DNA from: an uncultured Eubacteriales bacterium
GTDB taxonomy: Bacteria > Bacillota > Clostridia > Oscillospirales > Acutalibacteraceae
Direction of reading: 5' to 3'
Length of the DNA: 64,000 nt
Assembly (NCBI GenBank): GCA_900316025.1
Contig: ONBJ01000003.1
Coordinates: 19,642-83,641 of the forward strand
The notes beneath the pieces were generated by a model. The model worked only from the letters and a program-made list of their open reading frames with translations, did not search any database and was not told where the DNA came from. Each line of letters begins with the position of its first letter. Positions within the stretch are counted from its first letter, which is position 1. Shown here piece after piece: positions 1 to 64,000 of this stretch. Position numbers and translations under genes: made by a program.

Positions 1-4257
<4,257 letters not shown>

Positions 4258-4345
4258 AGGCGTATCACTCCGTTCATTAAATTTTTTACTGCAACATCTT
4301 GTGTGGCAGACGAGGTAAACGGCAAAATTTTCTTTAAAAAAACTA

Positions 4346-4468
4346 TTGATTTTTTGTAAGATTTGTGCTAATATTCACGAGTAAAAGAGTGGATAAACAC
4401 ACCTTTTGCCATTATGTTGCATTCTATAAGTATATATCCTTGACACAAGCTTGTCAAGGAGTTTTTTT
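4346..4468 (+). ncRNA. Candidate ~90 nt antisense transcript facing the rpoB promoter
   Basis: TTGATT(4346-51)-17-TAATAT(4369-74) with extended TG and upstream A-tract; hairpin TCCTTGACA/TGTCAAGGA (4437-4460) followed by T-run. Confidence 0.3.
4429..4457 (-). promoter_or_regulatory. SigA-type promoter of rpoBC
   Basis: Minus strand TTGACA-17-TATACT, overlapped by a 9-bp-arm palindrome. Confidence 0.7.
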
Positions 4469-4599
4469 ATTTTTGAGGATTTTTTCTCGAAAAAGGCTCT
4501 TTTTAAACTTGTTCGTGAATAATTATTACAACGACGTCTTTACTTATTCTTGGGAAACACACGGCAACGTTTTATGTTTTGAACTTATGACTGCGATAC

Positions 4600-4686
4600 C
4601 ATAAAGTTTAGGTCAAGCCTTTTCAAAGGCTTGCGGTTTCCAAAGGCGGAGCCTTTGGTCAGGATTTTTAAGGGTGAAGCCCTTAA
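4600..4686 (+). repeat. Dispersed three-hairpin repeat family A, copy A1
   Basis: 86/87 identical to the reverse complement of 16459-16545; close copies at 17445 and 35564. Confidence 0.95.
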
Positions 4687-4695
4687 ACACACAAC

Positions 4696-4735
4696 CGTAC
4701 AGGCGGCAGCTTTTTCAAAAGCTGCCGCCTGTACG
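4696..4735. terminator. 19-bp perfect stem-loop downstream of the VTC operon
   Basis: CGTACAGGCGGCAGCTTTT-TC-AAAAGCTGCCGCCTGTACG. Confidence 0.7.
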
Positions 4736-4767
4736 TGTTTTTGGGGAAGATATAGTTTAAAGATTAG

Positions 4768-6720
4768 TTATACGCTTATTGGTGTGTTCATATCTGCCTG
4801 TGCATTGTTACTGTTGTCTGTGTCGTTACTGCTCATACGGTTTCTGTCCATACCGCCCGGCATACCGCCCGGCATACCGCCCATACCGCTGGATTCTCCG
4901 TATATTATGTCTGTCATTTCAACTGTAGTATCCGTACCGTTTGCTGTCAGAGTGTAGGTTGAACCTTTCTTTATGTCGGGACAGCTTACAACTACCGAAT
5001 TATATGATTTTTCAGGTGTATATGAAGCAATTACATTTCCTGAGCTGTCTTTGAGAATAATTTCTCCGCCTGAGCCTGACTGCGTATTTACCATAATCGA
5101 ACCCTGAGTTGAACTGTTTCCGAAGTTCTGAGCCATTCCGCTTGCACCTGCTGCGATAAATACGCCGCCTGTTATCTGAGCTTCGCCGTTATAGTCCAAA
5201 GCACCGTTGCCGTTGTTGGTAGGGCCGCTGACATAGGTTTCTCCGCCGCTTACGTAAAGATTTCCGTTTGAGTCAACACCGTCACCGTCTGCATTGACTA
5301 TAAGCTTACCGCCTGAAATTTTTATATAGGCGTTGCTGTCAACTGCGAACATATCCTGCTTCATATTTCCGCCGAAGCCGCTTTCATCGTTGCCGCCTGC
5401 TGCGTTAAGACCGTCATCGCTTGCCTTGAGGGTAATATTACCGCCTGAAATATCTATTGACTGTCCCTCTATGCCCTCATAGCTTTCCGTTATGCTGATT
5501 GTACCGCCGCTTATTGCTGTGTTGCTGTCTGCGTGTATTCCGTCATCGCCTGTTTTTATTGTGAAAGTTCCGTTTGAAATGTTTACGTTTGAATTAGAGT
5601 GTACTGCGTCATCAGCTGAGTCCAAGGTAATTGTTCCGCCTGATACCGTTACATTTCCCGAAGCCTTTATACCCTTTGTACTTGTGCTTTCGGAGTCGGA
5701 GCTGCTGTCCTGAGCTGAGTTCTGCATATTGAAGCCTCTGCCGAACATCTGCTCTGATTTCTTTTCAGCGTTGGAGCTTCCGCCGCCTGATGTTATATTG
5801 AAGCTGCCGCCCCTTATGTCTATTGTCAGAGATGCGTCTATTCCGTCACCGTCTGATTTTATATTGAACGTACCGTTTTCGAGGTATACAAAGCCTTTTG
5901 AAGTATCTTCGGTATTTTCAGAGTGTATGCCGTCCTTGCCTGCGTTAAGGTTAAATGTTCCGTTAGCTATGCGTACACTGTCCTTGCCTGAAACTGCGTG
6001 GTTCTGAGCCGTTATATTATATACTCCGCCTGTAAATACTAAGTCATCCTTTGATACTATGCTGTGTCCGTACTTTGCGTTTACGGTAAGCTTTCCTGAA
6101 CCGTTGAATGTAAGGTCGTCCTTTGAGAATATAACCGCATCTATATCATTATCATCTATAGCCTTAAATTCGCTCGTATTTGAAAGTGTGTTTTCGGTAT
6201 TTTCAGCCATAGTTATGAAAACCTTGTCAGCCTGCTTTACATATATTGCTGCACTTGTATCACAGTTTATGCTTACTCCGTTGAGAACAAGCTGTATTTT
6301 GTCGGCTTTGTCAGCGTCTACTATAATCTGACCGTTGCTGAGCTTTCCTGAGAGTATATATGTTCCCTCAGATGTTATTGTTATTGTGTTTCCGCTTACG
6401 CTTACGGACTTGTCGCTGCACTGTGTTCCGTTGTCCGAAAGCGTTATTGCTGTTGAAGCTGATTCATCATATCCGACATCTTTATCTCTGCTTGTGAACA
6501 TACTGTCATCGGAGCTGCTGTCTGATGAATTTGAGGATACTTTTTGTACCGAAGTACCGTCAGAGGAGGCAGACGAAGAGCTTTCCGCATTCTGAGATGT
6601 TTTTGACGTTTCAGAGCCTGAGTTCTGAATATCTGTGCCTGCTGATGTACAGCTGCAAAGTGAAACTGCCATTGCCAATGAAATTATTGCTGATAAAAAA
6701 TGTTTTCTGTTAAAGCTCAT
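4768..6720 (-). CDS. Cthe_2159/DUF4353-type carbohydrate-binding beta-helix lipoprotein
   Basis: Lipoprotein-like N-terminus (AVSLCSC), Ser-rich linker, repeated I-x-GG-x-I-x-I...DDG(I/V)(H/D)S beta-helix turns, G/M/P-rich tail; typical position after DUF4956. Confidence 0.8.
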   Translation of the reverse strand: MSFNRKHFLSAIISLAMAVSLCSCTSAGTDIQNSGSETSKTSQNAESSSSASSDGTSVQKVSSNSSDSSSDDSMFTSRDKDVGYDESASTAITLSDNGTQCSDKSVSVSGNTITITSEGTYILSGKLSNGQIIVDADKADKIQLVLNGVSINCDTSAAIYVKQADKVFITMAENTENTLSNTSEFKAIDDNDIDAVIFSKDDLTFNGSGKLTVNAKYGHSIVSKDDLVFTGGVYNITAQNHAVSGKDSVRIANGTFNLNAGKDGIHSENTEDTSKGFVYLENGTFNIKSDGDGIDASLTIDIRGGSFNITSGGGSSNAEKKSEQMFGRGFNMQNSAQDSSSDSESTSTKGIKASGNVTVSGGTITLDSADDAVHSNSNVNISNGTFTIKTGDDGIHADSNTAISGGTISITESYEGIEGQSIDISGGNITLKASDDGLNAAGGNDESGFGGNMKQDMFAVDSNAYIKISGGKLIVNADGDGVDSNGNLYVSGGETYVSGPTNNGNGALDYNGEAQITGGVFIAAGASGMAQNFGNSSTQGSIMVNTQSGSGGEIILKDSSGNVIASYTPEKSYNSVVVSCPDIKKGSTYTLTANGTDTTVEMTDIIYGESSGMGGMPGGMPGGMDRNRMSSNDTDNSNNAQADMNTPISV

Positions 6721-7402
6721 AAGTATTTACCTCCTGTTTTGATATGCTTATTTCAAGATTTCCGTTTCTGCATCTGAGTTCATCAATGAATTTTTTCTCT
6801 TTTGTTATGTCCTTGAGTGTTATATTGTATGTCAGCTTGAACATACTGCCCATATTTGTAGTCTTTACGGAAGCTATCTCATATTTTTCAGTGTATTCTT
6901 CCATAAGGTCATCGAAAAGGTCGCTGTAGTCCAAATCTTCGGGAATAGTTATTTTCAGTATTTTTTCATTCAATGCGTTTCTGTTTTCACCGAAGCCTGA
7001 TACGTTGCATATGAGAAGTATCACTCCCATAATTATCGAGAACAGGAAGGCATATGCCAGATAACCCATACCTGCTATCATTCCTGCACCCATTGCAAGA
7101 AAGATGGTTGCTATTTCCTTTGCCGTACCAGGTGCGGAACGAAATCTTACAAGTCCGAATGCTCCTGCAACCGCTACACCTGCTCCGACATTTCCGTTTA
7201 CCATCATAATCACTACGCATACCACAGCAGGCAGAACCGTAAGGGTTATGAGAAAGCTTTTTGTATACTTGTTCTTGACCGTGTAGATGAACGAAAGGAA
7301 TATTCCTATAATCAGTGCTGCACCTACGCATAAGATGAAGTTTTCGGGTGATATTACTGCCTGTGTGCTTGTATCAAAAATACCTGTAAAAATGTTGCTC
7401 AT
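6710..7402 (-). CDS. DUF4956 family membrane protein
   Basis: Hydrophobic N-half with GAGVAVAGAFGLVRFRS motif, soluble C-terminal domain; lies between VTC and Cthe_2159-type genes. Confidence 0.85.
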   Translation of the reverse strand: MSNIFTGIFDTSTQAVISPENFILCVGAALIIGIFLSFIYTVKNKYTKSFLITLTVLPAVVCVVIMMVNGNVGAGVAVAGAFGLVRFRSAPGTAKEIATIFLAMGAGMIAGMGYLAYAFLFSIIMGVILLICNVSGFGENRNALNEKILKITIPEDLDYSDLFDDLMEEYTEKYEIASVKTTNMGSMFKLTYNITLKDITKEKKFIDELRCRNGNLEISISKQEVNTYEL

Positions 7403-7426
7403 AATTTTATCCTCCCTGTTTTAAAT

Positions 7427-8185
7427 TCATACTGCAACGGGAATGCCTGAATATTCCCTTGTCAGAAAAAGTATCTGTCTGTTTTCATTCTTTGAATGTC
7501 TTTTCTGAATTTCCGCATATGCTGTACCGTACTTTGAAAACGATGTCTTGTAAATTTTGTTTTCGCTGAGAAACCTTGTCAGCCAGAGCGGAATTGCTCC
7601 TGATGTCTTTATTTCCATAAGAGCTTTGTCTTTTCCTAAAATCTCTGAGCCGTAAGCTCCGTTGCAAAGCGAAAGGTCGTAATCTCTCCAGAGTATGTTT
7701 TCGTCAAAGGTTATGCGGAAGTTCTTGTCTGTCTTTGAGTAGAATGCCTCACGCTCATATGAAAGAAATACCTTGGGCTGTAATCCCTCGTAACGCTCAA
7801 AGCAGTAATCAATCTCTCTGCCTATCTGAGAATTAGGCTTTTTTCTCCTTTCACAGAGAAATTTCATTGCCGTTTTTTCTTTCATATCTATTCGCCTTTT
7901 ATATACTACCGAGTCATACTTCTTTTTAAGTTCTACAAAAACGGTGCTTTCTTTATCGGCTGTTCCGTAGCTTCTTACCCTGAGTTTCTCCTTGTACATC
8001 GGTTTGTCTGTCGAACGTCTTATAAGCAGGTAGTTCGGAGTATCAAAATATATGTTGCATATGGTGCTTCTTCCGTATTTGTCTGCCTCCATATTTCCGC
8101 TCATAAGCTGCTTTATAGCTTCTTTCTGCTCTCTTGTGATGAGATACTTTATCTCGTATCTCTTAAATATGTTCTGATAACTCAT
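7427..8185 (-). CDS. VTC-domain (polyphosphate polymerase / TTM fold) protein
   Basis: Motifs KRYEIKY, KEKLRVRSY, VELKKK, YEREAF, RITFD, MEIK, SFSKY; start moved to ATG 8185 (GGAGG 7 nt upstream). Confidence 0.85.
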   Translation of the reverse strand: MSYQNIFKRYEIKYLITREQKEAIKQLMSGNMEADKYGRSTICNIYFDTPNYLLIRRSTDKPMYKEKLRVRSYGTADKESTVFVELKKKYDSVVYKRRIDMKEKTAMKFLCERRKKPNSQIGREIDYCFERYEGLQPKVFLSYEREAFYSKTDKNFRITFDENILWRDYDLSLCNGAYGSEILGKDKALMEIKTSGAIPLWLTRFLSENKIYKTSFSKYGTAYAEIQKRHSKNENRQILFLTREYSGIPVAV

Positions 8186-8211
8186 ATCCATTCCTCCTTT
8201 GCTTTGACTAT

Positions 8212-8244
8212 AGTATATCAGCGGCACTTTAAATGAACCTTAAA
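8212..8244 (-). promoter_or_regulatory. Response-regulator-activated promoter: TTTAAG-N5-TTTAAA box plus extended -10
   Basis: Minus strand TTTAAG GTTCA TTTAAA (8244-8228), 10 bp gap, TGA-TATACT (-10 at 8217-8212); no consensus -35. Confidence 0.6.
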
Positions 8245-8467
8245 TTATAGTTTAAATCTTGATTTTTTATTTAAATTTTTTTATATGCCTTTTACTGCCT
8301 TAAATTGCTTAATATTGCTTGCTTCGATTGTATACTGCGTATTTTAAGTTTAATGATACCTTAAACTTAAAAAATTCTGATTTTTTTAGTTTAAATATTT
8401 ATTTCGGCAATTATCTCTTTATTTTTTGCGTTTAATTTGCTATAATGCAGTAAAGACGGATATTCTG

Positions 8468-8610
8468 GCTTGCGGATACGCTCGGGCGGCGATTGCAGAT
8501 CGCCGCAGATTTTATCTGCGGCGGTTCATTGATGATTTGAAAAATCATCAATGAACGTCAAAAGCATAGCTTTTGACATCTGCAATCGCCGCCCGAGCGT
8601 ATCCGCAAGC
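8468..8610. repeat. Four-way-junction (cloverleaf) element B1
   Basis: 33-bp perfect outer stem (8468-8500/8578-8610) enclosing three abutting perfect hairpins 8501-23, 8524-56, 8557-77. Confidence 0.95.
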
Positions 8611-8641
8611 TTATTTAATACAAAGAGGAGAGCGTAAGCGA

Positions 8642-9724
8642 ATGAAAACGGTAGATTTGGTTGTACCCTGCTACAATGAAGAGGACGGACTTTCTTTATT
8701 TGTAGAGGAAACAACAAAGGTAATAAATACGATAAAGGGATATAAATTCAGGTTCATACTTGTAAATGACGGAAGCAAGGACAATACTTACGGAGTAATG
8801 AAGGAGCTTGCAAAAAAATACGGGAATGTGCAGTACATTTCCTTTTCAAGAAATTTCGGAAAAGAATCAGCTATGTATGCAGGTTTCAAATATTCAAGTG
8901 CGGATTATGTGGTTGTTATGGACGCAGACCTTCAGCACCCGCCCAAAATGATAATTGATATGTGCAAGGCTATGGAGGAGGGATATGACTGCTGTGCGGC
9001 GAGAAGGACAAGCCGTGAGGGCGAATCGAAAATAAGGAGCTTTTTTTCGAGAACGTTCTACAGGATAAGCAACAGCATATCGGAAGTAAAAATGCCTTAC
9101 AATGCGGTTGACTACAGAATGATGTCACGACAGATGGTAGATGCGATAGTATCGCTTGGAGAAGTACAGAGATTTTCAAAGGGACTTTTCAGTTGGGTAG
9201 GCTTTGATACAAAATGGCTTCCCTATGAAAATATAGAGCGTACAATAGGAACTACTAAATGGAGTTTCTGGGGACTTTTCAAATATGCAATAGACGGCTT
9301 TGTATCGTTTACAGTATCACCGTTAAGACTGCTGTCGGGTATAGGTTTTATGTTTTCGGGAGTTGCATTTATCTATATAATCATAACACTTATAAAGACG
9401 CTTATATTCGGGATTGACGTTCCGGGTTATGTAACAACTCTTTGTGCTGTACTCCTGTTGGGCGGAGTGATAGAGCTTTCCATAGGTATTCTCGGCGAAT
9501 ATATAAGCAGGATTTTTCTTGAAAGCAAGAAGCGACCTATATTCATCGTCAAGGACAGCAACGTGAGCGATACGGCTGACAGCACAGATACAGCCGAAAA
9601 TGAAGAAACCGCTCCCGATGACGATAAGGAAAAAGAACAGGAAAGTTCAGAAAAATCAGTCGGTGATAAAAAAGAAGAAGCTGACAGTGAAAAGGTTGAG
9701 TACGATTTCAGTTATTTTGAATAA
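8642..9724 (+). CDS. GT2 family undecaprenyl-phosphate glycosyltransferase (GtrB-like)
   Basis: VPCYNEE, VNDGSKD, SRNFGKE, MDADLQHPP; two C-terminal TM helices; start moved to 8642 (GAGGAG RBS). Confidence 0.9.
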   Translation: MKTVDLVVPCYNEEDGLSLFVEETTKVINTIKGYKFRFILVNDGSKDNTYGVMKELAKKYGNVQYISFSRNFGKESAMYAGFKYSSADYVVVMDADLQHPPKMIIDMCKAMEEGYDCCAARRTSREGESKIRSFFSRTFYRISNSISEVKMPYNAVDYRMMSRQMVDAIVSLGEVQRFSKGLFSWVGFDTKWLPYENIERTIGTTKWSFWGLFKYAIDGFVSFTVSPLRLLSGIGFMFSGVAFIYIIITLIKTLIFGIDVPGYVTTLCAVLLLGGVIELSIGILGEYISRIFLESKKRPIFIVKDSNVSDTADSTDTAENEETAPDDDKEKEQESSEKSVGDKKEEADSEKVEYDFSYFE

Positions 9725-9742
9725 AGCAGAGAGGAAAAATAA

Positions 9743-10222
9743 ATGGGAGAGTTTTTGAAAAATTTTTTTGATATAAAATTCTGGAAATTCATACTGGTTG
9801 GAGTTCTGAATACCATTGTAGGAACAGGACTTCAGTTTGTTCTGTACAATTTTACGCCTTTGCAGGGAATGTCGCAGAAGGGAACATTTATTGCTTCGGC
9901 TGTATCATATTTTCTTGCCAGCATTATGAGCTATTTCCTGAACAAATATTTCACGTTCAAAAATAATGAAAAAGGCTGGAAACCTGTTGTAAGATTTGCG
10001 GTAAATATAGCTGTATGTTATGCTATAGCTTATGGTCTGGCAATTCCTCTTACTTCGTATATATGCACGTCAAACAATATAACAATGTTTGGCTGGAAGG
10101 TTGATGTTTTCGCACAGAATGCCTCTATGGTGATAGGAAGCTGTCTTTTTGTAGCTCTTAACTATATAGGTCAGAGATTTTTCGCATTCAAAAGTACGGA
10201 GGAAGCTGTATCGGAACAGTGA
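9743..10222 (+). CDS. GtrA family flippase-like membrane protein
   Basis: KFILVGVLNT...SYFLNKYFTF...VRF pattern, about 4 TM; next to GtrB-like gene. Confidence 0.85.
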   Translation: MGEFLKNFFDIKFWKFILVGVLNTIVGTGLQFVLYNFTPLQGMSQKGTFIASAVSYFLASIMSYFLNKYFTFKNNEKGWKPVVRFAVNIAVCYAIAYGLAIPLTSYICTSNNITMFGWKVDVFAQNASMVIGSCLFVALNYIGQRFFAFKSTEEAVSEQ

Positions 10223-10259
10223 TTTCGTTTTAATCGTCAGTCTGACTGTAAACATTATG

Positions 10260-10299
10260 TCCGTTCGTCTGTGTCGTTTTCACTACACAGACGAACGGA
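10260..10299 (+). terminator. Intrinsic terminator after gtrA
   Basis: 15-bp stem TCCGTTCGTCTGTGT/ACACAGACGAACGGA then T-rich run. Confidence 0.7.
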
Positions 10300-10407
10300 T
10301 ATTTTTGTGTTTGAAGCGTAATTTTGTGTTATATATGGCGATGTTATGGTTTCAAAGAGAGCAATCAAAATAAAAAAATTAATATTGAGGTAAATTTTAT
10401 GTTTTAT

Positions 10408-10436
10408 TTGACAATGATGTACAGAAAAGGTATAAT
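10408..10436 (+). promoter_or_regulatory. Consensus SigA promoter of the LRR gene
   Basis: TTGACA-17-TATAAT. Confidence 0.75.
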
Positions 10437-10475
10437 ATAGCTGTAGGTCATAGAGATATACAGGAGGAATTTAAA

Positions 10476-11741
10476 ATGGCTGAAAATAAAATAGAATGTG
10501 ACATATGCGGCGGAAGTGTCGTTATTCAGGCAGGAGGAAAATCAGGCGTTTGCGAGCGTTGCGGAACAAAGTACAGCATAGATAGGATACGTGAAATTCT
10601 TAATTTATCAGGCATAGAAAATGTCAAGACAAGAGAGGACGTAGACCGCTGGAAAAGTATGCTGGCAATGTACCTCAGTAACTTTGACTTTGTTGCAGCG
10701 GAAAATGCAGTAAAGAAAATTCTTGAAGTCAGCAATGCCGACAACGTAGATGTACAAAATCTTTATAAGTATCTTCAGGTGTGGAAATATCTTGATATAA
10801 AGCACGGAGTGCTTACAAAATATACAGGAAAGGCAGATACTGTTGTACTGCCCAGTGGAGTTAAGGTTATAGAAAGAGAAGCTTTCAGAGGAAATAAGTA
10901 TCTGAAAGAGATAGCACTTCCCAACAGCCTTAAAAAGATAGATGATGAAACTTTCAGCGAATGTGAAAGTCTTGTGTCGCTTACTATTCCCAAGGGCGTG
11001 AAGTACATAGGTGACGGAGCATTCCGAGGCTGTACGGCACTTGTTTCCGTTCAGCTGCCCTCAAGCGTAACGAAGATAGGCGACAGTGCATTCAGAGGCT
11101 GCAATTCTTTGAAGAGCATACATATTCCCGATACGGTAACGACTATAGGCGACTATGCTTTTTCAGGCTGCAGCAGTCTTAGCAGCATACAGATACCTGT
11201 AGGAATTACGCAGATAGGTGAAAAGACATTCAGTAACTGCAGCAGTCTTGTAAGTATACAGATACCTCTGGGCATAACCACTTTGGGAGATGGCTCATTC
11301 AGCAGCTGCAGCGGTCTTATATCGCTTGATATACCCAGCAGTGTTGCGTATATAGGTGACGGAGCTTTCCGAGGCTGTACTTCACTTAGTGAAGTACATA
11401 TGGCAAACAGTGTAACGGATATAGGACAGTATGCGTTTTGCGGCTGCAGCAGTCTGCTCAGCGTTCATATTTCCAGCGGAGTTTCATTTATAAGAGCAGG
11501 TTCGTTCGCAAGCTGTACAAAGCTTGAAGATGTTTATATTCCCCACAGCGTAAGAAGCATAGGAAACGGTGCATTTGCAGGAACACCTTTCGGCAGAAAG
11601 CAGCATGACTGGATTACCGCCTTGAGATGTCAGTGGTGCGGAGGTTCGTTCCGTTCAGACGGCTATTGCTCGCAGTGTGGCAGAAAACGTGACTACAGCA
11701 TAGAAAAAAAGACGGCTGTATTAAAAAATAAAATTTTGTAA
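10476..11741 (+). CDS. BspA/LRR_5 leucine-rich-repeat protein with N- and C-terminal zinc ribbons, no signal peptide
   Basis: About 10 repeats of 23 aa (AFxGCxSLxSIxIPxxVxxIGxx); CDICG..CERCG at N-terminus, CQWCG..CSQCG at C-terminus. Confidence 0.85.
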   Translation: MAENKIECDICGGSVVIQAGGKSGVCERCGTKYSIDRIREILNLSGIENVKTREDVDRWKSMLAMYLSNFDFVAAENAVKKILEVSNADNVDVQNLYKYLQVWKYLDIKHGVLTKYTGKADTVVLPSGVKVIEREAFRGNKYLKEIALPNSLKKIDDETFSECESLVSLTIPKGVKYIGDGAFRGCTALVSVQLPSSVTKIGDSAFRGCNSLKSIHIPDTVTTIGDYAFSGCSSLSSIQIPVGITQIGEKTFSNCSSLVSIQIPLGITTLGDGSFSSCSGLISLDIPSSVAYIGDGAFRGCTSLSEVHMANSVTDIGQYAFCGCSSLLSVHISSGVSFIRAGSFASCTKLEDVYIPHSVRSIGNGAFAGTPFGRKQHDWITALRCQWCGGSFRSDGYCSQCGRKRDYSIEKKTAVLKNKIL

Positions 11742-11891
11742 AACTTAAAGACCGTACAATACATAGGGATTGGCGGTCTTTTTTATTTGCCCGACATATT
11801 TCAATGAAGTGTAAAAATTAAGTAGTGCCGAAATAAAATAATGTATAAAGTAACAAAAAAATGACAAATTGTAAAAAATATGATTTTGCTG

Positions 11892-11921
11892 TTGACATAT
11901 ATTACAAGTTTGTAATATAAT
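11892..11921 (+). promoter_or_regulatory. Promoter with a 22-bp palindromic operator in the spacer
   Basis: TTGACA-18-TATAAT; TATATTACAA-GT-TTGTAATATA at 11898-11919. Confidence 0.6.
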
Positions 11922-11976
11922 CTATATCAGCGGCGACAAAAGGTAAGCTTAGATTTTTAAATTCAGGGGGAATTTT

Positions 11977-14040
11977 GTGAAAGCATCAAAAAGAATTCCT
12001 GCAGTTTTTCTTGCAGCATTGTTAATAGCAGGAGCGGCAACTCCGGTATCGGCACAGACGGTTTCGGAAAATGCCACGGAAAAAAGCAGTGTATCACAGG
12101 TATCCGCTTTGAAGGATACTGAAAATAAAGTTTCAAAATCAGAAAATTCAGCAGCTTCTGTTTCTGAAAAGGCAACAGAGAGTATAACTGAAGGTGTTGA
12201 TTTGAGCAAAGACGATTCAGAAAAATCTGCCCCCGAACTTTCAAAGGGAATAAAGAATCAAACCATATCTTCAATATCAATTTCAAGTAAGAGTGTAGTT
12301 CTTGAAACCGCTCAGACAAAGCAGATGAGCGTTGAGATTACACCTTCAGATGTAAGACCTGACTGCATTGAATGGCAGAGTACGAATTCAGGTGTGGCAT
12401 CTGTGAGCAATACCGGAGTTGTTACTGCAAACGGAGCAGGTACATGTACCATAAAGGCGATTTCCATGGACGGAAGCAATAAGCTTTCATACTGTTCCGT
12501 AACGGTAACACAGAGGGTTGCCAATTTTGAAATTTCAGGCAGACCTGAAACTATCAAGGTCGGAGAAAAGGCAACTCTTTCCGCTATAGTCGCTCCTTCG
12601 TTCGCAACAAATAAGGTTCTTAAATGGAGCAGCAACAATCCTGATATTGCATCTGTTTCAACAAGAGGAATCGTTACGGCATTGAAAGAAGGTATTGCAA
12701 CAATTACAGCAGTTACTTCTGACGGAAGCAATATTTCAAAAAGCTTTAATCTTAAAGTAGAGCCTTCAACGGAAAAACCTATAAAACAGATTACTTCCAT
12801 AACGCTCAGTTCTATAAGAAAAGTAATAAATCAGGGTGATGATTTTCTCCTCAGCGGTTTAATTCAGCCTGCCGATGCGACAAATACATCACTTACATAT
12901 GTAAGCAGCAATACAAATGTTGCAGATGTTGATTCAAACGGAAGAGTTTACGGAAAATCAAAGGGTACATGTGTTATATATGTATCTTCAAATGACGGCA
13001 GCAAGATAAGAACAGGCTGTGTTGTTACGGTAGATAACAATGTTTTCAGCGTATCTATGGAAAAATCACTTAACTGTCTGAGAGGAAGAAGTGTACCGCT
13101 AAATCCCGTTATAACTCCCGCAGATGCAGATACTTCAAATGTAACATACAGAAGCAGCGACCTCAGTATTGCAACAGTTGACGGAAACGGTGTTATCAGA
13201 GGTATTTCAAACGGCAGTTGTACTATAAACTGTGTGTCAAGGGACGATCTTAAAATTTACGGAAGATGTCATGTTACGGTAACAGAGCCTGTAAGCCTTA
13301 TAAATATTCATGGTGACGGAATTGTTGCACCTAATGAAAGCATAGATCTTACAGCGACAGTATTTCCTTTAACAGCGACAAACAAGAATTTTATCTGGAG
13401 AAGCAGCGATGAAAGCGTTGCAAGAGTAGACCAGAAAGGCAGAGTTTACGGAGTTAAATCCGGAACGGTAATAATAAAATGTATCGCAATAGACGGTTCG
13501 GGTGTGTTCGGAACAAAGGAAATAACTGTTCGTGGAGGTGCAGCTTATGAGCTTGTTTCAGTTGCAAAGCAGCAAGCAGGAAACGGCCCTTCTGAGTACC
13601 GCAAATGGTTCTATGGCTATGATGCTGCCGATATACCTTGGTGTGCGATATTTGTTTCATGGTGTTTCAAACAGATTGACGGCATAAATCTCTACGCTGC
13701 AAAGACAGCAGGTGCAGGCTCTATAGCAAGAGAGAGTATAGCAATGGGACTTGAAGGTGACTGGTTCGAGAGTGAGTTTTCGGATTTAACTACCAAGCCG
13801 CAGGTCGGAGATGTAATAGAGTTTGTATGGAACTATAAGGGAAGATATTCCTCACAGGACAGATACTACAGTGACCATGTAGGTATAGTGTACGATGTTG
13901 ATGATGATTTTGTCTACACTGTAGAGGGTAATGCAGGCGGTGATGATAATGATACAAGTACCGTAAAGCTCAGATCATACAGCAGAAAGAGCGGTGCAAT
14001 AAACGGCTACTACAGACCCAGATGGGCTGACAATGTATAA
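11977..14040 (+). CDS. Secreted protein with five Big_2 Ig-like domains and a C-terminal CHAP peptidoglycan hydrolase domain
   Basis: Signal peptide; five W/Y-x-S-S-N...VA-x-V...G-x-V repeats; PWCAIFVSW, DHVGIV, TVEGN. Confidence 0.85.
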   Translation: MKASKRIPAVFLAALLIAGAATPVSAQTVSENATEKSSVSQVSALKDTENKVSKSENSAASVSEKATESITEGVDLSKDDSEKSAPELSKGIKNQTISSISISSKSVVLETAQTKQMSVEITPSDVRPDCIEWQSTNSGVASVSNTGVVTANGAGTCTIKAISMDGSNKLSYCSVTVTQRVANFEISGRPETIKVGEKATLSAIVAPSFATNKVLKWSSNNPDIASVSTRGIVTALKEGIATITAVTSDGSNISKSFNLKVEPSTEKPIKQITSITLSSIRKVINQGDDFLLSGLIQPADATNTSLTYVSSNTNVADVDSNGRVYGKSKGTCVIYVSSNDGSKIRTGCVVTVDNNVFSVSMEKSLNCLRGRSVPLNPVITPADADTSNVTYRSSDLSIATVDGNGVIRGISNGSCTINCVSRDDLKIYGRCHVTVTEPVSLINIHGDGIVAPNESIDLTATVFPLTATNKNFIWRSSDESVARVDQKGRVYGVKSGTVIIKCIAIDGSGVFGTKEITVRGGAAYELVSVAKQQAGNGPSEYRKWFYGYDAADIPWCAIFVSWCFKQIDGINLYAAKTAGAGSIARESIAMGLEGDWFESEFSDLTTKPQVGDVIEFVWNYKGRYSSQDRYYSDHVGIVYDVDDDFVYTVEGNAGGDDNDTSTVKLRSYSRKSGAINGYYRPRWADNV

Positions 14041-14065
14041 AATAATTTTCGTTCAGCTCATAACC

Positions 14066-14179
14066 GTGGGCGGAGATTGCAGACCACCGTCGGACTTGTC
14101 CGACGGTGCTTTTTTTGGCGATTAATCGCCAAAAAGTTGTCACAAGCCTTGCTTGTGACTGTCTGCAATCTCCGCCCAC
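14066..14179. repeat. Four-way-junction element B2
   Basis: 19-bp outer stem GTGGGCGGAGATTGCAGAC/GTCTGCAATCTCCGCCCAC; hairpins 14085-108, 14112-135, 14139-159. Confidence 0.9.
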
Positions 14180-14224
14180 TTTGTTTGTACTGAAAAACCA
14201 AAAATAAAATTACCAAAAAAGGTA

Positions 14225-14273
14225 TTGATATATTCCACTTGTGGAATTATAATATATTACACAAGTGGAATAT
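14225..14273 (+). promoter_or_regulatory. Promoter of padR operon with inverted-repeat operator
   Basis: TTGATA-17-TATAAT; ATATTCCACTTGTG (14230-43) and CACAAGTGGAATAT (14260-73) are perfect inverted repeats flanking the -10. Confidence 0.7.
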
Positions 14274-14298
14274 GTTGCTTAAAGGGAGTGAGAATTTT

Positions 14299-14859
14299 AT
14301 GTTGAAGCATGGTATACTTGGATTGCTGAACTACGGAAGTATGACAGGATATGATATTATGCTTACGTTCAGAAACTCACTGAATTATTTCTGGAATGCA
14401 CAGACCAGTCAGATATACAGGGAGCTGCAGACTCTGAAGAAAAACGGCTGGGTCAGCGATATGAGCATACATCAGGAAGGAAAGCCTGACAAGAATTTAT
14501 TTTCGATTACCGAAAGCGGTAAGAATGAGCTTAAAAGATGGCTTACCGAAGATGATACGGAATTCAGAATGAGAAATCCGCTGATGATGAAGATATTTTT
14601 CAGAGGTGAGCTGGGGATTGAAGAAAATATAGAATACTTTAAAAAGCTGCTCAATCAGTGTGATGATTTTATGAAGCTAATAGAAAAATCACCGTTTGAC
14701 GTAGATATGTATGAAGGAATGATAGAAAATCCTGAGAAAGCATTATACTGGAAAATGACAGTGGAATTTGGGTTTATGTATTCGCAGATATACAGAGAAT
14801 GGCTGGAAAAGTGCATAAAAGAAATGGAGGAGCTTATCAATGAAAATACTGCTGATTAA
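14299..14859 (+). CDS. PadR family transcriptional regulator
   Basis: ILGLLNYGSMTGYDI, QIYRELQTL, PDKNLFSITESGK; start moved to ATG 14299. Confidence 0.9.
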   Translation: MLKHGILGLLNYGSMTGYDIMLTFRNSLNYFWNAQTSQIYRELQTLKKNGWVSDMSIHQEGKPDKNLFSITESGKNELKRWLTEDDTEFRMRNPLMMKIFFRGELGIEENIEYFKKLLNQCDDFMKLIEKSPFDVDMYEGMIENPEKALYWKMTVEFGFMYSQIYREWLEKCIKEMEELINENTAD

Positions 14860-16453
14860 CGGAAGTCCCAAGGGAAAGAGAAGCAATACATATAAACTCG
14901 CACAGGCATTCAAGGAAGGAATTTCTGAAAAGACGGCTATAGAGTACGAGGAAATATGCGTAAAAGATAAGGAAATAAAGACCTGCTCGGGCTGTTTTTC
15001 GTGCTGGAACAAGACACCAGGAAAATGTGTTGTAAATGATGATATGGAAGAAATTCTTGAAAAGATTTTATGGGCGGATACGGTTATATGGTCATTCGGA
15101 CTTTATTATTTCAATGTACCGGGAAAGCTTAAAATGCTGATAGACAGACAGCTTCCGCTCTCTATGCCTTTTATGGTAAAGGACAGTGAAAGCGGAGGAC
15201 ACAGCTCAAGATATGATATGTCGGGCAAGAGAAACGTTGTAATATCGACCTGCGGTTTTTATACGGCAAAGGGTAATTACGATTCTGTAGATGATATGTT
15301 CAGTCATTTTTGCGGAAAAGACGGCTACGATAAAATATACTGCGGTCAGGGAGAGCTTTTCAGAGTTCCCGAACTTAAAGGAAGAACGGAAGAATATCTT
15401 AACGATGTAAGGTGTGCTGGAAGAGAGTTTGCACAGGGAAAAATATCCGCAGAAACTTCAAAAAGACTTGAAGCCTTGCTGTTCCCGAAAGAAGTATTTG
15501 AAAGTATGGCAGACGCAAGCTGGGGAATAGAGGAAAAGACAGGTATAAAAAGTGACGAAGCCTTTACTTTTACAAAGCAGATGGCGGCACTGTATAACAA
15601 AAATTCATACAGCGGCAAGGATATAGTACTGGAAATGTTCTACACGGATGAGGAAAAAAGGTATCAGATAATTCTTGGAAAAGACGGAAGTAATGTTATA
15701 AAGGAAAATTTCCGTGAATACACAACAAAGATAGAAACTCCATTATCGGTATGGAAAGATATTGCACAGGGTAAAATATCGGGAACTCAGGCATTGATGG
15801 AAAAAAAGTACCGTGTTTCGGGAGATTTTGACATTATGATTAACTGGGAGAAATACTTCGGATACGAAAGCGGCAGTTCAGACGAAAATCGTACACAAAT
15901 TTCGCATAAAGGCGAAAAGAAAAGCAATATGCTTGTTATGCTGTTTCCCTGGATAGTGTTCTGGGTTGCGGTATCTATAGAAAGCTATGTGGGAGCATTA
16001 ATATCGGTTGCAGCGTGTGGAATCCTCAATGTTATTTTTTTCAGAAACAGAAAAACAGTATATGACGTTATATCATATGCGGCGGTAATAATTTTGTCGG
16101 TACTTGTTTTATGGTTGGGAAATGTTTCCGTTATACTGCCTGTATCATATCTTTTGTTCGGTCTTATGTGGAGCGTATCCTGTATTACTAAAATTCCGCT
16201 TACTGCACACTACTCTATGAATGATTACGGCGAAGACAAAGCATTTGAAAATCCGCTTTTTGTAAGAACAAATCTTATACTTACTCTTGCATGGGGAATA
16301 CTGTATATAGCTACAAGTATATGGACATTCTTTTTAATGTCATCACCCATAGCACCGTACATATCTCTGATAAACAATATTTGTCCTATTGTAATGGGTG
16401 TGTTTACAGTATGGTTTCAGCGTTGGTATCCTGCACATTATGCCTCTAAATGA
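14840..16453 (+). CDS. Fusion: iron-sulfur flavoprotein/flavodoxin-like domain + SCP2 lipid-binding domain + multi-TM C-terminus
   Basis: INGSPKG..SNT FMN loop, CSGCFSCWNKTPGKC motif; SCP2-like WKDIAQGKISGTQALMEKKYRVSGD; about 5-6 hydrophobic helices at the end. Confidence 0.75.
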   Translation: MKILLINGSPKGKRSNTYKLAQAFKEGISEKTAIEYEEICVKDKEIKTCSGCFSCWNKTPGKCVVNDDMEEILEKILWADTVIWSFGLYYFNVPGKLKMLIDRQLPLSMPFMVKDSESGGHSSRYDMSGKRNVVISTCGFYTAKGNYDSVDDMFSHFCGKDGYDKIYCGQGELFRVPELKGRTEEYLNDVRCAGREFAQGKISAETSKRLEALLFPKEVFESMADASWGIEEKTGIKSDEAFTFTKQMAALYNKNSYSGKDIVLEMFYTDEEKRYQIILGKDGSNVIKENFREYTTKIETPLSVWKDIAQGKISGTQALMEKKYRVSGDFDIMINWEKYFGYESGSSDENRTQISHKGEKKSNMLVMLFPWIVFWVAVSIESYVGALISVAACGILNVIFFRNRKTVYDVISYAAVIILSVLVLWLGNVSVILPVSYLLFGLMWSVSCITKIPLTAHYSMNDYGEDKAFENPLFVRTNLILTLAWGILYIATSIWTFFLMSSPIAPYISLINNICPIVMGVFTVWFQRWYPAHYASK

Positions 16454-16458
16454 AGAGT

Positions 16459-16545
16459 TTAAGGGTTTCACCCTTAAAAATCCTGACCAAAGGCTCCGCC
16501 TTTGGAAACCGCAAGCCTTTGAAAAGGCTTGACCTAAACTTTATG
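16459..16545 (-). repeat. Repeat family A, copy A2
   Basis: Reverse complement of A1 with one substitution; starts 6 nt after the upstream stop codon. Confidence 0.95.
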
Positions 16546-16613
16546 TTGTCTGATTATTGTTTTTGTGAGTGTACTTATAAATGTTTTTATAGATACACTC
16601 TGTTTTTTGCCTT

Positions 16614-16643
16614 GTATATTTTTCTGATTTCAAGACAAAACTA
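16614..16643 (+). promoter_or_regulatory. Possible SigF (forespore) promoter
   Basis: GTATA-15-GACAAAACTA, one mismatch to B. subtilis SigF consensus GYATA-N15-GGnnAnAHTR. Confidence 0.35.
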
Positions 16644-16676
16644 TCCGTATAAAGATAAATAAATGCGGAGGTCAAA

Positions 16677-17426
16677 ATGAATAACAGAGAACTGGAATAT
16701 GAGCTTACCGAACAGGAACAGCTTAATAAAGTAAAATATACAAAAGGGTTTTATGCGGTATTTGCACTTTGTGTCTGTGCCATAGGAATTGCAGGCTGGT
16801 ATACCTACGCGGACGTAAAAAACTATATGCACCATAACGAATCCCCTGAAATTTCCATAACCGCAAGCGAACCCGTAAATGAACAGGCTGAGGTTAAACT
16901 GTCTGGAATTGAAAAAAATACTACAGAAAATGAAGATGTAAGCGACAATGCGGAAGAAGAAGTTCCGCAGGAAACTCCTACTGTGATAAGTGAGCCTGTT
17001 CGCAGTCAGAGAGTTTGTCCTACAGGTGAAAATAAAAAAATACTTTCGGAATACTCAATGAACAATATGGTATATTTTGAAACCCTGAAGGACTGGCGGC
17101 TTCACAAGGGAACTGATTATGCAGCGGCTCAGGGAGAAGAAGTATTTTCAATATCAGACGGTATTGTTTCGGCTGTCATAAAAAACGAGCTGTACGGTGA
17201 AGGCGTGGAGCTTGAATATAAAAACGGCTTCAAGGCGACATATTACGGTATAAAGCCTGACAGCAATATATCCTTAGGTACACGTATTAAAGCAGGCGAC
17301 GTTGTAGGTACGGTAACGGAAGTACCCTGCGAAAAGAGTTTGCAGTCCCATATTCATCTTGAAATGACTAAGGACAATCAGTACGTAAACCCCGAAACGT
17401 ATCTCAATAATACTGATAATCCCTGA
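16677..17426 (+). CDS. M23 peptidase with N-terminal TM anchor (SpoIIQ-like)
   Basis: One TM, acidic linker, WRLHKGTDY (HxxxD) and HIHLE (HxH) motifs. Confidence 0.75.
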   Translation: MNNRELEYELTEQEQLNKVKYTKGFYAVFALCVCAIGIAGWYTYADVKNYMHHNESPEISITASEPVNEQAEVKLSGIEKNTTENEDVSDNAEEEVPQETPTVISEPVRSQRVCPTGENKKILSEYSMNNMVYFETLKDWRLHKGTDYAAAQGEEVFSISDGIVSAVIKNELYGEGVELEYKNGFKATYYGIKPDSNISLGTRIKAGDVVGTVTEVPCEKSLQSHIHLEMTKDNQYVNPETYLNNTDNP

Positions 17427-17444
17427 TAATTACTACAGAAAAAT

Positions 17445-17530
17445 CATAAAGTTTAGGTCAAGCCTTTTCAAAGGCTTGCGGTTTCCAAAGGCGGAGCCTT
17501 TGGTGGGATTTTCAAGGGCAAAGCCCTTGA
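17445..17530 (+). repeat. Repeat family A, copy A3
   Basis: Identical to A1 over first ~60 bp; third hairpin is the variant TCAAGGGC-AAA-GCCCTTGA. Confidence 0.95.
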
Positions 17531-17535
17531 ACTCA

Positions 17536-17579
17536 AAACCCCATCACTGCTGAAAATAAATTCAGCAGTGATGGGGTTT
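17536..17579. terminator. 19-bp stem between convergent M23 and recX genes
   Basis: AAACCCCATCACTGCTGAA-AATAAA-TTCAGCAGTGATGGGGTTT. Confidence 0.7.
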
Positions 17580-17591
17580 GCTTGAGAAAAT

Positions 17592-18200
17592 TTATAAAAA
17601 ACTGTTTTCTTCCTGAATAGCGTTTTTAATATCGCTCCAGCTCCAGCCAAGTCTTTGCAGGGCTGCTATAGCTCTTTTCTTTACCTTTTCGTCATGTGCA
17701 TAGGTCGGATATTTCTTTGCAAGAACCTGCTGTATCTCGGATACAGGGTCAAATTCAAGATCTTCCTTGATAATCTCTATTATTTCAGGCGAAATTCCCT
17801 TTTCACGAAGCCTGAACTCTATTCCTCTGAGCGACATATGTTTTTTTCGTAAAAGCTCATCTGCATATTTACGTGCATATTCCTCATCGTTGACAAGTCC
17901 TGATTCCTGCATTTTTTCGGCGATTTCCTCTGCCGTTTCAGCGGAATAAGTCCTGCTGAGTTTTTCTTTAAGTTCTTTTTTAGAGTGGTCACGGTATGTG
18001 ATAAGGTTAAGAGCTTTTTCGTTTGCACGCTGTTTTTCAGACTGCTGTATCAGACTATGAAGTTCTTCGTCCGAAATTTCCACACCAGCTTTTATATGGT
18101 TCTTAATCAGCGTCATATTATCAAGAGTTACAGCATATTCACCGTCTATATAAACGGCACTCATAGACCTTTTCCAAGGCTCAACCGAACTTATGAGCAT
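17592..18200 (-). CDS. recX: Regulatory protein RecX
   Basis: ALNLITYRDHSKKEL, GLVNDEEYA, LQRLGWS; directly after recA. Confidence 0.9.
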   Translation of the reverse strand: MLISSVEPWKRSMSAVYIDGEYAVTLDNMTLIKNHIKAGVEISDEELHSLIQQSEKQRANEKALNLITYRDHSKKELKEKLSRTYSAETAEEIAEKMQESGLVNDEEYARKYADELLRKKHMSLRGIEFRLREKGISPEIIEIIKEDLEFDPVSEIQQVLAKKYPTYAHDEKVKKRAIAALQRLGWSWSDIKNAIQEENSFL

Positions 18201-18204
18201 ATTA

Positions 18205-19371
18205 TCAGTCCTCTACCATAATATCTATGTCCTTTGTATCAACAGCAGGTGCCTTAACATCGTCAATATCTATAACAGTTTCTTTCTTAGATGATAAACC
18301 GCCGTCTTTGGCAGCTTTGGAAAGTGAAGAACCGTTTTCCTCGTCAATAGCTTCAAGAACCTTCTGTTCAACTTCCTGAGCAAGCTCCTGATTTTCCATA
18401 AGAAGCTTCTTGATATTATCTCTGCCCTGACCAAGACGCTCTGCACCGTAGGAGAACCATGCACCGCTTTTGTGAATAATATCTCTTTCAACTGCAAGGT
18501 CGAGCAGTTCGCCTGTTCTTGATATGCCTTTGCCGTACATAATATCAAAGTGAGCTTCCTTGAAAGGCGGTGCTATCTTGTTTTTTACAACCTTTGCCTT
18601 TGTTCGTGAGCCGATTATCTCAGTACCGTTTTTGATAGCTTCTTCTTTTCTTACCTCAATTCTTACAGAGGAATAGTATTTCAAAGCACGTCCGCCTGTA
18701 GTTACTTCGGGATTTCCGTATACAACTCCTACTTTTTCTCTGAGCTGATTTATAAATATAGCAACGCAGTTTGACTTTGAAATAGCACCTGCAAGCTTTC
18801 TGAGAGCCTGCGACATAAGTCTTGCGTGCAGACCTACGTGTGAATCACCCATATCGCCGTCAATTTCAGCCTTAGGCACGAGAGCCGCAACGGAGTCCAC
18901 AACTATTACATCAATAGCACCTGAACGTATGAGAGCTTCCGCAATTTCGAGAGCCTGTTCACCAGTATCAGGCTGAGAAACGAGCAAATCGTCAACATTT
19001 ACACCGAGAGCCTTTGCATATACAGGGTCGAGAGCGTGTTCAACATCTATAAAAGCAACGTTTCCGCCCATTTTCTGACCCTCTGCTATACAGTGAAGTG
19101 CAAGTGTGGTTTTTCCTGATGACTCAGGGCCGTATATTTCGATAATTCTTCCCTTAGGCAGACCGCCTATGCCGAGAGCAAGGTCGAGAGTAAGCGAGCC
19201 TGTAGGAACACAGCCTACGTTCATAGCCTGATTTTGTCCCAGACGCATAACCGCACCCTTACCAAACTGCTTTTCAATCTGGCTTATGGCGGTTTCCAGA
19301 GCCTTTGCTCTTTCTTCCGAGCTTTGGTTCAGTTTTATTTTCAAGTCTTTTGCTTTTGATTCCTTAGCCAT
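18205..19371 (-). CDS. recA: Recombinase A
   Basis: [33 protein letters not shown]. Confidence 0.99.
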
Positions 19372-19381
19372 AGTATCCTCC

Positions 19382-19433
19382 TGAAACGAAAATTTGTTTC
19401 ATATATTATAGCCGAATATTGCCCGAAATGCAA
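19382..19433 (-). promoter_or_regulatory. recA promoter with palindrome at the start site (possible LexA box)
   Basis: TTGCAT-17-TATAAT on minus strand; TGAAAC-N8-GTTTCA at 19382-19401. Confidence 0.5.
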
Positions 19434-19474
19434 TATAAAATAAAAAAGTTTAAAAATAAAAGGTGCAGAATAAC

Positions 19475-20041
19475 TTATCCTGCACCCTTCTGGTTTTTAT
19501 TTATAATATTGTCGGCATAATCGAAAAGCTTTGATTTCAGCATAAATGAATATATCATCACGGAAGCGGCAACGGCAAAGAGTGCCTGAACAATATTTCC
19601 GAATACATCTGCCAAAGCTCCGGCATAGCCGTAAATAATCAGCTCAAACAAAAAATATCCTGATACCATAACGATTTCAGCGGCAGCGGAAGCGGAGGCT
19701 GCATTTAAAATTTTAACAGGAGATGTTTTTGTGCAGGCAATTTTTGTAATGAAGTAAACAGTCACCGCCATAAGAGCTTTTACAATGAAGGTAACAGGAG
19801 CATATATAGCGAAGCCTAAGAAAACATCAGCCAGAGCCGAGCCTATACCTGCGGCTAAAGCTCCGTACATAGGGGTGAGCATACAGCCTGACAGAATTAT
19901 AAAGCAGTCGCCGAGATTTACATATCCGCCTGTGGGAAGGGGGACGATAAATACTGTCGTGGCAAGGCATATAAGAGCCGCAGACAAGCCTGAAAATACG
20001 AGCTTCAAGAGATTTGAATTATTTTTATTTATGGATTTCAC
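19475..20041 (-). CDS. ECF transporter S component
   Basis: PLPTGGYVNLGD...GALAAGIGSALAD pattern; start moved to GTG 20041; TTGACA-17-TACAAT promoter at 20110-20082. Confidence 0.8.
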   Translation of the reverse strand: MKSINKNNSNLLKLVFSGLSAALICLATTVFIVPLPTGGYVNLGDCFIILSGCMLTPMYGALAAGIGSALADVFLGFAIYAPVTFIVKALMAVTVYFITKIACTKTSPVKILNAASASAAAEIVMVSGYFLFELIIYGYAGALADVFGNIVQALFAVAASVMIYSFMLKSKLFDYADNIINKNQKGAG

Positions 20042-20158
20042 TGTATAAAAACCTCCCTGTATGTTATAATTGTACGGATAGATTGTATCACTAAAAGAAA
20101 TGCTTGTCAATATACCTATAAGATTAATAGAAATTTAAAGAGGAGATGGCACATATTT

Positions 20159-21091
20159 ATGAAATATGAAAGCAGGGATATTTTCAGGGAAAAGCCGTTT
20201 GTGATATTATTTGCACTTACGGCTGTAACGGCATGGGCGTTTGCGTTTCCGATGATTAAAATCGGGTTTTCTGAATTTGGTATAGGTAATAATGATACAG
20301 GAGCAAAAACACTTTTTGCAGGAATAAGATTTTTTATGGCAGGAGTTATTACCTTGCTTGTATATTTTCTAAAAAAGGGAGAGAAAAAAGCTGTGGATAC
20401 AAACAAAAGAGGAATATTTCTTTTGTTTGTTTTTTCGGTAGTGAATACAACTCTGCATTATTTTTTCTTCTATATCGGACTGTCAAATTTAGCCGGTTCA
20501 CGTTCTGCGATAATAGATTCGCTTGGAACGTTTCTGCTGATAATTTTTGCGTGTATAATATTTAAAAGTGAGCATATGACTCTGAAAAAATTTTTGGGTT
20601 GTCTGCTGGGATTTGGAGGTATTCTTGCGGTAAATCTGAACAAGGACGGAATTGATTTAAGTATGCTGAGCATTGAGGGTGACGGAATGCTTTTTATGAG
20701 TGCATTATGTTCGGCATTCGGCGGAATACTTACAAGAATTGCAACTCAGCGTTACGATGCACTTTTTGCAACAGGAACAAGTCTTGCTTTGGGAGGCTTG
20801 TTTCTTATAATGGCAGGCATTGTATCGGGCGGAGCGTTGAAAACTGTAACTGTCGGCGGAGTGGCTGCCCTGATATTTCTCGTACTTATATCTGCGGTAG
20901 GATTTTCGCTATATAACAGACTGATAAGCTGTAATCCTGTAGGAAAAATTGCAATATTCAATTCATTTATACCTGTTTTGGGAGCAGTGCTTTCCTGTCT
21001 TTTGCTTGGGGAAACATTTCATATAAAGTATATTCCTGCGGCGGTTCTGGTATGTGCAGGAGTATTCATCGTAAACAGGCAGGGGGATTAG
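20159..21091 (+). CDS. DMT/EamA family transporter
   Basis: About 10 TM helices in two repeated halves. Confidence 0.8.
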   Translation: MKYESRDIFREKPFVILFALTAVTAWAFAFPMIKIGFSEFGIGNNDTGAKTLFAGIRFFMAGVITLLVYFLKKGEKKAVDTNKRGIFLLFVFSVVNTTLHYFFFYIGLSNLAGSRSAIIDSLGTFLLIIFACIIFKSEHMTLKKFLGCLLGFGGILAVNLNKDGIDLSMLSIEGDGMLFMSALCSAFGGILTRIATQRYDALFATGTSLALGGLFLIMAGIVSGGALKTVTVGGVAALIFLVLISAVGFSLYNRLISCNPVGKIAIFNSFIPVLGAVLSCLLLGETFHIKYIPAAVLVCAGVFIVNRQGD

Positions 21092-21098
21092 TAAGAAA

Positions 21099-22007
21099 TC
21101 AGGGGATAAATTTGCTTCCCTGAATAATATTTCTGTCCCTCATCGCCTTGTTTATTGTGTTCAGGACAAGCTTTTTATTCCCACTCCACTTTGGAGCTAT
21201 AAGAAGCCTTTTTGCACCGTCACCTGTCAGTCTGTGTATTACCATATGCCGAGGAATAAGCTCTACGCAGTTACATACTATATCTGTATATTTTTCAAGT
21301 GTGAGAACCTCAAATGCTCCGCTTTGGTAAATATCCGCAAGCCTTGTGCTTTTGAGAACGTGAAGAAGCTGAAGCTTTATTCCGTCTGCACCGCTTTTTC
21401 CGACATAGCTCACAGTCTGATACATCATTTCCTCGTTTTCAAACGGAAGTCCGAGTATTACGTGAACTATAACGTTTATATCGGCTGCTTTAAGCTTTTG
21501 CACGGCTTCGTCAAATACGGAAAGCTCATAGCATCGGTTTATAAAGTCTGCGGTTGATTTGTGTACAGTCTGCAATCCAAGCTCTACAAATACAGGCTTT
21601 ACGCTGTCAAGCTTTTTCAGAAGTGACATTATATCGTCACCAAGACAGTCGGGACGGGTTGCTATGGACAATGCAACAATTTTATTATTGTTTAAAGCCT
21701 GTGTGAAAATTCTTTCAAGGTATTCAACAGGAGCATAGGTGTTTGTAAATGACTGAAAGTATGCAATAAATCTGTTTTCCCTGAATTTATCACGCACTCT
21801 CAGAACAGCGGTTTCGATTTGCTCGTCAACTGAAAGAGTGCTTTCGGGAGAAAAATCTCCCGAACCGCTTTCACTGCAAAATATACAGCCGTCTGTGGAT
21901 AGCTTACCGTCCCTGTTCGGACAGCTTGTGCCTGCGTTCAAGGATATTTTGTATACCTTGCCGCCAAACCGTGATTTATAATATTCATTTGCGGAATAAA
22001 AATACAT
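21099..22007 (-). CDS. TIGR01212/YhcC-type radical SAM protein
   Basis: GTSCPNRDG..GCIFC, YFQSFTNTY, IATRPDCL, ELGLQT, KLQLLHVL, HRLTGD. Confidence 0.9.
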   Translation of the reverse strand: MYFYSANEYYKSRFGGKVYKISLNAGTSCPNRDGKLSTDGCIFCSESGSGDFSPESTLSVDEQIETAVLRVRDKFRENRFIAYFQSFTNTYAPVEYLERIFTQALNNNKIVALSIATRPDCLGDDIMSLLKKLDSVKPVFVELGLQTVHKSTADFINRCYELSVFDEAVQKLKAADINVIVHVILGLPFENEEMMYQTVSYVGKSGADGIKLQLLHVLKSTRLADIYQSGAFEVLTLEKYTDIVCNCVELIPRHMVIHRLTGDGAKRLLIAPKWSGNKKLVLNTINKAMRDRNIIQGSKFIP

Positions 22008-22226
22008 ATGCAAGCTTCCTTATTATGTTATTTATGGGTATGAAGTCATATAATTTACAGGTAATTCTGAAAATTATATTAAAAAAATACCTCTGCTGAG
22101 ATATTATAACATACTTATAATTGACTTTGAAGCTGCATTGTGCTAAAATTGTTACATTAAATGCAGGATTGTGTTTTTTAGCTTGTGCGTTAAAATATGA
22201 AAATCCTGCTTTGTGCGGACAATGGG

Positions 22227-22323
22227 GCGATTGCAGCCCGTTTCGGACATCTGTCCGAAACGAACTTTCAAGCCTAGGCTTGAAAGTTGACAAAAGCGTA
22301 AAGCTTTTGTCGGCTGCAATCGC
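22227..22323. repeat. Four-way-junction element B3
   Basis: GCGATTGCAGCC/GGCTGCAATCGC outer stem; abutting hairpins 22239-62, 22263-88, 22289-311. Confidence 0.9.
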
Positions 22324-22403
22324 AGCCTGAGCGTAGCAGAGGGTTGATTTTGTAGTTAAGACATATTTATGTTAAATCTGATTATGTATGAGGAGCTTTC
22401 AAT

Positions 22404-23615
22404 ATGAGAAGTATCCCTTTTTCTCCGCCTGATATAACCGAAAGTGAGATAGAAGCAGTAGCGGAAACACTTCGTTCGGGCTGGATAACGACAGGGCCAA
22501 AAACAAAGGAATTTGAGGAAAAAGCAGCGGAGTTTTTCGGAACACCGAAAGCAGTTGCACTCGGCTCATGCACATCATCGCTGGAGCTTACACTGCGTAT
22601 ACTGGGGATAGGAGAGGGAGATGAAGTTATAGTTCCTGCCTATACGTATACTGCAAGTGCTGCGTGTATAGCACACGTTGGAGCTAAAATAGTTATGGTA
22701 GATACATCGCCCGATTCGTTTCTTATAGACCCTGACAGAGTAGCTGACGCTATAACAGAAAAGACAAAAGCCGTTATCCCTGTTGATATAGCAGGAAAAA
22801 TGTGCGACTATGAGCGTATTTTTGAGGCGATTGAAAATAAGAAACATCTGTTCAGACCTGAAAATGACATTCAGAGAGTTTTTAACCGAGTGGTTGTAGT
22901 AGCCGATTCCGCACACGGTTTCGGTTCGAGCAGACACGGAGTTATGAGCGGCGGTGTAGCGGATTTTACAGCATTTTCACTTCATGCGGTAAAGACTATA
23001 ACCTCAGCCGAGGGCGGAATAGCCACATGGAAGCATCATGAAGGACTTGATGATGAAAAGCTGTACAATAAATATATGGTTTACTCTCTGCACGGACAGA
23101 CAAAGGACGCACTGCATAAAAATCTTGCAGGTTCATGGGAATACGATATTGTTATACCGGGGTATAAATGCAATATGACCGATATTCAGGCAGCAATAGC
23201 ACTTGTACAGCTTAAACGTTTCAGGGAAATTCAGGGCAGACGGCGTGAAATTATAGAAATGTACGATAAGGCTATGGACGAAATCGGTATAGGTTATCTG
23301 CACCATGTAAATGATGATTTTGTCACAAGCTGTCATATATATCTCACAAGGGTTCAGAATATAGGACACAGGGAGCGTAACGAGATTATAGACCGTATGG
23401 CAGAACTGGGGGTTTCCTGTAACGTACACTTCAAGCCGCTTCCTATGATGACGGCATACAAGAATATGGGATTTGATATAAAGGACTATCCAAATGCCTA
23501 CGCTCACTATAAGAATGAGATAACGCTTCCGCTTCATACAAAGCTCAGCAACGATGACGTTAAATATGTCATTGAATGCTATAAAAAAGTGCTTTCGGAT
23601 ATGAAGCTGATATAA
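22404..23615 (+). CDS. DegT/DnrJ/EryC1/StrS family sugar aminotransferase
   Basis: SGWITTGP, VIVPAYTYTAS, DSAHG, FSLHAVKTITSAEGG (PLP Lys), GYKCNMTDIQAA. Confidence 0.9.
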   Translation: MRSIPFSPPDITESEIEAVAETLRSGWITTGPKTKEFEEKAAEFFGTPKAVALGSCTSSLELTLRILGIGEGDEVIVPAYTYTASAACIAHVGAKIVMVDTSPDSFLIDPDRVADAITEKTKAVIPVDIAGKMCDYERIFEAIENKKHLFRPENDIQRVFNRVVVVADSAHGFGSSRHGVMSGGVADFTAFSLHAVKTITSAEGGIATWKHHEGLDDEKLYNKYMVYSLHGQTKDALHKNLAGSWEYDIVIPGYKCNMTDIQAAIALVQLKRFREIQGRRREIIEMYDKAMDEIGIGYLHHVNDDFVTSCHIYLTRVQNIGHRERNEIIDRMAELGVSCNVHFKPLPMMTAYKNMGFDIKDYPNAYAHYKNEITLPLHTKLSNDDVKYVIECYKKVLSDMKLI

Positions 23616-23653
23616 ATAAGTATACAGAAAAATATTTTGATTTCAGAAAGAAC

Positions 23654-23683
23654 AAAGCTTCGCCCGAAAAACGGCGGAGCTTT
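23654..23683 (+). terminator. Intrinsic terminator
   Basis: AAAGCTTCGCC/GGCGGAGCTTT stem then T-run. Confidence 0.7.
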
Positions 23684-23805
23684 TTATATATGCTCGGGTG
23701 CAGGAAAAAATATTTATGTCAGCCTTGTTGACAAGGTGACAAATGTATAGTATAATACACAGGCGGTGTAAAGCTGAAAGGTTTACAGGGGTTGGAAGTG
23801 GTTTC

Positions 23806-24174
23806 ATGGACGAAAAGATTATGGTGTCGGTGCTTCTTGAATTTTACGGTCAGCTTCTTTCCGAAAAGCAGCTTGAAATTATGAACTATTATTATAATGA
23901 TGACCTTTCTCTCAGAGAAATTGCCGATATGATAGGAATTACACGTCAGGGTGTGCATAATACTTTAAAGAGAAGTGAAGGCTTTCTCAGAGAATTTGAA
24001 GATAAACTCGGACTTTACGGAAAATGGCAGGAAATGAAGGCAGAGCTTGAAGTTATAGAGGAATGTCTGACTGATATTTATAACGAAAACCAGAACAGCA
24101 GAAAAAGTCTGTATGTTACAAATAAATGCGGCACGGCAAGAAAGGCTGCTGCCGATATGAAGAACAAATTCTGA
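23806..24174 (+). CDS. ylxM: YlxM-like SRP-associated HTH protein
   Basis: LLEFYGQLLSEKQ..YYNDDLSLREIA..ITRQGV; precedes ffh; TTGACA-17-TATAAT at 23728-56. Confidence 0.88.
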   Translation: MDEKIMVSVLLEFYGQLLSEKQLEIMNYYYNDDLSLREIADMIGITRQGVHNTLKRSEGFLREFEDKLGLYGKWQEMKAELEVIEECLTDIYNENQNSRKSLYVTNKCGTARKAAADMKNKF

Positions 24175-24229
24175 TAATTGCTCATTTCAGATAACTGGCA
24201 GATAATATAAACGTGAAAGGGTGATTTTT

Positions 24230-25609
24230 TTGGCATTTGAAGGCTTGTCGGAAAAGCTGAGTGCAGCGTTTAAAAAGCTGCGTTCAAAGGGTAAGCTTAC
24301 CGAAAACGATGTAAAAGAGGCTATGAGAGAGGTAAGGCTGGCTTTGCTTGAAGCTGACGTAAACTACAAGGTAGCCAAGGAGTTTACAGCAAAGGTATCG
24401 GAAAGAGCCATAGGTTCAGATGTAATGGAAAGTCTTACACCTGCACAGATGGTAATAAAAATAGTAAACGAGGAGCTTACGCAGCTTATGGGAGGCGAAG
24501 AGGTTCACATAAAGTGGGCATCGAAGCCGCCTACAGTAATAATGATGTGCGGACTTCAGGGTTCGGGAAAAACCACTCATACAGGTAAGCTAGCAAAAAT
24601 GCTGAAAAAAGAGGGTCACAGACCGCTTGCGGTTGCTTGTGACGTTTACCGTCCCGCTGCTATAGAACAGCTTAAAATTGTTGCAGGCGGAGTAGGAGTT
24701 CCCGTGTTTGAAATGGGAAAGGCAAACCCTGTAAAAATCGCAAAAGCGGCTGTAAAACACGCAAGGGATTACGGAAATGATGTTGTAATTCTCGATACCG
24801 CAGGACGACTTCACATAGACGAGGCTCTTATGGGTGAGCTTGAAAAGATAAAAGCCGAAGTATCACCGCAGGAAATTTTCCTTGTTGTAGACTCTATGAC
24901 AGGTCAGGACGCAGTAAACGTAGCAAAATCATTCAATGATTTGCTGGATATTACGGGAGTAGTGCTTACAAAGCTTGACGGCGATACAAGAGGCGGTGCG
25001 GCACTTTCTGTAAGGTCTGTGACAGGCAAGCCTATAAGATATGCAGGTACGGGAGAAAAAATGGACGACTTAGAGGTTTTCCACCCCGACAGAATGGCAG
25101 GCAGAATACTCGGAATGGGCGATATGCTCACGCTTATAGAAGAAGCCGAGGAGAAGCTCGACCAGAAAAAAGCTCAGGAAATGGCTGAGAAGCTCCAGAA
25201 AAACAAGTTTGACCTCAATGATTTGCTTGACCAGTTCGGACAGATAAAGCGTATGGGGCCTATAAAGGGAATTTTAAAGAAGCTCCCCGGTATGGATATG
25301 AACAAGCTTGACGATATGGACGTTGACGACAATATCATATACCGTAACGAGGCGATTATACTTTCAATGACACCCGAAGAAAGAGCGAAGCCCTCTATAA
25401 TAAATCCTTCAAGAAAAAGAAGAATTGCAAAGGGCTGTGGTCTTAAAGTCGAAGAGGTAAACAAACTGCTTAAACAGTTTGAGCAGATGCAGAAAGTTAT
25501 GAAACAGCTCGGAGGAAAGAAAGGTAAGAAACGCAAGTTCAAAAATCTTCCCGGTTTAGGCGGAGGAATGAACCCTATGGGCGGAAACAATCCTTTCGGT
25601 AAGATGTAA
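24230..25609 (+). CDS. ffh: Signal recognition particle protein
   Basis: AFEGLSEKL, GLQGSGKTT, DTAGR, TKLDGDTRGG, M domain; TTG start inferred. Confidence 0.98.
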   Translation: MAFEGLSEKLSAAFKKLRSKGKLTENDVKEAMREVRLALLEADVNYKVAKEFTAKVSERAIGSDVMESLTPAQMVIKIVNEELTQLMGGEEVHIKWASKPPTVIMMCGLQGSGKTTHTGKLAKMLKKEGHRPLAVACDVYRPAAIEQLKIVAGGVGVPVFEMGKANPVKIAKAAVKHARDYGNDVVILDTAGRLHIDEALMGELEKIKAEVSPQEIFLVVDSMTGQDAVNVAKSFNDLLDITGVVLTKLDGDTRGGAALSVRSVTGKPIRYAGTGEKMDDLEVFHPDRMAGRILGMGDMLTLIEEAEEKLDQKKAQEMAEKLQKNKFDLNDLLDQFGQIKRMGPIKGILKKLPGMDMNKLDDMDVDDNIIYRNEAIILSMTPEERAKPSIINPSRKRRIAKGCGLKVEEVNKLLKQFEQMQKVMKQLGGKKGKKRKFKNLPGLGGGMNPMGGNNPFGKM

Positions 25610-25681
25610 ATTTATTTTTCAGTTATTGATCCAAGAAATTGGTGAAGATATAAAAGTTATTATTTTCGGAGGTAAAATAAA

Positions 25682-25927
25682 ATGGTTAAAATCAGATTAA
25701 GACGTATGGGAGCTAAGAAAGCACCTTTTTACCGTGTTGTAGTTGCAGATTCAAGATACCCCAGAGATGGTCGTTTTATCGAAGAAATCGGATATTACAA
25801 CCCTATGGTTGAGCCTGCTGACGTTAAGGTGGATTCTGAAAAGGCAAAGAAGTGGATTTCAAACGGAGCTCAGATGACTGATACAGTCAAGTCTTTGTTT
25901 ACAAGGTATAACGTTCTGGGTGAGTAA
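25682..25927 (+). CDS. rpsP: 30S ribosomal protein S16
   Basis: [25 protein letters not shown]. Confidence 0.98.
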
Positions 25928-25952
25928 TTTATATTTAAGGAGAATTTTATTA

Positions 25953-26186
25953 ATGGAAAAATTATTGATTACTATTGCACAGGGTCTTGTTGACGAGCCT
26001 GAAGCTGTAAAGGTTGACAGGGACGAGCCTGATGAAAGCGGAGTTATCGTTTATCATCTTCACGTTGCAGAGCCTGATATGGGAAGAATTATAGGAAAGC
26101 AGGGCAGAATTGCCAAGGCTATCCGTACTATTGCAAGATCTGTTGCGGTAAGAAACAATACAAAGGTAATGGTTGAGATAGACTGA
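25953..26186 (+). CDS. khpA: KH-domain RNA-binding protein KhpA
   Basis: DMGRIIGKQGRIAKAIRT; after rpsP. Confidence 0.9.
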   Translation: MEKLLITIAQGLVDEPEAVKVDRDEPDESGVIVYHLHVAEPDMGRIIGKQGRIAKAIRTIARSVAVRNNTKVMVEID

Positions 26187-26198
26187 TTAATTACAGAA

Positions 26199-26231
26199 AA
26201 AGGGCAGAGCTTTTTACAGGCTCTGTCCTTT
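26199..26231. terminator. Bidirectional terminator between khpA and nadC
   Basis: AAAGGGCAGAGC/GCTCTGTCCTTT stem. Confidence 0.65.
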
Positions 26232-26255
26232 ATTTTGTAGTTGTTTTGATGAAAA

Positions 26256-27092
26256 TTACTTTGCAATTTTAAGAGAAATATCAAAAGCCCTGACAGAATG
26301 CGTAATCGCACCAAGTGATATAATATCCACACCGCTTTCGGCAACAGCTCTTATTGTATCGGAGGTGATACCGCCCGAAGCTTCAAGAACAGCTTTTCCG
26401 TCAGTAATTTTTACGGCTTCGCTCATAAGCTTAGGTGACATATTATCAAGCATTATAACGTCAACATCAGCAGCCAGAGCCTCCCTGAGTTCATCAAGGT
26501 TACGAACTTCAACTTCTATTTTAGTCATATGCCCGAGCTTGCTTCTGAGTTTGGAAACAGCGTTGGTAATACCGCCGCCTGCGTCTATGTGGTTATCCTT
26601 AAGCATAGCGGCATCGGAGAGGTTATAGCGGTGATTTCTGCCGCCGCCGACGGTTACGGCATATTTCTGGAGTGAGCGTATACCGGGAATGGTTTTTCTT
26701 GTATCAGCAATTGAAGCCTTTGTACCCTTGACAAGCTCCACACATTTTGCAGTTTCCGTAGCTATGCCGCTGAGGTGCTGCAGCAGATTGAGAGCAGTGC
26801 GTTCGCCTTTAAGCAGATTTTTTGTTTTACATTTTACGGTTGCGATAATATCGCCGTATTTAACCTTTTCACCGTCATGTATGAAAATATGAAATTCCGT
26901 ATCGGGCTGTAAAATCTGAAAAACCCTTTTTGCTATATTGATACCGCACAGAACACCGTCAGCCTTTGCAAGAAAGCTTGCTGTATCTGACTGTTCATCG
27001 GGAATGAGATAATCGGTAGCACAATCAATGTAGTTTATATCTTCAAGCAGAGCATTTTTTATTATGTTGTCAACGTAGATTTGGTTAAGCAT
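26256..27092 (-). CDS. nadC: Quinolinate phosphoribosyltransferase
   Basis: GERTALN, DTRKT, HRYNLSDAAMLKDNH, IMLDNM, EASGGI. Confidence 0.97.
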   Translation of the reverse strand: MLNQIYVDNIIKNALLEDINYIDCATDYLIPDEQSDTASFLAKADGVLCGINIAKRVFQILQPDTEFHIFIHDGEKVKYGDIIATVKCKTKNLLKGERTALNLLQHLSGIATETAKCVELVKGTKASIADTRKTIPGIRSLQKYAVTVGGGRNHRYNLSDAAMLKDNHIDAGGGITNAVSKLRSKLGHMTKIEVEVRNLDELREALAADVDVIMLDNMSPKLMSEAVKITDGKAVLEASGGITSDTIRAVAESGVDIISLGAITHSVRAFDISLKIAK

Positions 27093-27095
27093 ATA

Positions 27096-28571
27096 TCAGT
27101 AGTCCTCCTGATTTTTGATTGTTACTTCAAGCATAATTTCCTGAGCAGCGGTAGCAAGACTTTTTGCTTCCACATAATCCGAATTAAGAATATAGTCGGT
27201 ATTTTCAAGGTCATTGAGTATCTGATTGAAGCGGCTGAAACTTTCCTCAAACTTTTCAGGTTTTTTTATTACAAAATACGTATCCTGAAGAGTGGTTCTT
27301 ATTTCGGTTCTTATTCCCTTGGGAAGAGGAACAGTGCCTTTGTTGTATGCGGGGGGATTTCCCTTGACTGTACCCTGATTTCCGTTTTCGATATTTTTCA
27401 TTATATCTGCAGCGGCACGTCTTGAAAATACAAGACCTTCAAGAAGGCTGTTGCTTGCAAGGCGGTTTGCTCCGTGAACTCCCGTATGAGCACATTCGCC
27501 TGCCGCATAGAGCCTGTCAACGGAGGTTCTTGCATCAAGGTTCACGTCAATTCCACCCATAAGATAGTGCTGACAAGGGAAGACAGGTATTCTTTGCTTT
27601 GTTATGTCTATACCCTCGTCAAGACATTTCTGATATATCATAGGAAAACGTTCGGTTATAAATTCGGGGCTTTTATGAGTTATATCAAGGTAGAAGTCTT
27701 CGCTGTTTGTTCTGAGTGACTCTCTTATTATAGCTTCGCTTACGACATCTCTGGGAGCAAGTTCTCCACGTTCATCATAGTTATGTGCGAAACGTTCGCC
27801 GAAGCAGTTGAGAAGTACAGCACCCTCACCACGGACAGCCTCGCTTATAAGAAAACGTTCCCTGTCTTTTTCTGCGGCAAAGGCGGTAGGGTGAAACTGT
27901 ATTCTGTCAAGGTGCATAAGCTTAGCACCAAGCTTACGGGCAAAGGCTATGCCGTCACCTGTAGCGATGGCACTGTTTGTTGTGTATTTGTATACACGAC
28001 CTATTCCGCCCGTAGCAAGCAGGCAATAGCTGCATGACACTGAAATAATTTCATCGTCTTTCAGCATACCTATGAAAAATCCGTTTTCAGCCTTGTCAAC
28101 GGAAAATACAAGCGTATTTTCGAGTAAATCTATATTTTTTCTGTTTTTTACCGCGTCTATAAGCTTATCGGTTACAGCCTTTCCTGTAAAATCCTTATGG
28201 TGAACTATACGGTTTCTGCTGTGTCCTGCTTCGAGCGTTTTAAGCAGTTCGCCGTCATTATCGGTATCGAAATCAACACCGAGTTCTTTAAGCCTGAGAA
28301 CATCGTCCGGCCCTTCCTTTACAAGTACCTCCACAGCTTTCGGATTGTTCTTATATTTGCCTGCAATCATTGTATCTTTTATGTGAAGCTCATAGTTATC
28401 GCTTATTTTATCGAGTACGGCAGCAATTCCACCCTGAGCAAGAGAACTGTTTGAAAGCTCCGCACTTCTTTTTGAAACTACAAGCACACTGTATTTTTCA
28501 TCGAACTGCAAAGCCCCGTAAAGACCTGCAACTCCGCTTCCGACAACCACTACATCATAGTTATTTTTCAT
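27096..28571 (-). CDS. nadB: L-aspartate oxidase
   Basis: GSGVAG, AQGGIAA, EAGHSRNRI, QFHPT, LISEAVRGEG, HGANRLASNSLLE. Confidence 0.95.
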   Translation of the reverse strand: MKNNYDVVVVGSGVAGLYGALQFDEKYSVLVVSKRSAELSNSSLAQGGIAAVLDKISDNYELHIKDTMIAGKYKNNPKAVEVLVKEGPDDVLRLKELGVDFDTDNDGELLKTLEAGHSRNRIVHHKDFTGKAVTDKLIDAVKNRKNIDLLENTLVFSVDKAENGFFIGMLKDDEIISVSCSYCLLATGGIGRVYKYTTNSAIATGDGIAFARKLGAKLMHLDRIQFHPTAFAAEKDRERFLISEAVRGEGAVLLNCFGERFAHNYDERGELAPRDVVSEAIIRESLRTNSEDFYLDITHKSPEFITERFPMIYQKCLDEGIDITKQRIPVFPCQHYLMGGIDVNLDARTSVDRLYAAGECAHTGVHGANRLASNSLLEGLVFSRRAAADIMKNIENGNQGTVKGNPPAYNKGTVPLPKGIRTEIRTTLQDTYFVIKKPEKFEESFSRFNQILNDLENTDYILNSDYVEAKSLATAAQEIMLEVTIKNQEDY

Positions 28572-28918
28572 TGTATATTACCCTTTCGCAGTAAGCATAT
28601 TTCTACAGGCACTCCGTCACACAGAAAGGAACGTCCGTAAGGTATGCTGAAGATTTTTAATCAAGCCCCGAATATATAATATCACAAATTTTGCCTGAAT
28701 AAAATATATTTAAGAAAAATTTATGAATAAACCCCAAAATTAATATATAAATAATATTATGGACTTACTCAGTTTAAAATTAATTTTTATAACTGAGGTT
28801 GACATTTTATAGCTTATTGATACAATAAATGTAGGAAAATTGCCTTTGGTCATAGATAACTGCTTACATCAGCAAGAGCAGGACAAAAAAAGAGAAAATG
28901 TGAAGTTACGGAGATTTT

Positions 28919-30172
28919 ATGGAATATTTTGAAAATGAGAAGAAACAACAGAGAGTACTGCTGGTATGTGTGGATACAGGAGAATATGATGCACAGTCAT
29001 CGCTTGACGAGCTTTGGGAGCTGAGCGAAAGTGCAGGAGCAGAGCCTGTCGCAACGCTGACGCAGAAAAAAGACAGACCTGATACCGCAACCTATGTAGG
29101 AAGCGGCAGACTTGAAGAAATAAAGAACTTTTGCGAAAATCAGGATATAGATGTTCTGATTTTTGACTGTGAGCTTACACCGACACAGATAAGGAACATC
29201 GAGCAGGCAACGGGAATACGCACAATAGACCGAACAATGCTTATACTGGATATATTTGCACTAAGGGCAAGGAGTAAGGAAGGTAAGCTTCAGGTAGAGC
29301 TTGCTCAGCTTAACTATATGCTGCCAAGACTTACCGGTAAGGGAGCGGAGATGTCACGTCTTGGCGGAGGAATAGGTACGAGAGGTCCCGGAGAAACAAA
29401 GCTTGAAACAGACAGAAGGCATATACGCCGCCGTATGGAAACGCTCAAAGAACAGCTCAAAGATGTAAAGCAGCACAGGGATATGCTGAAAAGCAGAAGA
29501 AAAAAGGACGGAGTAATAACTGTTGCTATAGTAGGATATACGAACGCAGGAAAATCAACACTTATGAACTGTCTTACTGATGCAGGAGTACTTGCCGAGG
29601 ATAAGCTTTTTGCCACGCTTGACCCGACATCAAGGGCGTTGAAGCTTCCGAACGGTGTAAGTGTTATGCTTACGGATACGGTAGGACTTGTAAGACGGCT
29701 TCCGCACCATCTTGTAGAAGCATTCAAATCCACACTTGAAGAAGCGGCTGAGGCTGATATAATACTTAATGTATGCGATGCGTCCTCTGAGGAAGCATAT
29801 CTTCACCTTGATGTTACAAGGGAGCTTTTCGAGAGCTTAGGCTGTACATCTTCGCCTATAATACCCGTACTCAACAAATGGGACAGAGTAAATGAAAAAA
29901 GCGGAGTAATTCCTATGGTGAGCGGAGCGGTAAGAATTAGTGCCATAAACGGAACAGGTATAGATAAACTTCTGGAAAGAATAGAGGAAAATCTTCCTGT
30001 AGAGATAAGGCGTGTAAAACTGCTCATACCGTTTGACAAGGGAAGAATTGTGGCAGAGGTGCGTGAAAAAGCTACTCTGCTTGAAGAAAAGTACAGTGAA
30101 AACGGAATAGTCATAACAGCACTTTTAAAGCCTGATATGTACGGCAGGCTGAAAGAATATGTCGTTGACTGA
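28919..30172 (+). CDS. hflX: GTPase HflX
   Basis: GIGTRGPGETKLE, VGYTNAGKS, LFATLDPT, DTVG, NKWD. Confidence 0.97.
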   Translation: MEYFENEKKQQRVLLVCVDTGEYDAQSSLDELWELSESAGAEPVATLTQKKDRPDTATYVGSGRLEEIKNFCENQDIDVLIFDCELTPTQIRNIEQATGIRTIDRTMLILDIFALRARSKEGKLQVELAQLNYMLPRLTGKGAEMSRLGGGIGTRGPGETKLETDRRHIRRRMETLKEQLKDVKQHRDMLKSRRKKDGVITVAIVGYTNAGKSTLMNCLTDAGVLAEDKLFATLDPTSRALKLPNGVSVMLTDTVGLVRRLPHHLVEAFKSTLEEAAEADIILNVCDASSEEAYLHLDVTRELFESLGCTSSPIIPVLNKWDRVNEKSGVIPMVSGAVRISAINGTGIDKLLERIEENLPVEIRRVKLLIPFDKGRIVAEVREKATLLEEKYSENGIVITALLKPDMYGRLKEYVVD

Positions 30173-30201
30173 AAACAGATGAGTGCAGAGGGGGAAATGG
30201 T

Positions 30202-30429
30202 GTGAACGTACAGGTAGGAGATATTCTTGAAATGAAGAAGCCGCATCCGTGTTCTTCAAAGACATTCGAGGTTTTAAGAGTAGGAATGGATTTTAAGATA
30301 AAATGTCAGGGCTGCGGACGTGAGGTAATGGCGGCACGGTCGAAAATTGAAAAAAACATAAAGAAGATAAACGGAGTTTCTCCGTATAAGATGCAGGCTC
30401 AGGAAAAGCAGAAGCTTGGTTCGGATTAA
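30202..30429 (+). CDS. DUF951 family small protein
   Basis: GDILEMKKPHPC...VLRVGMDFKIKCQGCG pattern. Confidence 0.8.
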   Translation: MNVQVGDILEMKKPHPCSSKTFEVLRVGMDFKIKCQGCGREVMAARSKIEKNIKKINGVSPYKMQAQEKQKLGSD

Positions 30430-30456
30430 AAGCAGGGCTTGCGTCAACGCTCAGGA

Positions 30457-30556
30457 GGCGATTGCAGACCGTCAAAAGCAAAGCTTTTGACGAAAATTCA
30501 AGGGAAAATCCCTTGAATTTTTAACGGCTGCTTTGCAGCCGTAGTCTGCAATCGCC
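30457..30556. repeat. Four-way-junction element B4
   Basis: GGCGATTGCAGAC/GTCTGCAATCGCC; hairpins 30470-92, 30493-521, 30524-42; left flank resembles the B1 left arm. Confidence 0.9.
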
Positions 30557-30608
30557 GCAGTACAGCAGTAAGCCGTGCTGCGAAAAAGCAGAAAAGGTGG
30601 AGAAATTT

Positions 30609-31688
30609 ATGTTTGAAGAAAAGCTTAACATATTTGAAAAAAGGTATGAGGAACTCAACAATAAGCTTTATCAGCCTGATACAGCATCAGACCCTGAAGA
30701 ATATCAGAAGGTAATGAAGGAATACAAGGAAATAGAGCCTATAGTTGAGGAATACACAAAATACAGACAGGCAAAGGCTATAATAGAAGAAGCTGCCGAA
30801 ATCATAAACGACAGCACAGCCGATATTGAAATGAAAGAGCTTGCACAGGAAGAAAGCAGTGCGGCAAAAATCGAGCTTGAGGAAATAAAACAGAACATAA
30901 AGCTTTTACTTTTGCCTAAAGACCAGAATGACGACAGAAACGTAATAGTCGAAATAAGAGGAGGAGCAGGGGGAGAGGAAGCAGCCCTGTTCAGTGCCGT
31001 TTTATACAGAATGTACAGTATGTATGCGGACAAGAAAGGTTTCAGAACAGAACTTCTGAATGTAAATGCTACCGAGCTTGGAGGCTATAAGGAAATAAGC
31101 TTTATGATTAACGGACAGGGAGCATATTCATGTCTTAAATTTGAAAGCGGCGTACACAGGGTACAGAGAGTACCCGAAACGGAAACTCAGGGAAGAATAC
31201 ACACATCTACCGTGACTGTAGCTGTTCTGCCCGAAGCCGAAGATGTAGAGCTTGAAATAAATCCCAAGGATTTACAGATAGATACATTCCGAAGCAGCGG
31301 AGCAGGAGGACAGCATATAAACAAGACCGAATCCGCAATAAGAATAACACATCTTCCCACAGGAACGGTTGTTGAGTGTCAGGACGAAAGAAGTCAGTAC
31401 AAAAACAAGGATAAAGCTATGAGAGTACTGAAATCCAGACTACTTCAGGCAAAAAGAGATGAACAGGCACAGGCTGTCGCACAGGAGAGAAAATCGCAGG
31501 TAGGCACGGGCGACAGAAGCGAACGTATAAGAACCTATAATTATCCTCAGAGCAGAGTTACCGACCACAGAATAGGACTTACACTTTATAAGCTTGACGA
31601 AATTCTCAACGGAAATATAGATGAAATTATAGACGCACTCATAACGGCGTACAGGGCAGAGCAGCTCAGGGAAGGACTTGAAATTTAA
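30609..31688 (+). CDS. prfA: Peptide chain release factor 1
   Basis: GGQ motif (SGAGGQH), [15 protein letters not shown]; start moved to ATG 30609. Confidence 0.97.
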
Positions 31689-32710
31689 TGAAAACGCAGG
31701 TTTTAAAGCCGAATGAACACTCTTTAAAGCTGGCAGGAGAGCTTATTAGGAGCGGAGAACTTGTGGGAATACCCACGGAAACAGTATACGGACTTGCGGC
31801 GAATGCTCTTGACGGTGAAGCTGTAATGAAAATATTCAAAGCAAAGGGCAGACCATCAGACAATCCGCTGATAGTACATATATGCGATTTGTCGCAGGTT
31901 GACTATCTTGTAAAAGAATTCAGCCCGAAAGCTAAGCTTCTTGCCGATAAATTCTGGCCTGGAGCTATTACAATAATTATGCCTTGCTCAGAGAATGTAC
32001 CGTCGCAGGTAACGGCAGGACTTGACACCGTAGCTATAAGATTTCCCTCAAATAAGACGGCACAAGCTATAATAAAGAGTGCAGGATTACCGCTTGCAGC
32101 TCCCTCAGCCAATTTGTCAGGAAGTCCCAGCCCTACAAATGCAGCTCACGTATATAATGATATGAAAGGACGTATTCCGCTTATCATAGACGGCGGAGAA
32201 AGCAAAGTCGGACTTGAATCAACAGTTATTTCAATGGCAGGAGATGTTCCTGTACTGCTTCGTCCCGGTGGAATTACAGTTTCTGAAATAGAGAGCGTAA
32301 TCGGAAAAATTGTAGTTGACAACGGTGTAACCCATATGCTTGCAGATGATGCAGTCGTATCAAGTCCGGGTATGAAATACAAGCACTATGCACCAAAGGC
32401 AGAAATTATTATCGTAAAGGCGGATTCCGAAAGCTATGCAGAATACGTAAACAAAAGATATGAAGCCGAAGGAGCAGGAGCATTGTGCTACAGCGAGGAT
32501 ACCGAAAAGCTGAAAGCTCCGTACATATGCCTTGGCGAAAAGGAAGATTACAGTTCTCAGGCACATAATCTTTTCAGTTCGCTGAGAAAACTTGATGATA
32601 TGAATTTAAAAAAGGTTTATGCTCACTGTCCCGGTACGGACGGAGTGGGATTGGCAGTATACAACAGGCTTATACGTTCGGCAGGATTTGAGGTGATTGA
32701 GCTTGCGTGA
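31688..32710 (+). CDS. tsaC: Threonylcarbamoyl-AMP synthase (Sua5 type)
   Basis: PTETVYGL, KGRPSDNPLIVH, APSANLSG, PGMKYKHYAP. Confidence 0.93.
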   Translation: MKTQVLKPNEHSLKLAGELIRSGELVGIPTETVYGLAANALDGEAVMKIFKAKGRPSDNPLIVHICDLSQVDYLVKEFSPKAKLLADKFWPGAITIIMPCSENVPSQVTAGLDTVAIRFPSNKTAQAIIKSAGLPLAAPSANLSGSPSPTNAAHVYNDMKGRIPLIIDGGESKVGLESTVISMAGDVPVLLRPGGITVSEIESVIGKIVVDNGVTHMLADDAVVSSPGMKYKHYAPKAEIIIVKADSESYAEYVNKRYEAEGAGALCYSEDTEKLKAPYICLGEKEDYSSQAHNLFSSLRKLDDMNLKKVYAHCPGTDGVGLAVYNRLIRSAGFEVIELA

Positions 32711-33329
32711 ATATACCATAATAGGAATTACGGGACAAACGGGAGCAGGAAAGTCCTCAATTACACAGTACGCACAGAGTATAGGCTGTCATATTATAGA
32801 TGCAGACCTGACCGCAAGAAAAATTCTTGAAAAGGGAAGCGTATGCCTCGACTGTCTGAGTGTTGCTTTCGGTAACGATATAGTCCATAGTGACGGAACT
32901 CTTGACAGAAAGCTTCTTGCCAAAAGAGCATTTTCCTCATTTGAAAACACAGACAAACTCAACAGCATAACACACCCGTTCATATTTGCCGAAACCATCA
33001 GAATGATTGACAGCATAAGAAATATCAAAAAAGACGCAGTAATAATACTTGACGCTCCGACACTGTTTGAAAGCAGGATAGATGTCATATGTGATTACGT
33101 GATAGCCGTTATATGTCCCGAAAGCATAAGACGTGAACGTATTATAAAAAGGGACGGTCTTTCCGAGGCTGATGCTGACATACGTCTGAAGGCTCAGAAA
33201 GATGACAGCTTTTATATCGGAAAATCTGATTTTATTTTAAACGGAGCTGATAATCCCGATAAGCTTCATATGAAGCTTAAAGATATAATTCTTGAAACCG
33301 CAGGACATCGGGAGGTGAACAAATGCTGA
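32703..33329 (+). CDS. coaE: Dephospho-CoA kinase
   Basis: IGITGQTGAGKS, IDADL, LNSITHP, LDAPTLFE. Confidence 0.92.
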   Translation: MREYTIIGITGQTGAGKSSITQYAQSIGCHIIDADLTARKILEKGSVCLDCLSVAFGNDIVHSDGTLDRKLLAKRAFSSFENTDKLNSITHPFIFAETIRMIDSIRNIKKDAVIILDAPTLFESRIDVICDYVIAVICPESIRRERIIKRDGLSEADADIRLKAQKDDSFYIGKSDFILNGADNPDKLHMKLKDIILETAGHREVNKC

Positions 33330-34087
33330 AAACTGATAAAAAGGGCAGGGTAAACGGAGCAGCCATAACGGTTGTTATTTCGTTTTTGATTATAACAGCG
33401 GTTCTGATTGCCGTGATAGTTATGCTGTTCAATTCAGGAAAGCAGTTCGGAAAGGCAGTCAACAAGGTAGATTATGCAGAGCAGGTATACAGATATTCCG
33501 CAGAATATCAGCTTAACCCGAATTTAGTGTTTGCCATAATAAAGACTGAAAGCAATTTCAATACAAATGCCGAATCTCAGGCAGGAGCAAAAGGACTTAT
33601 GCAGATTATGCCCTCCTCGTTTGAATGGCTGCAAAGATACAATGACGGTGAAGAAAAATATTCTACAGACAATCTGTATGACCCCGATATAAACATAAGA
33701 TACGGCTGTGTTTTTCTGAGATTTCTTTTAGACAGGTATACCGTTGAAAGAACAGCCGTTGCAGCATATAACGCAGGCTTCGGAAACGTTGATTCGTGGC
33801 TCGAAAGTACTGAATATTCCTCTGACGGAAAAAATCTTTCACGCATACCATATTCCGAAACAGCGAGCTATGTCGATAAGGTGGAAAATTACAAAAGATA
33901 TTACGAAAGCAATATTTCTCAGGAATATATTGTTTCGGGTGACGGTGAAAATACTCCTGAAATATCAGATGATATTTCAGACGAAGAAGTAAGCGAAAAC
34001 CTGAGTGAAAGCTCAGATGAATCAAGTGAAGATTATAACGGATATTCTTACGAATACTCAGATGATGAGGAATTAAGTGAAGAATAG
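33323..34087 (+). CDS. Lytic transglycosylase (SLT domain) with acidic tail
   Basis: IIKTESNF, GAKGLMQI, NIRYG, AAYNAG; usual neighbour of coaE. Confidence 0.9.
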   Translation: MLKTDKKGRVNGAAITVVISFLIITAVLIAVIVMLFNSGKQFGKAVNKVDYAEQVYRYSAEYQLNPNLVFAIIKTESNFNTNAESQAGAKGLMQIMPSSFEWLQRYNDGEEKYSTDNLYDPDINIRYGCVFLRFLLDRYTVERTAVAAYNAGFGNVDSWLESTEYSSDGKNLSRIPYSETASYVDKVENYKRYYESNISQEYIVSGDGENTPEISDDISDEEVSENLSESSDESSEDYNGYSYEYSDDEELSEE

Positions 34088-34129
34088 TACTGACACCTGT
34101 GTTCAAAATTAAAGAGAGGATTTGATAAA

Positions 34130-35530
34130 ATGAGCATTGAAAAAACAAATGCAGAAAAGCTGAAGGAAAAGCTTTTTGCCAAAAAGGATAAGGGTATAAA
34201 AAATCTGTCAGAAGAGGAAATAATCAAAGCTGACGAGTTTTGCGGAAAATATGCGGAATTTCTCAATCTTGCAAAGACAGAGCGTGAAGCAGTTGAAATC
34301 TCCTTAAAGACAGCAAAGGAAAACGGTTTTGAAGAATATGACAGAAACAAAAAATATAATGCAGGCGACAGAATTTACTGCGTAAACCGCAATAAAAACA
34401 TTCTTCTTGCAGTATTCGGAAAACAGCCGCTTGAAAAGGGCGTGAGATTTTCCATAGCACACATAGATTCCCCTAGACTGGATTTGAAACCTAACCCTCT
34501 TTATGAATCAAGTGAGCTTGCTATGCTGAAAACCCACTATTACGGAGGAATAAAAAAATATCAGTGGACGGCAATTCCGCTTGCACTTCACGGAGTAGTT
34601 GCTTTTAAGGACGGTTCTTCCGTTACCGTAAGAGTAGGCGATGATGACAGCGAGCCTTGTTTTTGTGTTACAGACCTGCTTCCACATCTTGCAAAAGAGC
34701 AGGTATCCAAAACACTTTCAAAGGCTATAGATGGTGAGGACTTGAACGTTCTTATCGGCAGCAGACCTTTTGACAACACAAAAGAAGCCGAAAACGTAAA
34801 GCTTAATATACTTAATATACTCTTTGAAAAATACGGAATTACCGAATCCGATTTTCTTTCGGCAGAGCTTGCTATGGTTCCTGCTTTCAGGGTACGTGAC
34901 ATAGGCTTTGACAGAAGTATGATAGGTGCATACGGTCACGATGACAAGGTGTGTGCATATCCTGCACTTATGGCAGCAATAAACACCAAATCTCCCGAAT
35001 ATACCGCAATAACAATTCTCACAGATAAGGAAGAAACAGGCAGTGACGGAAATACAGGTATGAAGTCCGCATTTATGGAACACTTCATAAACGAAATCGC
35101 AGAAGCTCAGGGCGTAAAAGGATACACCGTACTTGATAACAGCAAATGTCTTTCAGCCGATGTAAACGCAGCATTCGACCCCACATATGCAGGGGCTTAC
35201 GAAAGCAATAACAGTTCATATATCAACAAAGGCGTAGTCATAACTAAATACACCGGAAGCGGCGGAAAATACGGAACTTCGGACGCTTCGGCAGAGTATA
35301 TGGCTGAAATACGCAGTATGCTCGACAAAAACGGCATTCTCTGGCAGAGCGGAGAGCTTGGAAAGGTTGACGGCGGAGGAGGCGGAACTATCGCAAAGTA
35401 TGTTGCAAATCTTAATGTTGACGTTGTAGACTTAGGTGTTCCTGTTCTTTCAATGCACGCTCCTCTTGAGGTCGTTTCAAAAATTGACGTGTATATGGCT
35501 TACAAGGCATTCTGTGCATTTTTTGAATAA
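34130..35530 (+). CDS. M18 family aminopeptidase
   Basis: AHIDSPRLDLKP, GHDDKVC, DKEETGS, SADV, SMHAP. Confidence 0.92.
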   Translation: MSIEKTNAEKLKEKLFAKKDKGIKNLSEEEIIKADEFCGKYAEFLNLAKTEREAVEISLKTAKENGFEEYDRNKKYNAGDRIYCVNRNKNILLAVFGKQPLEKGVRFSIAHIDSPRLDLKPNPLYESSELAMLKTHYYGGIKKYQWTAIPLALHGVVAFKDGSSVTVRVGDDDSEPCFCVTDLLPHLAKEQVSKTLSKAIDGEDLNVLIGSRPFDNTKEAENVKLNILNILFEKYGITESDFLSAELAMVPAFRVRDIGFDRSMIGAYGHDDKVCAYPALMAAINTKSPEYTAITILTDKEETGSDGNTGMKSAFMEHFINEIAEAQGVKGYTVLDNSKCLSADVNAAFDPTYAGAYESNNSSYINKGVVITKYTGSGGKYGTSDASAEYMAEIRSMLDKNGILWQSGELGKVDGGGGGTIAKYVANLNVDVVDLGVPVLSMHAPLEVVSKIDVYMAYKAFCAFFE

Positions 35531-35563
35531 TCCCCCAATATGATGTAATTCTGACAGAAAAAC

Positions 35564-35657
35564 CATAAAGTTTAGGTCAAGCCTTTTCAAAGGCTTGCGG
35601 GTCAAGGGCAGAGCCCTTGCGGTTTCCAAAGGCGGAGCCTTTGGTCAGGATTTTTAA
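35564..35657 (+). repeat. Repeat family A, copy A4 (extra hairpin inserted, degenerate end)
   Basis: Same core as A1 plus CAAGGGC-AGA-GCCCTTG inserted between two GCGG motifs. Confidence 0.9.
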
Positions 35658-35796
35658 TGAAACCCCTAAATTACCAATAAGGCGAAATTCCTTATTATGG
35701 AATTTCGCCATAAATAATAAGCAGCCGCCTGAAAAGGCGGCTGCTCCTGTGCTGATAAAATCAAGCAGTTCTACTTTACAATCATATGTAATAAAA

Positions 35797-35967
35797 TTAC
35801 TCCTCAGAGGGAGCTCCAACGGGACATACACCTGCACAAGCACCGCAGCTAAGACATGCGTCAGCATCAATCTCAAACTTGCCGTCACCCTCAGAGATAG
35901 CCTCAACGGGACATTCAGCAGCACAAGCACCGCAAGCAATGCAGTCATCACTTATTTTGTAAGCCAT
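35797..35967 (-). CDS. 2[4Fe-4S] clostridial-type ferredoxin, 56 aa
   Basis: Manual translation MAYKISDDCIACGACAAECPVEAISEGDGKFEIDADACLSCGACAGVCPVGAPSEE; two CxxCxxCxxxCP; GGAGG RBS; below ORF-track cutoff. Confidence 0.95.
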   Translation of the reverse strand: MAYKISDDCIACGACAAECPVEAISEGDGKFEIDADACLSCGACAGVCPVGAPSEE

Positions 35968-36307
35968 ACAACAAACCTCCTTCTTTTAATAGATACAACA
36001 TCATTTTAACATTACTTGAAAAAAAATCAACCTATTTTATAAAATTTTTATATATTTTAAAAAAATTTAAAAAATTATTATAATGTTCATTCTAAATTTA
36101 TATATATGACAAAATGAAGAAAAACGGTCTTTTACGATTTTTTCCCCAAAAGTAAATATTGTGATATAAGTGTTAATATTTTGTAGCATTAAAATTTTAT
36201 AAAATTATATACACAGCCAATTAATTATTGTAAAATACAAGTGTATTATTACGGATAATCTTTATTTGTCCGCAATAAAAGTTATAAGGAAAGGACGGTT
36301 TATTTTT

Positions 36308-38512
36308 ATGAACGGTAAGCCAAATGAGGATAAAACTTCTGATAAAGTATATTCTTTATCAGATAATGAAAGTAAATCTGCGGCTGACGGCAGCACCGAA
36401 AACAGCGGTATAAATCCCGACAATATCTATGAAACCACTCAGGATTTAGACAAAAAAAGAGCTTCGGGAGGAAATATGGATTCCGTGCAGTCTGACAGAA
36501 AAAGCTTTGACTTTAATGACGGGTACGATAAAGCCGACAGCACCGCTGCAAACGAAAACTCAGATACCAATGAAGCCTCTTATAATTTCCAGAATTCTGA
36601 AAACGTTGGTTATGAAGAATACTATAATCAGAATAACGGCGGTTATAATGCTTACGGAAATAATGCCTATCAGTACGATAACAATAATGCTAACGGCTAT
36701 AAAAGCTATGATTACCGAAACAGACAGGGCAGCGGATATTACGGAGGCAATCAGTACGGACACGGAGCATACGGAGGACAGCCGCCGTACAGCAATTCTC
36801 AGTATTACGGACAGCCGAGATATAACAATAATTATCCGCCCAATGCAGGATTTTATACTCCTATTAAAAAAATATACGATAAAATAGACAGACGCTTTTC
36901 GGTTTATGCACTTTTTGCAGGTTTTATTTTCGTATGGTTTATAGCCGTGGAAAATTTCAATTTCGGCATAGGAGCAAGCGTTTATTTTGTCGGTACTCTG
37001 TTCTTGTCATATTTTTATGTTCTGAAGAAAAAGCTTAAAATAGACTGGATACATAATATCGCATTTGTGTTTCTGATAATATTAAGCATTCCTTTCAGCA
37101 TATACAGCAACAGACTTGTACTTGCTATGGATTTTTCGGTACTGTTTTTCGGAACTTCCTACTGGGTGTACTCCAGCGGAGGAAAGGACAGAAAACGCTT
37201 TTCAAACACATTATCTGATTTTCTCGGCGGTACTTTGGGCTATCCTTTTATGAACTACGGTTCGATGTTTCCTGCGATGTTCAGCAAGGAAAAGGGCAGA
37301 AAGCACGGAAATGCCAAATGGATTATACTCGGTCTGCTTATAGCCGTTCCGATAGTTTCGGTTGTATCGGCACTTCTGCTTGAAAGCGATGAAATGTTCA
37401 AGGTAATGTTTTCGTTTATCTTTGATAATTTCATATCAAAGCTTCTGAAATACATATTATATGCCATTGTAGGTATTCCGCTGGCTATGGCGGTTTTCAG
37501 TTGCTGGTATACCAAATATGACGAAGAACAAAGGTATAAAATAAACCGAAACGGTTTTGGTTATCCTACAGGAGTAAACCTTAGTAAGAAAAAATCAGGT
37601 GTAGCACCTGCTGTTCTGATGTATGCTATAGCTATTCCGCTCTGCGTTGTATATCTTTTATATCTTATATCTCAGATTGCATATTTCATATCATTCCTTG
37701 CGGAAAATCTTCTGCCAAAGGATTTTACAATAGTAGATTATGCAAGAAACGGCTTTTTTGAGCTTTGCATTGTTTCTGTAATAAACATAATAATCATACT
37801 GCTGCTTTTTGCACTCACGATAAGAACGGAAGAAAACAGTCTGCCTGCGGGAATAAGAGTTATAACAGTGATTATGTCGCTGTTTACAATGATATTCATA
37901 AGTACCGCACTTTACAAGATGTTTATGTACATACAGCAGTACGGTTATACGGCTATGCGTATAAATACGAGCATATTTATGTTTTTCCTGATGATAGTTT
38001 TCGTTCTGACGATAACAAAGCAGTTTATACCTCAGTTCAGGCTTTTTCCTGCGGTGATTGTGTGTATGCTTGTTTTCCTTGCAGGGTATAATCTGGCTGA
38101 CACGGACGCATTTATTGCAAGAGAAAATATAAGACTGTTTGAGGAAAAACAGATAGGCTGGATGGGAAGCAGTCTTGTGGAGAAGCTTGATGATTCAGCA
38201 TATGAGTATATTATTCCGTTTGCCGATAAAGAGAACAACGGGCTTACCCGTGACGAACAGGAAAGTCTGGAAAGAGCAATAATGGAAAAATATTATTGGA
38301 ACAAGGACAAATATGATGATATGGCTGAGCATTTTCCGTCATTCAATGTAAGCAGATTCAAGGTTTACAGAATGCTGGAGGATTACCGTCAGAACCATAA
38401 GGACATATACGACAGATACTACGGTTATGATTATAAATCGTATTTATATGATGAAGATGATGAAGATGATGAGGCAGAATATGCCTACAGTCATATATAC
38501 GATGAGGTCTGA
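36308..38512 (+). CDS. DUF4153/DUF4173-type polytopic membrane protein with N/Y/G-rich N-terminus
   Basis: IILGLLIAVPI..ALLLESD..F, YARNGFFELC, YIQQYGYTAMRI patterns; start moved to ATG 36308. Confidence 0.75.
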   Translation: MNGKPNEDKTSDKVYSLSDNESKSAADGSTENSGINPDNIYETTQDLDKKRASGGNMDSVQSDRKSFDFNDGYDKADSTAANENSDTNEASYNFQNSENVGYEEYYNQNNGGYNAYGNNAYQYDNNNANGYKSYDYRNRQGSGYYGGNQYGHGAYGGQPPYSNSQYYGQPRYNNNYPPNAGFYTPIKKIYDKIDRRFSVYALFAGFIFVWFIAVENFNFGIGASVYFVGTLFLSYFYVLKKKLKIDWIHNIAFVFLIILSIPFSIYSNRLVLAMDFSVLFFGTSYWVYSSGGKDRKRFSNTLSDFLGGTLGYPFMNYGSMFPAMFSKEKGRKHGNAKWIILGLLIAVPIVSVVSALLLESDEMFKVMFSFIFDNFISKLLKYILYAIVGIPLAMAVFSCWYTKYDEEQRYKINRNGFGYPTGVNLSKKKSGVAPAVLMYAIAIPLCVVYLLYLISQIAYFISFLAENLLPKDFTIVDYARNGFFELCIVSVINIIIILLLFALTIRTEENSLPAGIRVITVIMSLFTMIFISTALYKMFMYIQQYGYTAMRINTSIFMFFLMIVFVLTITKQFIPQFRLFPAVIVCMLVFLAGYNLADTDAFIARENIRLFEEKQIGWMGSSLVEKLDDSAYEYIIPFADKENNGLTRDEQESLERAIMEKYYWNKDKYDDMAEHFPSFNVSRFKVYRMLEDYRQNHKDIYDRYYGYDYKSYLYDEDDEDDEAEYAYSHIYDEV

Positions 38513-38730
38513 TGACCCCAGATAAGGCGGTTTTAATTTCACGGCAGACATTATGTCTGCCGTGTTCTGAAATCGCCTGAATGTTGATATACGGCAAAAT
38601 AAAGTTAAAATATGTATTGCCGACTTTGAATTAATATGTTAATATATTATCAGGAGTTTAAAGATTTGCCCTGAATTTTATGTCTGAAATTTTAAGTTTG
38701 TATATAGCTGTCCGAAAAGGGTGATAAAAT

Positions 38731-40257
38731 ATGGTATGCTGCAGCAACAGTATGGGTATATTCGGAATAGAAACGTTTCTTGTCAAAATTGAGGTGGATA
38801 TTTCCAACGGCTTTCCCGGATTTGACATAGTAGGTTTGCCTGATGCGTCGGTAAAGGAGTCAAGAAACAGAGTGAGGTCTGCACTGAGAAACTGTGGGTT
38901 TGATATGCCCGACGGACAGATTACGGTAAATCTTGCACCTGCCGATATAAAGAAGGAGGGTTCGGTTTATGACCTTCCAATTCTTATAGCGTTGTTGAAA
39001 TATGCAGGGTATATATCCGCAGATATAGATGATAGCGTGTTTATAGGAGAGCTTTCGCTTGCAGGAGAGGTAAGAGGCATAAGGGGTGTTCTGCCGATGA
39101 CCATAAAAGCGAAGGAAATGGGTTTCAGAAGCATATTCGTGCCGTATGACAACAGGAACGAAGGAGCAGCAATAAACGGAATAGATGTATACCCTGTAAG
39201 AAACCTTCACGAAATATCCGGACATCTGAGAGGAAAAAAGATGATAAGTCCTGCCATTGTGGAGAAAAAGAATGATAATATTACATACGGTTTCGATTTT
39301 TCTCAGGTAAAGGGACAGTCAAAGGCTAAAAGAGCTATAGAAATAGCAGCTTCGGGAATGCACAATATACTTATGGTAGGTCCTCCCGGTTCTGGAAAAA
39401 GTATGCTTGCAAAGCGTATACCGTCAATACTTCCCGATATGAGCTTTGAAGAGGCGGTAGAAACAACAAAGATACATTCAATAGCGGGAATGCTTGGTTC
39501 TGAGGACGGACTTGTTATGAAAAGACCGTTCAGAGCACCTCATCATACAGTATCGCCGGCAGGATTGTCAGGCGGAGGAAGTGTGCCACGCCCCGGTGAG
39601 GTATCGCTGGCACACAACGGAGTGCTTTTTCTTGATGAATTTCCCGAATTTTCAAGGGCGGCGATGGAGGTTCTCAGACAGCCGATAGAAAACGGAGAGA
39701 TAACCATTTCAAGAGTAAGCGGTACGCTTTCGTATCCGTGTGACATAATGCTTGTGGCAGCTATGAATCCATGTCCCTGCGGATATTTTTCTCACCCTGC
39801 AAGGGAGTGCATATGCACTAAAAAAGCCATAACAAGGTATCTTTCAAAGGTATCGGGACCTATGCTTGACAGGATAGATATTCACATAGAAGTACCGCCT
39901 GTAGAGTTCAATGAGCTTAATTCCGAATCCGAGGAGGAAAGTTCGGCGGAAATAAAAAAGCGTGTGAACAGGGTAAGAGAAATACAGACCGCAAGATATG
40001 AGGGTACAGGCATAAAAAGCAACGCAGGAATATCGGCAGGAATGGTAAACAGATTTTGTCCGCTGAGCAGCGAGGCGAAGGAATTTCTGAACAAAGCTTT
40101 TGATTCAATGGGAATGTCTGCGAGAGCATATGACAAGGTGCTGAAGGTAGCAAGAACCATAGCCGATTTGGACGGAAGCGAAATAATAAAGATATACCAT
40201 ATAGCAGAGGCGATACAGTACAGAAGTATGGACAGAAAATATTGGAAATCGCAATAA
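38731..40257 (+). CDS. YifB/ComM family Mg-chelatase-like AAA+ ATPase
   Basis: VNLAPADIKKEG, GPPGSGKSML, PFRAPHH, GEVSLAHNGVLFLDE, MNPCPCG. Confidence 0.95.
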   Translation: MVCCSNSMGIFGIETFLVKIEVDISNGFPGFDIVGLPDASVKESRNRVRSALRNCGFDMPDGQITVNLAPADIKKEGSVYDLPILIALLKYAGYISADIDDSVFIGELSLAGEVRGIRGVLPMTIKAKEMGFRSIFVPYDNRNEGAAINGIDVYPVRNLHEISGHLRGKKMISPAIVEKKNDNITYGFDFSQVKGQSKAKRAIEIAASGMHNILMVGPPGSGKSMLAKRIPSILPDMSFEEAVETTKIHSIAGMLGSEDGLVMKRPFRAPHHTVSPAGLSGGGSVPRPGEVSLAHNGVLFLDEFPEFSRAAMEVLRQPIENGEITISRVSGTLSYPCDIMLVAAMNPCPCGYFSHPARECICTKKAITRYLSKVSGPMLDRIDIHIEVPPVEFNELNSESEEESSAEIKKRVNRVREIQTARYEGTGIKSNAGISAGMVNRFCPLSSEAKEFLNKAFDSMGMSARAYDKVLKVARTIADLDGSEIIKIYHIAEAIQYRSMDRKYWKSQ

Positions 40258-40544
40258 AAATAGAACTATTGACTGCTCTCAGAGGGAGATTGATAAATAA
40301 ATTGTGTTAAATTCCTTATTTGCAGAATATCAGTTTTTAGCAGTTGACAACTTGCCCTGTTTGTATTAATATATATGGTAGTATTTTCAGATGATAGGAG
40401 TGCGTTTGTTTGGTATAGGAAATGACGTACTCTTTATTATGTTATATTATGATGGTTGTGTGTGAAATATCAGGAGATGGGTTTAAGGATAGATTTGTTA
40501 TGAATGGAATATCTTAAAAATTTAAAATGTAGGGGTGTTAATCC

Positions 40545-41825
40545 TTGGAGAAACTCGTTATAAGCGGAGGAAAGGCATTGTCGGGGGAAGTTTCCGTCAG
40601 CGGAGCAAAGAACGCTGCCGTGGCGATAATCCCTGCAACAATTCTTGCAGACTCCCCCTGTACGCTGGAAAATGTTCCATGTATCAAAGATGTAGCGGTT
40701 ATGTTTGAGATTATGACCCGAATGGGTGCTGTGATTAAACAGACAGGCGAAAATACTTTCTACGTTGATGCTACGGGGGTAAATACAACAGATGTTGTGT
40801 TTGAGGAAGCGGGACGTATGAGAGCTTCATATTATATTTTAGGAGCTTTGCTTGCCAAAAAAGGAAAAGCCTGCGTAAGAATGCCCGGAGGGTGCTTTTT
40901 CGGCGACAGACCAATGGATCAGCATATAAAAGGATTCAGTATTCTTGGTGCGGACTGCAGGTTTGACGATCCGAAAGACTGCGTAAGCGTTTTTGCGGAA
41001 AAAGGACTTAAAGGCGGATATATATATATGGACGTTGTTTCTGTAGGTGCTACAATAAACGTAATGATAGCAGCGGTTACGGCAGAGGGAACAACGGTTA
41101 TAGAGAATGCGGCGAGAGAGCCTCATATAGTAGATGTGGCAAATTTCCTTAATATGATGGGAGCAAATATAAAGGGTGCAGGTACAGAAGTAATAAAGAT
41201 AAAAGGAGTAAAGGAACTCAAGGGAGTGAATTACTCCATAATACCTGACCAGATTGAGGCAGGAACATATATAGCGGCGATAGCTGCAACTCACGGAAAA
41301 GCTTTGGTGAAAAATGTGATACCAAAACATCTTGACTCTATAATAGTCAAGATAAATGAAATGGGAGTAAAAACCTCGGTAGGGGATAACGGTGACAGTA
41401 TCTTTGTAGATGCAGGCGGAGAGCTTAAATGCTGTAAGGTAAAGACAATGCCTCACCCCGGTTTCCCGACAGATATGCAGCCGCAGTTTGTGGCTCTTAT
41501 GGCAATGGCAACGGGAACAAGCCATATGCGTGAAACTGTGTGGGAATGCAGATTTCAGTATATTGAGCAGCTTATAAAGACGGGAATGGACGTAAAGATA
41601 AGCGGAAATAAAAGAGATCTCCTCATTATTGAAGGAGGAAAGAAGCTTCACGGTACAGATATGCAGGCTACCGACCTGAGAGCAGGAGCAGCTATGATTA
41701 TTACAGCACTTTGTGCAGACGGTGTAAGTACTATTTCCAATATCAATTATATTGAGCGTGGATACGACAGGATTGTAGATAAGCTTAAAGCGATGGGTGC
41801 AGATATTGATAAGAAAGACTTCTGA
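40545..41825 (+). CDS. murA: UDP-N-acetylglucosamine 1-carboxyvinyltransferase
   Basis: SGAKNAAV, MRAS, PGGC..GDRP (active-site Cys), ENAAREPHIVD, HPGFPTDMQ, DLRAGA. Confidence 0.96.
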   Translation: MEKLVISGGKALSGEVSVSGAKNAAVAIIPATILADSPCTLENVPCIKDVAVMFEIMTRMGAVIKQTGENTFYVDATGVNTTDVVFEEAGRMRASYYILGALLAKKGKACVRMPGGCFFGDRPMDQHIKGFSILGADCRFDDPKDCVSVFAEKGLKGGYIYMDVVSVGATINVMIAAVTAEGTTVIENAAREPHIVDVANFLNMMGANIKGAGTEVIKIKGVKELKGVNYSIIPDQIEAGTYIAAIAATHGKALVKNVIPKHLDSIIVKINEMGVKTSVGDNGDSIFVDAGGELKCCKVKTMPHPGFPTDMQPQFVALMAMATGTSHMRETVWECRFQYIEQLIKTGMDVKISGNKRDLLIIEGGKKLHGTDMQATDLRAGAAMIITALCADGVSTISNINYIERGYDRIVDKLKAMGADIDKKDF

Positions 41826-41919
41826 TTTAATCAGTTTTCGGGCGGGCAGACCGTTAGGTCTGCCCGCTTTGTCAGAATTTTATGATTTGTAAGCAAAGAC
41901 AGGGGAACGGAGAAAAAAT

Positions 41920-42711
41920 ATGGCAAAAATATATCCGTTGTTCAGCGGAAGCAAGGGAAACAGCTATTATATAACATCATCGGGAAGAGGCATACTTATA
42001 GATGCCGGAAGAAGTGCCAAGCAGATAGAAAAGGCTCTTTCAGACAACAGCATAGACCCCAGAGGTATAGAGGGCATATTTATTACGCACGAGCATTCCG
42101 ACCATATAAAGGGAGTAAGAGTACTTGCATCAAAGTACGGAATAAATGTATACGCAACAGAGGGAACACTTCGCAGTATGGAAACGTCAGGGGATTTATC
42201 TCCCGAAAAATTCAGCAGCTATATAATAAACAGCGGAGCTGAGGCTGCAGGTATGAGAATAAAGCCTTTCCGTATATCGCATGACTGTGCAGAGGGTGTC
42301 GGATATACTGTTGAAACCTCTGACGGAAGAAAAATAGCTGTTGCCACCGATACGGGATTTATCACTCAGGAGATAAAAAGTGCCATAAAGGGAAGTGATG
42401 TTATAGTAATAGAGTCAAATCACGATGTAAATATGCTCCTGAACGGCGGTTATCCATACATACTTAAAAGAAGAATTTTATCCAATAAGGGACATCTGTC
42501 AAACGAAAGCTGTTCGGAATTTTTACCCGAACTTGTCAGAAACGGATCAACACGCTTTTTGCTGGCACATCTCAGCAAAGAAAACAATATGCCGCAGATA
42601 GCACTGCAATCGGCAAGGTGTGTACTTTCGGAACACCATATGAAAGAAAATTCGGACTACACCATTGATACGGCAAAGGAAACAACTGACGGAAGCTGTA
42701 TAATTTTTTAA
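41920..42711 (+). CDS. Metallo-beta-lactamase fold hydrolase (YycJ/WalJ-like)
   Basis: SGSKGN, THEHSDH, SHD, TDTG, ESNHD, GHLSN; next to rlmH. Confidence 0.88.
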   Translation: MAKIYPLFSGSKGNSYYITSSGRGILIDAGRSAKQIEKALSDNSIDPRGIEGIFITHEHSDHIKGVRVLASKYGINVYATEGTLRSMETSGDLSPEKFSSYIINSGAEAAGMRIKPFRISHDCAEGVGYTVETSDGRKIAVATDTGFITQEIKSAIKGSDVIVIESNHDVNMLLNGGYPYILKRRILSNKGHLSNESCSEFLPELVRNGSTRFLLAHLSKENNMPQIALQSARCVLSEHHMKENSDYTIDTAKETTDGSCIIF

Positions 42712-42729
42712 GGAGATATACAAACTGAA

Positions 42730-43212
42730 ATGCTTTCTGTAAATATAATATGTGTCGGAAAATTAAAGGAAAAATACTGGACACAGGCAGTCAATGAGTA
42801 TGAAAAAAGATTAAGGCTATTCTGCAAATTTAAAATAACCGAGGTCGATGAAGAGAAAATCTCAGATAATCCGAATGAAAGTCAGATTAATGCTGTTCTG
42901 GAAAAGGAAGGAAAGCGTATTCTGAAGAATATCGGAAAAAACAGTCAGGTTATAGCTCTGTGTATAGAAGGAAGTCAGGTATCTTCTGAGGGAGTTGCGG
43001 AAATATTCGGAAAAACGGCATTAAACGGCATAAGCAGTATAGATTTTATAATCGGCGGCTCATGGGGACTGTCAGACGAGGTAAAATGCAACTGTGATAT
43101 AAAGCTGTCAATGTCAAAAATGACTTTTCCTCACCAGCTTGCGAGGGTAATGCTTTGTGAGCAGATATACAGAGCCTTTCAGATAACAAGCGGAGGAAAA
43201 TATCACAAGTAA
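42730..43212 (+). CDS. rlmH: 23S rRNA pseudouridine-1915 N3-methyltransferase
   Basis: VGKLKE, FIIGGSWG, MTFPHQLARVMLCEQIYRA..YHK. Confidence 0.96.
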   Translation: MLSVNIICVGKLKEKYWTQAVNEYEKRLRLFCKFKITEVDEEKISDNPNESQINAVLEKEGKRILKNIGKNSQVIALCIEGSQVSSEGVAEIFGKTALNGISSIDFIIGGSWGLSDEVKCNCDIKLSMSKMTFPHQLARVMLCEQIYRAFQITSGGKYHK

Positions 43213-43215
43213 TAA

Positions 43216-43345
43216 GTCTGTGCTGACGGTGGTGCGATTGCCTTGTCAAAAGCTTTGCTTTTGACAAGCTTCAAGGTTACACCTTGAAGAGCCGTTTCAG
43301 AATTAAACTGAAACGGCTGCAATCGCACCGAAAATAAGCACAGAC
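43216..43345. repeat. Four-way-junction element B5
   Basis: GGTGCGATTGC/GCAATCGCACC plus outer GTCTGTGCT/AGCACAGAC; abutting hairpins 43242-68, 43269-89, 43290-318. Confidence 0.9.
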
Positions 43346-43392
43346 CTTTGAAAAAATCAATTTTAAAAGAAAAAGGGGCGGGAAAAATAAAA

Positions 43393-45147
43393 ATGGCTTT
43401 GGACGGCGGATATTTAAGATATATATGTAATGAGATAAATGAAAAAGCTGCAAACAGCAGGGTAGAGAAGGTATATCAGCCTAATAAAGATGAGATAGTA
43501 CTTGGGTTCAGAGGTCTTAAAGGAGCATATAAGCTTCTTGTTTCGTCAAGGGCAAACAGTCCCAGAATAAACTTTACGGAATATGCTCCCGAAAACCCTA
43601 AAGTTCCGCCTATGCTGTGTATGCTTTTCAGAAAGAAGCTTTGCGGAAGTAAGCTGATACAGGCACGTCAGCCTGCACTTGAAAGGATAATTTTTCTTGA
43701 TTTTGATGCAACGAATGAGCTTGGCGATCATATAAAGCTTACACTTGCGGCTGAGATAATGGGCAAGTACAGCAACGTTATTTTCATAAATGAAGAAGGC
43801 GTTGTAATAGACGCACTCAAAAGAGTAGATATGTCAATGTCATCACAAAGGCAGGTTCTTCCGGGTTTAAAATACAGCCTTCCGCCTGCACAGAATAAGA
43901 TAAATCTTCTTGACGGAGAAACAGAGGAAACAACAGAAAAAACTTTAAAAGCACTGGAAAGCATAACGGTTGATACAAAGCTGAGCAAAGCATTGTTAAA
44001 TACGATACAGGGAATTTCACCCATAGCGTGCAGGGAGCTTGAATATCTTACAGGAAAGGGAAGAGAACTTACAACGGAAAATCTGAAAATTTCCGAAATC
44101 AGAAAAAGACTTGTCTTTTTTGTCGGAAGAATGGCAGATAATCTTAAAAATCTGAGTTATACCCCCCATATGGCGGTTATAAACGGAAAGCCTGCGGATT
44201 TTTTCTTCGGAGATATAACCCAGTACGGACAGCTTGCGGAGATTAAGCGTTATGAAAGCTTTAGCAAGCTTGTTGATGATTTTTATATCGGCAGAGATAC
44301 GATAGAAAGAATGAAATCGAAATCTCAGGATTTGCACCGTATGCTTTCAAATACAACAGAGAGGCTTTCAAGGAAGATAAATACACAGACTCTTGAGCTT
44401 GAAAGGTGTACGGACAGAGAACCTCTTAGGATAAAAGGTGATTTAATTCAGGCAAATATATACAGGATAGAAAAGGGAATGTCCGAGATTACAGTAGAAA
44501 ATTATTATGACGGCAACAGACCTTTTACTATAGAGCTTGACCCGTCGCTTACGGCAACACAGAATTCCCAGAAGTATTATAAGAGCTATCGTAAGGCAAA
44601 GACGGCGGAGCAGGTTCTTAAAGTTCAGCTTGAGAAAGCAAAAGCTGAGCTTGATTATATAGAAGCTGTATCGGAAAGTCTGAGCAGAGCCGAAACCGAA
44701 GGCGAGCTTAACGAAATACGCCGTGAGCTTGCCGAACAAGGATATATAAGAACACGTCAGGGTAAGCAGAAAAAAACAGCAGCACTGCCTGTTTTAAAGT
44801 TCAGGCTTTCTACGGGTTTTGAGCTTTTGGTCGGAAGAAACAATACACAGAATGATAAGCTCACCTTGAAGACAGCAGCCAAAAACGATATATGGCTTCA
44901 TACGAAAAATATACACGGGGCACATGCGATAATAGTTACAAACGGTTTGCAGCCTGATGAGCAGACGATAAAAGAAGCAGCTCAGATAGCTGCATATCAC
45001 AGCAAGGCAAGAGAAAGCTCACAGGTGCCTGTTGACTATACGCTTGTGAAGAATGTAAGCAAACCATCAGGAGCAAAGCCGGGTATGGTAATATACGTCA
45101 AGAACAGAACAATATATGTAACACCTGAGCTTCCGCAGAAAGTTTAG
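43393..45147 (+). CDS. rqcH: Ribosome quality control factor Rqc2/RqcH (NFACT)
   Basis: MALDG, KVYQP, EIMGKYSN, NSQKYYKSY.K.K, GRNNTQND, WLHTKNIHGAH, VDYT; start moved to 43393. Confidence 0.92.
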   Translation: MALDGGYLRYICNEINEKAANSRVEKVYQPNKDEIVLGFRGLKGAYKLLVSSRANSPRINFTEYAPENPKVPPMLCMLFRKKLCGSKLIQARQPALERIIFLDFDATNELGDHIKLTLAAEIMGKYSNVIFINEEGVVIDALKRVDMSMSSQRQVLPGLKYSLPPAQNKINLLDGETEETTEKTLKALESITVDTKLSKALLNTIQGISPIACRELEYLTGKGRELTTENLKISEIRKRLVFFVGRMADNLKNLSYTPHMAVINGKPADFFFGDITQYGQLAEIKRYESFSKLVDDFYIGRDTIERMKSKSQDLHRMLSNTTERLSRKINTQTLELERCTDREPLRIKGDLIQANIYRIEKGMSEITVENYYDGNRPFTIELDPSLTATQNSQKYYKSYRKAKTAEQVLKVQLEKAKAELDYIEAVSESLSRAETEGELNEIRRELAEQGYIRTRQGKQKKTAALPVLKFRLSTGFELLVGRNNTQNDKLTLKTAAKNDIWLHTKNIHGAHAIIVTNGLQPDEQTIKEAAQIAAYHSKARESSQVPVDYTLVKNVSKPSGAKPGMVIYVKNRTIYVTPELPQKV

Positions 45148-45154
45148 CTGAGCA

Positions 45155-45254
45155 GTGCGATTGCAGCACTCAAAATGCAGGCATTTTGAGCGTTACAAGT
45201 GCTACGCACTTGTAACGGACTGCAAACAAAGTTTGCAGTCCGCTGCAATCGCAC
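45155..45254. repeat. Four-way-junction element B6
   Basis: GTGCGATTGCAGC/GCTGCAATCGCAC; hairpins 45169-90, 45191-217, 45218-40. Confidence 0.9.
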
Positions 45255-45314
45255 ACCTGAGAATGTGCGTTGCCGAAGAGGTGTTTCAGCGAAAAATGAT
45301 AAGGAGAGAATAAT

Positions 45315-45989
45315 ATGAGATTGCTTTTAGCGGAAGATGAAAAGGAACTTTCAAGGGCATTGGTAACGATACTCAAGCACAACAATTATTCCGTAGATGC
45401 GGTATATAACGGAGAGGACGCACTGGACTATATAGAAAGCGGGGTTTATGATGGTGTAGTGCTTGACATTATGATGCCTAAAATAGACGGAATAACAGTT
45501 TTAAAGACCATACGAAAAGAGGGAAACTCCGTACCTGTAATACTGCTTACAGCAAAATCCGAAATTGAGGACAAAGTACTCGGACTTGACTGCGGTGCGG
45601 ACGATTATCTTACAAAGCCGTTTTCGGCTAAAGAGCTTCTTGCAAGAATACGTGCTATGACACGAAAAAGAACGGAAGCTAATAATTCCGTAATCAGCTT
45701 TGAAAATATAAAGCTTGATACATCAACCTTTGAGCTTTCATCACCCAACGGAAGTTTAAGGCTTGCAAACAAGGAATTTCAGATGCTTGAAATGCTGATG
45801 AAAAATCCGGGAAGAATAATTTCAACAGAAACGTTTATGGAAAAAATATGGGGATATGACAGCGATACAGAGCTAAGCGTAGTATGGGTATACATATCAT
45901 ACATAAGAAAGAAGCTGTCATCACTTGATGCAAAGGTGCAGATAAAAGCTGTAAGAAACAGGGGATATTCTCTGGAGGCTTCAAAATGA
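45315..45989 (+). CDS. OmpR/PhoB family response regulator, CiaR-like
   Basis: LDIMMP phospho-site, GADDYLTKPF, WGYDSDTELSVVWVYISYIRKKL recognition helix. Confidence 0.92.
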   Translation: MRLLLAEDEKELSRALVTILKHNNYSVDAVYNGEDALDYIESGVYDGVVLDIMMPKIDGITVLKTIRKEGNSVPVILLTAKSEIEDKVLGLDCGADDYLTKPFSAKELLARIRAMTRKRTEANNSVISFENIKLDTSTFELSSPNGSLRLANKEFQMLEMLMKNPGRIISTETFMEKIWGYDSDTELSVVWVYISYIRKKLSSLDAKVQIKAVRNRGYSLEASK

Positions 45990-47248
45990 TAAAAAAGCTC
46001 AGAAAAAAATTTATAGCCATAGCTATGATTTCGGTGATTGTTGTGCTTACCGTCATAATGACTGCGATAAATATTGCCAATTTCATAAGCATAGACAGCA
46101 ACGCACAGAAGCGAATTGAAATACTTGAGGAGAACGGCGGAAAATTTTCTGATAAGCCTTTTTTCAGGGACAGAGAAGACGATTTCAAAGAGAATAAGCT
46201 GTCACCTGAAATGCCGTTTGAAACAAGATACTTTACCGTAACTCTTGACAGTAACGCAAACGTTTCCGAAATAAATACAGGAAGGATAGCTGCGGTATCT
46301 TCATCGGCGGCAGAAGATTATGCCAAAAAGCTTTACGAAGAAAACAGAGAAAAAGGTTTTATAGAAACTTATAAATATACACGTACAGAATCCGACGGAA
46401 AAATAATGTATATTTTTCTTGACATAGGCAGAGAGCTTGATACCTTTTATTCCTTTTTTACAGCAAGCGTAATTATAAGCTTGGCAGGAAGTCTGCTTGT
46501 ATTTATAATGGTAGTTATTTTCTCGTCCATAGCTGTAAGACCTGTCGCACAGAGCTATGAAAAGCAGAAAAGATTTATAACAGACGCAAGTCACGAGATA
46601 AAAACCCCTCTTGCAATAATAGATGCGAATGCAGAGGTTATCGAGATGATAGACGGCGAAAACGAATGGACGCAGAGTATAAGAAAACAGATAAAGCGGC
46701 TTACATCACTTACCGAAAAGCTTGTATATCTTTCAAGAATGGACGAGGACGGATATGAAATGCAGATGGTAAGCTTTGATATTTCTCAGGCGACGGAGGA
46801 AATGACGGAGCTTTTCAATACAGCGTCACAGGCAAGAGGAATAAAACTGAAAACAGAAGCGGAAGCAGGTCTGAGCTGTTACGGAAACGAAGCGGCAATC
46901 CGTCAGCTTATTTCCATAATGATGGACAATGCCCTGAAATATACAAACGAAAACGGAGTTATAGAGGTAAAGCTTAAATCCGCAGGCAGGAGCAGAATAA
47001 TGACCTTCTACAATACCGTTGATGAGATAGAAAAAGGAAAGCTTGAATTTCTTTTTGAAAGGTTTTATCGTCTGGATAAGTCAAGAAATTCCGAAACAGG
47101 AGGACATGGTATAGGTTTATCCGTAGCCAAAGCCATAACAGAGGCACACGGAGGAAAAATTTCAGCGGAGAGCACTGACGGAAAGAGTATTATCTTCACG
47201 GTAACACTTAAAAATATCCCTAATGATAAAAAAGGAAATAAATTATGA
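45986..47248 (+). CDS. Sensor histidine kinase (2 TM, extracellular sensor)
   Basis: FITDASHEIKTPL, MDNALKY, FERFYRLDKSR, GHGIGLS. Confidence 0.93.
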   Translation: MIKKLRKKFIAIAMISVIVVLTVIMTAINIANFISIDSNAQKRIEILEENGGKFSDKPFFRDREDDFKENKLSPEMPFETRYFTVTLDSNANVSEINTGRIAAVSSSAAEDYAKKLYEENREKGFIETYKYTRTESDGKIMYIFLDIGRELDTFYSFFTASVIISLAGSLLVFIMVVIFSSIAVRPVAQSYEKQKRFITDASHEIKTPLAIIDANAEVIEMIDGENEWTQSIRKQIKRLTSLTEKLVYLSRMDEDGYEMQMVSFDISQATEEMTELFNTASQARGIKLKTEAEAGLSCYGNEAAIRQLISIMMDNALKYTNENGVIEVKLKSAGRSRIMTFYNTVDEIEKGKLEFLFERFYRLDKSRNSETGGHGIGLSVAKAITEAHGGKISAESTDGKSIIFTVTLKNIPNDKKGNKL

Positions 47249-47772
47249 AAAATATGTCTGAAATAGAAATAGAATTACAGGATACAGAATGGGAAGCTTC
47301 ATATATTGACCACGACAGACTGATTGCAAGAGCTGTGGTTTTTGATGATGAAGGCTATTATTATTTTGTCAGAGCTGAGCGTGATGATGACTTCGGCAAA
47401 GCAGTATTGATTGAAACCTCAGGCGGAGGTGTGGAAAGCGGAGAAGAACTTGAAATAGCTGTCAAAAGAGAGCTTGGTGAAGAACTTGGTGCAGATGTTG
47501 ATATTATCTGCAAAATCGGATTAGTGAGCGACTATTATAATCAGATTCACAGGCATAATATAAGCCATTATTTTTTGTGCAGGGTGCGTTCATTTAATGA
47601 AAGGCATCTGACGAATGAAGAAACAGAAGATTTTAATTTATCAACACTTAAACTGACTTATGAAGCCGCATTGAAGGAATATGAAAAATGCAGCAATACG
47701 AAAATAGGAAGGCTTATTGCAAACAGAGAACTTCCTGTAATAATGCGTGCAAGGGAAATAATTATGAATTAA
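47245..47772 (+). CDS. NUDIX hydrolase
   Basis: Nudix box GGGVESGEELEIAVKRELGEELG; start overlaps kinase stop. Confidence 0.88.
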   Translation: MKNMSEIEIELQDTEWEASYIDHDRLIARAVVFDDEGYYYFVRAERDDDFGKAVLIETSGGGVESGEELEIAVKRELGEELGADVDIICKIGLVSDYYNQIHRHNISHYFLCRVRSFNERHLTNEETEDFNLSTLKLTYEAALKEYEKCSNTKIGRLIANRELPVIMRAREIIMN

Positions 47773-47952
47773 AATAATGTCAGTTTACAAGATGAATTTC
47801 CGACTGATTTTGTTCACAATATCTTCAGTCATTCAAAAACAACAGGTTTATTTTTAAATTTTGTTGCAATTCTGTGACATATTATGTATAATGTATTTGT
47901 ATCGCTTCGGTTTTAGTTTTAACCGTCAGAAAATTAAGGAGGATTTTTATTT

Positions 47953-48510
47953 ATGATTTCAGCAGGAGATTTTAGAAACGGTGTTACATTTGAAATGGAC
48001 GGACAGGTAGTGTCAATAATTGAGTTCCAGCATGTAAAGCCCGGTAAGGGTGCTGCGTTCGTAAGAACGAAGATAAGAAATGTAATTACAGGAGCTGTAG
48101 TTGAAAAAACCTTTAACCCCACAGAAAAATTCCCTACAGCTTTCATTGAGAGAAAGGATATGGAATATCTGTATCAGGACGGCGACCTCTACTATTTCAT
48201 GGATAATGAAACATACGAACAGCTTCCTATCGGCAAAGCCGTTCTCGGAAACAACTTCAAGTTTGTAAAGGAAAATATGGTATGCAAAGTGCTTTCATAT
48301 AAGGGTAATGTATTTGGTGTTGAGCCGCCTACATTTGTTGTTCTTCAGGTTACTCAGACTGAACCCGGTGTTAAAGGCGATACAGCTACAAATGTTACAA
48401 AGCCTGCAACTCTCGAAACAGGTGCGGAGATAAAAGTTCCTATTTTCGTAAATGAGGGAGATTCCATACAGATTGATACTCGTACAGGAGAGTATATGTC
48501 CAGAGCCTGA
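47953..48510 (+). CDS. efp: Translation elongation factor P
   Basis: [28 protein letters not shown]; TTGCAA-17-TATAAT promoter upstream. Confidence 0.98.
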
Positions 48511-48550
48511 CTTTTAGATTAAATTGTTTAAATTATTTGGAGGTTACGTT

Positions 48551-49051
48551 ATGAGCATAAAAGAAAAGATTGCCTACATCAAGGGTCTTGCCGAAGGTCT
48601 GAAGCTTGATGAAAACAAGGACGAAGTAAAGGTATTAAAGGCTGTCATTGAATTGCTCGATGAGATGTCTGACATAGTTTGCGAAACAAAGGATACACTT
48701 GAGGGTCTGACTTACAGCGTAGAAGCTATTGATGATGAATTGTCCGAGCTTGAAGAAGCTGTTTATGACGAAGAAGATGACGATGAGTGCTGTCATCACG
48801 GACACCACCATCATCATTGTTGTGATGATGAAGATGATTTTGATGACTGTTGCTGTGAGGACGATGTTTTCTATGAAGTTACCTGTCCTACCTGCGGTGC
48901 TGAGATAAATGTTTCCGAAGATGTACTTCTCTGCGGCGAAACTTCATGCCCTAAGTGCGGCGAAATTCTTGAATTTGATTTCAGCTCTCTTGGTGAAGAT
49001 GATGATGACTGCGAATGCTGTTCATCAGAAGATGAAGACACTGAGGAATAA
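48551..49051 (+). CDS. CD1247-like acidic zinc-ribbon protein with His/Cys tract
   Basis: KEKIAYIKGLAEGL N-terminus; CCHHGHHHHHCC; CPTCG..CPKCG. Confidence 0.7.
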   Translation: MSIKEKIAYIKGLAEGLKLDENKDEVKVLKAVIELLDEMSDIVCETKDTLEGLTYSVEAIDDELSELEEAVYDEEDDDECCHHGHHHHHCCDDEDDFDDCCCEDDVFYEVTCPTCGAEINVSEDVLLCGETSCPKCGEILEFDFSSLGEDDDDCECCSSEDEDTEE

Positions 49052-49073
49052 TATTTTCTGAAATTTTGTGAAA

Positions 49074-49112
49074 GTTCTTTCTCCGGTTTTGACATCGGAG
49101 AAAGAATGTTTT
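49074..49112 (+). terminator. Intrinsic terminator after the efp operon
   Basis: TTCTTTCTCCG/CGGAGAAAGAA stem then TGTTTTT. Confidence 0.6.
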
Positions 49113-49131
49113 TCGCAGGCGAGGAAGTAAC

Positions 49132-49169
49132 GGAAAATTGAAAATGGAAAGTGGAAAGTGGAAAATTAA
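49132..49169 (+). repeat. Five tandem heptamers (G/T)GAAA(A/G)T, left arm of the four-helix-bundle cassette
   Basis: GGAAAAT TGAAAAT GGAAAGT GGAAAGT GGAAAAT TAA. Confidence 0.85.
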
Positions 49170-49200
49170 GGGTCGCTCCGCTCCGATTTTGTAATTGATT

Positions 49201-49546
49201 ATGGAAAATGTTATTGAAAATAAAAGCTTTGGCTTTGCCGTCAGAATTGTAAAGCTATATAAATATCTTTGCGATAAAAAGAAAGAGTATGTTCTTTCAA
49301 AGCAGCTTTTACGTTCAGGTACAAGTATCGGTGCTAATGTTGCCGAAGCACAACAGGAACAAAGTAAAGCGGACTGTATTTCCAAAATCTCCATTGCACT
49401 GAAAGAAACAACAGAAACAAAATATTGGCTGAAATTGCTTAATGCTACAGATTTCCTGAGTGATAATGAAATAAAAAAACGATATTGGCAGATTGTGTTG
49501 AAATTGAGAAAATTTAACTTCCATACTGAAGTCGAGTAAAAATTAA
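49201..49546 (+). pseudogene. Four-helix-bundle (23S rRNA IVP/Avd-like) protein with two apparent -1 frameshifts near the 3' end
   Basis: KSFGFAVRIV..QLLRSGTSIGANVAEA..SKISIALKETTET.YWL; adding one A at 49473-79 and one T at 49513-15 restores ILADCVEIEKILTSILKSSK. Confidence 0.75.
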
Positions 49547-49566
49547 TTTTCCATTTTCAACTTTCA
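49543..49566 (-). repeat. Inverted heptamer arm closing the four-helix-bundle cassette
   Basis: Reverse complement TGAAAGT TGAAAAT GGAAAAT TAA matches the left arm. Confidence 0.8.
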
Positions 49567-49581
49567 GTTTGACAATTTTTT

Positions 49582-49666
49582 GCGGGTATGGCGGAATTGG
49601 CAGACGCACAAGATTTAGGTTCTTGCGGAATACTCCGTGCAGGTTCAAGTCCTGTTACCCGCACCA
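49582..49666 (+). tRNA. tRNA-Leu (anticodon TAG)
   Basis: GCGGGTA acceptor stem, D-loop GGAATTGGCAGAC, CAAGA-TTTAGGT-TCTTG anticodon arm, long variable arm, GTTCAAGT T-loop, CCA end. Confidence 0.97.
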
Positions 49667-49794
49667 ATCAAGAGTACTCATAACAGACTGTTGTGGGTAC
49701 TATTTTTATGTTTCGTGTTATTAAAATGCACAAAAATATGGCGTAGTATTGATAATAATTCTAAATATATAAAAAATACATATCAGATAAATAC

Positions 49795-50134
49795 TTGCAA
49801 AATTCAAATATATATGTTATACTCTTATATGCGTGACTGCGACAGATGTGCGATGAAGCGGGAGGTTGCGGCTGAAACAGGTCGGTTTTTCCGTGGAGTA
49901 TGTCCGATTTTAAACCGGGCGACAATGATATTTTTAATGTGAAGTGGTGTAAAGGCTCACACTGAGGGTTGCTGTGTGCCAAAATGCCGTTTCAGACACT
50001 TTTCGACTATTGCCCGGGTTGACTTGCGTCATCTCGGTTTTTAAATGGACAGAAATGAAACACCCGGCAGGGTTTGAAATTTCGGAAAGAAAAGGGTTGC
50101 CCGCCAACTCAAAATTTTTAAGGAGGCGATGATT
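49795..50134 (+). promoter_or_regulatory. S10 operon promoter and ~300 nt structured leader
   Basis: TTGCAA-17-TATACT with extended TG (49795-823); leader has GCGATGAAGCGGGAGGTTGC and ACACCCGG motifs. Confidence 0.7.
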
Positions 50135-50446
50135 GTGGCAGTCAAGGAGAAAATCAGAATCAGAATAAAGGGTTATGACCATCAGTTGGTAGACCAGTCA
50201 GCAGAAAGAATAGTTGCTACTGCGAAGAAAACAGGAGCAAGAGTATCAGGCCCTGTACCTCTTCCCACAGAAAAGCAGGTTGTAACAATACTCAGAGCTG
50301 TTCATAAGTACAAGGACAGCCGTGAGCAGTTTGAAATCAGAACTCACAAAAGACTGATTGACATTCTCAGACCGTCAAACAAGACGGTAGACGCATTAAC
50401 AAGTTTGGAACTCCCTGCAGGTGTTGAAATCGAAATCAAACTTTAA
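50135..50446 (+). CDS. rpsJ: 30S ribosomal protein S10
   Basis: [20 protein letters not shown]; GTG start by RBS spacing. Confidence 0.98.
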
Positions 50447-50518
50447 GAAATCAACCAACCTGACAGTCGGGGTCAAGTTGGCGAAAGCCAACCAATAACC
50501 TTATAGGAGGCATTATAA

Positions 50519-51151
50519 ATGCAGAAAGCTATTATCGGTAAGAAAATCGGTATGACACAGATTTTCGACGAAAAGGGAACAGTCATTCCCGTTACGGTAG
50601 TAGAAGCAGGACCTTGTGTTGTTTCTCAGATAAAGACCGTAGAAAATGACGGATACGCATCTGTACAGATGGGTTACGGTGACCTCAAGGCAAAGAAAGT
50701 AAACAAGCCTATGAAGGGTCACTTTGACAAGGCAAACGCAGCTCCCAAGAGAACTCTCAGAGAGTTCAGATTTGACGATACAAGCAAGTATGAGCTTGGT
50801 CAGATACTCAAGGCAGACGTGTTTGCAGCAGGAGATAAGGTAGACGTTACCGGTACAAGTAAAGGTAAGGGCTACGCCGGCGTAATCAAGCGTTGGAATT
50901 TCCAGAGATTGAAAGAGTCACACGGTTCAGGTCCTGTAGCAAGACACGGCGGCTCAATGGGTGCATGTTCAAGTCCTTCCAGAGTATGGAAAGGAAAGAA
51001 AATGGCAGGTCATCTCGGAGCAGAGAGAGTTACAGTACAGAACCTTGCAGTAGTAAAGGTTGACGCAGAAAACAACCTTATCGCTATTAAGGGTGCTGTT
51101 CCGGGCCCTAACGGTGGAATAGTAGTAATCCGTGACACCGTAAAGGCGTAA
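50519..51151 (+). CDS. rplC: 50S ribosomal protein L3
   Basis: [22 protein letters not shown]; operon order. Confidence 0.98.
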
Positions 51152-51167
51152 GAAAGGAGGAGTTTAA

Positions 51168-51791
51168 ATGCCTAACGTAGCAGTATTAGATATGGCTGGC
51201 AAAGAGGTTTCGACTATAGAGCTTGCAGATTCAGTATTCGGTATAGAGCCTAATACGACAGTAATGCATCATATGGTAGTAAACTATCTTGCAAATCAGC
51301 GTCAGGGCACACAATCAGCGTTGACAAGAGCAGAGGTATCCGGCGGCGGAAAGAAGCCCTGGAGACAGAAGGGAACAGGTCACGCAAGACAGGGTTCAAC
51401 AAGATCACCTCAGTGGACACACGGCGGTATCGTATTTGCTCCCAAGCCCAGAGATTACAGTTATACAGTAAACAAGAAGGTAAGAAGACTGGCTATGAAG
51501 TCAGCATTCTCTGCAAAGGCACAGTCAAGCGACATCATCGTAATTGACAGCATCGTATCAGAGAGCTTCAGTACAAAGACAATCGCAGCAATGCTCAAGG
51601 CAGTAGGCAGCGAGAAAAAGGCTTTGATAGTTCTTCCTTCAGTTGATAAAAAGGTTATCAATTCAGCAAGAAACATTCCCGGTGTAAAGACAGCACAGGT
51701 AAACGAGCTTAACGTATACGATATGCTCAATGCCGACAAGCTTATCATCGCAAAGGAAGCTGTTGAGAAAATACAGGAGGTGTACGCATAA
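51168..51791 (+). CDS. rplD: 50S ribosomal protein L4
   Basis: KPWRQKGTGHARQG. Confidence 0.98.
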   Translation: MPNVAVLDMAGKEVSTIELADSVFGIEPNTTVMHHMVVNYLANQRQGTQSALTRAEVSGGGKKPWRQKGTGHARQGSTRSPQWTHGGIVFAPKPRDYSYTVNKKVRRLAMKSAFSAKAQSSDIIVIDSIVSESFSTKTIAAMLKAVGSEKKALIVLPSVDKKVINSARNIPGVKTAQVNELNVYDMLNADKLIIAKEAVEKIQEVYA

Positions 51792-52081
51792 TGTTGGCAC
51801 AGGATATAATCGTAAGACCCGTAGTAACAGAAAAGGGTATGAGCGGTATCGCAGCTAAGAAGTACACTTTTGAGGTAGCAAAAGCCGCTAACAAGATAGA
51901 GATAGCAAAAGCAGTTGAAGAGTTGTTCAAAGTAAAGGTTGCAAAGGTAAACACCGTAAACGTAAGAGGAAAGCTTCGCCGTCAGGGAAGATACCAGGGC
52001 TACACAAGGTCTTGGAAGAAGGCTTATGTAACACTTACAGAGGACAGCAAGTCAATCGAATTTTTTGAAGGCATGATGTAA
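51791..52081 (+). CDS. rplW: 50S ribosomal protein L23
   Basis: RPVVTEK, YTFEV, WKKAYVTL. Confidence 0.97.
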   Translation: MLAQDIIVRPVVTEKGMSGIAAKKYTFEVAKAANKIEIAKAVEELFKVKVAKVNTVNVRGKLRRQGRYQGYTRSWKKAYVTLTEDSKSIEFFEGMM

Positions 52082-52166
52082 GCCTGTTTAATTTGCAGAT
52101 TACACGGGCAGAATGTATGGGAAAAGCCATTTTCCCGCAAAGCCATCATGAGGAGAGTGAAATACA

Positions 52167-53000
52167 ATGGCTATAAAAGTATATAAACCTACCACTAACG
52201 CCAGACGTAATATGTCAGTAGTTGACTACTCAGGTCTTTCAAAGACAGCTCCCGAGAAGAGCTTGCTCGCTCCTCTCAAGAAGAAGTCAGGACGTAACAG
52301 CTATGGTAGAATCACCGTTCGTCACAGAGGCGGCGGCAACAGAAGAAAGTACCGTATTATCGATTTCAAAAGACAGAAATTCGATGTACCGGCTACAGTA
52401 AAAACTATTGAGTACGACCCTAACCGTTCAGCATTCATAGCTCTTGTAGAGTATGAGGACGGAGTAAAGAGCTATATCGTAGCTCCTAACGAACTCAAGG
52501 TTGGCGACACAGTAGTATCAGGTGCAAATGCCGACATCAAGCCCGGCAACGCACTTCCGCTTGAAAGTATTCCTGTAGGTACATTTGTACACAATGTAGA
52601 GCTTTATCCCGGCAGAGGTGCTCAGCTTGCAAGAGCAGCAGGAAATATGGCTCAGCTTATGGCTAAGGAAAACGGTCTTGCACTGTTAAGACTTCCTTCA
52701 AGTGAGCTTAGAAATGTACCTATAAGCTGTATGGCTACAATCGGTCAGGTAAGCAACGGCGAACACAGCAACGTAAAAATCGGTAAGGCAGGCCGTAAGC
52801 GTAATATGGGTTGGAGACCTACAGTAAGAGGTTCAGTAATGAACCCTAATGACCACCCTCACGGCGGTGGTGAAGGCAAAAGCCCTATCGGTCGTCCCGG
52901 CCCTGTAACCCCTTGGGGTAAGCCCGCACTCGGCTACAAGACCAGAAAGAAGAAGAACCGTTCGGATAAGCTTATCGTAAGACGCAGAAACGGTAAATAA
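52167..53000 (+). CDS. rplB: 50S ribosomal protein L2
   Basis: [24 protein letters not shown]. Confidence 0.99.
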
Positions 53001-53027
53001 CAGGCATACAGAAAGGAGCTTTAATAA

Positions 53028-53303
53028 ATGAGCAGAAGCATTAAAAAGGGCCCTTACGTACAGCCGGTACTTTACAAAAGGGTAGAAGCTATGAACGAAG
53101 CAGGCGAAAAGAAGATACTCAAGACATGGAGCAGATCTTCAACAATCTTCCCCTCCTTCGTAGGTCACACATTTGCCGTTCATGACGGACGCAAGCACGT
53201 TCCGGTATACGTTACAGAGGATATGGTAGGTCACAAGCTCGGAGAGTTCGCACCTACAAGAACCTTCAAAGGTCATGCCGGTTCAAAAACATCTAAGAAA
53301 TAA
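53028..53303 (+). CDS. rpsS: 30S ribosomal protein S19
   Basis: [21 protein letters not shown]. Confidence 0.98.
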
Positions 53304-53323
53304 GGCAGAAGGAGAGAATAAAT

Positions 53324-53662
53324 ATGGCAGAATCAAGAGCTTATTTGAAATATGTCCGTATTTCACCACGCAAGGTTAAAATTGTTCTTGACTTAATCAG
53401 AAACAAGCCCGCAGATTATGCAATGGCAGTTCTGAAGCACACTCCTAAGGCCGCTTGCGAGCCGCTGGAAAAGCTGCTTAAGTCAGCAATGGCAAACGCT
53501 GAAAACAATCACAATATGGACGTAAGCAAGTTATATGTAGCAGAATGCTCAGTAAGTCAGGGACCCACACTGAAGCGTATTCGTCCAAGAGCACAGGGTC
53601 GTGCATTCAGAATCGACAAGAAGACTTCGCACATTACCTTAGTGCTTAAAGAAGCTGAATAA
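53324..53662 (+). CDS. rplV: 50S ribosomal protein L22
   Basis: [20 protein letters not shown]. Confidence 0.98.
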
Positions 53663-53680
53663 CGACAGGAGGTATAGTTA

Positions 53681-54400
53681 ATGGGCCAGAAAGTAAATCC
53701 GCACGGTATGCGTGTCGGCATTATTAAGGATTGGGACTCACGCTGGTTTGCAGGAAAGAAAAACTTCGGTGAGCAGCTTGTTGAAGACTATAATCTTCGT
53801 AAAACACTCAAAAAGCAGCTTTACGCAGCAGGCGTTCCCAAGATTGAGATTGAGCGTGACGCTTCAAGAGTAAGAATAAACATTCACTGTGCAAAGCCGG
53901 GTCTTGTAATCGGCAAGCAGGGCAGTGAGATAGACAAAATCCGCAAGCAGTGCGAAACAGCACTGAACAAGCCTGTAAATATAAACGTTGTAGAGGTAAA
54001 ATCACCCGACCTCGATGCACAGCTCGTTGCAGAGAATATAGCTACACAGCTTGAGAACAGAATTTCCTTCCGCCGTGCTATGAAGCAGTCAATCGGAAGA
54101 GCAATGAAGTTTGGTGCAAAGGGTATCAAGGTAATGTGTTCAGGCCGTCTGGGCGGTGCAGAAATCGCACGTTCCGAAACATACCACGAGGGTACAATTC
54201 CTCTTCAGACATTAAGAGCAGATATCGACTACGGCTTTGCAGAGGCTGCAACGACATACGGACGTATCGGAGTAAAGGTTTGGCTGTATAAGGGCGAGGT
54301 TCTCAACGTAAACGCTAACAGAAGCTTCAGCGAGAACAACAACGACAACGGCAAGAACCGCCGCAGCAGAAAGCCACGCAGAGAAGGAGGCAATAAATAA
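53681..54400 (+). CDS. rpsC: 30S ribosomal protein S3
   Basis: [19 protein letters not shown]. Confidence 0.98.
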
Positions 54401-54822
54401 TGCTGTTACCTAAGCGTGTTAAATACAGAAGAGTACACAGAGGTCGTCTTACAGGTAAGGCTTACCGTGGAAACAAGGTAACCTACGGTGATTACGGTCT
54501 TCAGGCATTGGAGCCTTCTTGGATTACATCAAACCAGATTGAGGCTGCCCGTGTAGCTATGACAAGATATTGCAAGAGATTTGGTAAGGTGTGGATAAAG
54601 ATATTCCCCGACAAGCCTATCACAGAGAAGCCCGCTGAAACCCGAATGGGTTCAGGTAAAGGCTCACCCGAATACTGGGTTGCAGTAGTAAAGCCCGGCA
54701 GAGTTATGTTCGAGCTTGGCGGCGTTTCTGAGGAAATGGCAAGAGAAGCTATGCGTCTTGCAGCAAACAAGCTTCCCATCAAATGTAAATTTGTAAAGAA
54801 AGAAACGGAGGGTGAGCAATAA
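54400..54822 (+). CDS. rplP: 50S ribosomal protein L16
   Basis: [17 protein letters not shown]. Confidence 0.98.
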
Positions 54823-55022
54823 TGAAGGCTTCACAGCTTAGAGAATTATCAGCGGAAGAGCTTCAGGAGAAGCTCAGAGGCTTAAAAGAGGAACTGTTCA
54901 ACCTTCGCTTCCAGTTAGCTATAAATCAGCTGGAAAACCCGATGCGTATCAGTGCTGTAAAAAAGGACATCGCAAGAGTACAGACAGTACTTACCGAGCT
55001 TGAAAACAGCACAGAAGCATAA
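54822..55022 (+). CDS. rpmC: 50S ribosomal protein L29
   Basis: [17 protein letters not shown]. Confidence 0.97.
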
Positions 55023-55042
55023 TCGAGAAGGAGGTCTGAGCT

Positions 55043-55300
55043 ATGAGCGAAAGAAACTTGAGAAAAAGCAATGTCGGCAGAGTTGTAAGCAATAAGATGG
55101 ATAAGACAATCGTAGTTGCAATCGAGGACAGCGTAAAGCACCCCCTCTACGGCAAGGTTGTAAAGAGAACCGCAAAGCTTAAAGTGCATGACGAGAACAA
55201 TGAGTGCAATATTGGCGACAGAGTAAGAATTATGCAGACACGCCCTCTTTCTAAGGATAAGAGATGGAGACTGGTCGAGATTATTGAGAAGGCTAAATAA
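55043..55300 (+). CDS. rpsQ: 30S ribosomal protein S17
   Basis: [19 protein letters not shown]. Confidence 0.98.
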
Positions 55301-55330
55301 TTTGGCCCCGATTGAAAAGGAGGAATTACT

Positions 55331-55699
55331 GTGATTCAACAGCAGACCTACCTGAAGGTTGCCGATAACACTGGAGCAAAAGAGTTAATGTGCATCCGAG
55401 TTCTCGGCGGTACCGGAAGGAGATACGCAAACATCGGTGACGTTGTGGTAGCTTCGGTTAAAAAAGCAGCACCCGGTGGAGTTGTAAAAAAAGGCGATGT
55501 AGTTAAAGCAGTTATAGTACGTTCTGCAAAGGGCGTGCGTCGTGAGGACGGCACATATATCCGTTTCGACGAGAATGCTGCCGTTATAATTAAAGAAGAT
55601 AAAAATCCAAAAGGTACTCGTATCTTTGGACCGGTTGCAAGAGAGCTTCGTGATAAAGATTATATGAAGATTCTGAGCCTTGCTCCCGAAGTTCTTTAA
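55331..55699 (+). CDS. rplN: 50S ribosomal protein L14
   Basis: [20 protein letters not shown]. Confidence 0.98.
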
Positions 55700-55714
55700 T
55701 GGAGGTGCTCACTG

Positions 55715-56035
55715 ATGAATAAAAAGGTTCACGTAAAAACAGGTGATACCGTTATGGTTATAAGCGGAGACGATAAGGGCAAAAAGGGCAAGGTTATGGC
55801 TGTAAGCCCTAAGGAAGGCAAGGTTATCGTTGAAGGCGTAAATATGGTATCAAAGCACGTAAAGCCCAGAAGAATGGGTGAGGCAGGCGGTATCCTCAAG
55901 GCTGAGGGTGCTATGTACGCATCAAAGGTACAGATAATCTGCCCCCGCTGCAAGAAGCCTACACGTATAGGACACAAGCTCAACGAGGACGGCACAAAGA
56001 GCCGTACCTGTGCTAAATGCGGCGAGATTTTGTAA
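55715..56035 (+). CDS. rplX: 50S ribosomal protein L24
   Basis: [21 protein letters not shown]. Confidence 0.97.
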
Positions 56036-56051
56036 GGAGGATATTAAGATA

Positions 56052-56591
56052 ATGGCAAGACTTAAAGACTTTTACAAAAGCGATGTTGCACCTGCACTTA
56101 TGAATAAGTTCTCCTACAAAAGCGTAATGGAGATTCCCAAGCTGGATAAAATTGTTGTAAATGTCGGTGCCGGCGAGGCAAGAGATAACTCAAAGGTAAT
56201 CGATGCTATTCTGAGAGATCTGGCAGCTATCACAGGACAGAAGCCCCTTGTATGTAAGGCAAGAAAGTCCGTTGCTAACTTCAAGCTCCGTGAGGGAATG
56301 CCTATCGGTGCTAAGGTTACTCTCAGAGGCGAGAGAATGTATGAGTTCCTTGACAGACTTTTCAATGTTGCACTTCCCCGCGTTCGTGACTTCAGAGGTA
56401 TAAATCCTAACGGTTTTGACGGAAGAGGAAACTACAATATGGGTCTTAAAGAGCAGCTCATCTTCCCTGAGATTGAGTACGACAAGATAGATAAGGTTAG
56501 AGGTATGGACATCTGCTTTGTTACTACCGCTAAAACGGACGAAGAGGCTCGTGAGCTGCTCAAGCTTATGGGTGCTCCGTTTGCGAAATAA
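56052..56591 (+). CDS. rplE: 50S ribosomal protein L5
   Basis: [16 protein letters not shown]; start moved to ATG 56052. Confidence 0.98.
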
Positions 56592-56603
56592 GGAGGGATT
56601 TTC

Positions 56604-56789
56604 GTGGCTAAGACAGCAATGAAAGTTAAGCAGCAGAGAACCCAGAAGTTCTCTACAAGAGAATACAACAGATGCAAAATCTGCGGCAGACCGCACGCTT
56701 ATCTTCGCAAGTACGGAGTATGCCGTATTTGCTTCAGAGAATTAGCTTACAAGGGCGAAATTCCCGGCGTAAAAAAGGCAAGCTGGTAA
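56604..56789 (+). CDS. rpsN: 30S ribosomal protein S14 type Z (Zn-binding)
   Basis: [14 protein letters not shown]. Confidence 0.97.
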
Positions 56790-56811
56790 AAGAACGAAGG
56801 AGGTTAATTTT

Positions 56812-57210
56812 ATGCAGATTACTGACCCTATAGCAGATTTGCTTACAAGAATCCGTAACGCAAGCTCTGCGAAGCACGATTCTGTAGAGATTCCTGCTTC
56901 AAATATGAAGAAGGCTATATGCCAGATTTTATTGGACGAAGGCTACATTAAGAATTTTACTGTAGTTGAGGACGGCAAACAGGGCGTTATAACAGTTACT
57001 CTCAAGTATCTTGAGGGCAAGAAGCCTGTTATCACAGGACTCAGAAGAGTTTCAAAGCCCGGTTTACGCAGATATAGCAATGTAGAGGATATGCCCAAGG
57101 TTATAAAGGGACTTGGCGTGGCTATCGTTTCGACCTCAAAGGGAGTTATGACAGACCGTCAGGCTCGTAAGGAGAACGTAGGCGGAGAAATCCTTGCATT
57201 TGTTTGGTAA
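56812..57210 (+). CDS. rpsH: 30S ribosomal protein S8
   Basis: [24 protein letters not shown]. Confidence 0.98.
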
Positions 57211-57224
57211 GGAGGTACGGGAAA

Positions 57225-57806
57225 TTGGCTGAAACAGAAATCAAATTATCTCGAATTGGAAGAAAACCTGTAAATATTCCCGCCGGTGTCGAGGCAAAAT
57301 TCGACAACGGTGTATTGACTGTTAAAGGACCCAAAGGTACACTCACACTCGACGTGAACCCTGCAATGATTGTTGAGGTAAACGCAGGAAGCATTGAGAT
57401 AAAAGTACCCGAGGACAAGTCACCCAAGGCTGTAAAGAGAAACAGAGCACTTCATGGTCTTACACGTTCACTCGTAGCAAATATGGTTACAGGTGTAACA
57501 CAGGGCTATCAGAAGAAGCTTGAGGTTAAGGGCGTAGGTTACCGTGTGCAGAAGAAGGGCAAGGATCTGGTTATGAACCTTGGCTATTCACATCAGGTTA
57601 TAGTAAGCGATACAGATGACATCAAAATCGAAGCTCCCGACCCCAACACAATCATTATCTCAGGTATAGACAAGCAGAAGGTTGGTCAGTTTGCTGCCGA
57701 GGTAAGAGAGAAGCGTCCGCCCGAGCCTTATAAGGGTAAAGGTATCAAGTACGCTGACGAGGTTATCCGTCGTAAAGAGGGTAAAGCCGGTAAAGGCAAG
57801 AAGTAA
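57225..57806 (+). CDS. rplF: 50S ribosomal protein L6
   Basis: SRIGRKP, RPPEPYKGKGI; TTG start inferred. Confidence 0.96.
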   Translation: MAETEIKLSRIGRKPVNIPAGVEAKFDNGVLTVKGPKGTLTLDVNPAMIVEVNAGSIEIKVPEDKSPKAVKRNRALHGLTRSLVANMVTGVTQGYQKKLEVKGVGYRVQKKGKDLVMNLGYSHQVIVSDTDDIKIEAPDPNTIIISGIDKQKVGQFAAEVREKRPPEPYKGKGIKYADEVIRRKEGKAGKGKK

Positions 57807-57823
57807 TTAAGGAGTGAAGCATT

Positions 57824-58177
57824 ATGGTATCAAAGGCAGATAAAAACAAAGCCCGTTTGAAGCGTCATAAAAGAGTACGCAGCAAAATAAGCGGTACGGC
57901 AGAATGCCCCCGCCTTAACGTGTTCCGCTCTAACACAAACATTTACGCTCAGCTTATAGATGACGTAAACGGTGTTACTCTTGCTGCTGCATCATCTCTC
58001 GAGCTTGACGGCAAAGGCTCAAACAAGGAAGCAGCTTTCAAGGTAGGCGAGGCTATCGCAAAGAAAGCTTCCGACAAAGGCATCGACACGGTTGTATTTG
58101 ACCGTGGCGGTTACATTTATCACGGCCGTGTCAAGGAATTGGCCGAAGGTGCTCGTCAGGGCGGCCTCAAATTCTGA
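57824..58177 (+). CDS. rplR: 50S ribosomal protein L18
   Basis: [20 protein letters not shown]. Confidence 0.98.
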
Positions 58178-58194
58178 TAAAGGAGGAAATTACT

Positions 58195-58692
58195 TTGGCT
58201 ATTATTGACGCATCAACTTTAGATTTACAGGAACGTGTAGTTACAATCAACCGTGTATCAAAGACAGTAAAGGGCGGACGTATCTTCAAGTTTGCCGCTC
58301 TGGTTGTAGTAGGTGACGGCAACGGAACAGTAGGCTTCGGTATAGGTAAGGCAGGCGAAGTTCCTGACGCTATCCGCAAGGGTATCGAGGACGCTAAGAA
58401 GAACCTTATCAGGGTATCCCTCAAGGGAACAACAATTCCTCACGAGGTTATCGGTGAGTTCGGAGCAGGCAGAGTTCTTATGAAGCCCGCAGCAGCCGGT
58501 ACAGGAGTTATCGCAGGCGGCCCCGTCCGTGCCGTAATCGAGGCAGTAGGTATCAGAGATATAAGAACAAAGGCTCTGCGTTCAAACAATCCCTGCAACG
58601 TAGTACGTGCAACCATTGAGGGTCTTGCATCACTCCGCAGTGCAGAGGAAGTTGCTGCTATCCGTGGCAAATCAGTTAAAGAGATTTTATAA
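58195..58692 (+). CDS. rpsE: 30S ribosomal protein S5
   Basis: [18 protein letters not shown]. Confidence 0.98.
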
Positions 58693-58707
58693 TAGGAGGG
58701 CAGCAAG

Positions 58708-58887
58708 ATGGCAGAACTTAACATTAAGCTTGTAAAAAGTCTTATAGGCAGTAAAAAGGACCAAATTGCAACAGCCCAGGCACTTGGTTTAAAGAAAATC
58801 GGCGATGTGACAACTCAGCCCGATAATGCTCAGACCAGAGGTAAGGCAGCTAAGATAGCTCACCTTATCGAGGTAAGCGAAGCGTAA
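58708..58887 (+). CDS. rpmD: 50S ribosomal protein L30
   Basis: Manual translation MAELNIKLVKSLIG...LGLKKIG...HLIEV, 59 aa; not in ORF track. Confidence 0.95.
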   Translation: MAELNIKLVKSLIGSKKDQIATAQALGLKKIGDVTTQPDNAQTRGKAAKIAHLIEVSEA

Positions 58888-58905
58888 GCAAGGAGGTGCT
58901 AAGCA

Positions 58906-59349
58906 ATGAAATTGCACGAACTTTCACCCGCAGAGGGTTCTAAAAAGGCTGTAAAGCGTATAGGCAGGGGTCACGGCTCAGGTCAGGGCAAGACAGCAGG
59001 TAAAGGACACAAGGGACAGAAGGCAAGATCAGGCGGCGGCGTAAGACCTGGCTTTGAAGGCGGTCAGATGCCTATGCAGAGACGTTTGCCTAAGAGAGGC
59101 TTCAACAATATCTTTGCAAAGAAGATTGTAAGCATAAATGTAGGCAGTCTTGAAAAGAAATTCGATGATGGTGCTGTAGTAGATACACAGGCACTTATCA
59201 GTGCAGGACTTGTAAAAAATTCCTTTGACGCAGTAAAGATTTTAGGCAACGGAAATCTTACAAAGAAGTTAGAGGTAAAGGTTGCTGCATATTCCGCTTC
59301 TGCAAAGGAGAAAATTGAAGCAGCAGGCGGAAAGGCAGAGGTGGTTTGA
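58906..59349 (+). CDS. rplO: 50S ribosomal protein L15
   Basis: [25 protein letters not shown]. Confidence 0.98.
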
Positions 59350-60659
59350 TGTTAAAAACCATTCGCAATGCCTTCCGTGTTCCTGATTTAAGAAAGAAGC
59401 TGTTATTCACATTAATGATAATAGTAGTATTCAGAATAGGTTCGGTAATCCCCGTACCTTTTCTGGATATGGAGGCACTCAGACAGGCAATGAGCAACCT
59501 CACATCTGCCGAGAGCGGCTCGATGTTTGCTTATCTCGACACATTGTCGGGCGGTGCTTTTTCCAATGCGACGCTGTTCGCAATGGGTGTAACGCCTTAC
59601 ATCAACAGTTCGATTATAATTCAGCTCCTTACTGTAGCAATTCCCGCACTTGAGCGTCTTTCAAAAGAGGGCGAAGAGGGAAGAAAGAAACTTGCTACAA
59701 TTACAAGATATGTAACCGTAGGTCTTGGACTTATACAGGGTATAGCATATTTCTGGTTCCTGAAGCAGAGTCACGTTCTTGAATATAACGAAGGCTTTGA
59801 CTTCATTTTCTCGGCTGTAGTAATCGTACTTGTATTCACCGCAGGTACAGCTCTTATGATGTGGCTCGGTGAGCAGATTAACCAGTATGGTATAGGAAAC
59901 GGTATTTCGATACTCCTCTTTGCAGGTATCGTAGCAAGATTTCCTCTTATCATCTCACAGATTGTCAGCTTCTGGAATATGGCTATGAAGGGTGATACAA
60001 AGTACTTTGTGTTTGTACCTTTGTTTGTTATCATCTTCCTTGCAGTTATGTGGGTTATCGTATTTATGCAGGACGCAGAGAGAAGAATACCTATCCAGTA
60101 TGCAAAGAGAGTTGTGGGCAGAAAAATGTACGGCGGTCAGAGCAGCCACCTTCCCATAAAGGTAAGCCTCGGCGGAGTTCTCCCCATCATTTTCGCAAGC
60201 TCCATTCTTTCAATTCCCTCAACAATAAAGCTTATCGCACCCGGCATTACAGGCTGGCTTGACAACCTTATTCAGATGTTCAGCCAGAGAAGCTGGCTGT
60301 ATGCTGTGCTTTATTTCATACTGATTATACTGTTTGCATATTTCTATACATCAATTCAGTATAATCCTATAGAAATGTCAAATAATCTTCGTCAGAACAA
60401 TGGTACAATCCCCGGTATCCGTCCGGGTAAGCCCACGACTGAGTTCATTGCAAAGATTTTGTCAAGAATAACGCTTATCGGAGCATTGTTCTTAGCTGTA
60501 ATCGCAATAGTTCCCATTATTTACGGAAACCTTACAGGTATGTCGGCTATGTCATTGGGCGGAACCTCGATTATCATCGTTGTAGGCGTTTGCTTGGAAA
60601 CGGTAAAACAAATGGAATCCCAGATGATGATGCGTCATTACAAGGGCTTCCTTGACTGA
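59349..60659 (+). CDS. secY: Preprotein translocase SecY
   Basis: LGVTPYI-like FAMGVTPYI, GIGNGIS, IPGIRPG. Confidence 0.98.
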   Translation: MLKTIRNAFRVPDLRKKLLFTLMIIVVFRIGSVIPVPFLDMEALRQAMSNLTSAESGSMFAYLDTLSGGAFSNATLFAMGVTPYINSSIIIQLLTVAIPALERLSKEGEEGRKKLATITRYVTVGLGLIQGIAYFWFLKQSHVLEYNEGFDFIFSAVVIVLVFTAGTALMMWLGEQINQYGIGNGISILLFAGIVARFPLIISQIVSFWNMAMKGDTKYFVFVPLFVIIFLAVMWVIVFMQDAERRIPIQYAKRVVGRKMYGGQSSHLPIKVSLGGVLPIIFASSILSIPSTIKLIAPGITGWLDNLIQMFSQRSWLYAVLYFILIILFAYFYTSIQYNPIEMSNNLRQNNGTIPGIRPGKPTTEFIAKILSRITLIGALFLAVIAIVPIIYGNLTGMSAMSLGGTSIIIVVGVCLETVKQMESQMMMRHYKGFLD

Positions 60660-60681
60660 TAATATTTGGAGGCGATATATA

Positions 60682-61314
60682 ATGAACATAATCTTATTAG
60701 GTGCTCCCGGTGCGGGAAAAGGTACTCAGGCTGAGAAGATTTGTGAAATTCTTAAAATTCCCACAATTTCCACGGGTAACATTATCCGTGCGGCGTTGAA
60801 AAACGGTACAGAAATGGGTCTTAAGGCTAAATCGTTTATGGACGCAGGAAAGCTCGTTCCCGATGAGGTCGTAATCGGCATCATTCAGGAAAGACTTTCA
60901 GAAAGTGACTGCAAGAACGGCTTTATCCTCGACGGTTTCCCCAGAACCATTCCTCAGGCCGAGGCTCTGGACGCTATGGGTGTCGAAATCAACAAGGTAA
61001 TCGATATAGAGGTTTCCGATGAAGACATCGTAAAGAGAATGTCCGGACGCCGTGTCTGCGAAAAGTGCGGTGCAAGCTATCATCTTGAATACAAGAAGCC
61101 CGCTAAGGAGGGCGTTTGCAACCTCTGCACAGGCACCCTTGTTCAACGCAAGGACGACCACCCCGATACGGTTCTTTCAAGACTCAAGGTTTATCACGAA
61201 GAAACAGAGCCTCTCAAGGACTACTATGAGAAGCAGGGTAAGCTTACAATAGTAGAGGGTCAGCATGATATTGCAGACACAACCGCAAAGGTGCTTAAAG
61301 CATTAGAGGACTAA
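60682..61314 (+). CDS. adk: Adenylate kinase (Zn lid)
   Basis: GAPGAGKGT, LDGFPR, CxxC lid. Confidence 0.98.
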   Translation: MNIILLGAPGAGKGTQAEKICEILKIPTISTGNIIRAALKNGTEMGLKAKSFMDAGKLVPDEVVIGIIQERLSESDCKNGFILDGFPRTIPQAEALDAMGVEINKVIDIEVSDEDIVKRMSGRRVCEKCGASYHLEYKKPAKEGVCNLCTGTLVQRKDDHPDTVLSRLKVYHEETEPLKDYYEKQGKLTIVEGQHDIADTTAKVLKALED

Positions 61315-61321
61315 TATAAAT

Positions 61322-62074
61322 ATGATAGTTCTTAAAACCCGACGTGAATTGGATCTTATGAGAGAAGCTTGCAGAATATCTGCAAACGCACTCAAAGAGG
61401 CAGGCAAGGCAGTAGAGCCGGGCGTGTCTACAAAGGAAATTGACGATGTGGTACGTAATTATATCCGGAAACAGGGTGCTTCACCCTCGTTTCTGGGTTA
61501 CGGCGGATTTCCTGCCAGTGCGTGTATATCGGTAAACAATGTGGTTATCCACGGCATACCGAGTAAAAAACAGATTTTGAAGAGCGGCGATATTGTCAGC
61601 GTGGACGTGGGAGCGTTTATAGGCGGCTTTCACGGCGACAATGCCTACACATATGCCTGCGGAGATATTTCAAAGGAAGCAAGAGCGTTGCTCGATGCTA
61701 CAAAGGAAAGCCTTTACGAAGGCATAAAGCAGGCAAAGGCAGGAAACAGGATTGGCGATATAGGAAATGCCGTTCAGAGTTATGCCGAAGCTCGCAGTTA
61801 CTCGGTGGTACGAGATTTTGTCGGTCACGGAGTAGGTGCGAAATTACACGAAGACCCCAGCGTACCAAATTACGGTACTCCCGGCAGAGGAGTAAGACTT
61901 ATGCCGGGTATGACTATTGCGATAGAGCCTATGATTACGGCAGGAGGATATGCCGTAAAGGTTCTTGATGATGACTGGACAACGGTTACGGCGGACGGAA
62001 GCCTTGCGGCTCATTTTGAGCATACAATAGCAATAACCCCCGACGGACCCGTTATTATGACAATACCTGATTGA
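61322..62074 (+). CDS. map: Methionine aminopeptidase type I
   Basis: VIHGIP, GHGVG, IEPM, AHFEHT. Confidence 0.97.
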   Translation: MIVLKTRRELDLMREACRISANALKEAGKAVEPGVSTKEIDDVVRNYIRKQGASPSFLGYGGFPASACISVNNVVIHGIPSKKQILKSGDIVSVDVGAFIGGFHGDNAYTYACGDISKEARALLDATKESLYEGIKQAKAGNRIGDIGNAVQSYAEARSYSVVRDFVGHGVGAKLHEDPSVPNYGTPGRGVRLMPGMTIAIEPMITAGGYAVKVLDDDWTTVTADGSLAAHFEHTIAITPDGPVIMTIPD

Positions 62075-62101
62075 ACAGGCTGAAGAGGTGAAAGGCTTAT
62101 T

Positions 62102-62347
62102 ATGAAGGCAGGACAGATAGTTCAGGCTGAGGCAGGCAGGGATAAGGGACGTTTTTTCGTAATAGTTGAAACGGACGGAAAATTTGCCCTCATATGTGAC
62201 GGCAAGACAAGACCTGTTGAAAGACCTAAAAAAAAGAAGCTCATTCACCTTAAAGCTACGGAATACTTTGCAGACCCCGAAAGGGTCAGGACAAACAAAG
62301 AAATGAGAAGAGCTTTACATCAATTCAATTATCCGCATTTACCGTAA
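62102..62347 (+). CDS. KOW-domain (L14e-like) protein
   Basis: GQIV.AEAGRDKG, CDGK.R...PKKK; conserved position between map and infA. Confidence 0.85.
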   Translation: MKAGQIVQAEAGRDKGRFFVIVETDGKFALICDGKTRPVERPKKKKLIHLKATEYFADPERVRTNKEMRRALHQFNYPHLP

Positions 62348-62362
62348 GGAGGTTTTTAAGAT

Positions 62363-62581
62363 ATGTCTAAGCAGGACGCAATCGAGTTGGAGGGCGTAGT
62401 AACGGAGGCTTTGCCGAACGCTCAGTTCAAGGTGGAGCTTAAAAACGGACATATAATTCTTGCCCATATATCAGGCAAGCTGAGAATGAATTTTATCAGA
62501 ATTCTTCCCGGCGACAAGGTTACTATTGAAATGTCACCGTATGACCTGACAAGAGGCAGAATTACATGGCGAAGCAAGTAA
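62363..62581 (+). CDS. infA: Translation initiation factor IF-1
   Basis: [24 protein letters not shown]. Confidence 0.98.
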
Positions 62582-62626
62582 GTATTCAGAACGACTTTTG
62601 TATTAATGGAAAGGAATGATTACACA

Positions 62627-62740
62627 ATGAAAGTCAGACCTTCAGTAAAGAAAATCTGCGACAAGTGCAAGGTTATCAAGCGTAAAGGCAAGGTAATGGT
62701 TATCTGCGAGAATCCCAAGCACAAGCAGCGTCAGGGCTGA
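62627..62740 (+). CDS. rpmJ: 50S ribosomal protein L36
   Basis: Manual translation [37 protein letters not shown]. Confidence 0.97.
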
Positions 62741-62749
62741 TAAAAGCCG

Positions 62750-62778
62750 TTGACAAATAGAGTAAAAAGTACTATAAT
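62750..62778 (+). promoter_or_regulatory. Internal consensus promoter upstream of rpsM
   Basis: TTGACA-17-TATAAT. Confidence 0.75.
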
Positions 62779-62814
62779 AAAAATATTGACTAATTATAAA
62801 TGGAGGTGCAACAT

Positions 62815-63183
62815 ATGGCTCGTATAGCAGGTGTAGACTTGCCGAGAGATAAAAGGGTTGAAATCGGCTTGACATATATCTTCGGTATAGGACGTAAAAC
62901 TGCAAGTGACATTATTGCTGCAACAGGAGTAAACCCCGATACCCGTGTCAGAGATCTGACAGAGGACGAGGTTTCCAAGTTAAGAGAGTATATTGACCAT
63001 AACTGCGTTGTTGAGGGTGACCTCAGACGTGATGTTGCTTTTGATATAAAAAGACTTATTGAAATAGGCTGCTACCGTGGTGTACGTCACCGCAAGAGCT
63101 TGCCTGTAAGAGGTCAGCGTTCAAAAACTAACGCTCGTACCCGTAAAGGTCCGAGAAAGACTATGGCTAACAAGAAGAAGTAA
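62815..63183 (+). CDS. rpsM: 30S ribosomal protein S13
   Basis: [21 protein letters not shown]. Confidence 0.98.
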
Positions 63184-63198
63184 GGAGGGTTTTGAACT

Positions 63199-63600
63199 AT
63201 GGCAGCACCTAAGGGTAAAAAGACTGTAGTACGCAGAAGACGTGAGAAGAAGAATATCGAACGTGGTGCGGCACATATCCAGTCTACATTCAATAACACA
63301 ATAGTAACAATCACAGATATTCAGGGTAATGCTGTATCCTGGGCAAGTGCAGGCGAGTTAGGCTTCAGAGGTTCAAGAAAATCAACTCCTTTTGCAGCTC
63401 AGTCAGCAGCAGAAACAGCCGCTAAAGCAGCTATGGAGCATGGTATGAAAACCGTTGAGGTTTACGTAAAGGGTCCCGGAGCAGGAAGAGAAGCAGCTAT
63501 AAGAGCTTTGCAGTCTGCAGGTCTTGAGGTAAATATGATTAAAGACGTTACCCCGATTCCCCACAACGGATGCCGTCCTCCTAAGAGAAGACGTGTATAA
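63199..63600 (+). CDS. rpsK: 30S ribosomal protein S11
   Basis: [22 protein letters not shown]. Confidence 0.98.
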
Positions 63601-63620
63601 CAGAAAGGGAGGAACTATTT

Positions 63621-64000
63621 ATGGCAAAGAATATGCAGCCAATCGCTAAGCGTTGCAGAACATTGGGCATTGAGCCTTCCGTTATGGGTTATAACAAGAA
63701 GACATCAAACAGAAACCCCAATGCAAATTCAAGAAGAAAAAAGAGTGAATACAGCCTCCAGCTCACAGAGAAGCAGAAGGTTAAGTTCATTTACGGCATA
63801 ATGGAGAAGCAGTTCCGTCATTACTATGACCAGGCTGCAAAGGCAGAGGGTAAAACAGGTACGGTTTTGCTCACAACTATAGAGAAGCGTCTTGACAATG
63901 TTGTTTTCAGACTCGGACTTGCTGCAACAAGACGTGAGGCAAGACAGCTCGTAAACCACGCTCATTTTACCGTAAACGGTCAGAAGGTTAATATCCCTTC
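63621..64000 (+). CDS. rpsD: 30S ribosomal protein S4, 5' part (runs off window)
   Basis: Manual translation [13 protein letters not shown]...EKQK...[12 protein letters not shown]...ARQLVNH. Confidence 0.95.

Follow-up and report, generated by a model that had tools for sequence, protein, structure and literature searches.

A conserved VTC-DUF4956-lipoprotein operon of gut and rumen Clostridia with a possible role in polyphosphate synthesis and export

A 64,000-nt stretch of contig ONBJ01000003.1 (hereafter the window; assembly GCA_900316025.1), from the genome of a rumen or gut member of Clostridia, carries on its minus strand three co-directional genes, which encode in this order a VTC-domain protein, a DUF4956 membrane protein, and a Cthe_2159-type beta-helix lipoprotein. 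The arrangement recurs in related genomes far beyond chance. Its best reading, unproven and in our judgement possible rather than probable, is an envelope operon for polyphosphate synthesis and export under a dedicated OmpR-type two-component system. VTC-type polyphosphate polymerases are viewed in the literature as eukaryotic, and PPK1/PPK2 as bacterial (e.g. PMC12526157). In the literature searched, we found no biochemical work on VTC-domain proteins of bacteria, in agreement with the first-pass annotation, which had called this operon type biochemically uncharacterised.

Organization of the operon

The open reading frames and domain searches define the following features around the trio.

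7427-8185, minus strand: gene of the VTC-domain protein, 252 aa; Pfam PF09359, E = 1.9e-45
6710-7402, minus strand: gene of the DUF4956 membrane protein, 230 aa; Pfam PF16316, E = 5.4e-16
4768-6720, minus strand: gene of the Cthe_2159-type beta-helix lipoprotein, 650 aa; Pfam PF14262, E = 1.3e-101
8183-8217, minus strand: predicted -10 box TATACT (8217-8212), ribosome-binding site GGAGG (8197-8193), and ATG (8185-8183), by consensus reasoning only
4696-4735, minus strand: intrinsic-terminator-like hairpin, G+C-rich, 18 pairs
8573-10222, plus strand: divergent neighbours, a PgfS/GtrB-like GT2 glycosyltransferase (8573-9724) and a GtrA-family protein (9743-10222), by Pfam and NCBIfam

The genes had been described as three tightly linked ones, and the reading frames, the Pfam matches, and the 11-nt overlap between the DUF4956 and lipoprotein genes (6710-6720) bear this out. 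A gap of 24 nt, which contains a GGGAGG ribosome-binding site, lies between the VTC stop and the start of DUF4956. A longer VTC frame of 266 aa could begin at GTG-8227. As this codon lies upstream of the predicted -10 box and a GGAGG is found 7 nt upstream of ATG-8185, the ATG is preferred, which was also the choice of the first-pass annotation. The hairpin, located just past the lipoprotein stop codon and before rpoB, is the predicted end of the operon. These signals confirm the trio as one operon with its own promoter and terminator, both predicted.

The trio is flanked by rpoB on one side and by the GT2, GtrA, BspA-type LRR, and Big_2/CHAP protein genes on the other; Pfam analysis of the flanking genes revealed neither pel genes nor CotH at the locus. 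A GT2/GtrA gene also adjoins the trio in loci L008 and L080 and in Hydrogeniiclostridium mannosilyticum. A functional link of this pair to the operon is doubtful, because the association is sporadic and does not recur downstream at 58 loci. Nor does any other gene family recur in the two genes past the lipoprotein gene at these 58 related loci.

Conservation of the gene trio

Of 80 related loci, 79 have DUF4956 immediately after VTC, the two genes usually overlapping by 8 nt, and 63 have a Cthe_2159-like gene next; phmmer detected no CotH gene in these 80 loci. In a 151-genome sample of the order, 38 of the 118 VTC loci are followed on the same strand by a strong Cthe_2159 match at a distance fitting one DUF4956 gene, and the trio is present in 41 genomes across 18 families. 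Median identity across loci is highest for DUF4956 (60%), followed by VTC (57%) and the lipoprotein (45%).

The VTC protein has a predicted Vtc4-like tunnel fold

The VTC protein is soluble and basic, with a pI of 9.5 and a net charge of +16. Its sole Pfam match, PF09359, spans residues 22-238 of the 266-aa frame, and no SPX domain is found by Pfam in the 252-aa protein. A profile search of the PDB matched Vtc4 (3g3q) at E = 4e-7. In its AF2 model (mean pLDDT 85), the protein has a triphosphate-tunnel fold that is nearest to that of yeast Vtc4. The best Foldseek match is 3g3r (E = 4.6e-11), and the leading matches 3g3r, 8i6v, 3g3q, 5iiq, and 7ytj have E values from 5e-11 to 1e-9, above the CYTH enzymes. 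Taken by group, Vtc4, Vtc3, and Vtc2 match the model at 5e-11 to 2e-8, versus about 6e-8 to 1e-3 for CYTH triphosphatases.

Profile alignment to 3g3q and 5iiq, in which the mapping via 5iiq assumes a tag offset of 3, pairs K13, R69, R71, K87, Y143, R145, and R157 with Vtc4 K200, R264, R266, K281, Y359, R361, and R373, respectively; these Vtc4 numbers we take to be those of the catalytic residues in Hothorn et al. 2009. Six of the seven are invariant among 36 VTC sequences and Y143 is nearly so. The earlier assignment of a polymerase-like identity thus gains support from both the modelled fold and the conserved residues. Toward the C-terminus, the motifs LMEVK (E191, K193) and FSKY (S217, K218) are also invariant. 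The metal/phosphate ligands in this part of Vtc4 are presumably Glu426 and Lys455/Ser457/Lys458; searches with a profile of the C-terminal half and with a 40-residue segment gave no Vtc4 alignment there.

The first strand reads R9-x-E11-x-K13, in which E11 and K13 are invariant, whereas Vtc4 has R-x-T-x-K. Relative to the ExExK motif of CYTH/TTM enzymes, it has Arg in the position of the first Glu, a feature of Vtc4 too, and keeps the other Glu. These triphosphatases, represented by E. coli YgiF (5A60), Sulfolobus TTM (7NS9), and the Bacillus 'adenylate cyclase-like' proteins (2GFG/3SY3), share the eight-stranded tunnel with a basic interior, but they score below the Vtc proteins, and the VTC protein has the longer C-terminal helices of the Vtc type. 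The eukaryotic VTC complex (Vtc4/Vtc3 or Vtc2/Vtc1; 3G3Q/3G3R, 7YTJ, 8I6V, 9UMG) shares with the VTC protein of the window the tunnel fold, the equivalents of the catalytic residues, and the pairing with a membrane partner, which here is encoded together with the VTC gene. Unlike its eukaryotic counterparts, this VTC protein lacks SPX and stands alone as a soluble enzyme, with no transmembrane helices attached.

The DUF4956 protein differs from Vtc1

The AlphaFold model of the DUF4956 protein, which is of moderate confidence (pLDDT 69), has five helices followed by a C-terminal ACT/ferredoxin-like domain of β-α-β-β-α-β topology. The positive-inside rule predicts that this domain is cytoplasmic. 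Alignment reveals three conserved loops, NGN, RFRSxPGxAKE, and RCRNGNL, and locates the conserved basic residues in loops only, none being within the helices.

The first-pass annotation had likened this protein to the VTC channel built from small transmembrane domains, a comparison that the model contradicts. The yeast partner is the three-helix Vtc1/DUF202, and no fold match connects the two. In a Foldseek search of the PDB, which includes VTC complexes, only the C-terminal domain was matched, by ACT, PII-like, and CutA ligand-binding folds; no VTC-complex chain was among the matches and nothing reached E <= 0.001. DUF202 is matched neither by the DUF4956 protein of the window at E <= 5 nor among the 25 most-matched Pfam families across 34 members. 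We therefore rule out a Vtc1-like channel.

Membership of DUF4956 in the MgtC family has been proposed (PMC12345266). The two share a similar plan of a few transmembrane helices and then a cytoplasmic ACT-like domain, but DUF4956 has its own signature loops and no significant Pfam match to MgtC. Homology to MgtC is unsupported by sequence, as PF02308 is matched in 3 of 34 members with a best E value of 1.1.

The lipoprotein is an acidic beta-helix protein

The third gene encodes a protein with the lipobox L-C-S-C and a predicted lipidated Cys24, which is invariant in all 59 aligned homologues. Behind it, a Ser-rich stalk leads to two beta-helix regions, after which come a small C-terminal domain and a Gly/Met/Pro-rich tail. 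The PF14262 score, 339.7 bits, is above the cut-off of 25.8, and residues 104-316 match PDB 4peu/4phb at E = 4e-38. These entries are Cthe_2159 of Clostridium thermocellum, with which the lipoprotein shares a right-handed beta-helix. Cthe_2159 has been described as a calcium-binding protein that resembles polysaccharide lyases and has cellulosic and pectic substrates as ligands. In contrast to it, the lipoprotein is twice as long, lipid-anchored, equipped with the stalk and the tail, extremely acidic, and encoded within a VTC operon. For Cthe_2159 itself, the literature gave no neighbouring locus tags, and the proteins listed in a domain-sized homologue search included none from C. thermocellum.

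The homologues conserve Asp clusters (DDG.N, GDG.D.NG), K224, H396, E415, and E418. The Asp clusters look like calcium sites, and K224-D-D, H396, and E415/E418 look catalytic. With a pI of 4.3, a net charge of about -40, and a median charge of -54 among homologues, the protein is a poor fit to the polyanion-binding role that had been ascribed to it; at such a charge, any binding of polyphosphate or another polyanion would need bridging cations.

A candidate two-component system

Two further features concern regulation.

8228-8256, minus strand: three direct hexamers, TTTAAA (8256-8251), TTTAAG (8244-8239), and TTTAAA (8233-8228), in place of a -35 box; predicted site of an OmpR-family response regulator
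45315-47248, plus strand: OmpR-family response regulator (45315-45989) and histidine kinase (45986-47248), predicted cognate pair, 37 kb from the operon

In related loci, the trio adjoins a two-component system more often than anything else: of 77 loci, 23 have a histidine kinase upstream and 13-14 have a response regulator there. The 33 response regulators that adjoin trio operons elsewhere have a median identity of 65% to the regulator at 45315-45989, versus 31% to the one beside the CotH-type paralogue described below. Of 81 loci, 21 have the box TT[TA]AA[GA]-N5-TT[TA]AA[GA] upstream of VTC, compared with 3 of 400 random windows. Under strict criteria for box, -10, and ORF, the 2.08-Mb genome contains two sites, one of which is the VTC promoter. 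Hence, the orthologue of the trio-adjoining regulators has likely been displaced by 37 kb here, with its probable binding box retained at the VTC promoter. A relaxed genome search for the box gave mostly A/T-rich sites and no further clear target, and no box precedes the regulator gene itself. NCBIfam gives the regulator no assignment, with RppA as the best match below the cut-off, so a 'CiaR-type' label would draw on the appearance of the box alone.

Related cassettes

The genome has a second cassette on contig C89, ordered CotH lipoprotein-VTC-DUF4956, which contains the sole CotH of the genome. Its VTC-DUF4956 pair is 44-45% identical to the trio pair. Because the CotH cassette has a pair of its own, a cytoplasmic enzyme and a membrane protein appear to be the constant core, and the extracytoplasmic partner varies.

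In Gram-positive pel loci, genes for CotH, a polyphosphate-polymerase-domain protein, and DUF4956 are known accessories (Whitfield et al. 2020, doi 10.1101/768473). The pel-accessory cassette has the same VTC-DUF4956 core and a secreted or lipid-anchored third partner, but this partner is a CotH kinase encoded before VTC, whereas in the trio it is a Cthe_2159 beta-helix lipoprotein encoded after DUF4956. Also unlike the CotH-type cassette, the trio has no pel genes nearby and a separate, predicted dedicated two-component system. No description of the Cthe_2159-partner variant was found in the literature searched. The only genetics found on a related cassette are deletions in the Streptococcus intermedius CotH-type cassette SIR_1594-1592. 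Loss of VTC left aggregation and Pel unchanged, whereas loss of DUF4956 or CotH did alter the phenotype (PMC12345266).

Possible functions of the operon

In the synthesis-and-export reading, the basic, Vtc4-like VTC protein would build polyphosphate or a short oligophosphate from ATP in the cytoplasm, a step for which we see the balance as about even. Its net charge counts in favour, since a tunnel holding a polyanion is expected to be basic. Given synthesis, the protein may dock on a DUF4956 oligomer, with the ACT-like domain and the conserved RFRSxPGxAKE loop on the cytoplasmic side as the contact surface, and the oligomer would pass the chain across the membrane; we place this slightly below an even balance. 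Polyphosphate synthesis by yeast Vtc4 is obligatorily coupled to translocation, to which such a coupling would be analogous, not homologous. Given passage, it is somewhat probable that the acidic lipoprotein binds or processes the polymer outside via Ca2+/Mg2+ on its conserved Asp clusters. Export together with surface retention of the polymer is what we purely infer. The genome has PPK1, and neither PPK2 nor PPX was found in it. PPK1 would supply cytoplasmic polyphosphate, leaving the VTC system to act for the envelope.

Several observations argue against parts of this reading. The DUF4956 protein, modelled with moderate confidence, resembles the Vtc1/DUF202 channel neither in fold nor in sequence, and none of its conserved basic residues is located within a helix. 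Deletion of VTC in S. intermedius and the charge of the lipoprotein, which opposes direct polyanion binding, count against the reading as well. As for polymerization, the VTC first strand retains a hydrolase-type ExExK glutamate that Vtc4 lacks, which may speak for another activity. From the interpretation of the first-pass annotation as a whole, the gene content, linkage, operon, and Vtc4-like fold survive, and the Vtc1-like membrane part and direct polyanion binding do not.

The trio could instead be a regulatory or hydrolytic module that has no conduit and whose members are linked only as one envelope-stress regulon, which we regard as rather unlikely. VTC would then act as a phosphohydrolase of the tunnel type or sense tri/polyphosphate or nucleotides. 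The CYTH/TTM triphosphatases are indeed good structural matches (E = 6e-8 to 1e-6) and the ExK glutamate is kept, but the Vtc4 family matches better, and the many invariant basic residues suit a polymer-binding tunnel. DUF4956 would be a small regulatory or ion-handling membrane protein with a metabolite bound to its ACT-like domain. Its C-terminal matches to ligand-binding folds agree with this, whereas the MgtC likeness (3 of 34 members, E about 1) adds no support, and the near-obligate, translationally coupled pairing with VTC (79 of 80) suggests a physical complex beyond co-regulation. The lipoprotein would be a calcium-dependent wall-glycan-binding or lyase-like protein, consistent with its catalytic-looking residues and with the founding member Cthe_2159 being a carbohydrate-binding beta-helix. 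The frequent two-component neighbours and the S. intermedius VTC deletion without phenotype (PMC12345266) also point this way.

Alternatively, polyphosphate might be made but kept inside the cell, with DUF4956 only anchoring the polymerase at the membrane and regulating it through its ACT-like sensor and the lipoprotein acting separately. The intact catalytic residues of VTC, the predicted cytoplasmic ACT-like domain, and the DUF4956 helices without a pore-like basic lining are all compatible with this proposal. We nevertheless consider it unlikely, as PPK1 is already available for cytoplasmic polymer and the regular presence of a lipoprotein gene (Cthe_2159 here, CotH in the paralogue), which often overlaps DUF4956, would be left unexplained.

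If the operon both makes and exports polyphosphate as in the preferred reading, bacteria would have a third route to this polymer, and the first known one to the Gram-positive cell surface. It might also answer how extracytoplasmic enzymes, CotH kinases among them, are supplied with phosphoryl groups where ATP is absent. A more far-reaching version, which we hold to be quite improbable, is that gut and rumen Clostridia use a eukaryote-type polymerase and DUF4956 as a new, non-Vtc1 conduit to put inorganic polyphosphate on the external side of the membrane. The polymer would be a teichoic-acid-like polyanion or an ATP-independent phosphoryl/energy donor for interchangeable lipoprotein clients, namely a calcium-dependent beta-helix enzyme in the trio and a CotH kinase in the paralogous cassette, and dedicated two-component systems of the envelope would control the whole.

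Abundant Lachnospiraceae and Oscillospirales of the gut and rumen commonly carry the trio, which could therefore matter for cation handling, wall chemistry, and host interaction. Its culturable carriers include Roseburia inulinivorans DSM 16841 (L013) and H. mannosilyticum (L088).

Operon layout and neighbouring genes

The first-pass annotation had described three linked genes, and this description holds: VTC, DUF4956 and lipoprotein genes are co-directional ORFs on the minus strand, each with a Pfam match. An NCBIfam search gave no model for any of the three.

Features of the operon and its flanks
8227-7427, minus strand: VTC-domain gene, longest frame (Pfam PF09359, E 1.9e-45)
7402-6710, minus strand: DUF4956 gene (Pfam PF16316, E 5.4e-16)
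6720-4768, minus strand: Cthe_2159-type lipoprotein gene, 650 aa (Pfam PF14262, E 1.3e-101)
4696-4735: hairpin of 18 pairs
4257-388, minus strand: rpoB, the next gene beyond the operon hairpin
8573-10222, plus strand: GT2 glycosyltransferase (PgfS/GtrB-like) and GtrA protein (Pfam, NCBIfam), divergent from the VTC promoter

The VTC and DUF4956 genes are spaced by 24 nt that include GGGAGG, and the 3' end of DUF4956 overlaps the lipoprotein gene by 11 nt. The VTC start proposed earlier, ATG at 8185, is retained, since GGAGG (8197-8193) lies 7 nt before it and the GTG at 8227 of the longest frame precedes the predicted -10 box, TATACT (8217-8212). The 18-pair hairpin is the predicted end of the operon. 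Just 3' of this terminator (4600-4690, minus strand) is an intergenic repeat of ~90 nt with three short hairpins, GTTTAAGGGCTTCACCCTTAAAAATCCTGACCAAAGGCTCCGCCTTTGGAAACCGCAAGCCTTTGAAAAGGCTTGACCTAAAC. A blastn-short search of the genome matched it 218 times, across many contigs and often at 89-99% identity along ~90 nt, and it looks REP- or MITE-like. The rpoB product (388-4257, minus strand) carries a C-terminal tail of ~100 residues with an extreme content of Asp and Glu, an unusual feature in a bacterial beta subunit. On the other flank, the GT2/GtrA pair and the VTC gene have in common a 388-nt intergenic region with several TTTAA[AG] hexamers, and the pair may be co-regulated with the operon. 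Further on (10476-14040, plus strand) come genes for a BspA-type LRR protein, whose ends resemble zinc ribbons, and then for a protein that combines five Big_2 domains with a CHAP domain.

Conservation and a paralogous cassette

A protein search returned at least 8000 candidate homologues each for VTC and DUF4956. Among 151 sampled genomes of the order, 95 contain VTC (118 loci) and 89 contain Cthe_2159. A strong Cthe_2159 match lies within 4 kb of VTC at 42 loci from 41 genomes and 18 families, which is half of all strong Cthe_2159 loci (42/84). It is downstream on the same strand in 38 of the 42, and the 0.9-1.65 kb in between leave room for one DUF4956 gene. We then inspected, among species genomes, the 80 VTC loci nearest to this one (51-92% identical; the top one, at 92%, from rumen MAG RUG213), which come from families including Lachnospiraceae, Oscillospiraceae, Acutalibacteraceae and Ruminococcaceae. 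DUF4956 is directly 3' of VTC in 79 of the 80, usually with an 8-nt overlap, and the lipoprotein gene is next in 63 (+1 by Pfam), several of the remaining loci being cut by contig ends. Genes beyond the lipoprotein showed no conservation among related loci. Upstream of VTC, the commonest neighbour is a two-component system (histidine kinase in 23/77, response regulator in 13-14/77).

The cultured Hydrogeniiclostridium mannosilyticum (GCA_003268275.1) has the order response regulator, histidine kinase, trypsin-like protease, VTC, DUF4956, Cthe_2159, GT2/GtrA fusion and NAGPA (phosphodiester glycosidase). Its VTC (L088, 6571-7301) is split into 98 and 151 aa in the NCBI assembly and is intact on a Logan contig (243 aa), which suggests either a frameshift or an error in the assembly. 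Roseburia inulinivorans DSM 16841 is a second culturable species that carries the operon.

The genome itself (2.08 Mb, 98 contigs) encodes PPK1; a search across it found neither PPK2 nor Ppx/GppA. It also holds a second cassette on contig C89.

Features of the paralogous cassette
7407-10611, minus strand, and 10805-13170, plus strand: CotH, VTC and DUF4956 genes with a divergent OmpR-type regulator and kinase

This cassette adjoins polysaccharide-synthesis genes, with a Polysacc_synt_2 protein and GlmS beside it. Its CotH is also a lipoprotein (lipobox ISAC), and between the two cassettes the VTC proteins are 44% and the DUF4956 proteins 45% identical. Because both loci combine a two-component system, a cytoplasmic VTC, a membrane DUF4956 and an outer-face lipoprotein, the genome carries two copies of one plan, in which the third partner is interchangeable. 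At Gram-positive pel loci, cotH, polyphosphate-polymerase and DUF4956 genes have been noted as an accessory group (10.1101/768473). In C. perfringens NELoc-2, VTC genes are paired with misnamed 'tubulin' genes and accompanied by CotH and a 685-aa protein (PMC2879425). Our literature search found neither a description of the Cthe_2159 variant nor a bacterial VTC-domain protein that had been assayed; reviews class VTC as a eukaryotic type (e.g. PMC12526157).

VTC protein

The VTC protein has 252 aa, a pI of 9.5 and a computed net charge of +16. A PDB search with a profile of 36 homologues matched yeast Vtc4 (E 4e-7). The profile alignment places K13, R69/R71, E85/K87, Y143/R145 and R157 opposite Vtc4 K200, R264/R266, K281, Y359/R361 and R373, which we take to be the catalytic residues of Vtc4, and all are invariant or nearly so in the 36 homologues. 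The C-terminal motifs LMEVK and FSKY are invariant as well; profile and segment searches of this region gave no alignment with Vtc4. Different from Vtc4, the protein has no SPX domain. Its AlphaFold model (pLDDT 85) matches Vtc4, Vtc3 and Vtc2 first (E 5e-11 to 2e-8, TM ~0.6), and CYTH/TTM triphosphatases rank behind them (~6e-8 and weaker).

DUF4956 protein

The DUF4956 family is strongly conserved (72% mean column identity in its alignment), with the signature loops NGN, RFRSxPGxAKE, IPEDL and RCRNGNL. In the model of the 230-aa protein (pLDDT 69), five helices (19-41, 48-67, 72-89, 94-112 and 115-135) precede a beta-alpha-beta-beta-alpha-beta domain at 146-222. The positive-inside rule would place this C-terminal domain in the cytoplasm together with the basic loops. 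Foldseek gave no match at E <= 0.001; the weak matches all fall on the C-terminal domain (ribosomal S6, ACT domains, PII-like SbtB, CutA1), and no VTC-complex chain was matched although the searched library contains VTC complexes. The small-TM channel of yeast VTC, cited in the first-pass annotation, has no counterpart in the five-helix model. DUF202 is absent among the Pfam matches listed for family members, and MgtC was matched in only 3 of 34 at E ~1. Hence, DUF4956 is not of the Vtc1 type and has no demonstrable likeness to MgtC.

Lipoprotein

The lipoprotein has a signal peptide and the lipobox L-C-S-C, whose Cys24 is invariant in 59/59 aligned homologues. A Ser-rich stalk leads to a beta-helix with homology to the Cthe_2159 structure (4peu, E 4e-38). 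Beyond it are another helix region, a small domain at the C-terminal side and a tail rich in Gly, Met and Pro. The protein is very acidic (pI 4.3, net charge ~ -40; homologue medians pI 4.05 and -54), and most of its conserved residues are Asp, found in DDG.N, GDG.D.NG and similar motifs. This makes it unlikely that a polyanion binds directly, as proposed earlier; it could be bound or processed through bridging cations. The conserved pattern appears to fit Ca2+ sites. K224 is conserved in 100% of homologues, and H396 and E415/E418 are conserved too; by analogy with Ca-dependent pectate lyases, the conserved residues perhaps form a catalytic centre.

Possible functions of the three proteins

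Yeast VTC couples polyphosphate synthesis to translocation. With this system as a precedent, our best reading, a tentative one, is that a Vtc4-like enzyme would make polyphosphate at the membrane, an oligomer of DUF4956 would pass it out, and the Ca-loaded acidic lipoprotein would bind or process the exported polymer. The data establish the operon and its conservation, the protein folds, the conserved residues and the regulatory link, and every step of the mechanism is inferred. Further points for export are the constant cytoplasmic-membrane-outside gene order with translational coupling, the interchangeable outer partners, and the PPK1 already present in the genome. Against export, DUF4956 has no channel homology and its helices lack conserved basic residues, and in S. 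intermedius no effect was reported for loss of the VTC gene by deletion (SIR_1593; PMC12345266). Deletion of DUF4956 (SIR_1592) or CotH (SIR_1594) in that species altered Pel levels and reduced aggregation (PMC12345266).

The main rival, only a little less probable, is a module that acts as a hydrolase or sensor and shares its regulation with a wall-glycan protein. The first strand of the VTC protein bears on it: this reads R-x-E-x-K. Compared with the ExExK motif of the hydrolases, Arg replaces the first Glu, as in Vtc4, whereas the second Glu is retained here and not in Vtc4. That polyphosphate is produced but kept inside the cell, the second rival, is improbable.

Regulation

Other genomes encode 33 response regulators no more than 4.5 kb upstream of VTC. 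Compared with two regulators of this genome, all 33 are far nearer the one at 45315-45989 (median 65%, maximum 77% identity) than that of the CotH-type cassette (31%). NCBIfam gives the former no assignment, its best match, RppA, being below cut-off; the putative label 'CiaR-type' has box similarity as its sole basis. The VTC promoter contains three direct hexamers, TTTAAA-N6-TTTAAG-N5-TTTAAA (8256-8228), which end 10 nt before the -10 box. Of 81 loci, 21 have the same box type upstream of VTC, compared with 3 of 400 random windows, and the strict box with a -10 element and a downstream ORF is found at only two sites in the genome. The regulator identities and the box statistics together indicate that the predicted cognate regulator has been split from the operon, from which it is now 37 kb away, while its predicted binding site has been kept at the promoter.

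Follow-up and report, generated by a model that had tools for sequence, protein, structure and literature searches.

What controls the operon that begins with a VTC-domain gene in this uncultured Eubacteriales bacterium? The original prediction was that a direct repeat in its promoter ties it to a two-component system encoded 37 kb away. VTC-DUF4956 operons are found widely among the Clostridia of gut and rumen, and our literature search found no paper on their function or regulation, or on a link between them and a two-component system; a paper on C. perfringens lists VTC and CotH genes and does not cover their regulation. In the 64,000-nucleotide stretch of DNA that we analyzed (hereafter the window), the operon lies on the minus strand and comprises three genes. 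The first encodes the VTC-domain, polyphosphate-polymerase-like protein (7427..8185; PF09359, E = 1.6e-45). It is followed, here and in relatives, by the gene of a DUF4956 membrane protein (6710..7402; PF16316). The third gene encodes a beta-helix protein of the Cthe_2159 family (4768..6720; PF14262, E = 1.3e-101), overlaps the DUF4956 gene by 11 nt, and is co-located with these genes in relatives as well. A Shine-Dalgarno sequence (AAGGAGG, 8193..8199, minus strand) precedes the ATG at 8185 by 7 nt. The other possible ATG of the VTC gene, at 8191, is missing from the closest relative.

Upstream of this start codon, on the minus strand, we found the 17-bp direct repeat TTTAAG-GTTCA-TTTAAA (8228..8244), with the distal hexamer at 8244..8239 and the proximal one at 8233..8228. 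A spacer of 10 nt (GTGCCGCTGA, minus strand) separates this box from an extended -10 element, TG-A-TATACT (8212..8220, minus strand), which is itself 26 nt away from the start codon. When read on the minus strand, the coordinates originally given for the box, its N5 and its 10-nt spacing to the extended -10 proved exact. The box had also been proposed to stand in for the -35 element, and two results agree with this: inspection of the promoter sequence revealed no TTGACA-like hexamer 16-18 nt upstream of the -10, and a scan with the sigma-70 consensus returned no -35/-10 pair for the VTC gene. The box occupies the -35 position and is a predicted site for a response-regulator dimer. From the geometry of the promoter, transcription is predicted to start at 8205 (minus strand), ~7 nt after the -10. 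A search of the whole window with Rfam gave just a tRNA and the S10-Clostridia leader, with no match at the VTC promoter.

A third hexamer upstream of the box had been pointed out as well. It is present (TTTAAA, 8251..8256, minus strand) and starts 12 nt before the distal hexamer, rather than 11. It is kept only in the relative that is 92% identical and is absent from the other promoters of the genus. We thus rejected this hexamer and the further TTTAA words between 8260 and 8400 as extra binding sites, because their conservation stops at the nearest relative, and a functional role of the third hexamer found no support.

The candidate partner of the box is encoded by two genes on the plus strand, 37 kb away from the VTC operon. 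The first (45315..45989) encodes an OmpR-family response regulator of 224 aa, in which Pfam models identify a receiver domain (PF00072, 4.8e-32) and a winged-helix domain (Trans_reg_C, PF00486, 6.1e-22). Its predicted phospho-acceptor is D51, its recognition helix is VVWVYISYIRKKL, and it is the predicted binder of the box. The original prediction had likened a peptide of this regulator to one of the streptococcal regulator CiaR. The former (WGYDSDTELSVVWVYISYIRKKL) is indeed found in the product of 45315-45989, the latter was confirmed in public Streptococcus genomes, and the two have 16 of 23 residues in common. The second gene (45986..47248) encodes the cognate histidine kinase, also recognized by Pfam, a protein of 420 aa with two membrane helices and no HAMP linker. 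Hydropathy places these helices at about 5-37 and 154-190, with an outside loop of ~118 aa between them. The window regulator is one of seven OmpR-family regulators encoded in the genome. Both it and CiaR score below every equivalog cut-off of the curated NCBIfam collection, which has no CiaR-specific model, so these models yield no family assignment. No copy of the box was found upstream of the regulator gene (45148-45314), where there is a repeat element instead. Hence, there is no sign of the autoregulation that such systems usually show.

This repeat element also occurs close to the VTC promoter. It is intergenic, measures ~90-95 nt, and is present in about 160 copies in the 2.08 Mb of the genome. 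In the window, it occupies 8470-8615, further copies start near 22228, 30459, and 43235, and another lies at 45158-45251. A conserved outer inverted repeat (CGATTGCAG...CTGCAATCG) surrounds three short hairpins, so that a cloverleaf or four-way junction is the fold expected of the DNA or RNA. The sequences of the hairpins differ between copies and recur as types. We found no Rfam match for this element. One copy lies in the leader of a glycosyltransferase gene divergent from the VTC gene, another immediately precedes the regulator gene, and a third is located upstream of a second OmpR-family regulator gene, on contig C50. The divergent glycosyltransferase-GtrA operon (8642-10222) has an extended -10 of its own (TGcTATAAT, 8438-8446, plus strand) and a leader of ~190 nt that consists almost wholly of the cloverleaf repeat.

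To assess the link between the pair and the operon, we turned to related genomes. The window regulator is 62-80% identical, and the kinase 38-64% identical, to the members of pairs from VTC-linked systems. In four genomes (G004, G019, G014, and G035), the VTC-adjacent regulators show 67-77% identity to the window regulator and at most 50% identity to the genome's six remaining regulators of the OmpR family, and the kinases of these pairs are 42-54% identical to the window kinase. The genes are co-directional in G004, which belongs to the same genus, in the order regulator, kinase, VTC; in G019, G014, and G035, the regulator and kinase genes are divergent from the VTC operon. A survey across the order, covering 301 genomes, revealed 26 further carriers of an ortholog of the regulator (62-68% identity) in 24 genera. 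The VTC-DUF4956-Cthe_2159 operon lies within 6 kb of the regulator in 15 of these 26, where the chance for a 12-kb neighborhood is below 1%, and the Cthe_2159 gene alone is nearby in 2 more. No operon is nearby in the other 9 carriers; 8 of these have their VTC gene at another place, and 4 of the 8 promoters keep the box. One genome, G127, has its VTC gene ~37 kb from the regulator on the same contig, as in the genome studied here. The question whether orthologs of the pair adjoin VTC operons in other Clostridia, raised with the original prediction, can thus be answered in the affirmative, both for the order and, with G004, for the genus. In a maximum-likelihood tree, the window regulator falls inside a clade of 33 entries (support 99/97), most of which are VTC-adjacent regulators.

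The two partners also tend to occur together. Among 19 genomes of the genus, 8 have both the regulator and a box-bearing VTC gene, and 9 have neither. In the other 2, which are incomplete (76% and 84%), the regulator is found alone, and a box-bearing VTC gene is found in no genome that lacks the regulator. The pairing is not absolute, since G037 and G031 have box-bearing VTC promoters and no regulator above 48% identity, and G021 and G312 have the regulator and no VTC gene.

If the box is an operator, it should stand out in the promoters of orthologous genes. We examined the regions upstream of VTC orthologs from 40 related genomes. In six promoters of the genus (60-77% protein identity), the box is the only conserved block within otherwise unalignable intergenic DNA; in the genus alignment, this block reads (A/T)TTTAAAGTTCA(C/T)TTAAAGT, then TAnACT. 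The genus consensus has TTTAAA in both hexamers; several other lineages of the order do have the final G. In 21 of the 26 VTC promoters linked to the regulator clade, the -10 is preceded at 9-10 nt by a TTTAAG-like repeat with N4 or N5, a configuration that arises in 3.5% of mononucleotide shuffles; these conservation counts come from related genomes and are therefore non-independent samples. The -10-like hexamer of clade-linked promoters ends 6-41 nt (mostly 20-35) before the start codon. Most orthologous promoters have the box and neither a TGn motif nor a -35 (e.g., G004, G015, G019, G099, and G224), and hence would need an activator.

Two genus relatives have an orthologous regulator gene with an internal stop codon, TGA in G014 (C38:18143-18688) and TAA in G015 (C8:52283-52951). 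Both retain the VTC operon. The box is degenerate in G014, where the second hexamer is ATTATG, and intact in G015 (TTTAAA-N5-TTTAAA). These stops may reflect decay of the circuit or assembly errors.

One might ask whether another regulator of the same genome binds the box. Regulators of a sister clade also adjoin VTC operons, and the promoters there have the same geometry with other words: TTCAAT-N5-TTCAAT in G001, G002, G007, and G013, and TTTCAG-N5-TTTCAG in G034 and G040. The word of the box thus tracks the clade of the regulator, which argues that the neighboring regulator is the one that binds, and that boxes of the TTTAAG type go with the clade that includes the 45315 regulator (clade A). 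The strongest competitor is the paralogous C50 regulator, which could bind the box either alone or in addition, the 45315 pair then having another target. When CiaR is compared with this genome, the C50 regulator comes first (41%, 184 bits) and the window regulator second (38%, 160 bits), so that C50 would, under this alternative, be the true CiaR of the organism. Moreover, the clades of the two regulators are sisters in the tree, and G037 and G031 keep the box although they lack a clade-A regulator. However, almost all genomes of the genus have a C50 ortholog, among them four complete genomes without any VTC gene, and a paralog that is present regardless of VTC is a poor candidate for the binder. 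VTC-adjacent regulators of the C50 clade accompany TTCAAT or TTTCAG repeats instead, TTTAAG-type promoters adjoin clade-A regulators only, and the recognition helix of C50 (NAEVYVSFTRKKI) resembles that of CiaR less than the helix of the window regulator does. We therefore regard binding by the C50 regulator as unlikely. In related genomes, it is the orthologs of precisely the 45315 regulator and its kinase that adjoin VTC operons, and not those of the six remaining OmpR-family regulators.

The genome carries a second, paralogous operon, CotH-VTC-DUF4956 (L001 7407-13170, i.e., C89:13406-19169), whose VTC protein is 45% identical to that of the window. In its promoter, CTTCAG-N5-CTTCAG is followed at exactly 10 nt by a perfect TATAAT (L001 10680-10712, minus strand); the word of this box matches that of VTC operons adjoining regulators of the C50-like clade in other genomes. 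The operon is divergent from the genes of an unrelated OmpR-family regulator and a 564-aa kinase. We considered this C89 regulator as a binder of the window box and rejected it: it shows 28-35% identity to the VTC-linked regulators with which it was compared, and the intergenic repeat next to it is a different one (CTTCAG-N5-CTTCAG).

Coming back to the 45315 pair, very probably the one for which the box is the docking site, the following course of events can be proposed. The kinase would sense an extracytoplasmic cue through its ~118-aa loop and phosphorylate the regulator on D51. The phosphorylated regulator would then bind as a head-to-tail dimer to both hexamers, directly next to the -10 where a -35 would otherwise lie, and recruit RNA polymerase by class II activation, as described for streptococcal CiaR promoters. 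In this scheme, the sensor pair would act in trans, from a distance of 37 kb. As for the signal, the cues proposed at first (envelope, cation, or phosphate) are speculative.

Does binding activate or repress? An extended -10 of the TGn type can work without a -35. The VTC promoter has such an element, so some basal activity is possible, and even repression by occlusion: the box overlaps the space that polymerase would occupy, and a bound regulator might block the enzyme at the extended -10 until a signal releases it. Yet most orthologous promoters with the box have neither TGn nor -35 and would be inactive without an activator, and the same geometry marks promoters that are strongly activated by CiaR (PMC3091779). 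We consequently expect the bound regulator to activate rather than repress, and hold the repressor reading to be quite unlikely.

The bare pattern says little by itself. The window has one TTTAAR-N5-TTTAAR, where 0.21 are expected, and at least one is found in 17 of 100 shuffles. The whole genome (2.08 Mb, 40% G+C) has 8 such sites, which is near the expectation from base composition. Hence, the significance of the box must rest on its position and its conservation. To score candidate sites, we derived a position weight matrix from 8 genomes, with the present one and its 92%-identical relative left out. The window site scores 22.6 bits, the maximum over 4.16 million positions, and the runner-up scores 15.2. 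A genome scan for the box together with a -10, one of the checks proposed earlier, gave just 9 configurations, among which the VTC promoter is the only one with a gene bearing a ribosome-binding site close downstream. This suggests a regulon of one operon, and the VTC promoter looks like the sole strong target of the regulator in this genome, as far as predicted sites can tell. The exact sequence TTTAAG-N5-TTTAAG occurs five times elsewhere in the genome, twice within a tandem duplication by a replicon-like region on contig C28, and none of these five sites has a convincing downstream gene. That the repeat arose by chance in AT-rich intergenic DNA, or is a UP-like element of a general kind that serves no particular regulator, is very unlikely. 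The counts of the bare pattern, in the window as in the genome, do agree with chance, and 8228-8400 has several other TTTAA-containing words, but the box is conserved at its position across genera and families while its flanks are unalignable, it is separated by 7 bits from the next genomic site, and its type differs with the clade of the neighboring regulator.

Two of the other sites can be described further. The tandem duplication on C28 (L164 about 1900-2150, minus strand) has a unit of ~190 nt, and each copy has the exact TTTAAG-N5-TTTAAG and, 11 nt further on, TGn-AATTAT. It is placed between the end of a helicase-like gene and AT-rich TTATATAA repeats that resemble a replication origin. 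We found no downstream gene and no clear terminator there; it could be the promoter of a small RNA or a feature of the replicon. In the window itself, a weak box-like configuration (TTTAAG-N5-TTTATG and, after 9 nt, CAAAAT; 28709-28740, plus strand) lies ~180 nt upstream of a 417-aa open reading frame (28919-30172). It is probably due to chance, because its -10 is poor.

Taken together, we think it likely that the box is the operator of a -35-less, activator-dependent promoter of the VTC-DUF4956-Cthe_2159 operon, run in trans by the pair encoded at 45315-47248. The original prediction that this separated pair controls the operon through the box is backed by four lines of evidence: the gene neighborhoods of relatives, the shared box, the co-occurrence of regulator and box-bearing VTC gene, and the unique top match in the genome.

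Is this arrangement specific to one genome? Sensor and target are separated here and in G127, G169, G151, and G279. With somewhat better than even confidence, we propose that a CiaRH-related clade of regulators acts as a dedicated, essentially single-operon switch of the VTC-DUF4956-beta-helix-lipoprotein module across an order of gut and rumen Clostridia, and that the wiring survives the separation of its parts. If so, the ~118-aa loop would be the receptor for a cue that triggers the making or export of a phosphate polymer, and the function of bacterial VTC proteins would be directly testable through a phosphomimetic regulator. A dedicated pair with a defined operator offers an experimental handle, since the operon should be turned on by a constitutively active form of the regulator, and the sensor loop of the kinase points to an extracellular cue. 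More generally, a motif combined with comparative genomics can re-link a regulator and its target after they have drifted 37 kb apart.

How does this system compare with those already known? The closest comparison is with CiaRH of streptococci. The box of CiaR is NTTAAG-N5-TTTAAG, located 10 bp before the -10, and the final G, invariant in both hexamers, is reported as essential (PMC3091779). The VTC promoter has in common with CiaR promoters the hexamer word, the direct-repeat orientation, the N5, the 10 bp to the -10, and the lack of a -35. There are differences too: the proximal hexamer of the window, TTTAAA, lacks the final G reported to be essential for CiaR, as does the genus consensus TTTAAAGTTCA, and other lineages of the order use N4 spacing, unlike the N5 of CiaR. 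At the protein level, the window regulator belongs to the same OmpR subfamily, as its best match in S. infantis and S. mitis is CiaR (39%, 163 bits; the next match has 131). In the tree, CiaR is sister to the window-regulator and C50 clades together (98/98), and is the nearest characterized relative sampled. However, the reciprocal best match fails, since the reverse search returns the C50 paralog. The recognition helix VVWVYISYIRKKL resembles that of CiaR, with two non-conservative changes (E to W and K to Y), whereas streptococcal CiaR recognition helices vary only between V and I (PMC3091779). The CiaR sequences themselves came from a scan of public genomes with a degenerate pattern for the helix peptide, which matched at least 120 stretches, all of them streptococcal among the matches listed.

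The kinase has the layout of CiaH: two membrane helices, an outside loop, and a DHp domain directly after the second helix, with no HAMP. The helices of CiaH lie at about 17-43 and 179-206, and a junction motif before the H-box is common to both kinases. Their identity is just 29%, over the kinase core. The apparent regulon is the VTC operon alone, as opposed to the ~15 promoters of CiaR, which include those of htrA and the csRNAs, and no autoregulatory box is seen here, whereas ciaRH is autoregulated. The label "CiaR-type" given at first is hence apt for the geometry and the subfamily, and does not extend to one-to-one orthology, to the helix with its two changes, or to the final G of the proximal hexamer. 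As judged from sequence, the system belongs to the CiaRH subfamily and would work like CiaRH, but its regulator is not the CiaR ortholog.

A similar system has been described outside streptococci. BAS0540-BAS0541 of Bacillus anthracis is CiaRH-like; its regulon was predicted with the CiaR consensus, and the phosphorylated protein bound predicted sites in EMSA (PMC4938410). By this description, it resembles the present case in being a CiaR-like regulator outside streptococci with sites predicted from NTTAAG-N5-TTTAAG. Its predicted regulon differs, as it comprises its own gene, ftsA, an RND transporter, and others, and no VTC gene (PMC4938410). The VTC promoter is also like the pho-box promoters of PhoB/PhoP, in which polymerase is recruited through a direct repeat, of 10-11 bp period, that takes the place of the -35. 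Pho boxes have another hexamer word, and none of the PhoB/PhoP models gives the window regulator a score that reaches its curated cut-off. Control by phosphate would suit an operon with a polyphosphate-polymerase-like gene. The sequence features of an OmpR/PhoB class II site are found at the VTC promoter, i.e., a head-to-tail repeat, a period of 10-11 bp, a position abutting the -10, and no -35. The regulatory logic would be that of a textbook class II activator of the OmpR family, an ordinary design to which the present locus adds the arrangement in trans.

Follow-up and report, generated by a model that had tools for sequence, protein, structure and literature searches.

The intergenic elements described here as family B are, in our reading, a REP/BOX-like repeat in a new cloverleaf form. 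They come from a 64,000 nt window of an uncultured Eubacteriales bacterium (assembly GCA_900316025.1, contig ONBJ01000003.1, positions 19,642 to 83,641, forward strand), where an initial annotation had listed six of them, B1 to B6; all six were recovered at their given positions as members of a repeat of about 187 copies. Our tentative interpretation, to which we give somewhat less than even weight, is that these are ancient, lineage-restricted and now sedentary extragenic palindromic repeats of the REP/BOX kind with a cloverleaf unit, in which the DNA fold is most likely the selected state. Any role for them is a candidate one and unproven.

Although extragenic palindromic repeats were recognised forty years ago, what selects them is still disputed. 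Family B provides a clean natural experiment, with about 187 positionally fixed copies, four perfect helices of differing sequence in each, a sister species and near-identical strains. The data separate mutational maintenance, seen as loop flips, from selection, seen as stems evolving 5–6 times more slowly than neutral sites, and they allow the question of a DNA or an RNA fold to be asked. If the DNA reading is true, this would be a rare instance of selection for a non-B DNA structure present all along a bacterial chromosome; should the RNA reading be true, REP-type 3'UTR control would extend to anaerobic Firmicutes with a new architecture. On either reading, the invariant core predicts a findable binding protein.

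Copy number and fold

A genome-wide search for further copies, as proposed in the initial annotation, combined a regular expression with folding and returned 165 copies that have exactly three branches. With variants of the closing helix included, for example GATTTCAG/CTGAAATC, the total rose to about 187, every one of them intergenic, at one per 11 kb, close to the one per 10 kb estimated earlier. Within the window, GATTGCAG occurs 14 times against 2.8 expected, a count reached by none of 100 shuffles. Subfamilies with near-identical arms are present. The spacing of copies is weakly regular (CV 0.81 versus 0.92 ± 0.07; 14 spacings under 2 kb versus 25.5 expected), a signal so weak that no further reading was built on it. 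The sites in the window are as follows.

B1, 8467..8612, + strand: arm order X-Y-Z; closing helix extended to 33 bp, with the outer 'tail' motif on both sides; within the leader of the gene starting at 8643, with a TATAAT box about 12 nt upstream
B2, 14066..14180, + strand: arm order X-Y-Z; core variant GAGATTGCAG; separated by 26 nt from the preceding stop at 14040; among the few copies with a T-rich run behind
B3, 22227..22342, + strand: arm order X-Y-Z; core 22227–22323 plus a one-sided tail AGCCTGAGCGTAGCAG; in a 5' leader whose promoter, upstream of the element, is also conserved in congeners without the element
B4, 30436..30557, − strand: X-Y-Z on the − strand; core 30458–30555, tail motif on the Z-arm side at 30436–30459; between the gene ending at 30172 and the gene starting at 30597
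B5, 43216..43345, − strand: X-Y-Z on the − strand; core 43234–43326; imperfect outer helix, GTCTGTGCT paired with AGCACAGAC; starts 4 nt after the stop at 43212
B6, 45155..45254, − strand: X-Y-Z on the − strand; between the gene ending at 45147 and a response-regulator gene starting at 45315
Decayed relic, 38525..38577, strand not assigned: a single arm remains (hairpin CACGGCAGAC), along with the 3' half of the closing helix, which is of GAAATCGC type

The relic at 38525–38577 lies directly behind the stop at 38512 and was absent from the earlier list of six copies.

The unit comprises about 95 bases, with elements reaching 95–145 nt, and consists of a closing helix and three abutting perfect hairpins that together form a four-way junction. 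The closing helix is 10–12 bp long with the nearly invariant core GCGATTGCAG/CTGCAATCGC, and the hairpins are 9–11 bp each. Folding confirmed the closing-stem core and the three hairpins in all six window copies (z = −10 to −21 relative to dinucleotide shuffles), as well as the junctions without unpaired bases proposed for B1, B3 and B5. The same fold is obtained from the + and the − strand of each of the six, and DNA energy parameters agree with RNA ones. The shared arm (GTCAAAAGC and variants) comes last in B1–B3 and first in B4–B6, giving the two orientations first described.

Across the genome, 101 of the 165 three-branch copies have no junction nucleotides at all, 460 of 478 regular arms have loops of 3–4 nt, and G-T pairs account for 23 of 6509 base pairs (0.35%). 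Elements carry three arms or, rarely, one; two or four were never seen. In some copies GTAG is found inside the optional one-sided tail motif, and nowhere else in the unit. The core differs by 2.4% between copies and the arms by 38–63%. The description of these arms as freely varying needs qualification: their sequences do differ while remaining paired, but a loose consensus exists for each arm, and in the Z arm three A residues are nearly invariant. In a covariation test, computed on an alignment with a hand-set structure, double changes occurred in 26 of 42 pairs, and none of 500 shuffles reached the observed value.

Distribution across species and mobility

Family B was found in only two species of rumen Clostridia, G000 and G018 (RUG213), which share about 87% DNA identity and carry the family at the same loci; the G018 ortholog of B1 is 96% identical. 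Nothing like it was detected in 17 congeners, 150 genomes of the order or all of Rfam. Pattern matches in other phyla, in metagenomes and in one 'viral' contig turned out to be chance single matches without the three-hairpin fold, or to stem from the window's own species.

At 38 of 42 loci the two species carry orthologous elements. The other four, seemingly absent in G000, are deletion or rearrangement remnants; decay by deletion has affected about 10% of loci in G000 after the two species diverged, and no clean empty site exists among the 42. At the B3 locus, congeners with about 75% identity lack the element, and the sequences are too diverged for boundaries to be defined. None of 16 strain-level indels in about 330 kb compared involves family B. 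Other small MITE-like elements are polymorphic between strains in the same comparison, which is thus able to detect mobility. Neither a target-site duplication nor a conserved insertion motif was found in the flanks, which show only further complementarity and the one-sided tail motif, the latter being part of the element. No gene is bracketed by inverted cores, and orphan core motifs are chance genic matches or element remnants.

Expansion of the family predates the separation of the two rumen Clostridia species, and the copies have kept their positions ever since. It is old, and no present mobility was detected. The suggestion of an element mobilised as single-stranded DNA accordingly finds no support for the present day: the searches returned no Y1 transposase, empty site, target duplication or insertion polymorphism, and the four loci that were candidates for empty alleles all hold remnants.

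Selection and template switching

Between the two species, arms diverge by 5.2%, loops by 28.9% and fourfold sites by 28.3% (Fisher p = 4e-142). The helices thus evolve at a rate 5–6 times below that of loops or fourfold sites (5.5-fold for the stem rate), which places pairing under purifying selection. This selection acts at host level, and the core sequence is under stronger selection still. Among 57 changed arm pairs, 51 are double Watson-Crick swaps and 5 are single changes. All 38 orthologous pairs keep a near-identical folding energy.

The loops record a second process. Between strains that are 99.5% identical (flanks differ by 0.45%), 9 exact reverse-complement loop flips were counted in 56 elements, and between species there are 7 exact and 16 near-exact ones. 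Such exact flips indicate replication template switching, which flips loops across hairpins. A special flip rate for family B was rejected, the rate (8/151) equalling that of other intergenic hairpins (5/97); flips are therefore not specific to the family. Template switching can perfect stems and produce double substitutions (PMC8794818; PMC8604942), and the minimal loops and perfect stems may in part be its mutational product and not a selected feature. The initial annotation was right that the structure is selected, as the slow stem rate attests, but it had posed selection and template-switch perfection as alternatives, a false contrast here, where both operate.

DNA fold or transcript fold

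It is possible, although we lean against it, that the same sedentary family works at the transcript level, its RNA fold acting in cis in either orientation as an exonuclease block at the upstream 3' end or the leader 5' end, perhaps with read-through attenuation, as has been reported of E. coli REP. Placement speaks for this. All copies are intergenic and most are flanked by co-oriented genes; of 142 tandem cases, 113 have the element's base closer to the upstream stop and 29 closer to the next start (p = 6.5e-13), with median distances of 36 nt after the stop and 81.5 nt before the start. Divergent intergenic regions are depleted (11/180 versus a 13% background; chi-square p = 0.016), and B1 and B3 lie in 5' leaders downstream of recognisable promoters. 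The earlier description of copies behind stop codons or in leaders is thereby borne out. RNA folding energies of −64 to −120 kcal/mol and the documented dual stabiliser and terminator role of REP elements (bioRxiv 10.64898/2026.03.23.713779) also fit a transcript-level role. The strands themselves, however, look alike. Orientation relative to transcription is 60:58. In a small sample of 43 appositions, G-T occurs 24 times on the sense strand and 19 times on the antisense strand (equivalent to A-C on the sense strand), so that G-U is as rare as A-C and a 3:1 sense excess is rejected (p = 0.005). Compensatory changes show no transition excess (transitions to transversions 24:30 for arm changes versus 1194:1657 at fourfold sites). 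Loops are A-rich or T-rich in a ratio of 194:176, and sense-strand loops have neither a stable-tetraloop preference nor polarity. The strand-specific conservation expected of a structured cis-regulatory RNA was thus not seen in orientation, G-T pairs or loop polarity, and a nearly invariant perfect 10-bp helix would be an unusual target for sequence-specific RNA recognition. As had been noted for most copies, the U-tract is missing: a T-tract on either side accompanies only 4 of 187 copies, against the form of an intrinsic terminator, in which a U-tract follows a G+C-rich hairpin, and terminator-like sites are equally frequent with and without an element (7% each). What stands of the earlier 'RNA element' reading is the selected structure; its RNA half finds no support in strand tests that are symmetric throughout.

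The equal rarity of G-T and A-C, the missing transition excess, the random orientation and loop polarity and the minimal unpaired nucleotides lead us to infer that the DNA fold is most likely the selected one, which we consider slightly more likely than selection on the transcript fold. Unpaired nucleotides are at the steric minimum, with 3–4 nt loops and no junction linker. The selected state would be either the fold of transiently single-stranded DNA or, on each strand, an extrudable cloverleaf of cruciform type. A putative sequence-specific protein might read this fold through the invariant core helix, in which case effects on the co-transcribed mRNA would represent an additional role or a by-product. 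Template switching would, by its known mechanism, copy one arm strand onto the other, and such copying would explain why double substitutions arise in one step and why G-T pairs are almost absent. A more specific proposal, which we regard as unlikely, is that some 190 protein-read DNA cloverleaves, each forming a linker-free junction per strand under negative supercoiling or as a single-stranded intermediate of replication and bound at the core by a putative lineage-specific factor, provide a topological or architectural mark every 11 kb or so between transcription units. Against the DNA-fold reading, no reader protein for the core was found, and the placement that follows gene direction, with B1 and B3 in leaders, fits a transcript-level role at least as well. 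Evidence for the DNA fold in vivo is limited to the rare replication events behind the loop flips.

The remaining explanations fare worse. A burst of miniature transposable elements long past, its hairpins kept perfect by template switching alone and with no host-level selection, would explain the present immobility, the flips shared at the same rate by all hairpins of the genome, the decayed loci and the existence of one-arm derivatives and relics. Copying from arm to arm, if unbiased, does not reduce the substitution rate, though, and yet stems differ by 5.2% where adjacent loops and fourfold sites differ by 28–29%; together with the preserved folding energies and a core almost invariant beside such divergent arms, this makes a functionless relic improbable. 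Continuing movement as ssDNA, driven in trans by an HUH/Y1 enzyme (of REP-RAYT or IS200/IS605 type) or by some other transposase recognising the terminal inverted core, is very improbable. The terminal inverted repeats of 10–33 nt, a fold of the kind such enzymes read, the lack of target duplications typical of those families and the GTAG in some tail motifs would all suit it, but Y1_Tnp (PF01797; RAYT/TnpA) is absent from a genome rated 100% complete while control genomes scored positive, genes between two copies look housekeeping-like with none resembling a transposase (judged from the first 60 residues), and neither strains nor species show presence/absence polymorphism in an assay able to detect mobility. 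Scarcely credible, finally, is the idea that the copies are structured RNA genes in their own right, be they small RNAs, ribozymes or riboswitch-like sensors: the strong conserved structure with covariation is what such genes would show, but not 187 copies with differing arms, randomly oriented to their neighbours, lacking promoter-terminator pairs of their own, with loops that evolve neutrally and invert, no conserved unpaired nucleotides from which a catalytic or ligand pocket could be built, and no match in Rfam.

Comparison with known elements

None of the six copies matched any family of Rfam 15, RF01699 included, at gathering score or at E<=5–10. The best sub-threshold scores on B1 were 22 bits for the bacterial folP (gathering score 99) and 35.8 bits for the plant microRNA family MIR841 (gathering score 200). 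RF01699, Clostridiales-1, was likewise described as a motif of gut Clostridia and gut metagenomes, and had been named in the initial annotation as a possible match; with no match by cmscan at those thresholds, that lead found no support.

REP/BIME elements of Enterobacteria and Pseudomonas resemble family B as abundant extragenic palindromes with a conserved core, lying behind gene ends or in operons and seldom between divergent genes. RNA-level roles (stabiliser, attenuator) and DNA-level ones (gyrase, IHF binding) have been proposed for them, and the density of one per 11 kb found here is comparable in magnitude. Each REP unit is one imperfect hairpin of 20–40 nt, tagged by GTAG or CGTC (PMC3733652). 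REP elements are linked to a RAYT gene, whereas family B is a 95–145 nt cloverleaf with four perfect helices, has no RAYT in the genome and is fixed in position across species. We rejected its classification as a RAYT-associated REP, given the absent Y1 gene and a unit that is not a single 20–40 nt imperfect palindrome. Pneumococcal BOX elements, also from Firmicutes, are intergenic, number about 100–130 copies per ~2 Mb, and have terminal modules that pair and internal modules that form hairpins; they are not known to have a dedicated transposase. Their internal boxB modules vary in number and have conserved sequences. Compared by architecture only, family B differs in its three arms, rarely one, whose variable sequences stay paired.

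Family B shares with MITEs (Correia of Neisseria, RUP of pneumococcus) its short, non-coding nature and terminal inverted repeats, its ends being nearly invariant over 10–12 nt and inverted over up to 33 nt in B1. MITEs amplify in bursts, and family B for its part has the subfamilies with near-identical arms. It lacks their target-site duplication, insertion polymorphism and parent insertion sequence with the same ends, and its flanks are complementary, not direct repeats. Like family B, the attC sites of integrons lie directly behind ORFs, have conserved inverse core sites that close a helix and a variable central part that keeps the fold, and attC is read as folded ssDNA. They are, however, single imperfect hairpins with RYYYAAC/GTTRRRY cores and extrahelical bases, arrayed in one orientation next to intI, whereas family B has the core GCGATTGCAG, perfect helices and copies dispersed in both orientations among housekeeping genes.

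In template-switch hairpins (Monttinen and Loytynoja 2022), compensatory changes alter several bases in one step, arms become homogenised and spacers are inverted, and all three occur in family B between strains and species. Those studies concerned rRNA genes and eukaryotic inverted repeats (PMC8794818; PMC8604942); family B differs from them in being a bacterial repeat family of 187 copies, in which the process runs alongside measurable purifying selection.

Structure and size of family B

The initial annotation had described six intergenic elements as near-perfect four-way junctions, and these structures were present at all six sites, each with a closing helix and three hairpins:

8467-8612, B1
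from 14066, B2
from 22227, B3
from 30436, B4
from 43216, B5
from 45155, B6

Their minimum free energies ranged from -64 to -120 kcal/mol, with z-scores of -10 to -21 relative to dinucleotide shuffles. The opposite strands gave mirror-image folds of equal energy, and the structures were unchanged under DNA energy parameters. The junctions of B1, B3 and B5 do lack any unpaired nucleotide, as originally reported. The window contains 14 occurrences of GATTGCAG, where 2.8 are expected.

A search of the window's genome (G000; 2.08 Mb in 98 contigs, 40% G+C) for GATTGC...GCAATC, followed by folding, returned 165 copies whose fold has exactly three branches; 101 of these have a linker-free junction. 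A second search was blind to sequence and sought three abutting perfect hairpins within an enclosing helix; family B was the sole family recovered, and some of its closing helices proved to be altered on both sides at once (e.g., GATTTCAG/CTGAAATC). The family totals 187 copies in this genome, 171 of them three-armed and approximately five one-armed, and none has two or four arms. Arms are 9-11 bp long, 460 of 478 regular arms end in loops of 3-4 nt, and G-T pairs make up just 23 of 6509 base pairs. The arms follow loose consensus sequences, namely CACGGCAGC or CGTTTCGGAC for X, AAATTCAAGGC for Y and GTCAAAAGC for Z, and reversal of the element alters only arm order and loops. Around 57 copies carry the tail CCTGAGCG(A/T)AGCCGCAG on the Z side, while B1 has it on both sides, forming a 33-bp helix.

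Covariation was assessed in an alignment of 20 copies with a hand-set four-helix structure. Paired cells amounted to 95.3%, compared with 81.0% in shuffles, and shifting the structure by 1-3 columns reduced pairing to 31-44%. Both sides had changed in 26 of 42 pairs, a value reached by none of 500 shuffles. The closing-helix core differs by only 2.4% between copies and the arms by 38-63%, indicating a constraint on sequence in the core but on pairing alone in the arms. From sequence comparison, this contrast predicts a putative sequence-specific reader of the core.

Genomic context

All family B copies are intergenic. By the ORF calls made here, the flanking genes are tandem for 144 copies, convergent for 25 and divergent for 11, the last setting being scarcer than in the background (p = 0.016). 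Arm order is indifferent to gene direction (60 vs 58). Of 142 elements in tandem settings, 113 have their base nearer the upstream stop; the median distances are 36 nt past that stop and 81.5 nt ahead of the next start. A T-run flanks only 4 of 187 copies on either side, and terminator-like sites have the same frequency, 7%, in tandem intergenic regions with and without an element. Judged from their first 60 residues, genes between two family B copies look like housekeeping genes.

B1 starts approximately 12 nt past a TATAAT box, and B3 lies inside a leader, downstream of the following promoter:

22110-22150, B3-locus promoter ahead of the gene at 22404: TTGACT followed by an extended -10 (TGTGCTAAAAT)

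This promoter is kept in four congeners (~75% genome identity), whose leaders are short and hold no element; the leader containing B3 is ~230 nt longer.

Distribution

Among 40 relatives, family B was found in only one other congener species, the rumen isolate RUG213 (G018), where strict matches numbered 126, compared with 127 in G000; the remaining 17 congeners held none. Triple-hairpin clusters occur at 6.2 per 100 kb in G000 and at 10.7 in G018, and 385 kb sampled from four congeners had none. A covariance-model search gave no family B match in 150 genomes of the order, representing 97 genera. In a scan of representative genomes, the only family members among the matches listed were again in 'uncultured Clostridiales bacterium isolate RUG213'; the remaining matches listed were single chance matches without a three-hairpin fold. 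Genuine metagenome matches, among those listed, lay on contigs that share 98.5-99.9% identity with the window's genome, and the sole IMG/VR contig with family B among the matches listed was likewise near-identical to it. That 11.8-kb contig (L123, IMGVR_UViG_3300032007_004071) is filed as viral and holds two family B copies; over its full length it matches G000 chromosome contig C24 at 99.7% identity, and may represent a prophage region or a misclassification.

An Rfam search of family B copies returned no match, and the suggested link to the four-stem 'Clostridiales-1' motif of gut Clostridia is not supported. The only above-threshold Rfam matches in the window were a tRNA (49582-49663) and an S10-Clostridia ribosomal-protein leader (49845-49925).

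Stability of position and evolution of stems

Flanks of the elements in 345 kb of G018 were mapped onto G000. For 38 of the 42 elements with both flanks mapped, a syntenic element was present. There were no empty sites: of the other four loci, one retained the right half and tail, one the closing helix and a single arm, and one the left half at a rearrangement breakpoint, while the last was rearranged. Between strains (flank divergence 0.45%), 56 family B elements aligned end to end, and the family was involved in none of 16 indels of at least 15 bp over ~330 kb. These orthologous loci and the lack of polymorphism indicate that the expansion of family B predates the split of the two species, and that the family has been immobile since.

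Several other small elements were present in one strain and absent from the other. Three of these (G000:C79:6543-6689, G000:C82:42095-42189 and G000:C43:2469-2620; ~145, 93-116 and 150-285 bp, with counterparts in metagenome contigs L135, L195, L177 and L198) are polymorphic at 99.5% identity, showing that MITE-like mobility is ongoing in this species while family B is static. G000 also carries a 2.6-kb insertion (G000:C39:12911-15510) relative to a metagenome strain (L151:9475-9512).

Fourfold-degenerate sites differ by 28.3% between G000 and G018, and codon positions 1 and 2 by 3.6%. Three arms can be parsed in both species for 37 of the 38 orthologous elements, and in these the per-site differences were 5.2% in arm helices, 8.4% in closing helices and 28.9% in loops (stem vs fourfold rate, p = 4e-142). 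Transition:transversion ratios were equal (24:30 for arm changes; 1194:1657 at fourfold sites).

Template switching during replication at inverted repeats leaves a signature of spacer inversion and arm homogenisation (PMC8604942, PMC8794818). Of 72 loops that changed between species, 7 are exact reverse complements and 16 more are nearer the reverse complement. Between strains there were 9 exact loop flips (AAA/TTT, TCT/AGA, TAAT/ATTA, ATAA/TTAT, TTGA/TCAA), accounting for 26 of 35 differing positions, the rest being 9 point differences in 5183 nt. Other intergenic hairpins flipped at the same rate (5/97 vs 8/151), so template switching is general rather than peculiar to family B, which suggests a high general rate in this organism. 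Among perfect hairpins within genes, 1 of 46 was flipped between G000 and Ga0256407 contigs (flanks differing by 0.45%).

Template switching accounts for double substitutions made in one step, for the almost complete lack of G-T pairs and for a transition:transversion ratio like that of neutral sites. Unbiased arm copying does not, however, reduce the rate of change. That stems have changed 5.5-fold less than either the neighbouring loops or fourfold sites therefore shows purifying selection. Since positions are fixed and each copy's own arm sequences are kept in both species, this selection acts at the level of the host. X and Y arms differ between copies almost like random sequence, and between orthologs by 5%; either the burst is over ten times as old as the split between the species, or the arms already differed when the copies arose.

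The selected state

We tentatively favour a DNA fold as the state under selection. The family's design holds unpaired nucleotides at the steric minimum, which favours this reading because a fold within one strand has to compete against the full duplex, a matter of no relevance to RNA. The strand tests were also symmetric throughout, in orientation, G-T appositions, loop polarity (194:176) and compensatory changes, the last without any transition excess. G-T appositions numbered 24 on the sense and 19 on the antisense strand, each antisense G-T being a sense A-C, and the 3:1 G-U excess expected under RNA-level tolerance was rejected (p = 0.005). Selection on a fold of the transcript sits poorly with this symmetry but is only slightly less likely. 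Element placement tracks gene direction and two window copies lie inside leaders, both of which count against the DNA reading; so do the small mismatch counts and the chance that stem perfection is partly a mutational product.

That the elements are non-functional relics is improbable given the deficit of stem changes, and an independent RNA gene is the least credible reading. The initial annotation had raised an ssDNA-mobilised element. G000 encodes no Y1 transposase, and family B shows no target duplications at its flanks, no empty sites and no strain indels; the idea is not upheld for the present day, and a still-mobile element is very improbable.

Relation to known repeats

In kind, family B is a REP/BOX-like extragenic palindromic repeat, but it differs from canonical REPs in size and in lacking both a RAYT transposase and a short tagged hairpin. 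MITE status is not demonstrable, as target duplication, polymorphism and a parent element are all absent. Identity as an attC site was considered and rejected. What is new is the four-way junction that has no linker and exactly three arms, the invariant core alongside arms that vary in sequence yet are always paired, the long stability of position, and the direct view of template switching together with selection.

The window also contains a second repeat, family A (16447-16551 and 17435-17538), with three separate hairpins, no closing helix and copies 90-98% alike; congeners G003, G008 and G012 carry it too, in contrast to family B. A sub-threshold Rfam match to psRNA14 (17534-17615; 36.5 bits, gathering score 60) adjoins the second of these copies, overlapping its last few bases.

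Follow-up and report, generated by a model that had tools for sequence, protein, structure and literature searches.

Our understanding of flavonoid breakdown in the gut was changed by the flavone reductase FLR of Flavonifractor plautii ('Cd1'; PDB 7D38-7D3B), a soluble protein of 310 aa that is the only characterized relative of the enzyme described here. FLR is a C=C ene-reductase whose dimer has been solved with a flavin at the interface; it does not use NADH directly in vitro, requiring an auxiliary flavin reductase, and its flavone pocket is built from a beta-subdomain of its own and a bent-helix C-terminal tail that is essential for activity (PMC7862272). In C. butyricum and C. ljungdahlii the flr genes are clustered with genes for chalcone isomerase, Fcr or phloretin hydrolase. 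A second point of comparison is Isf of Methanosarcina thermophila and its family, small soluble proteins of anaerobes with an FMN_red-type fold, in which a [4Fe-4S] cluster is ligated by the motif CX2CX2CX5-7C (PMC3164229). A third is provided by the Flavodoxin_2 proteins AzoR, NQO1/NQO2 and MdaB, soluble enzymes without an Fe-S motif that act on hydrophobic quinones and dyes. Among regulators, B. subtilis PadR (5X11) and the AphA-type proteins combine a PadR domain with a Vir_act_alpha_C domain and are autoregulated local repressors with a palindromic operator over the promoter; B. subtilis PadR, the nearest solved PadR to the one found here, is a sensor of phenolic acids and targets a phenolic acid decarboxylase. 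Lastly, VC0807, YciB (IspZ, Pfam IspA) and DUF3159 are small inner-membrane proteins, of which YciB has been linked to the maintenance of membrane fluidity (PMC9487459).

In the window analyzed here (the whole stretch of 64,000 nt, from a 2.08-Mb gut or rumen Clostridia genome rated 100%-complete), a padR gene and the gene of a three-part enzyme form a two-gene operon (Table 1), and all the features that a first-pass annotation had read from this DNA are present in the sequence. That annotation had proposed a PadR-repressed membrane Fe-S flavoprotein that modifies lipids or steroids. The reading we favor, with a probability of about one in two, is that of a ligand-inducible unit for stress response or detoxification that is self-contained and horizontally mobile, and in which PadR would switch a membrane-bound Fe-S flavoprotein reductase of a lipophile.

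Table 1. Features of the padR-enzyme operon; positions are counted from the first nucleotide of the window.
Feature	Position	Strand	Details
Sigma-70-type promoter	14225-14253	+	TTGATA (14225), 17-nt spacer, TATAAT (14248-14253)
Operator O1 (putative)	14232-14247	.	Perfect palindrome ATTCCACTTGTGGAAT, within the -35/-10 spacer
Operator O2 (putative)	14256-14271	.	ATTACACAAGTGGAAT, one mismatch, directly 3' of the -10
padR	14299-14859	+	186 aa; two-domain PadR-family regulator (winged helix and AphA-type C-terminal domain)
Enzyme gene	14840-16453	+	537 aa; stop codon included
Reductase core, enzyme residues 1-235	14840-15544	+	Flavodoxin-like fold, predicted to bind FMN, with a helical cap
Cys motif C49-x2-C52-x2-C55-x7-C63	14984-15028	+	Presumed [4Fe-4S] site
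SCP2 domain, residues 236-342	15545-15865	+	Predicted lipid-binding domain; Pfam, profile and Foldseek matches
Tether, residues 343-357	15866-15910	+	Disordered, variable length
Membrane domain, residues 358-537 and stop codon	15911-16453	+	Six helices, two short interfacial helices, motif PLTAxYS...NPLFxxTN

The promoter, with 11 of 12 matches, is the top promoter-like site within 13950-16750, and the same layout is found in five related loci (L005, L010, L012, L019 and L021). The perfect 14-bp inverted repeat that had been reported around the -10 is real (ATATTCCACTTGTG at 14230-14243 and CACAAGTGGAATAT at 14260-14273), and is better viewed as two 16-bp palindromes, ATTCCAC-WW-GTGGAAT, which flank the -10. 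In the whole 2.08-Mb genome, sites with no or one mismatch to this palindrome occur at this promoter only, O1 being the sole perfect one; sites with two mismatches elsewhere in the genome number five in all, versus one for a reversed-pattern control, and none is a good palindrome. In eight related loci the palindrome is kept at the same promoter position, the -35/-10 spacer: O1 is perfect in L005, L012 and L019, has one mismatch in L010 and L021 (both of which also have a weaker, O2-like second site), is a largely symmetric variant in L001, where both arms have changed and six of the seven arm positions are palindromic, and is a weaker variant in L002. The operator is absent from L011 and L020, the loci that lack padR. 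That the palindrome is unique in its genome and recurs at one promoter position in eight related loci argues that it is not a product of chance.

The product of padR matches Pfam PadR (2.4e-13) and Vir_act_alpha_C (1e-11) and has the layout of the two-domain subfamily, an N-terminal winged-helix PadR domain followed by a Vir_act_alpha_C dimerization domain in approximately 180 aa. Among solved proteins it is closest to B. subtilis PadR (5x11, 5.8e-19) and AphA (1yg2), the top two E-values being 5.8e-19 and 8.2e-18. In 9 of 11 close orthologue loci padR adjoins the enzyme gene, and once it lies downstream of it. The overlap of the two genes in the operon is exactly 20 nt (14840-14859), as had been noted from the DNA, and the ribosome-binding site of the enzyme gene, GGAGGAG, lies inside the 3' end of padR; a search of 13900-16750 against Rfam returned no RNA family. 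Control of the operon by PadR is supported by these observations, and from the sequence we infer that PadR represses its own operon through the palindromes, much as its B. subtilis and AphA-type counterparts do. The likeness would not extend to the target, here a membrane reductase gene rather than a decarboxylase gene, nor to the DNA motif, as the operator differs from the ATGT-N8-ACAT motif of B. subtilis PadR.

The N-terminal part of the enzyme matches Pfam Flavodoxin_2 (1.3e-19) and FMN_red (7.2e-19), and Foldseek places residues 1-230 closest to AzoR/NQO-type FMN quinone/azo reductases (3keg, 4n9q and others) at E-values of approximately 1e-8, with TM-scores by target of 0.63-0.72 and sequence identities of 14-23%. 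Besides the family-model matches and the flavodoxin-like fold, it has in common with the Flavodoxin_2/FMN_red enzymes a modelled dimer with a flavin site at the interface, in the dimer mode of AzoR, NQO1/NQO2 and MdaB. The homodimer model scored 0.73 (best control 0.00), with at least 94% contact agreement between runs and a partner pLDDT of at least 84, and the interface runs via residues 48-51, 89-105 and 140-157. That mark was attained by 20 of 30 proteins whose solved structure is a pair of one chain and by 1 of 23 whose solved structure is a single chain, counts that hold only roughly for the enzyme, for which we used our own alignment. Since similar dimers have already been solved, the result may reflect likeness to them.

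Does this resemblance make the enzyme a quinone reductase? The NCBIfam quinone/azo reductase models score 14 bits, far below their cut-off of 162, and, in contrast to the AzoR/NQO/MdaB enzymes, the protein carries a cysteine motif and a membrane domain. Quinones had been among the substrates first suggested for it, and for an endogenous quinone the suggestion found no support: UbiA/MenA and cytochrome bd have no match in the 100%-complete host genome, which makes an endogenous quinone unlikely, and we rejected a respiratory quinone reductase for this host.

The four cysteines C49, C52, C55 and C63 are invariant in 41 homologues (alignment A1, down to 25% identity) and in 27 sequences (A3), which bears out the Cx2Cx2Cx7C flavodoxin-like domain reported in the initial reading of the DNA. 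The Isf family likewise has a compact CX2CX2CX5-7C motif at about residue 50 of its FMN_red fold, and both families are restricted to anaerobes; fold matches and motif together support an Isf-like Fe-S reductase of flavodoxin fold. FLR has a C-x2-C-x2-C-xn-C motif at the same place, spaced x11 where the enzyme has x7. We infer that the enzyme binds a [4Fe-4S] cluster and uses FMN as cofactor. In the text of the FLR paper neither an Fe-S cluster nor the FLR cysteines are discussed anywhere (PMC7862272), and the case for cluster binding in this clade is therefore made by analogy with Isf.

Could the unit then serve a strict anaerobe in oxidative stress, as an Isf-like enzyme that passes electrons derived from ferredoxin to O2, H2O2 or lipid hydroperoxides at the surface of the membrane? 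The Isf-type motif on the FMN_red fold would suit such a role, the SCP2 domain could present peroxidized lipids, and in Entamoeba the Isf genes are among those most strongly induced by oxidative/nitrosative stress (PMC3164229). We nevertheless find this explanation improbable. Isf, which has a role in the reduction of O2 and H2O2, is small and soluble and has neither a lipid-binding nor a membrane domain, and a search of the PDB with the family profile gave 57 matches at E <=0.01 that comprise FLR and quinone/azo reductases and no chain named Isf, as judged by chain name. Moreover, the patchy, mobile distribution described below would be unusual for a core oxygen defense, and PadR regulators are not known as redox sensors.

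In the same profile search the best solved sequence relative was FLR (7d38, 2.3e-15, positions 1-106, in an alignment that takes in the Cys motif). The two proteins share a flavodoxin-like FMN domain with an N-terminal phosphate loop and both come from anaerobic gut Clostridia. If the additional observations that the nearest solved PadR senses phenolic acids and that the hosts, judging from the names of the homologues, live in the plant-fiber-rich gut or rumen are taken into account, then the enzyme might be a membrane-bound analogue of FLR, that is, an ene-reductase of flavonoids or polyphenols whose synthesis is induced by plant phenolics through PadR. This is, in our judgment, distinctly unlikely, because the similarity ends at residue 106 and the essential C-terminal tail of FLR, when sought in the enzyme profile, gave only a non-significant second stretch (score -2.0), and because the locus, unlike the flr clusters, has no linked gene for chalcone isomerase, Fcr or phloretin hydrolase. 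From residue 236 onward the enzyme has, in place of the FLR tail, the SCP2 domain, tether and six-helix membrane domain, and a flavonoid substrate would give no reason for a lipid carrier and a polytopic membrane domain.

The middle domain is a true SCP2 fold. The Pfam model SCP2 (PF02036), for which the cut-off is 21.3 bits, gives 24.1 bits with the whole protein and 27.4 with the isolated segment, and homologues score up to 99.7 bits. The family profile (A4) matches SCP2-fold chains only, namely 3cnu (1.1e-7), 3bn8, human SCP2 2c0l (5e-6), alkylsulfatases and MFE-2, Foldseek matches the region to the SdsA1 chain 2cfu, and the order of secondary structure elements in the AlphaFold2 model of residues 240-340 (helices, four strands, helices, strand, helix) fits SCP2. 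The first-pass annotation had named a non-SCP2 fold as the outcome that would overturn it, and as the profile matches only SCP2-fold structures this objection fails. Lipid binding by the domain is predicted from its sequence. SCP2 domains in general bind many lipids and are also found in alkylsulfatases and MFE-2. The tether that follows is the only segment with a pLDDT below 50, and it is indel-rich and unconserved in alignment A1; a flexible link of 15 residues is also compatible with a membrane domain that is mainly an anchor.

It was the SCP2 domain name, together with the gut setting, that had led to the idea of a reductase modifying sterols or bile acids, and nothing else speaks for it. 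The range of lipids and enzymes with which SCP2 domains are associated gives no preference for sterols, natural split variants of the PadR-reductase unit do without SCP2 altogether, and in none of the approximately 20 loci whose neighborhoods we examined was a steroid-pathway or bile-acid gene linked. Species of Acetobacterium, which are not known as gut bile-acid converters, also carry the enzyme family. We therefore regard a sterol or bile-acid target as highly improbable.

The membrane domain has six TM helices by both hydropathy and AlphaFold2 (pLDDT 95.3 for the domain), in line with the five to six first estimated, and residues W375, W444, Y458, N478 and W485 are invariant in it. Pfam and NCBIfam gave no match to this domain, and a search with its model of 48,161 PDB representatives reached at best a Z of 7.4 (TMEM45A), which is within helical-bundle noise, so that no fold could be assigned; a fold search of the Atlas returned only the family's own clusters. 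A comparison by hhalign with the VC0807 family, for which the profile was of three sequences, gave a probability of 88.5% and an E-value of 2.7e-6 over 172 columns, covering the whole domain, and a lead from language-model features places the domain nearest to the VC0807, YciB (IspA) and DUF3159 families (0.86-0.90). The domain is thus probably a distant relative of VC0807/YciB-type membrane proteins, with six helices and two interfacial ones where YciB is usually described with five TM helices.

Is the domain there only to hold the reductase at the membrane? VC0807 genes are found directly 3' of an orthologous Fe-S flavodoxin gene: in C. butyricum the two form a gene pair, and in one split operon (L055) padR is present as well, so that PadR, flavodoxin and a VC0807 protein are encoded together. 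Another split operon (L059) encodes PadR, flavodoxin and TM proteins without SCP2. Real split forms lie on long contigs; two short forms ('SCP2+TM' and 'TM-only', P0173 and P0263), both located at the ends of contigs, were set aside as likely fragments, and L058 may be a frameshift or a true split. The natural split operons indicate that the core consists of reductase and membrane module and that SCP2 is an accessory, dispensable part, and we propose, also in view of the invariant W, Y and N residues of the domain, that the membrane module is a partner of the reductase, more than an anchor.

Taken further, this pairing could signify a membrane-lipid redox system, in which a YciB/VC0807-type protein would hand bilayer-embedded substrates over to a [4Fe-4S]/FMN reductase that directly hydrogenates or repairs unsaturated or oxidized acyl chains, or another membrane electrophile, in quinone-free anaerobes. 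We hold this wider proposal to be quite unlikely, but if it were true it would provide the first biochemical role for the YciB/VC0807/DUF3159 superfamily, as a substrate-access module of a reductase, and could supply a gene for the membrane-bound biohydrogenation-type activity of rumen and gut Clostridia.

What, then, is the likely substrate? Of the first proposal of a lipid- or steroid-modifying enzyme, a hydrophobic substrate is the sensible part, backed by domain swaps and split operons, whereas the steroid half has no such backing. In one variant (P0231) an FNR+2Fe-2S module replaces the flavodoxin module before the same SCP2+TM module; its operon also encodes a TetR regulator and a FAD enzyme of the CrtI family. 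In another (P0272) the flavodoxin module is fused to a GDSL lipase, and in Lachnospira eligens an N-domain homologue is flanked by genes for patatin, ACP, an adenylate-forming enzyme, a GDSL hydrolase and acyltransferases. Each of these clues comes from a single locus or a single protein, and they point to a lipophilic substrate, most likely one that is dissolved in the membrane.

A specific form of this conclusion would be an unsaturated-fatty-acid reductase whose substrates are free fatty acids inserted in the membrane. By hydrogenating their conjugated or activated C=C bonds it would shield the cell from the toxicity of dietary polyunsaturated fatty acids, and a fatty acid would be the inducer of PadR. 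The lipid-related SCP2 and YciB-like domains would fit, as would the GDSL-lipase fusion, the patatin/ACP/acyltransferase context and the ene-reductase activity of FLR, and unsaturated fatty acids are described as toxic to rumen Clostridia (PMC2836310). The classical reductase of Butyrivibrio is described as membrane-associated, and it was missing in searches of KEGG, COG and Pfam (PMC4478896). However, a protein said to be outside Pfam is probably not the one found here, which has clear Pfam domains, and this argues against identity with the Butyrivibrio CLA reductase (Fukuda 2007). In addition, no gene for acyl-CoA or acyl-ACP handling is linked to the full-length form at any locus, and the host has no fatty-acid hydratase MCRA, which the Lactobacillus-type saturation pathway needs; the enone reductase of that pathway was rejected on this ground. 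All told, we consider a fatty-acid reductase unlikely.

More than 3,000 full-length relatives of the enzyme were found, and yet, of 18 genomes in the genus, only 3 have the unit, as do only 12 of the 399 sampled from the class. The nearest relative carries it at a different genomic position, and its neighbors at other loci include Fic, resolvase, toxin-antitoxin and Mob genes. No full-length copy was found on plasmids in PLSDB, which yielded only stand-alone relatives of the N-domain on megaplasmids. The unit is a mobile, patchy accessory and not part of a pathway.

We return to the inducible, lipophile-reducing unit that we favor. To the observed gene structure, domain identities, operator conservation and recurring partnership of reductase and membrane module, our proposal adds cofactors, a direction of electron flow, an inducer and a substrate class. 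PadR dimers would sit on the two palindromes bracketing the -10 and so repress the bicistronic, translationally coupled transcript that includes padR itself, until, presumably, a hydrophobic or phenolic ligand releases them. The enzyme would be a homodimeric Isf/FLR-type reductase at the cytoplasmic face of the membrane, in which electrons pass between the [4Fe-4S] cluster and FMN at the dimer interface and then to a lipophilic acceptor that partitions into the membrane; plant quinones and polyphenols, enones, and unsaturated or oxidized acyl chains are candidates. The six-helix YciB/VC0807-like domain would give access to the bilayer and may recognize the substrate, and SCP2 on its flexible tether could serve as an auxiliary carrier, bringing the lipophile up to the flavin site. 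The electrons probably come from a low-potential carrier (ferredoxin, for instance) that acts via the cluster, rather than from NAD(P)H alone.

The enzyme family is widespread, large and uncharacterized. In thousands of genomes of gut and rumen bacteria and acetogens the three-part enzyme is labeled generically as 'NAD(P)H-dependent oxidoreductase' or 'flavodoxin family protein', and our search of the literature found no paper on this family or on an architecture of SCP2 with Isf/flavodoxin (and PadR). A membrane-bound form with a lipid carrier and a dedicated repressor probably carries out a distinct transformation of a lipophile derived from the diet or the membrane, which could affect the exposure of the host to plant compounds or fatty acids, and the recurrent pairing with VC0807/YciB-like proteins is a first functional handle on an unexplained superfamily. 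The unit comprises two genes and a defined operator of 16 bp; being so small, it would allow the repressor to be used as a biosensor for the inducer, which makes the question of the substrate testable. In a distant clade of Acetobacterium (30-36% identity) the enzyme gene has no adjacent padR, so that inducible detoxification may not be the ancestral role, and there it adjoins a threonine-dehydratase-like gene.

At a probability that we put at roughly one half, the 537-aa enzyme encoded with padR is a ligand-derepressed, membrane-anchored Fe-S flavoprotein reductase, of the type of the iron-sulfur flavoproteins (Isf) and of FLR, the flavone reductase of Flavonifractor plautii, acting on a membrane-partitioned lipophile with the aid of a YciB/VC0807-like module and an accessory SCP2 carrier. 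Residues 1-235 match Pfam Flavodoxin_2 and FMN_red (~1e-19) and resemble in fold the FMN-dependent quinone/azo reductases (AzoR, NQO2, indigo reductase; E about 1e-8), and their best solved relative by family profile is FLR (PDB 7D38, 2.3e-15), in an alignment that covers the cysteine motif as well as the phosphate loop. The four cysteines C49, C52, C55 and C63 are invariant among homologues down to 25% identity and fit the compact CX2CX2CX5-7C motif described as the ligand set for the [4Fe-4S] cluster in Isf proteins (PMC3164229), a likeness from which a [4Fe-4S] cluster is predicted in the enzyme. The FLR paper does not discuss a cluster; FLR was assayed there with an auxiliary flavin reductase as feed, its native electron chain being stated as unknown (PMC7862272), and this need is consistent with a low-potential donor working via a cluster, without proving one.

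An AlphaFold2 model of the enzyme, built on a 41-sequence alignment (mean pLDDT 90.5, pTM 0.78), limits disorder to residues 343-357. Two copies of residues 1-345 scored 0.73 against 0.00 for the best control, a mark attained by 20 of the 30 proteins that were solved as one-chain pairs and by 1 of the 23 that were solved as single chains, counts that are only roughly valid here since a custom alignment was used. The runs agreed in at least 94% of contacts, with a partner pLDDT of at least 84, and placed the flavin loops 89-105 and 140-157, plus residues 48-51 beside the cysteine motif, in the interface. Because dimers of AzoR, NQO and FLR are already solved, this result may reflect likeness to them.

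The first-pass annotation had proposed an SCP2-like middle domain and about five to six transmembrane (TM) helices, and both were borne out. Residues 236-342 score above the Pfam SCP2 cut-off and their profile matches SCP2-fold structures only (archaeal AF_1534, human and rabbit SCP2, alkylsulfatase C-terminal domains and MFE-2), so the refutation that the annotation had set for itself, a middle domain of another fold, fails. The host genome's only other SCP2-domain gene is stand-alone (109 aa, 42.3 bits), its neighbors being genes for a polytopic membrane protein (196 aa) and for an uncharacterized 405-aa protein. Residues 358-537 comprise six TM helices and two short interfacial helices bearing a conserved PLTAxYS...NPLFxxTN motif; the positive-inside rule would put both termini and the motif on the cytoplasmic side. 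No Pfam family matched this domain, the homologue alignment held no conserved His/Asp/Glu cluster suggestive of a metal site, and a structure search returned no solved relative above noise. Its profile aligned with VC0807 proteins over the whole length (88.5% probability, E 2.7e-6), these proteins themselves match Pfam IspA (YciB) and DUF3159 weakly, and a language-model look-up led independently to DUF3159/IspA clusters. Homology to VC0807/YciB-type proteins is probable, though short of established; in E. coli, YciB has been linked to the maintenance of membrane fluidity (PMC9487459).

What does the TM domain contribute? In P0231, a 697-aa homologue on a 78-kb contig, an FNR-type FAD/NAD module and a 2Fe-2S ferredoxin domain replace the flavodoxin module before the same SCP2 and TM module, from which we infer that the latter is the electron-accepting or substrate-presenting end, servable by different reductases. 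The P0231 gene shares an operon with genes for a TetR regulator and for an FAD enzyme of the CrtI/phytoene-desaturase family, and this operon may form a separate lipophile redox system. At another locus, L059, separate genes encode PadR, a flavodoxin of 220 aa and a TM protein of 171 aa from the same family as the enzyme's TM domain, and SCP2 is absent; the core is the pairing of reductase and TM module, to which SCP2 is accessory. In a further genome, G200, an operon encodes PadR, an Fe-S flavodoxin (hhalign 100% to the N-domain profile), and a VC0807-family membrane protein, and an MFS transporter gene follows it; C. butyricum (pCBU1, L054) again has the flavodoxin-VC0807 pair, and few Clostridia have VC0807-family genes (2 of 250 genomes sampled). 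The N-domain family is also found fused to a GDSL lipase (P0272) and, as an Fe-S flavodoxin of Lachnospira eligens ATCC 27750, inside an acyl-lipid cluster beside capsule genes. These four lines, the module swap, the SCP2-less split, the VC0807 partners and the lipid-enzyme contexts, all point toward a substrate that is a lipid or lipophile.

A respiratory quinone made by the host itself is an unlikely substrate, since the host genome, which is 100% complete, encodes neither a UbiA/MenA prenyltransferase nor cytochrome bd. An enone reductase of a Lactobacillus-type saturation pathway is likewise unsupported, the MCRA fatty-acid hydratase not having been found in the host. For the membrane-lipophile reductase that we favor, unsaturated or oxidized fatty acids, plant quinones/polyphenols or peroxides may be the substrates. 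The first-pass annotation stands as to architecture, PadR regulation (with repression predicted) and a hydrophobic substrate; its naming of sterols and bile acids finds no support, as no steroid, bile-acid or flavonoid-pathway gene was linked at any locus examined. The operator analysis, the redox-module swap, the split operons and the VC0807/YciB link are new here.

The two-gene operon of the earlier annotation was confirmed, with an overlap of exactly 20 nt and the enzyme's ribosome-binding site (GGAGGAG) inside the 3' end of padR, so that the genes are translationally coupled. The perfect 14-bp inverted repeat it had described is present and is better read as two 16-bp palindromes, O1 and O2 (see the table). 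Across the complete 2.08-Mb host assembly, ATTCCAC-WW-GTGGAAT with no or one mismatch occurs at this promoter only. Among the orthologous loci of other genomes compared (L001, L002, L005, L010, L011, L012, L019, L020, L021), the palindrome was not found at L011 and L020, both without padR; at L012, the operator is at the operon promoter even though padR is found downstream of the enzyme gene. From the genome scan and this comparison the operator appears to be real and dedicated to the padR/enzyme operon.

Features of the operon, its flanks and related loci
Feature	Position	Strand	Details
Upstream flank	11977-14040		687-aa secreted repeat protein; gene ends at 14040
Nested inverted repeat	14066-14179		114 nt; three hairpins closed by a 19-bp outer stem
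Terminator of upstream gene	14085-14108		hairpin and T-run
Promoter	TTGATA at 14225; TATAAT 14248-14253	+	17-nt spacer; 11/12 matches; top promoter-like site of region
O1	14232-14247		perfect 16-bp palindrome ATTCCAC-WW-GTGGAAT, occupying -35/-10 spacer
O2	14256-14271		same palindrome, one mismatch; just 3' of -10
padR	14299-14859	+	186 aa; ATG start, AAGGGAG ahead of it
Enzyme gene	14840-16453	+	537 aa
Second repeat family	16454-16545		three tandem hairpins directly 3' of enzyme stop codon
Second repeat family, copy	17445-17538		after next gene
Downstream flank	16677-19371		249-aa genus-conserved protein, then 202-aa and 388-aa genes on minus strand
Operator, L005, L012, L019	-35/-10 spacer		perfect
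Operator, L010, L021	-35/-10 spacer		one mismatch
Operator, L001	-35/-10 spacer		ATTCTAT..GTAGAAT; both arms shifted toward ATTCTAY, 6/7 positions still palindromic
Operator, L002	-35/-10 spacer		weaker variant
P0231 operon	L015:2818-7094		
G200 operon	L055:59-3550		
L. eligens cluster (L053)	megaplasmid NC_012780.1, 270226-278924		lysophospholipid acyltransferase, adenylate-forming enzyme, ACP, patatin, flavodoxin, SGNH/GDSL hydrolase, acyltransferase
Other SCP2-domain gene of host	G000 C57:3113-3364 (L013:1486-1815, minus strand)		
Example copy of 114-nt repeat	C88:5461-5565 (host contig)		73% identity over 110 nt

The regulator is of the two-domain PadR/AphA type, with PadR of B. subtilis, which senses phenolic acids, as its closest solved relative (5.8e-19); going by the behavior of the family, it would repress the operon and be released by a ligand. 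Of the 11 close orthologue loci whose flanks could be read, 9 have padR next to the enzyme gene; the window is included in this count, as is one locus that was listed without its DNA. In the distant Acetobacterium clade, at 30-36% identity, padR is missing and the neighbors are a threonine-dehydratase-like gene and DUF362; PadR control belongs to the mobile clade and not to the enzyme family as a whole.

That family is large, with >3,000 full-length relatives in a word-seeded search and 6,378 cluster representatives at E <1e-3 in an exhaustive one, and it is named in the sources only as "NAD(P)H-dependent oxidoreductase", "flavodoxin family protein" or "multimeric flavodoxin WrbA/putative sterol carrier protein"; our literature searches found no paper on the architecture. 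Despite its size the family is patchy, being carried by 3 of 18 host-genus genomes and by 12 of the 399 that were sampled from the class. The enzyme gene of the nearest relative lies on another contig than the genes that flank it in the window, and the neighbors at other loci include Fic, resolvase, toxin-antitoxin, restriction or Mob genes. The unit behaves like a mobile accessory unit with padR as its sole conserved neighbor.

The flanking genes place the unit as an insertion within core-genome surroundings; the 202-aa and 388-aa downstream genes may be recX and recA, which they resemble by eye. Synteny with the nearest relative picks up again only at 16612. Dispersed intergenic repeats bracket the operon. 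The 114-nt repeat, which follows the upstream gene and precedes the padR promoter, matched no Rfam family and has about eight more full or partial copies on other contigs of the host genome, and the second, small repeat family recurs at 82-96% identity in further genomes of the host genus (L042, L044, L048).
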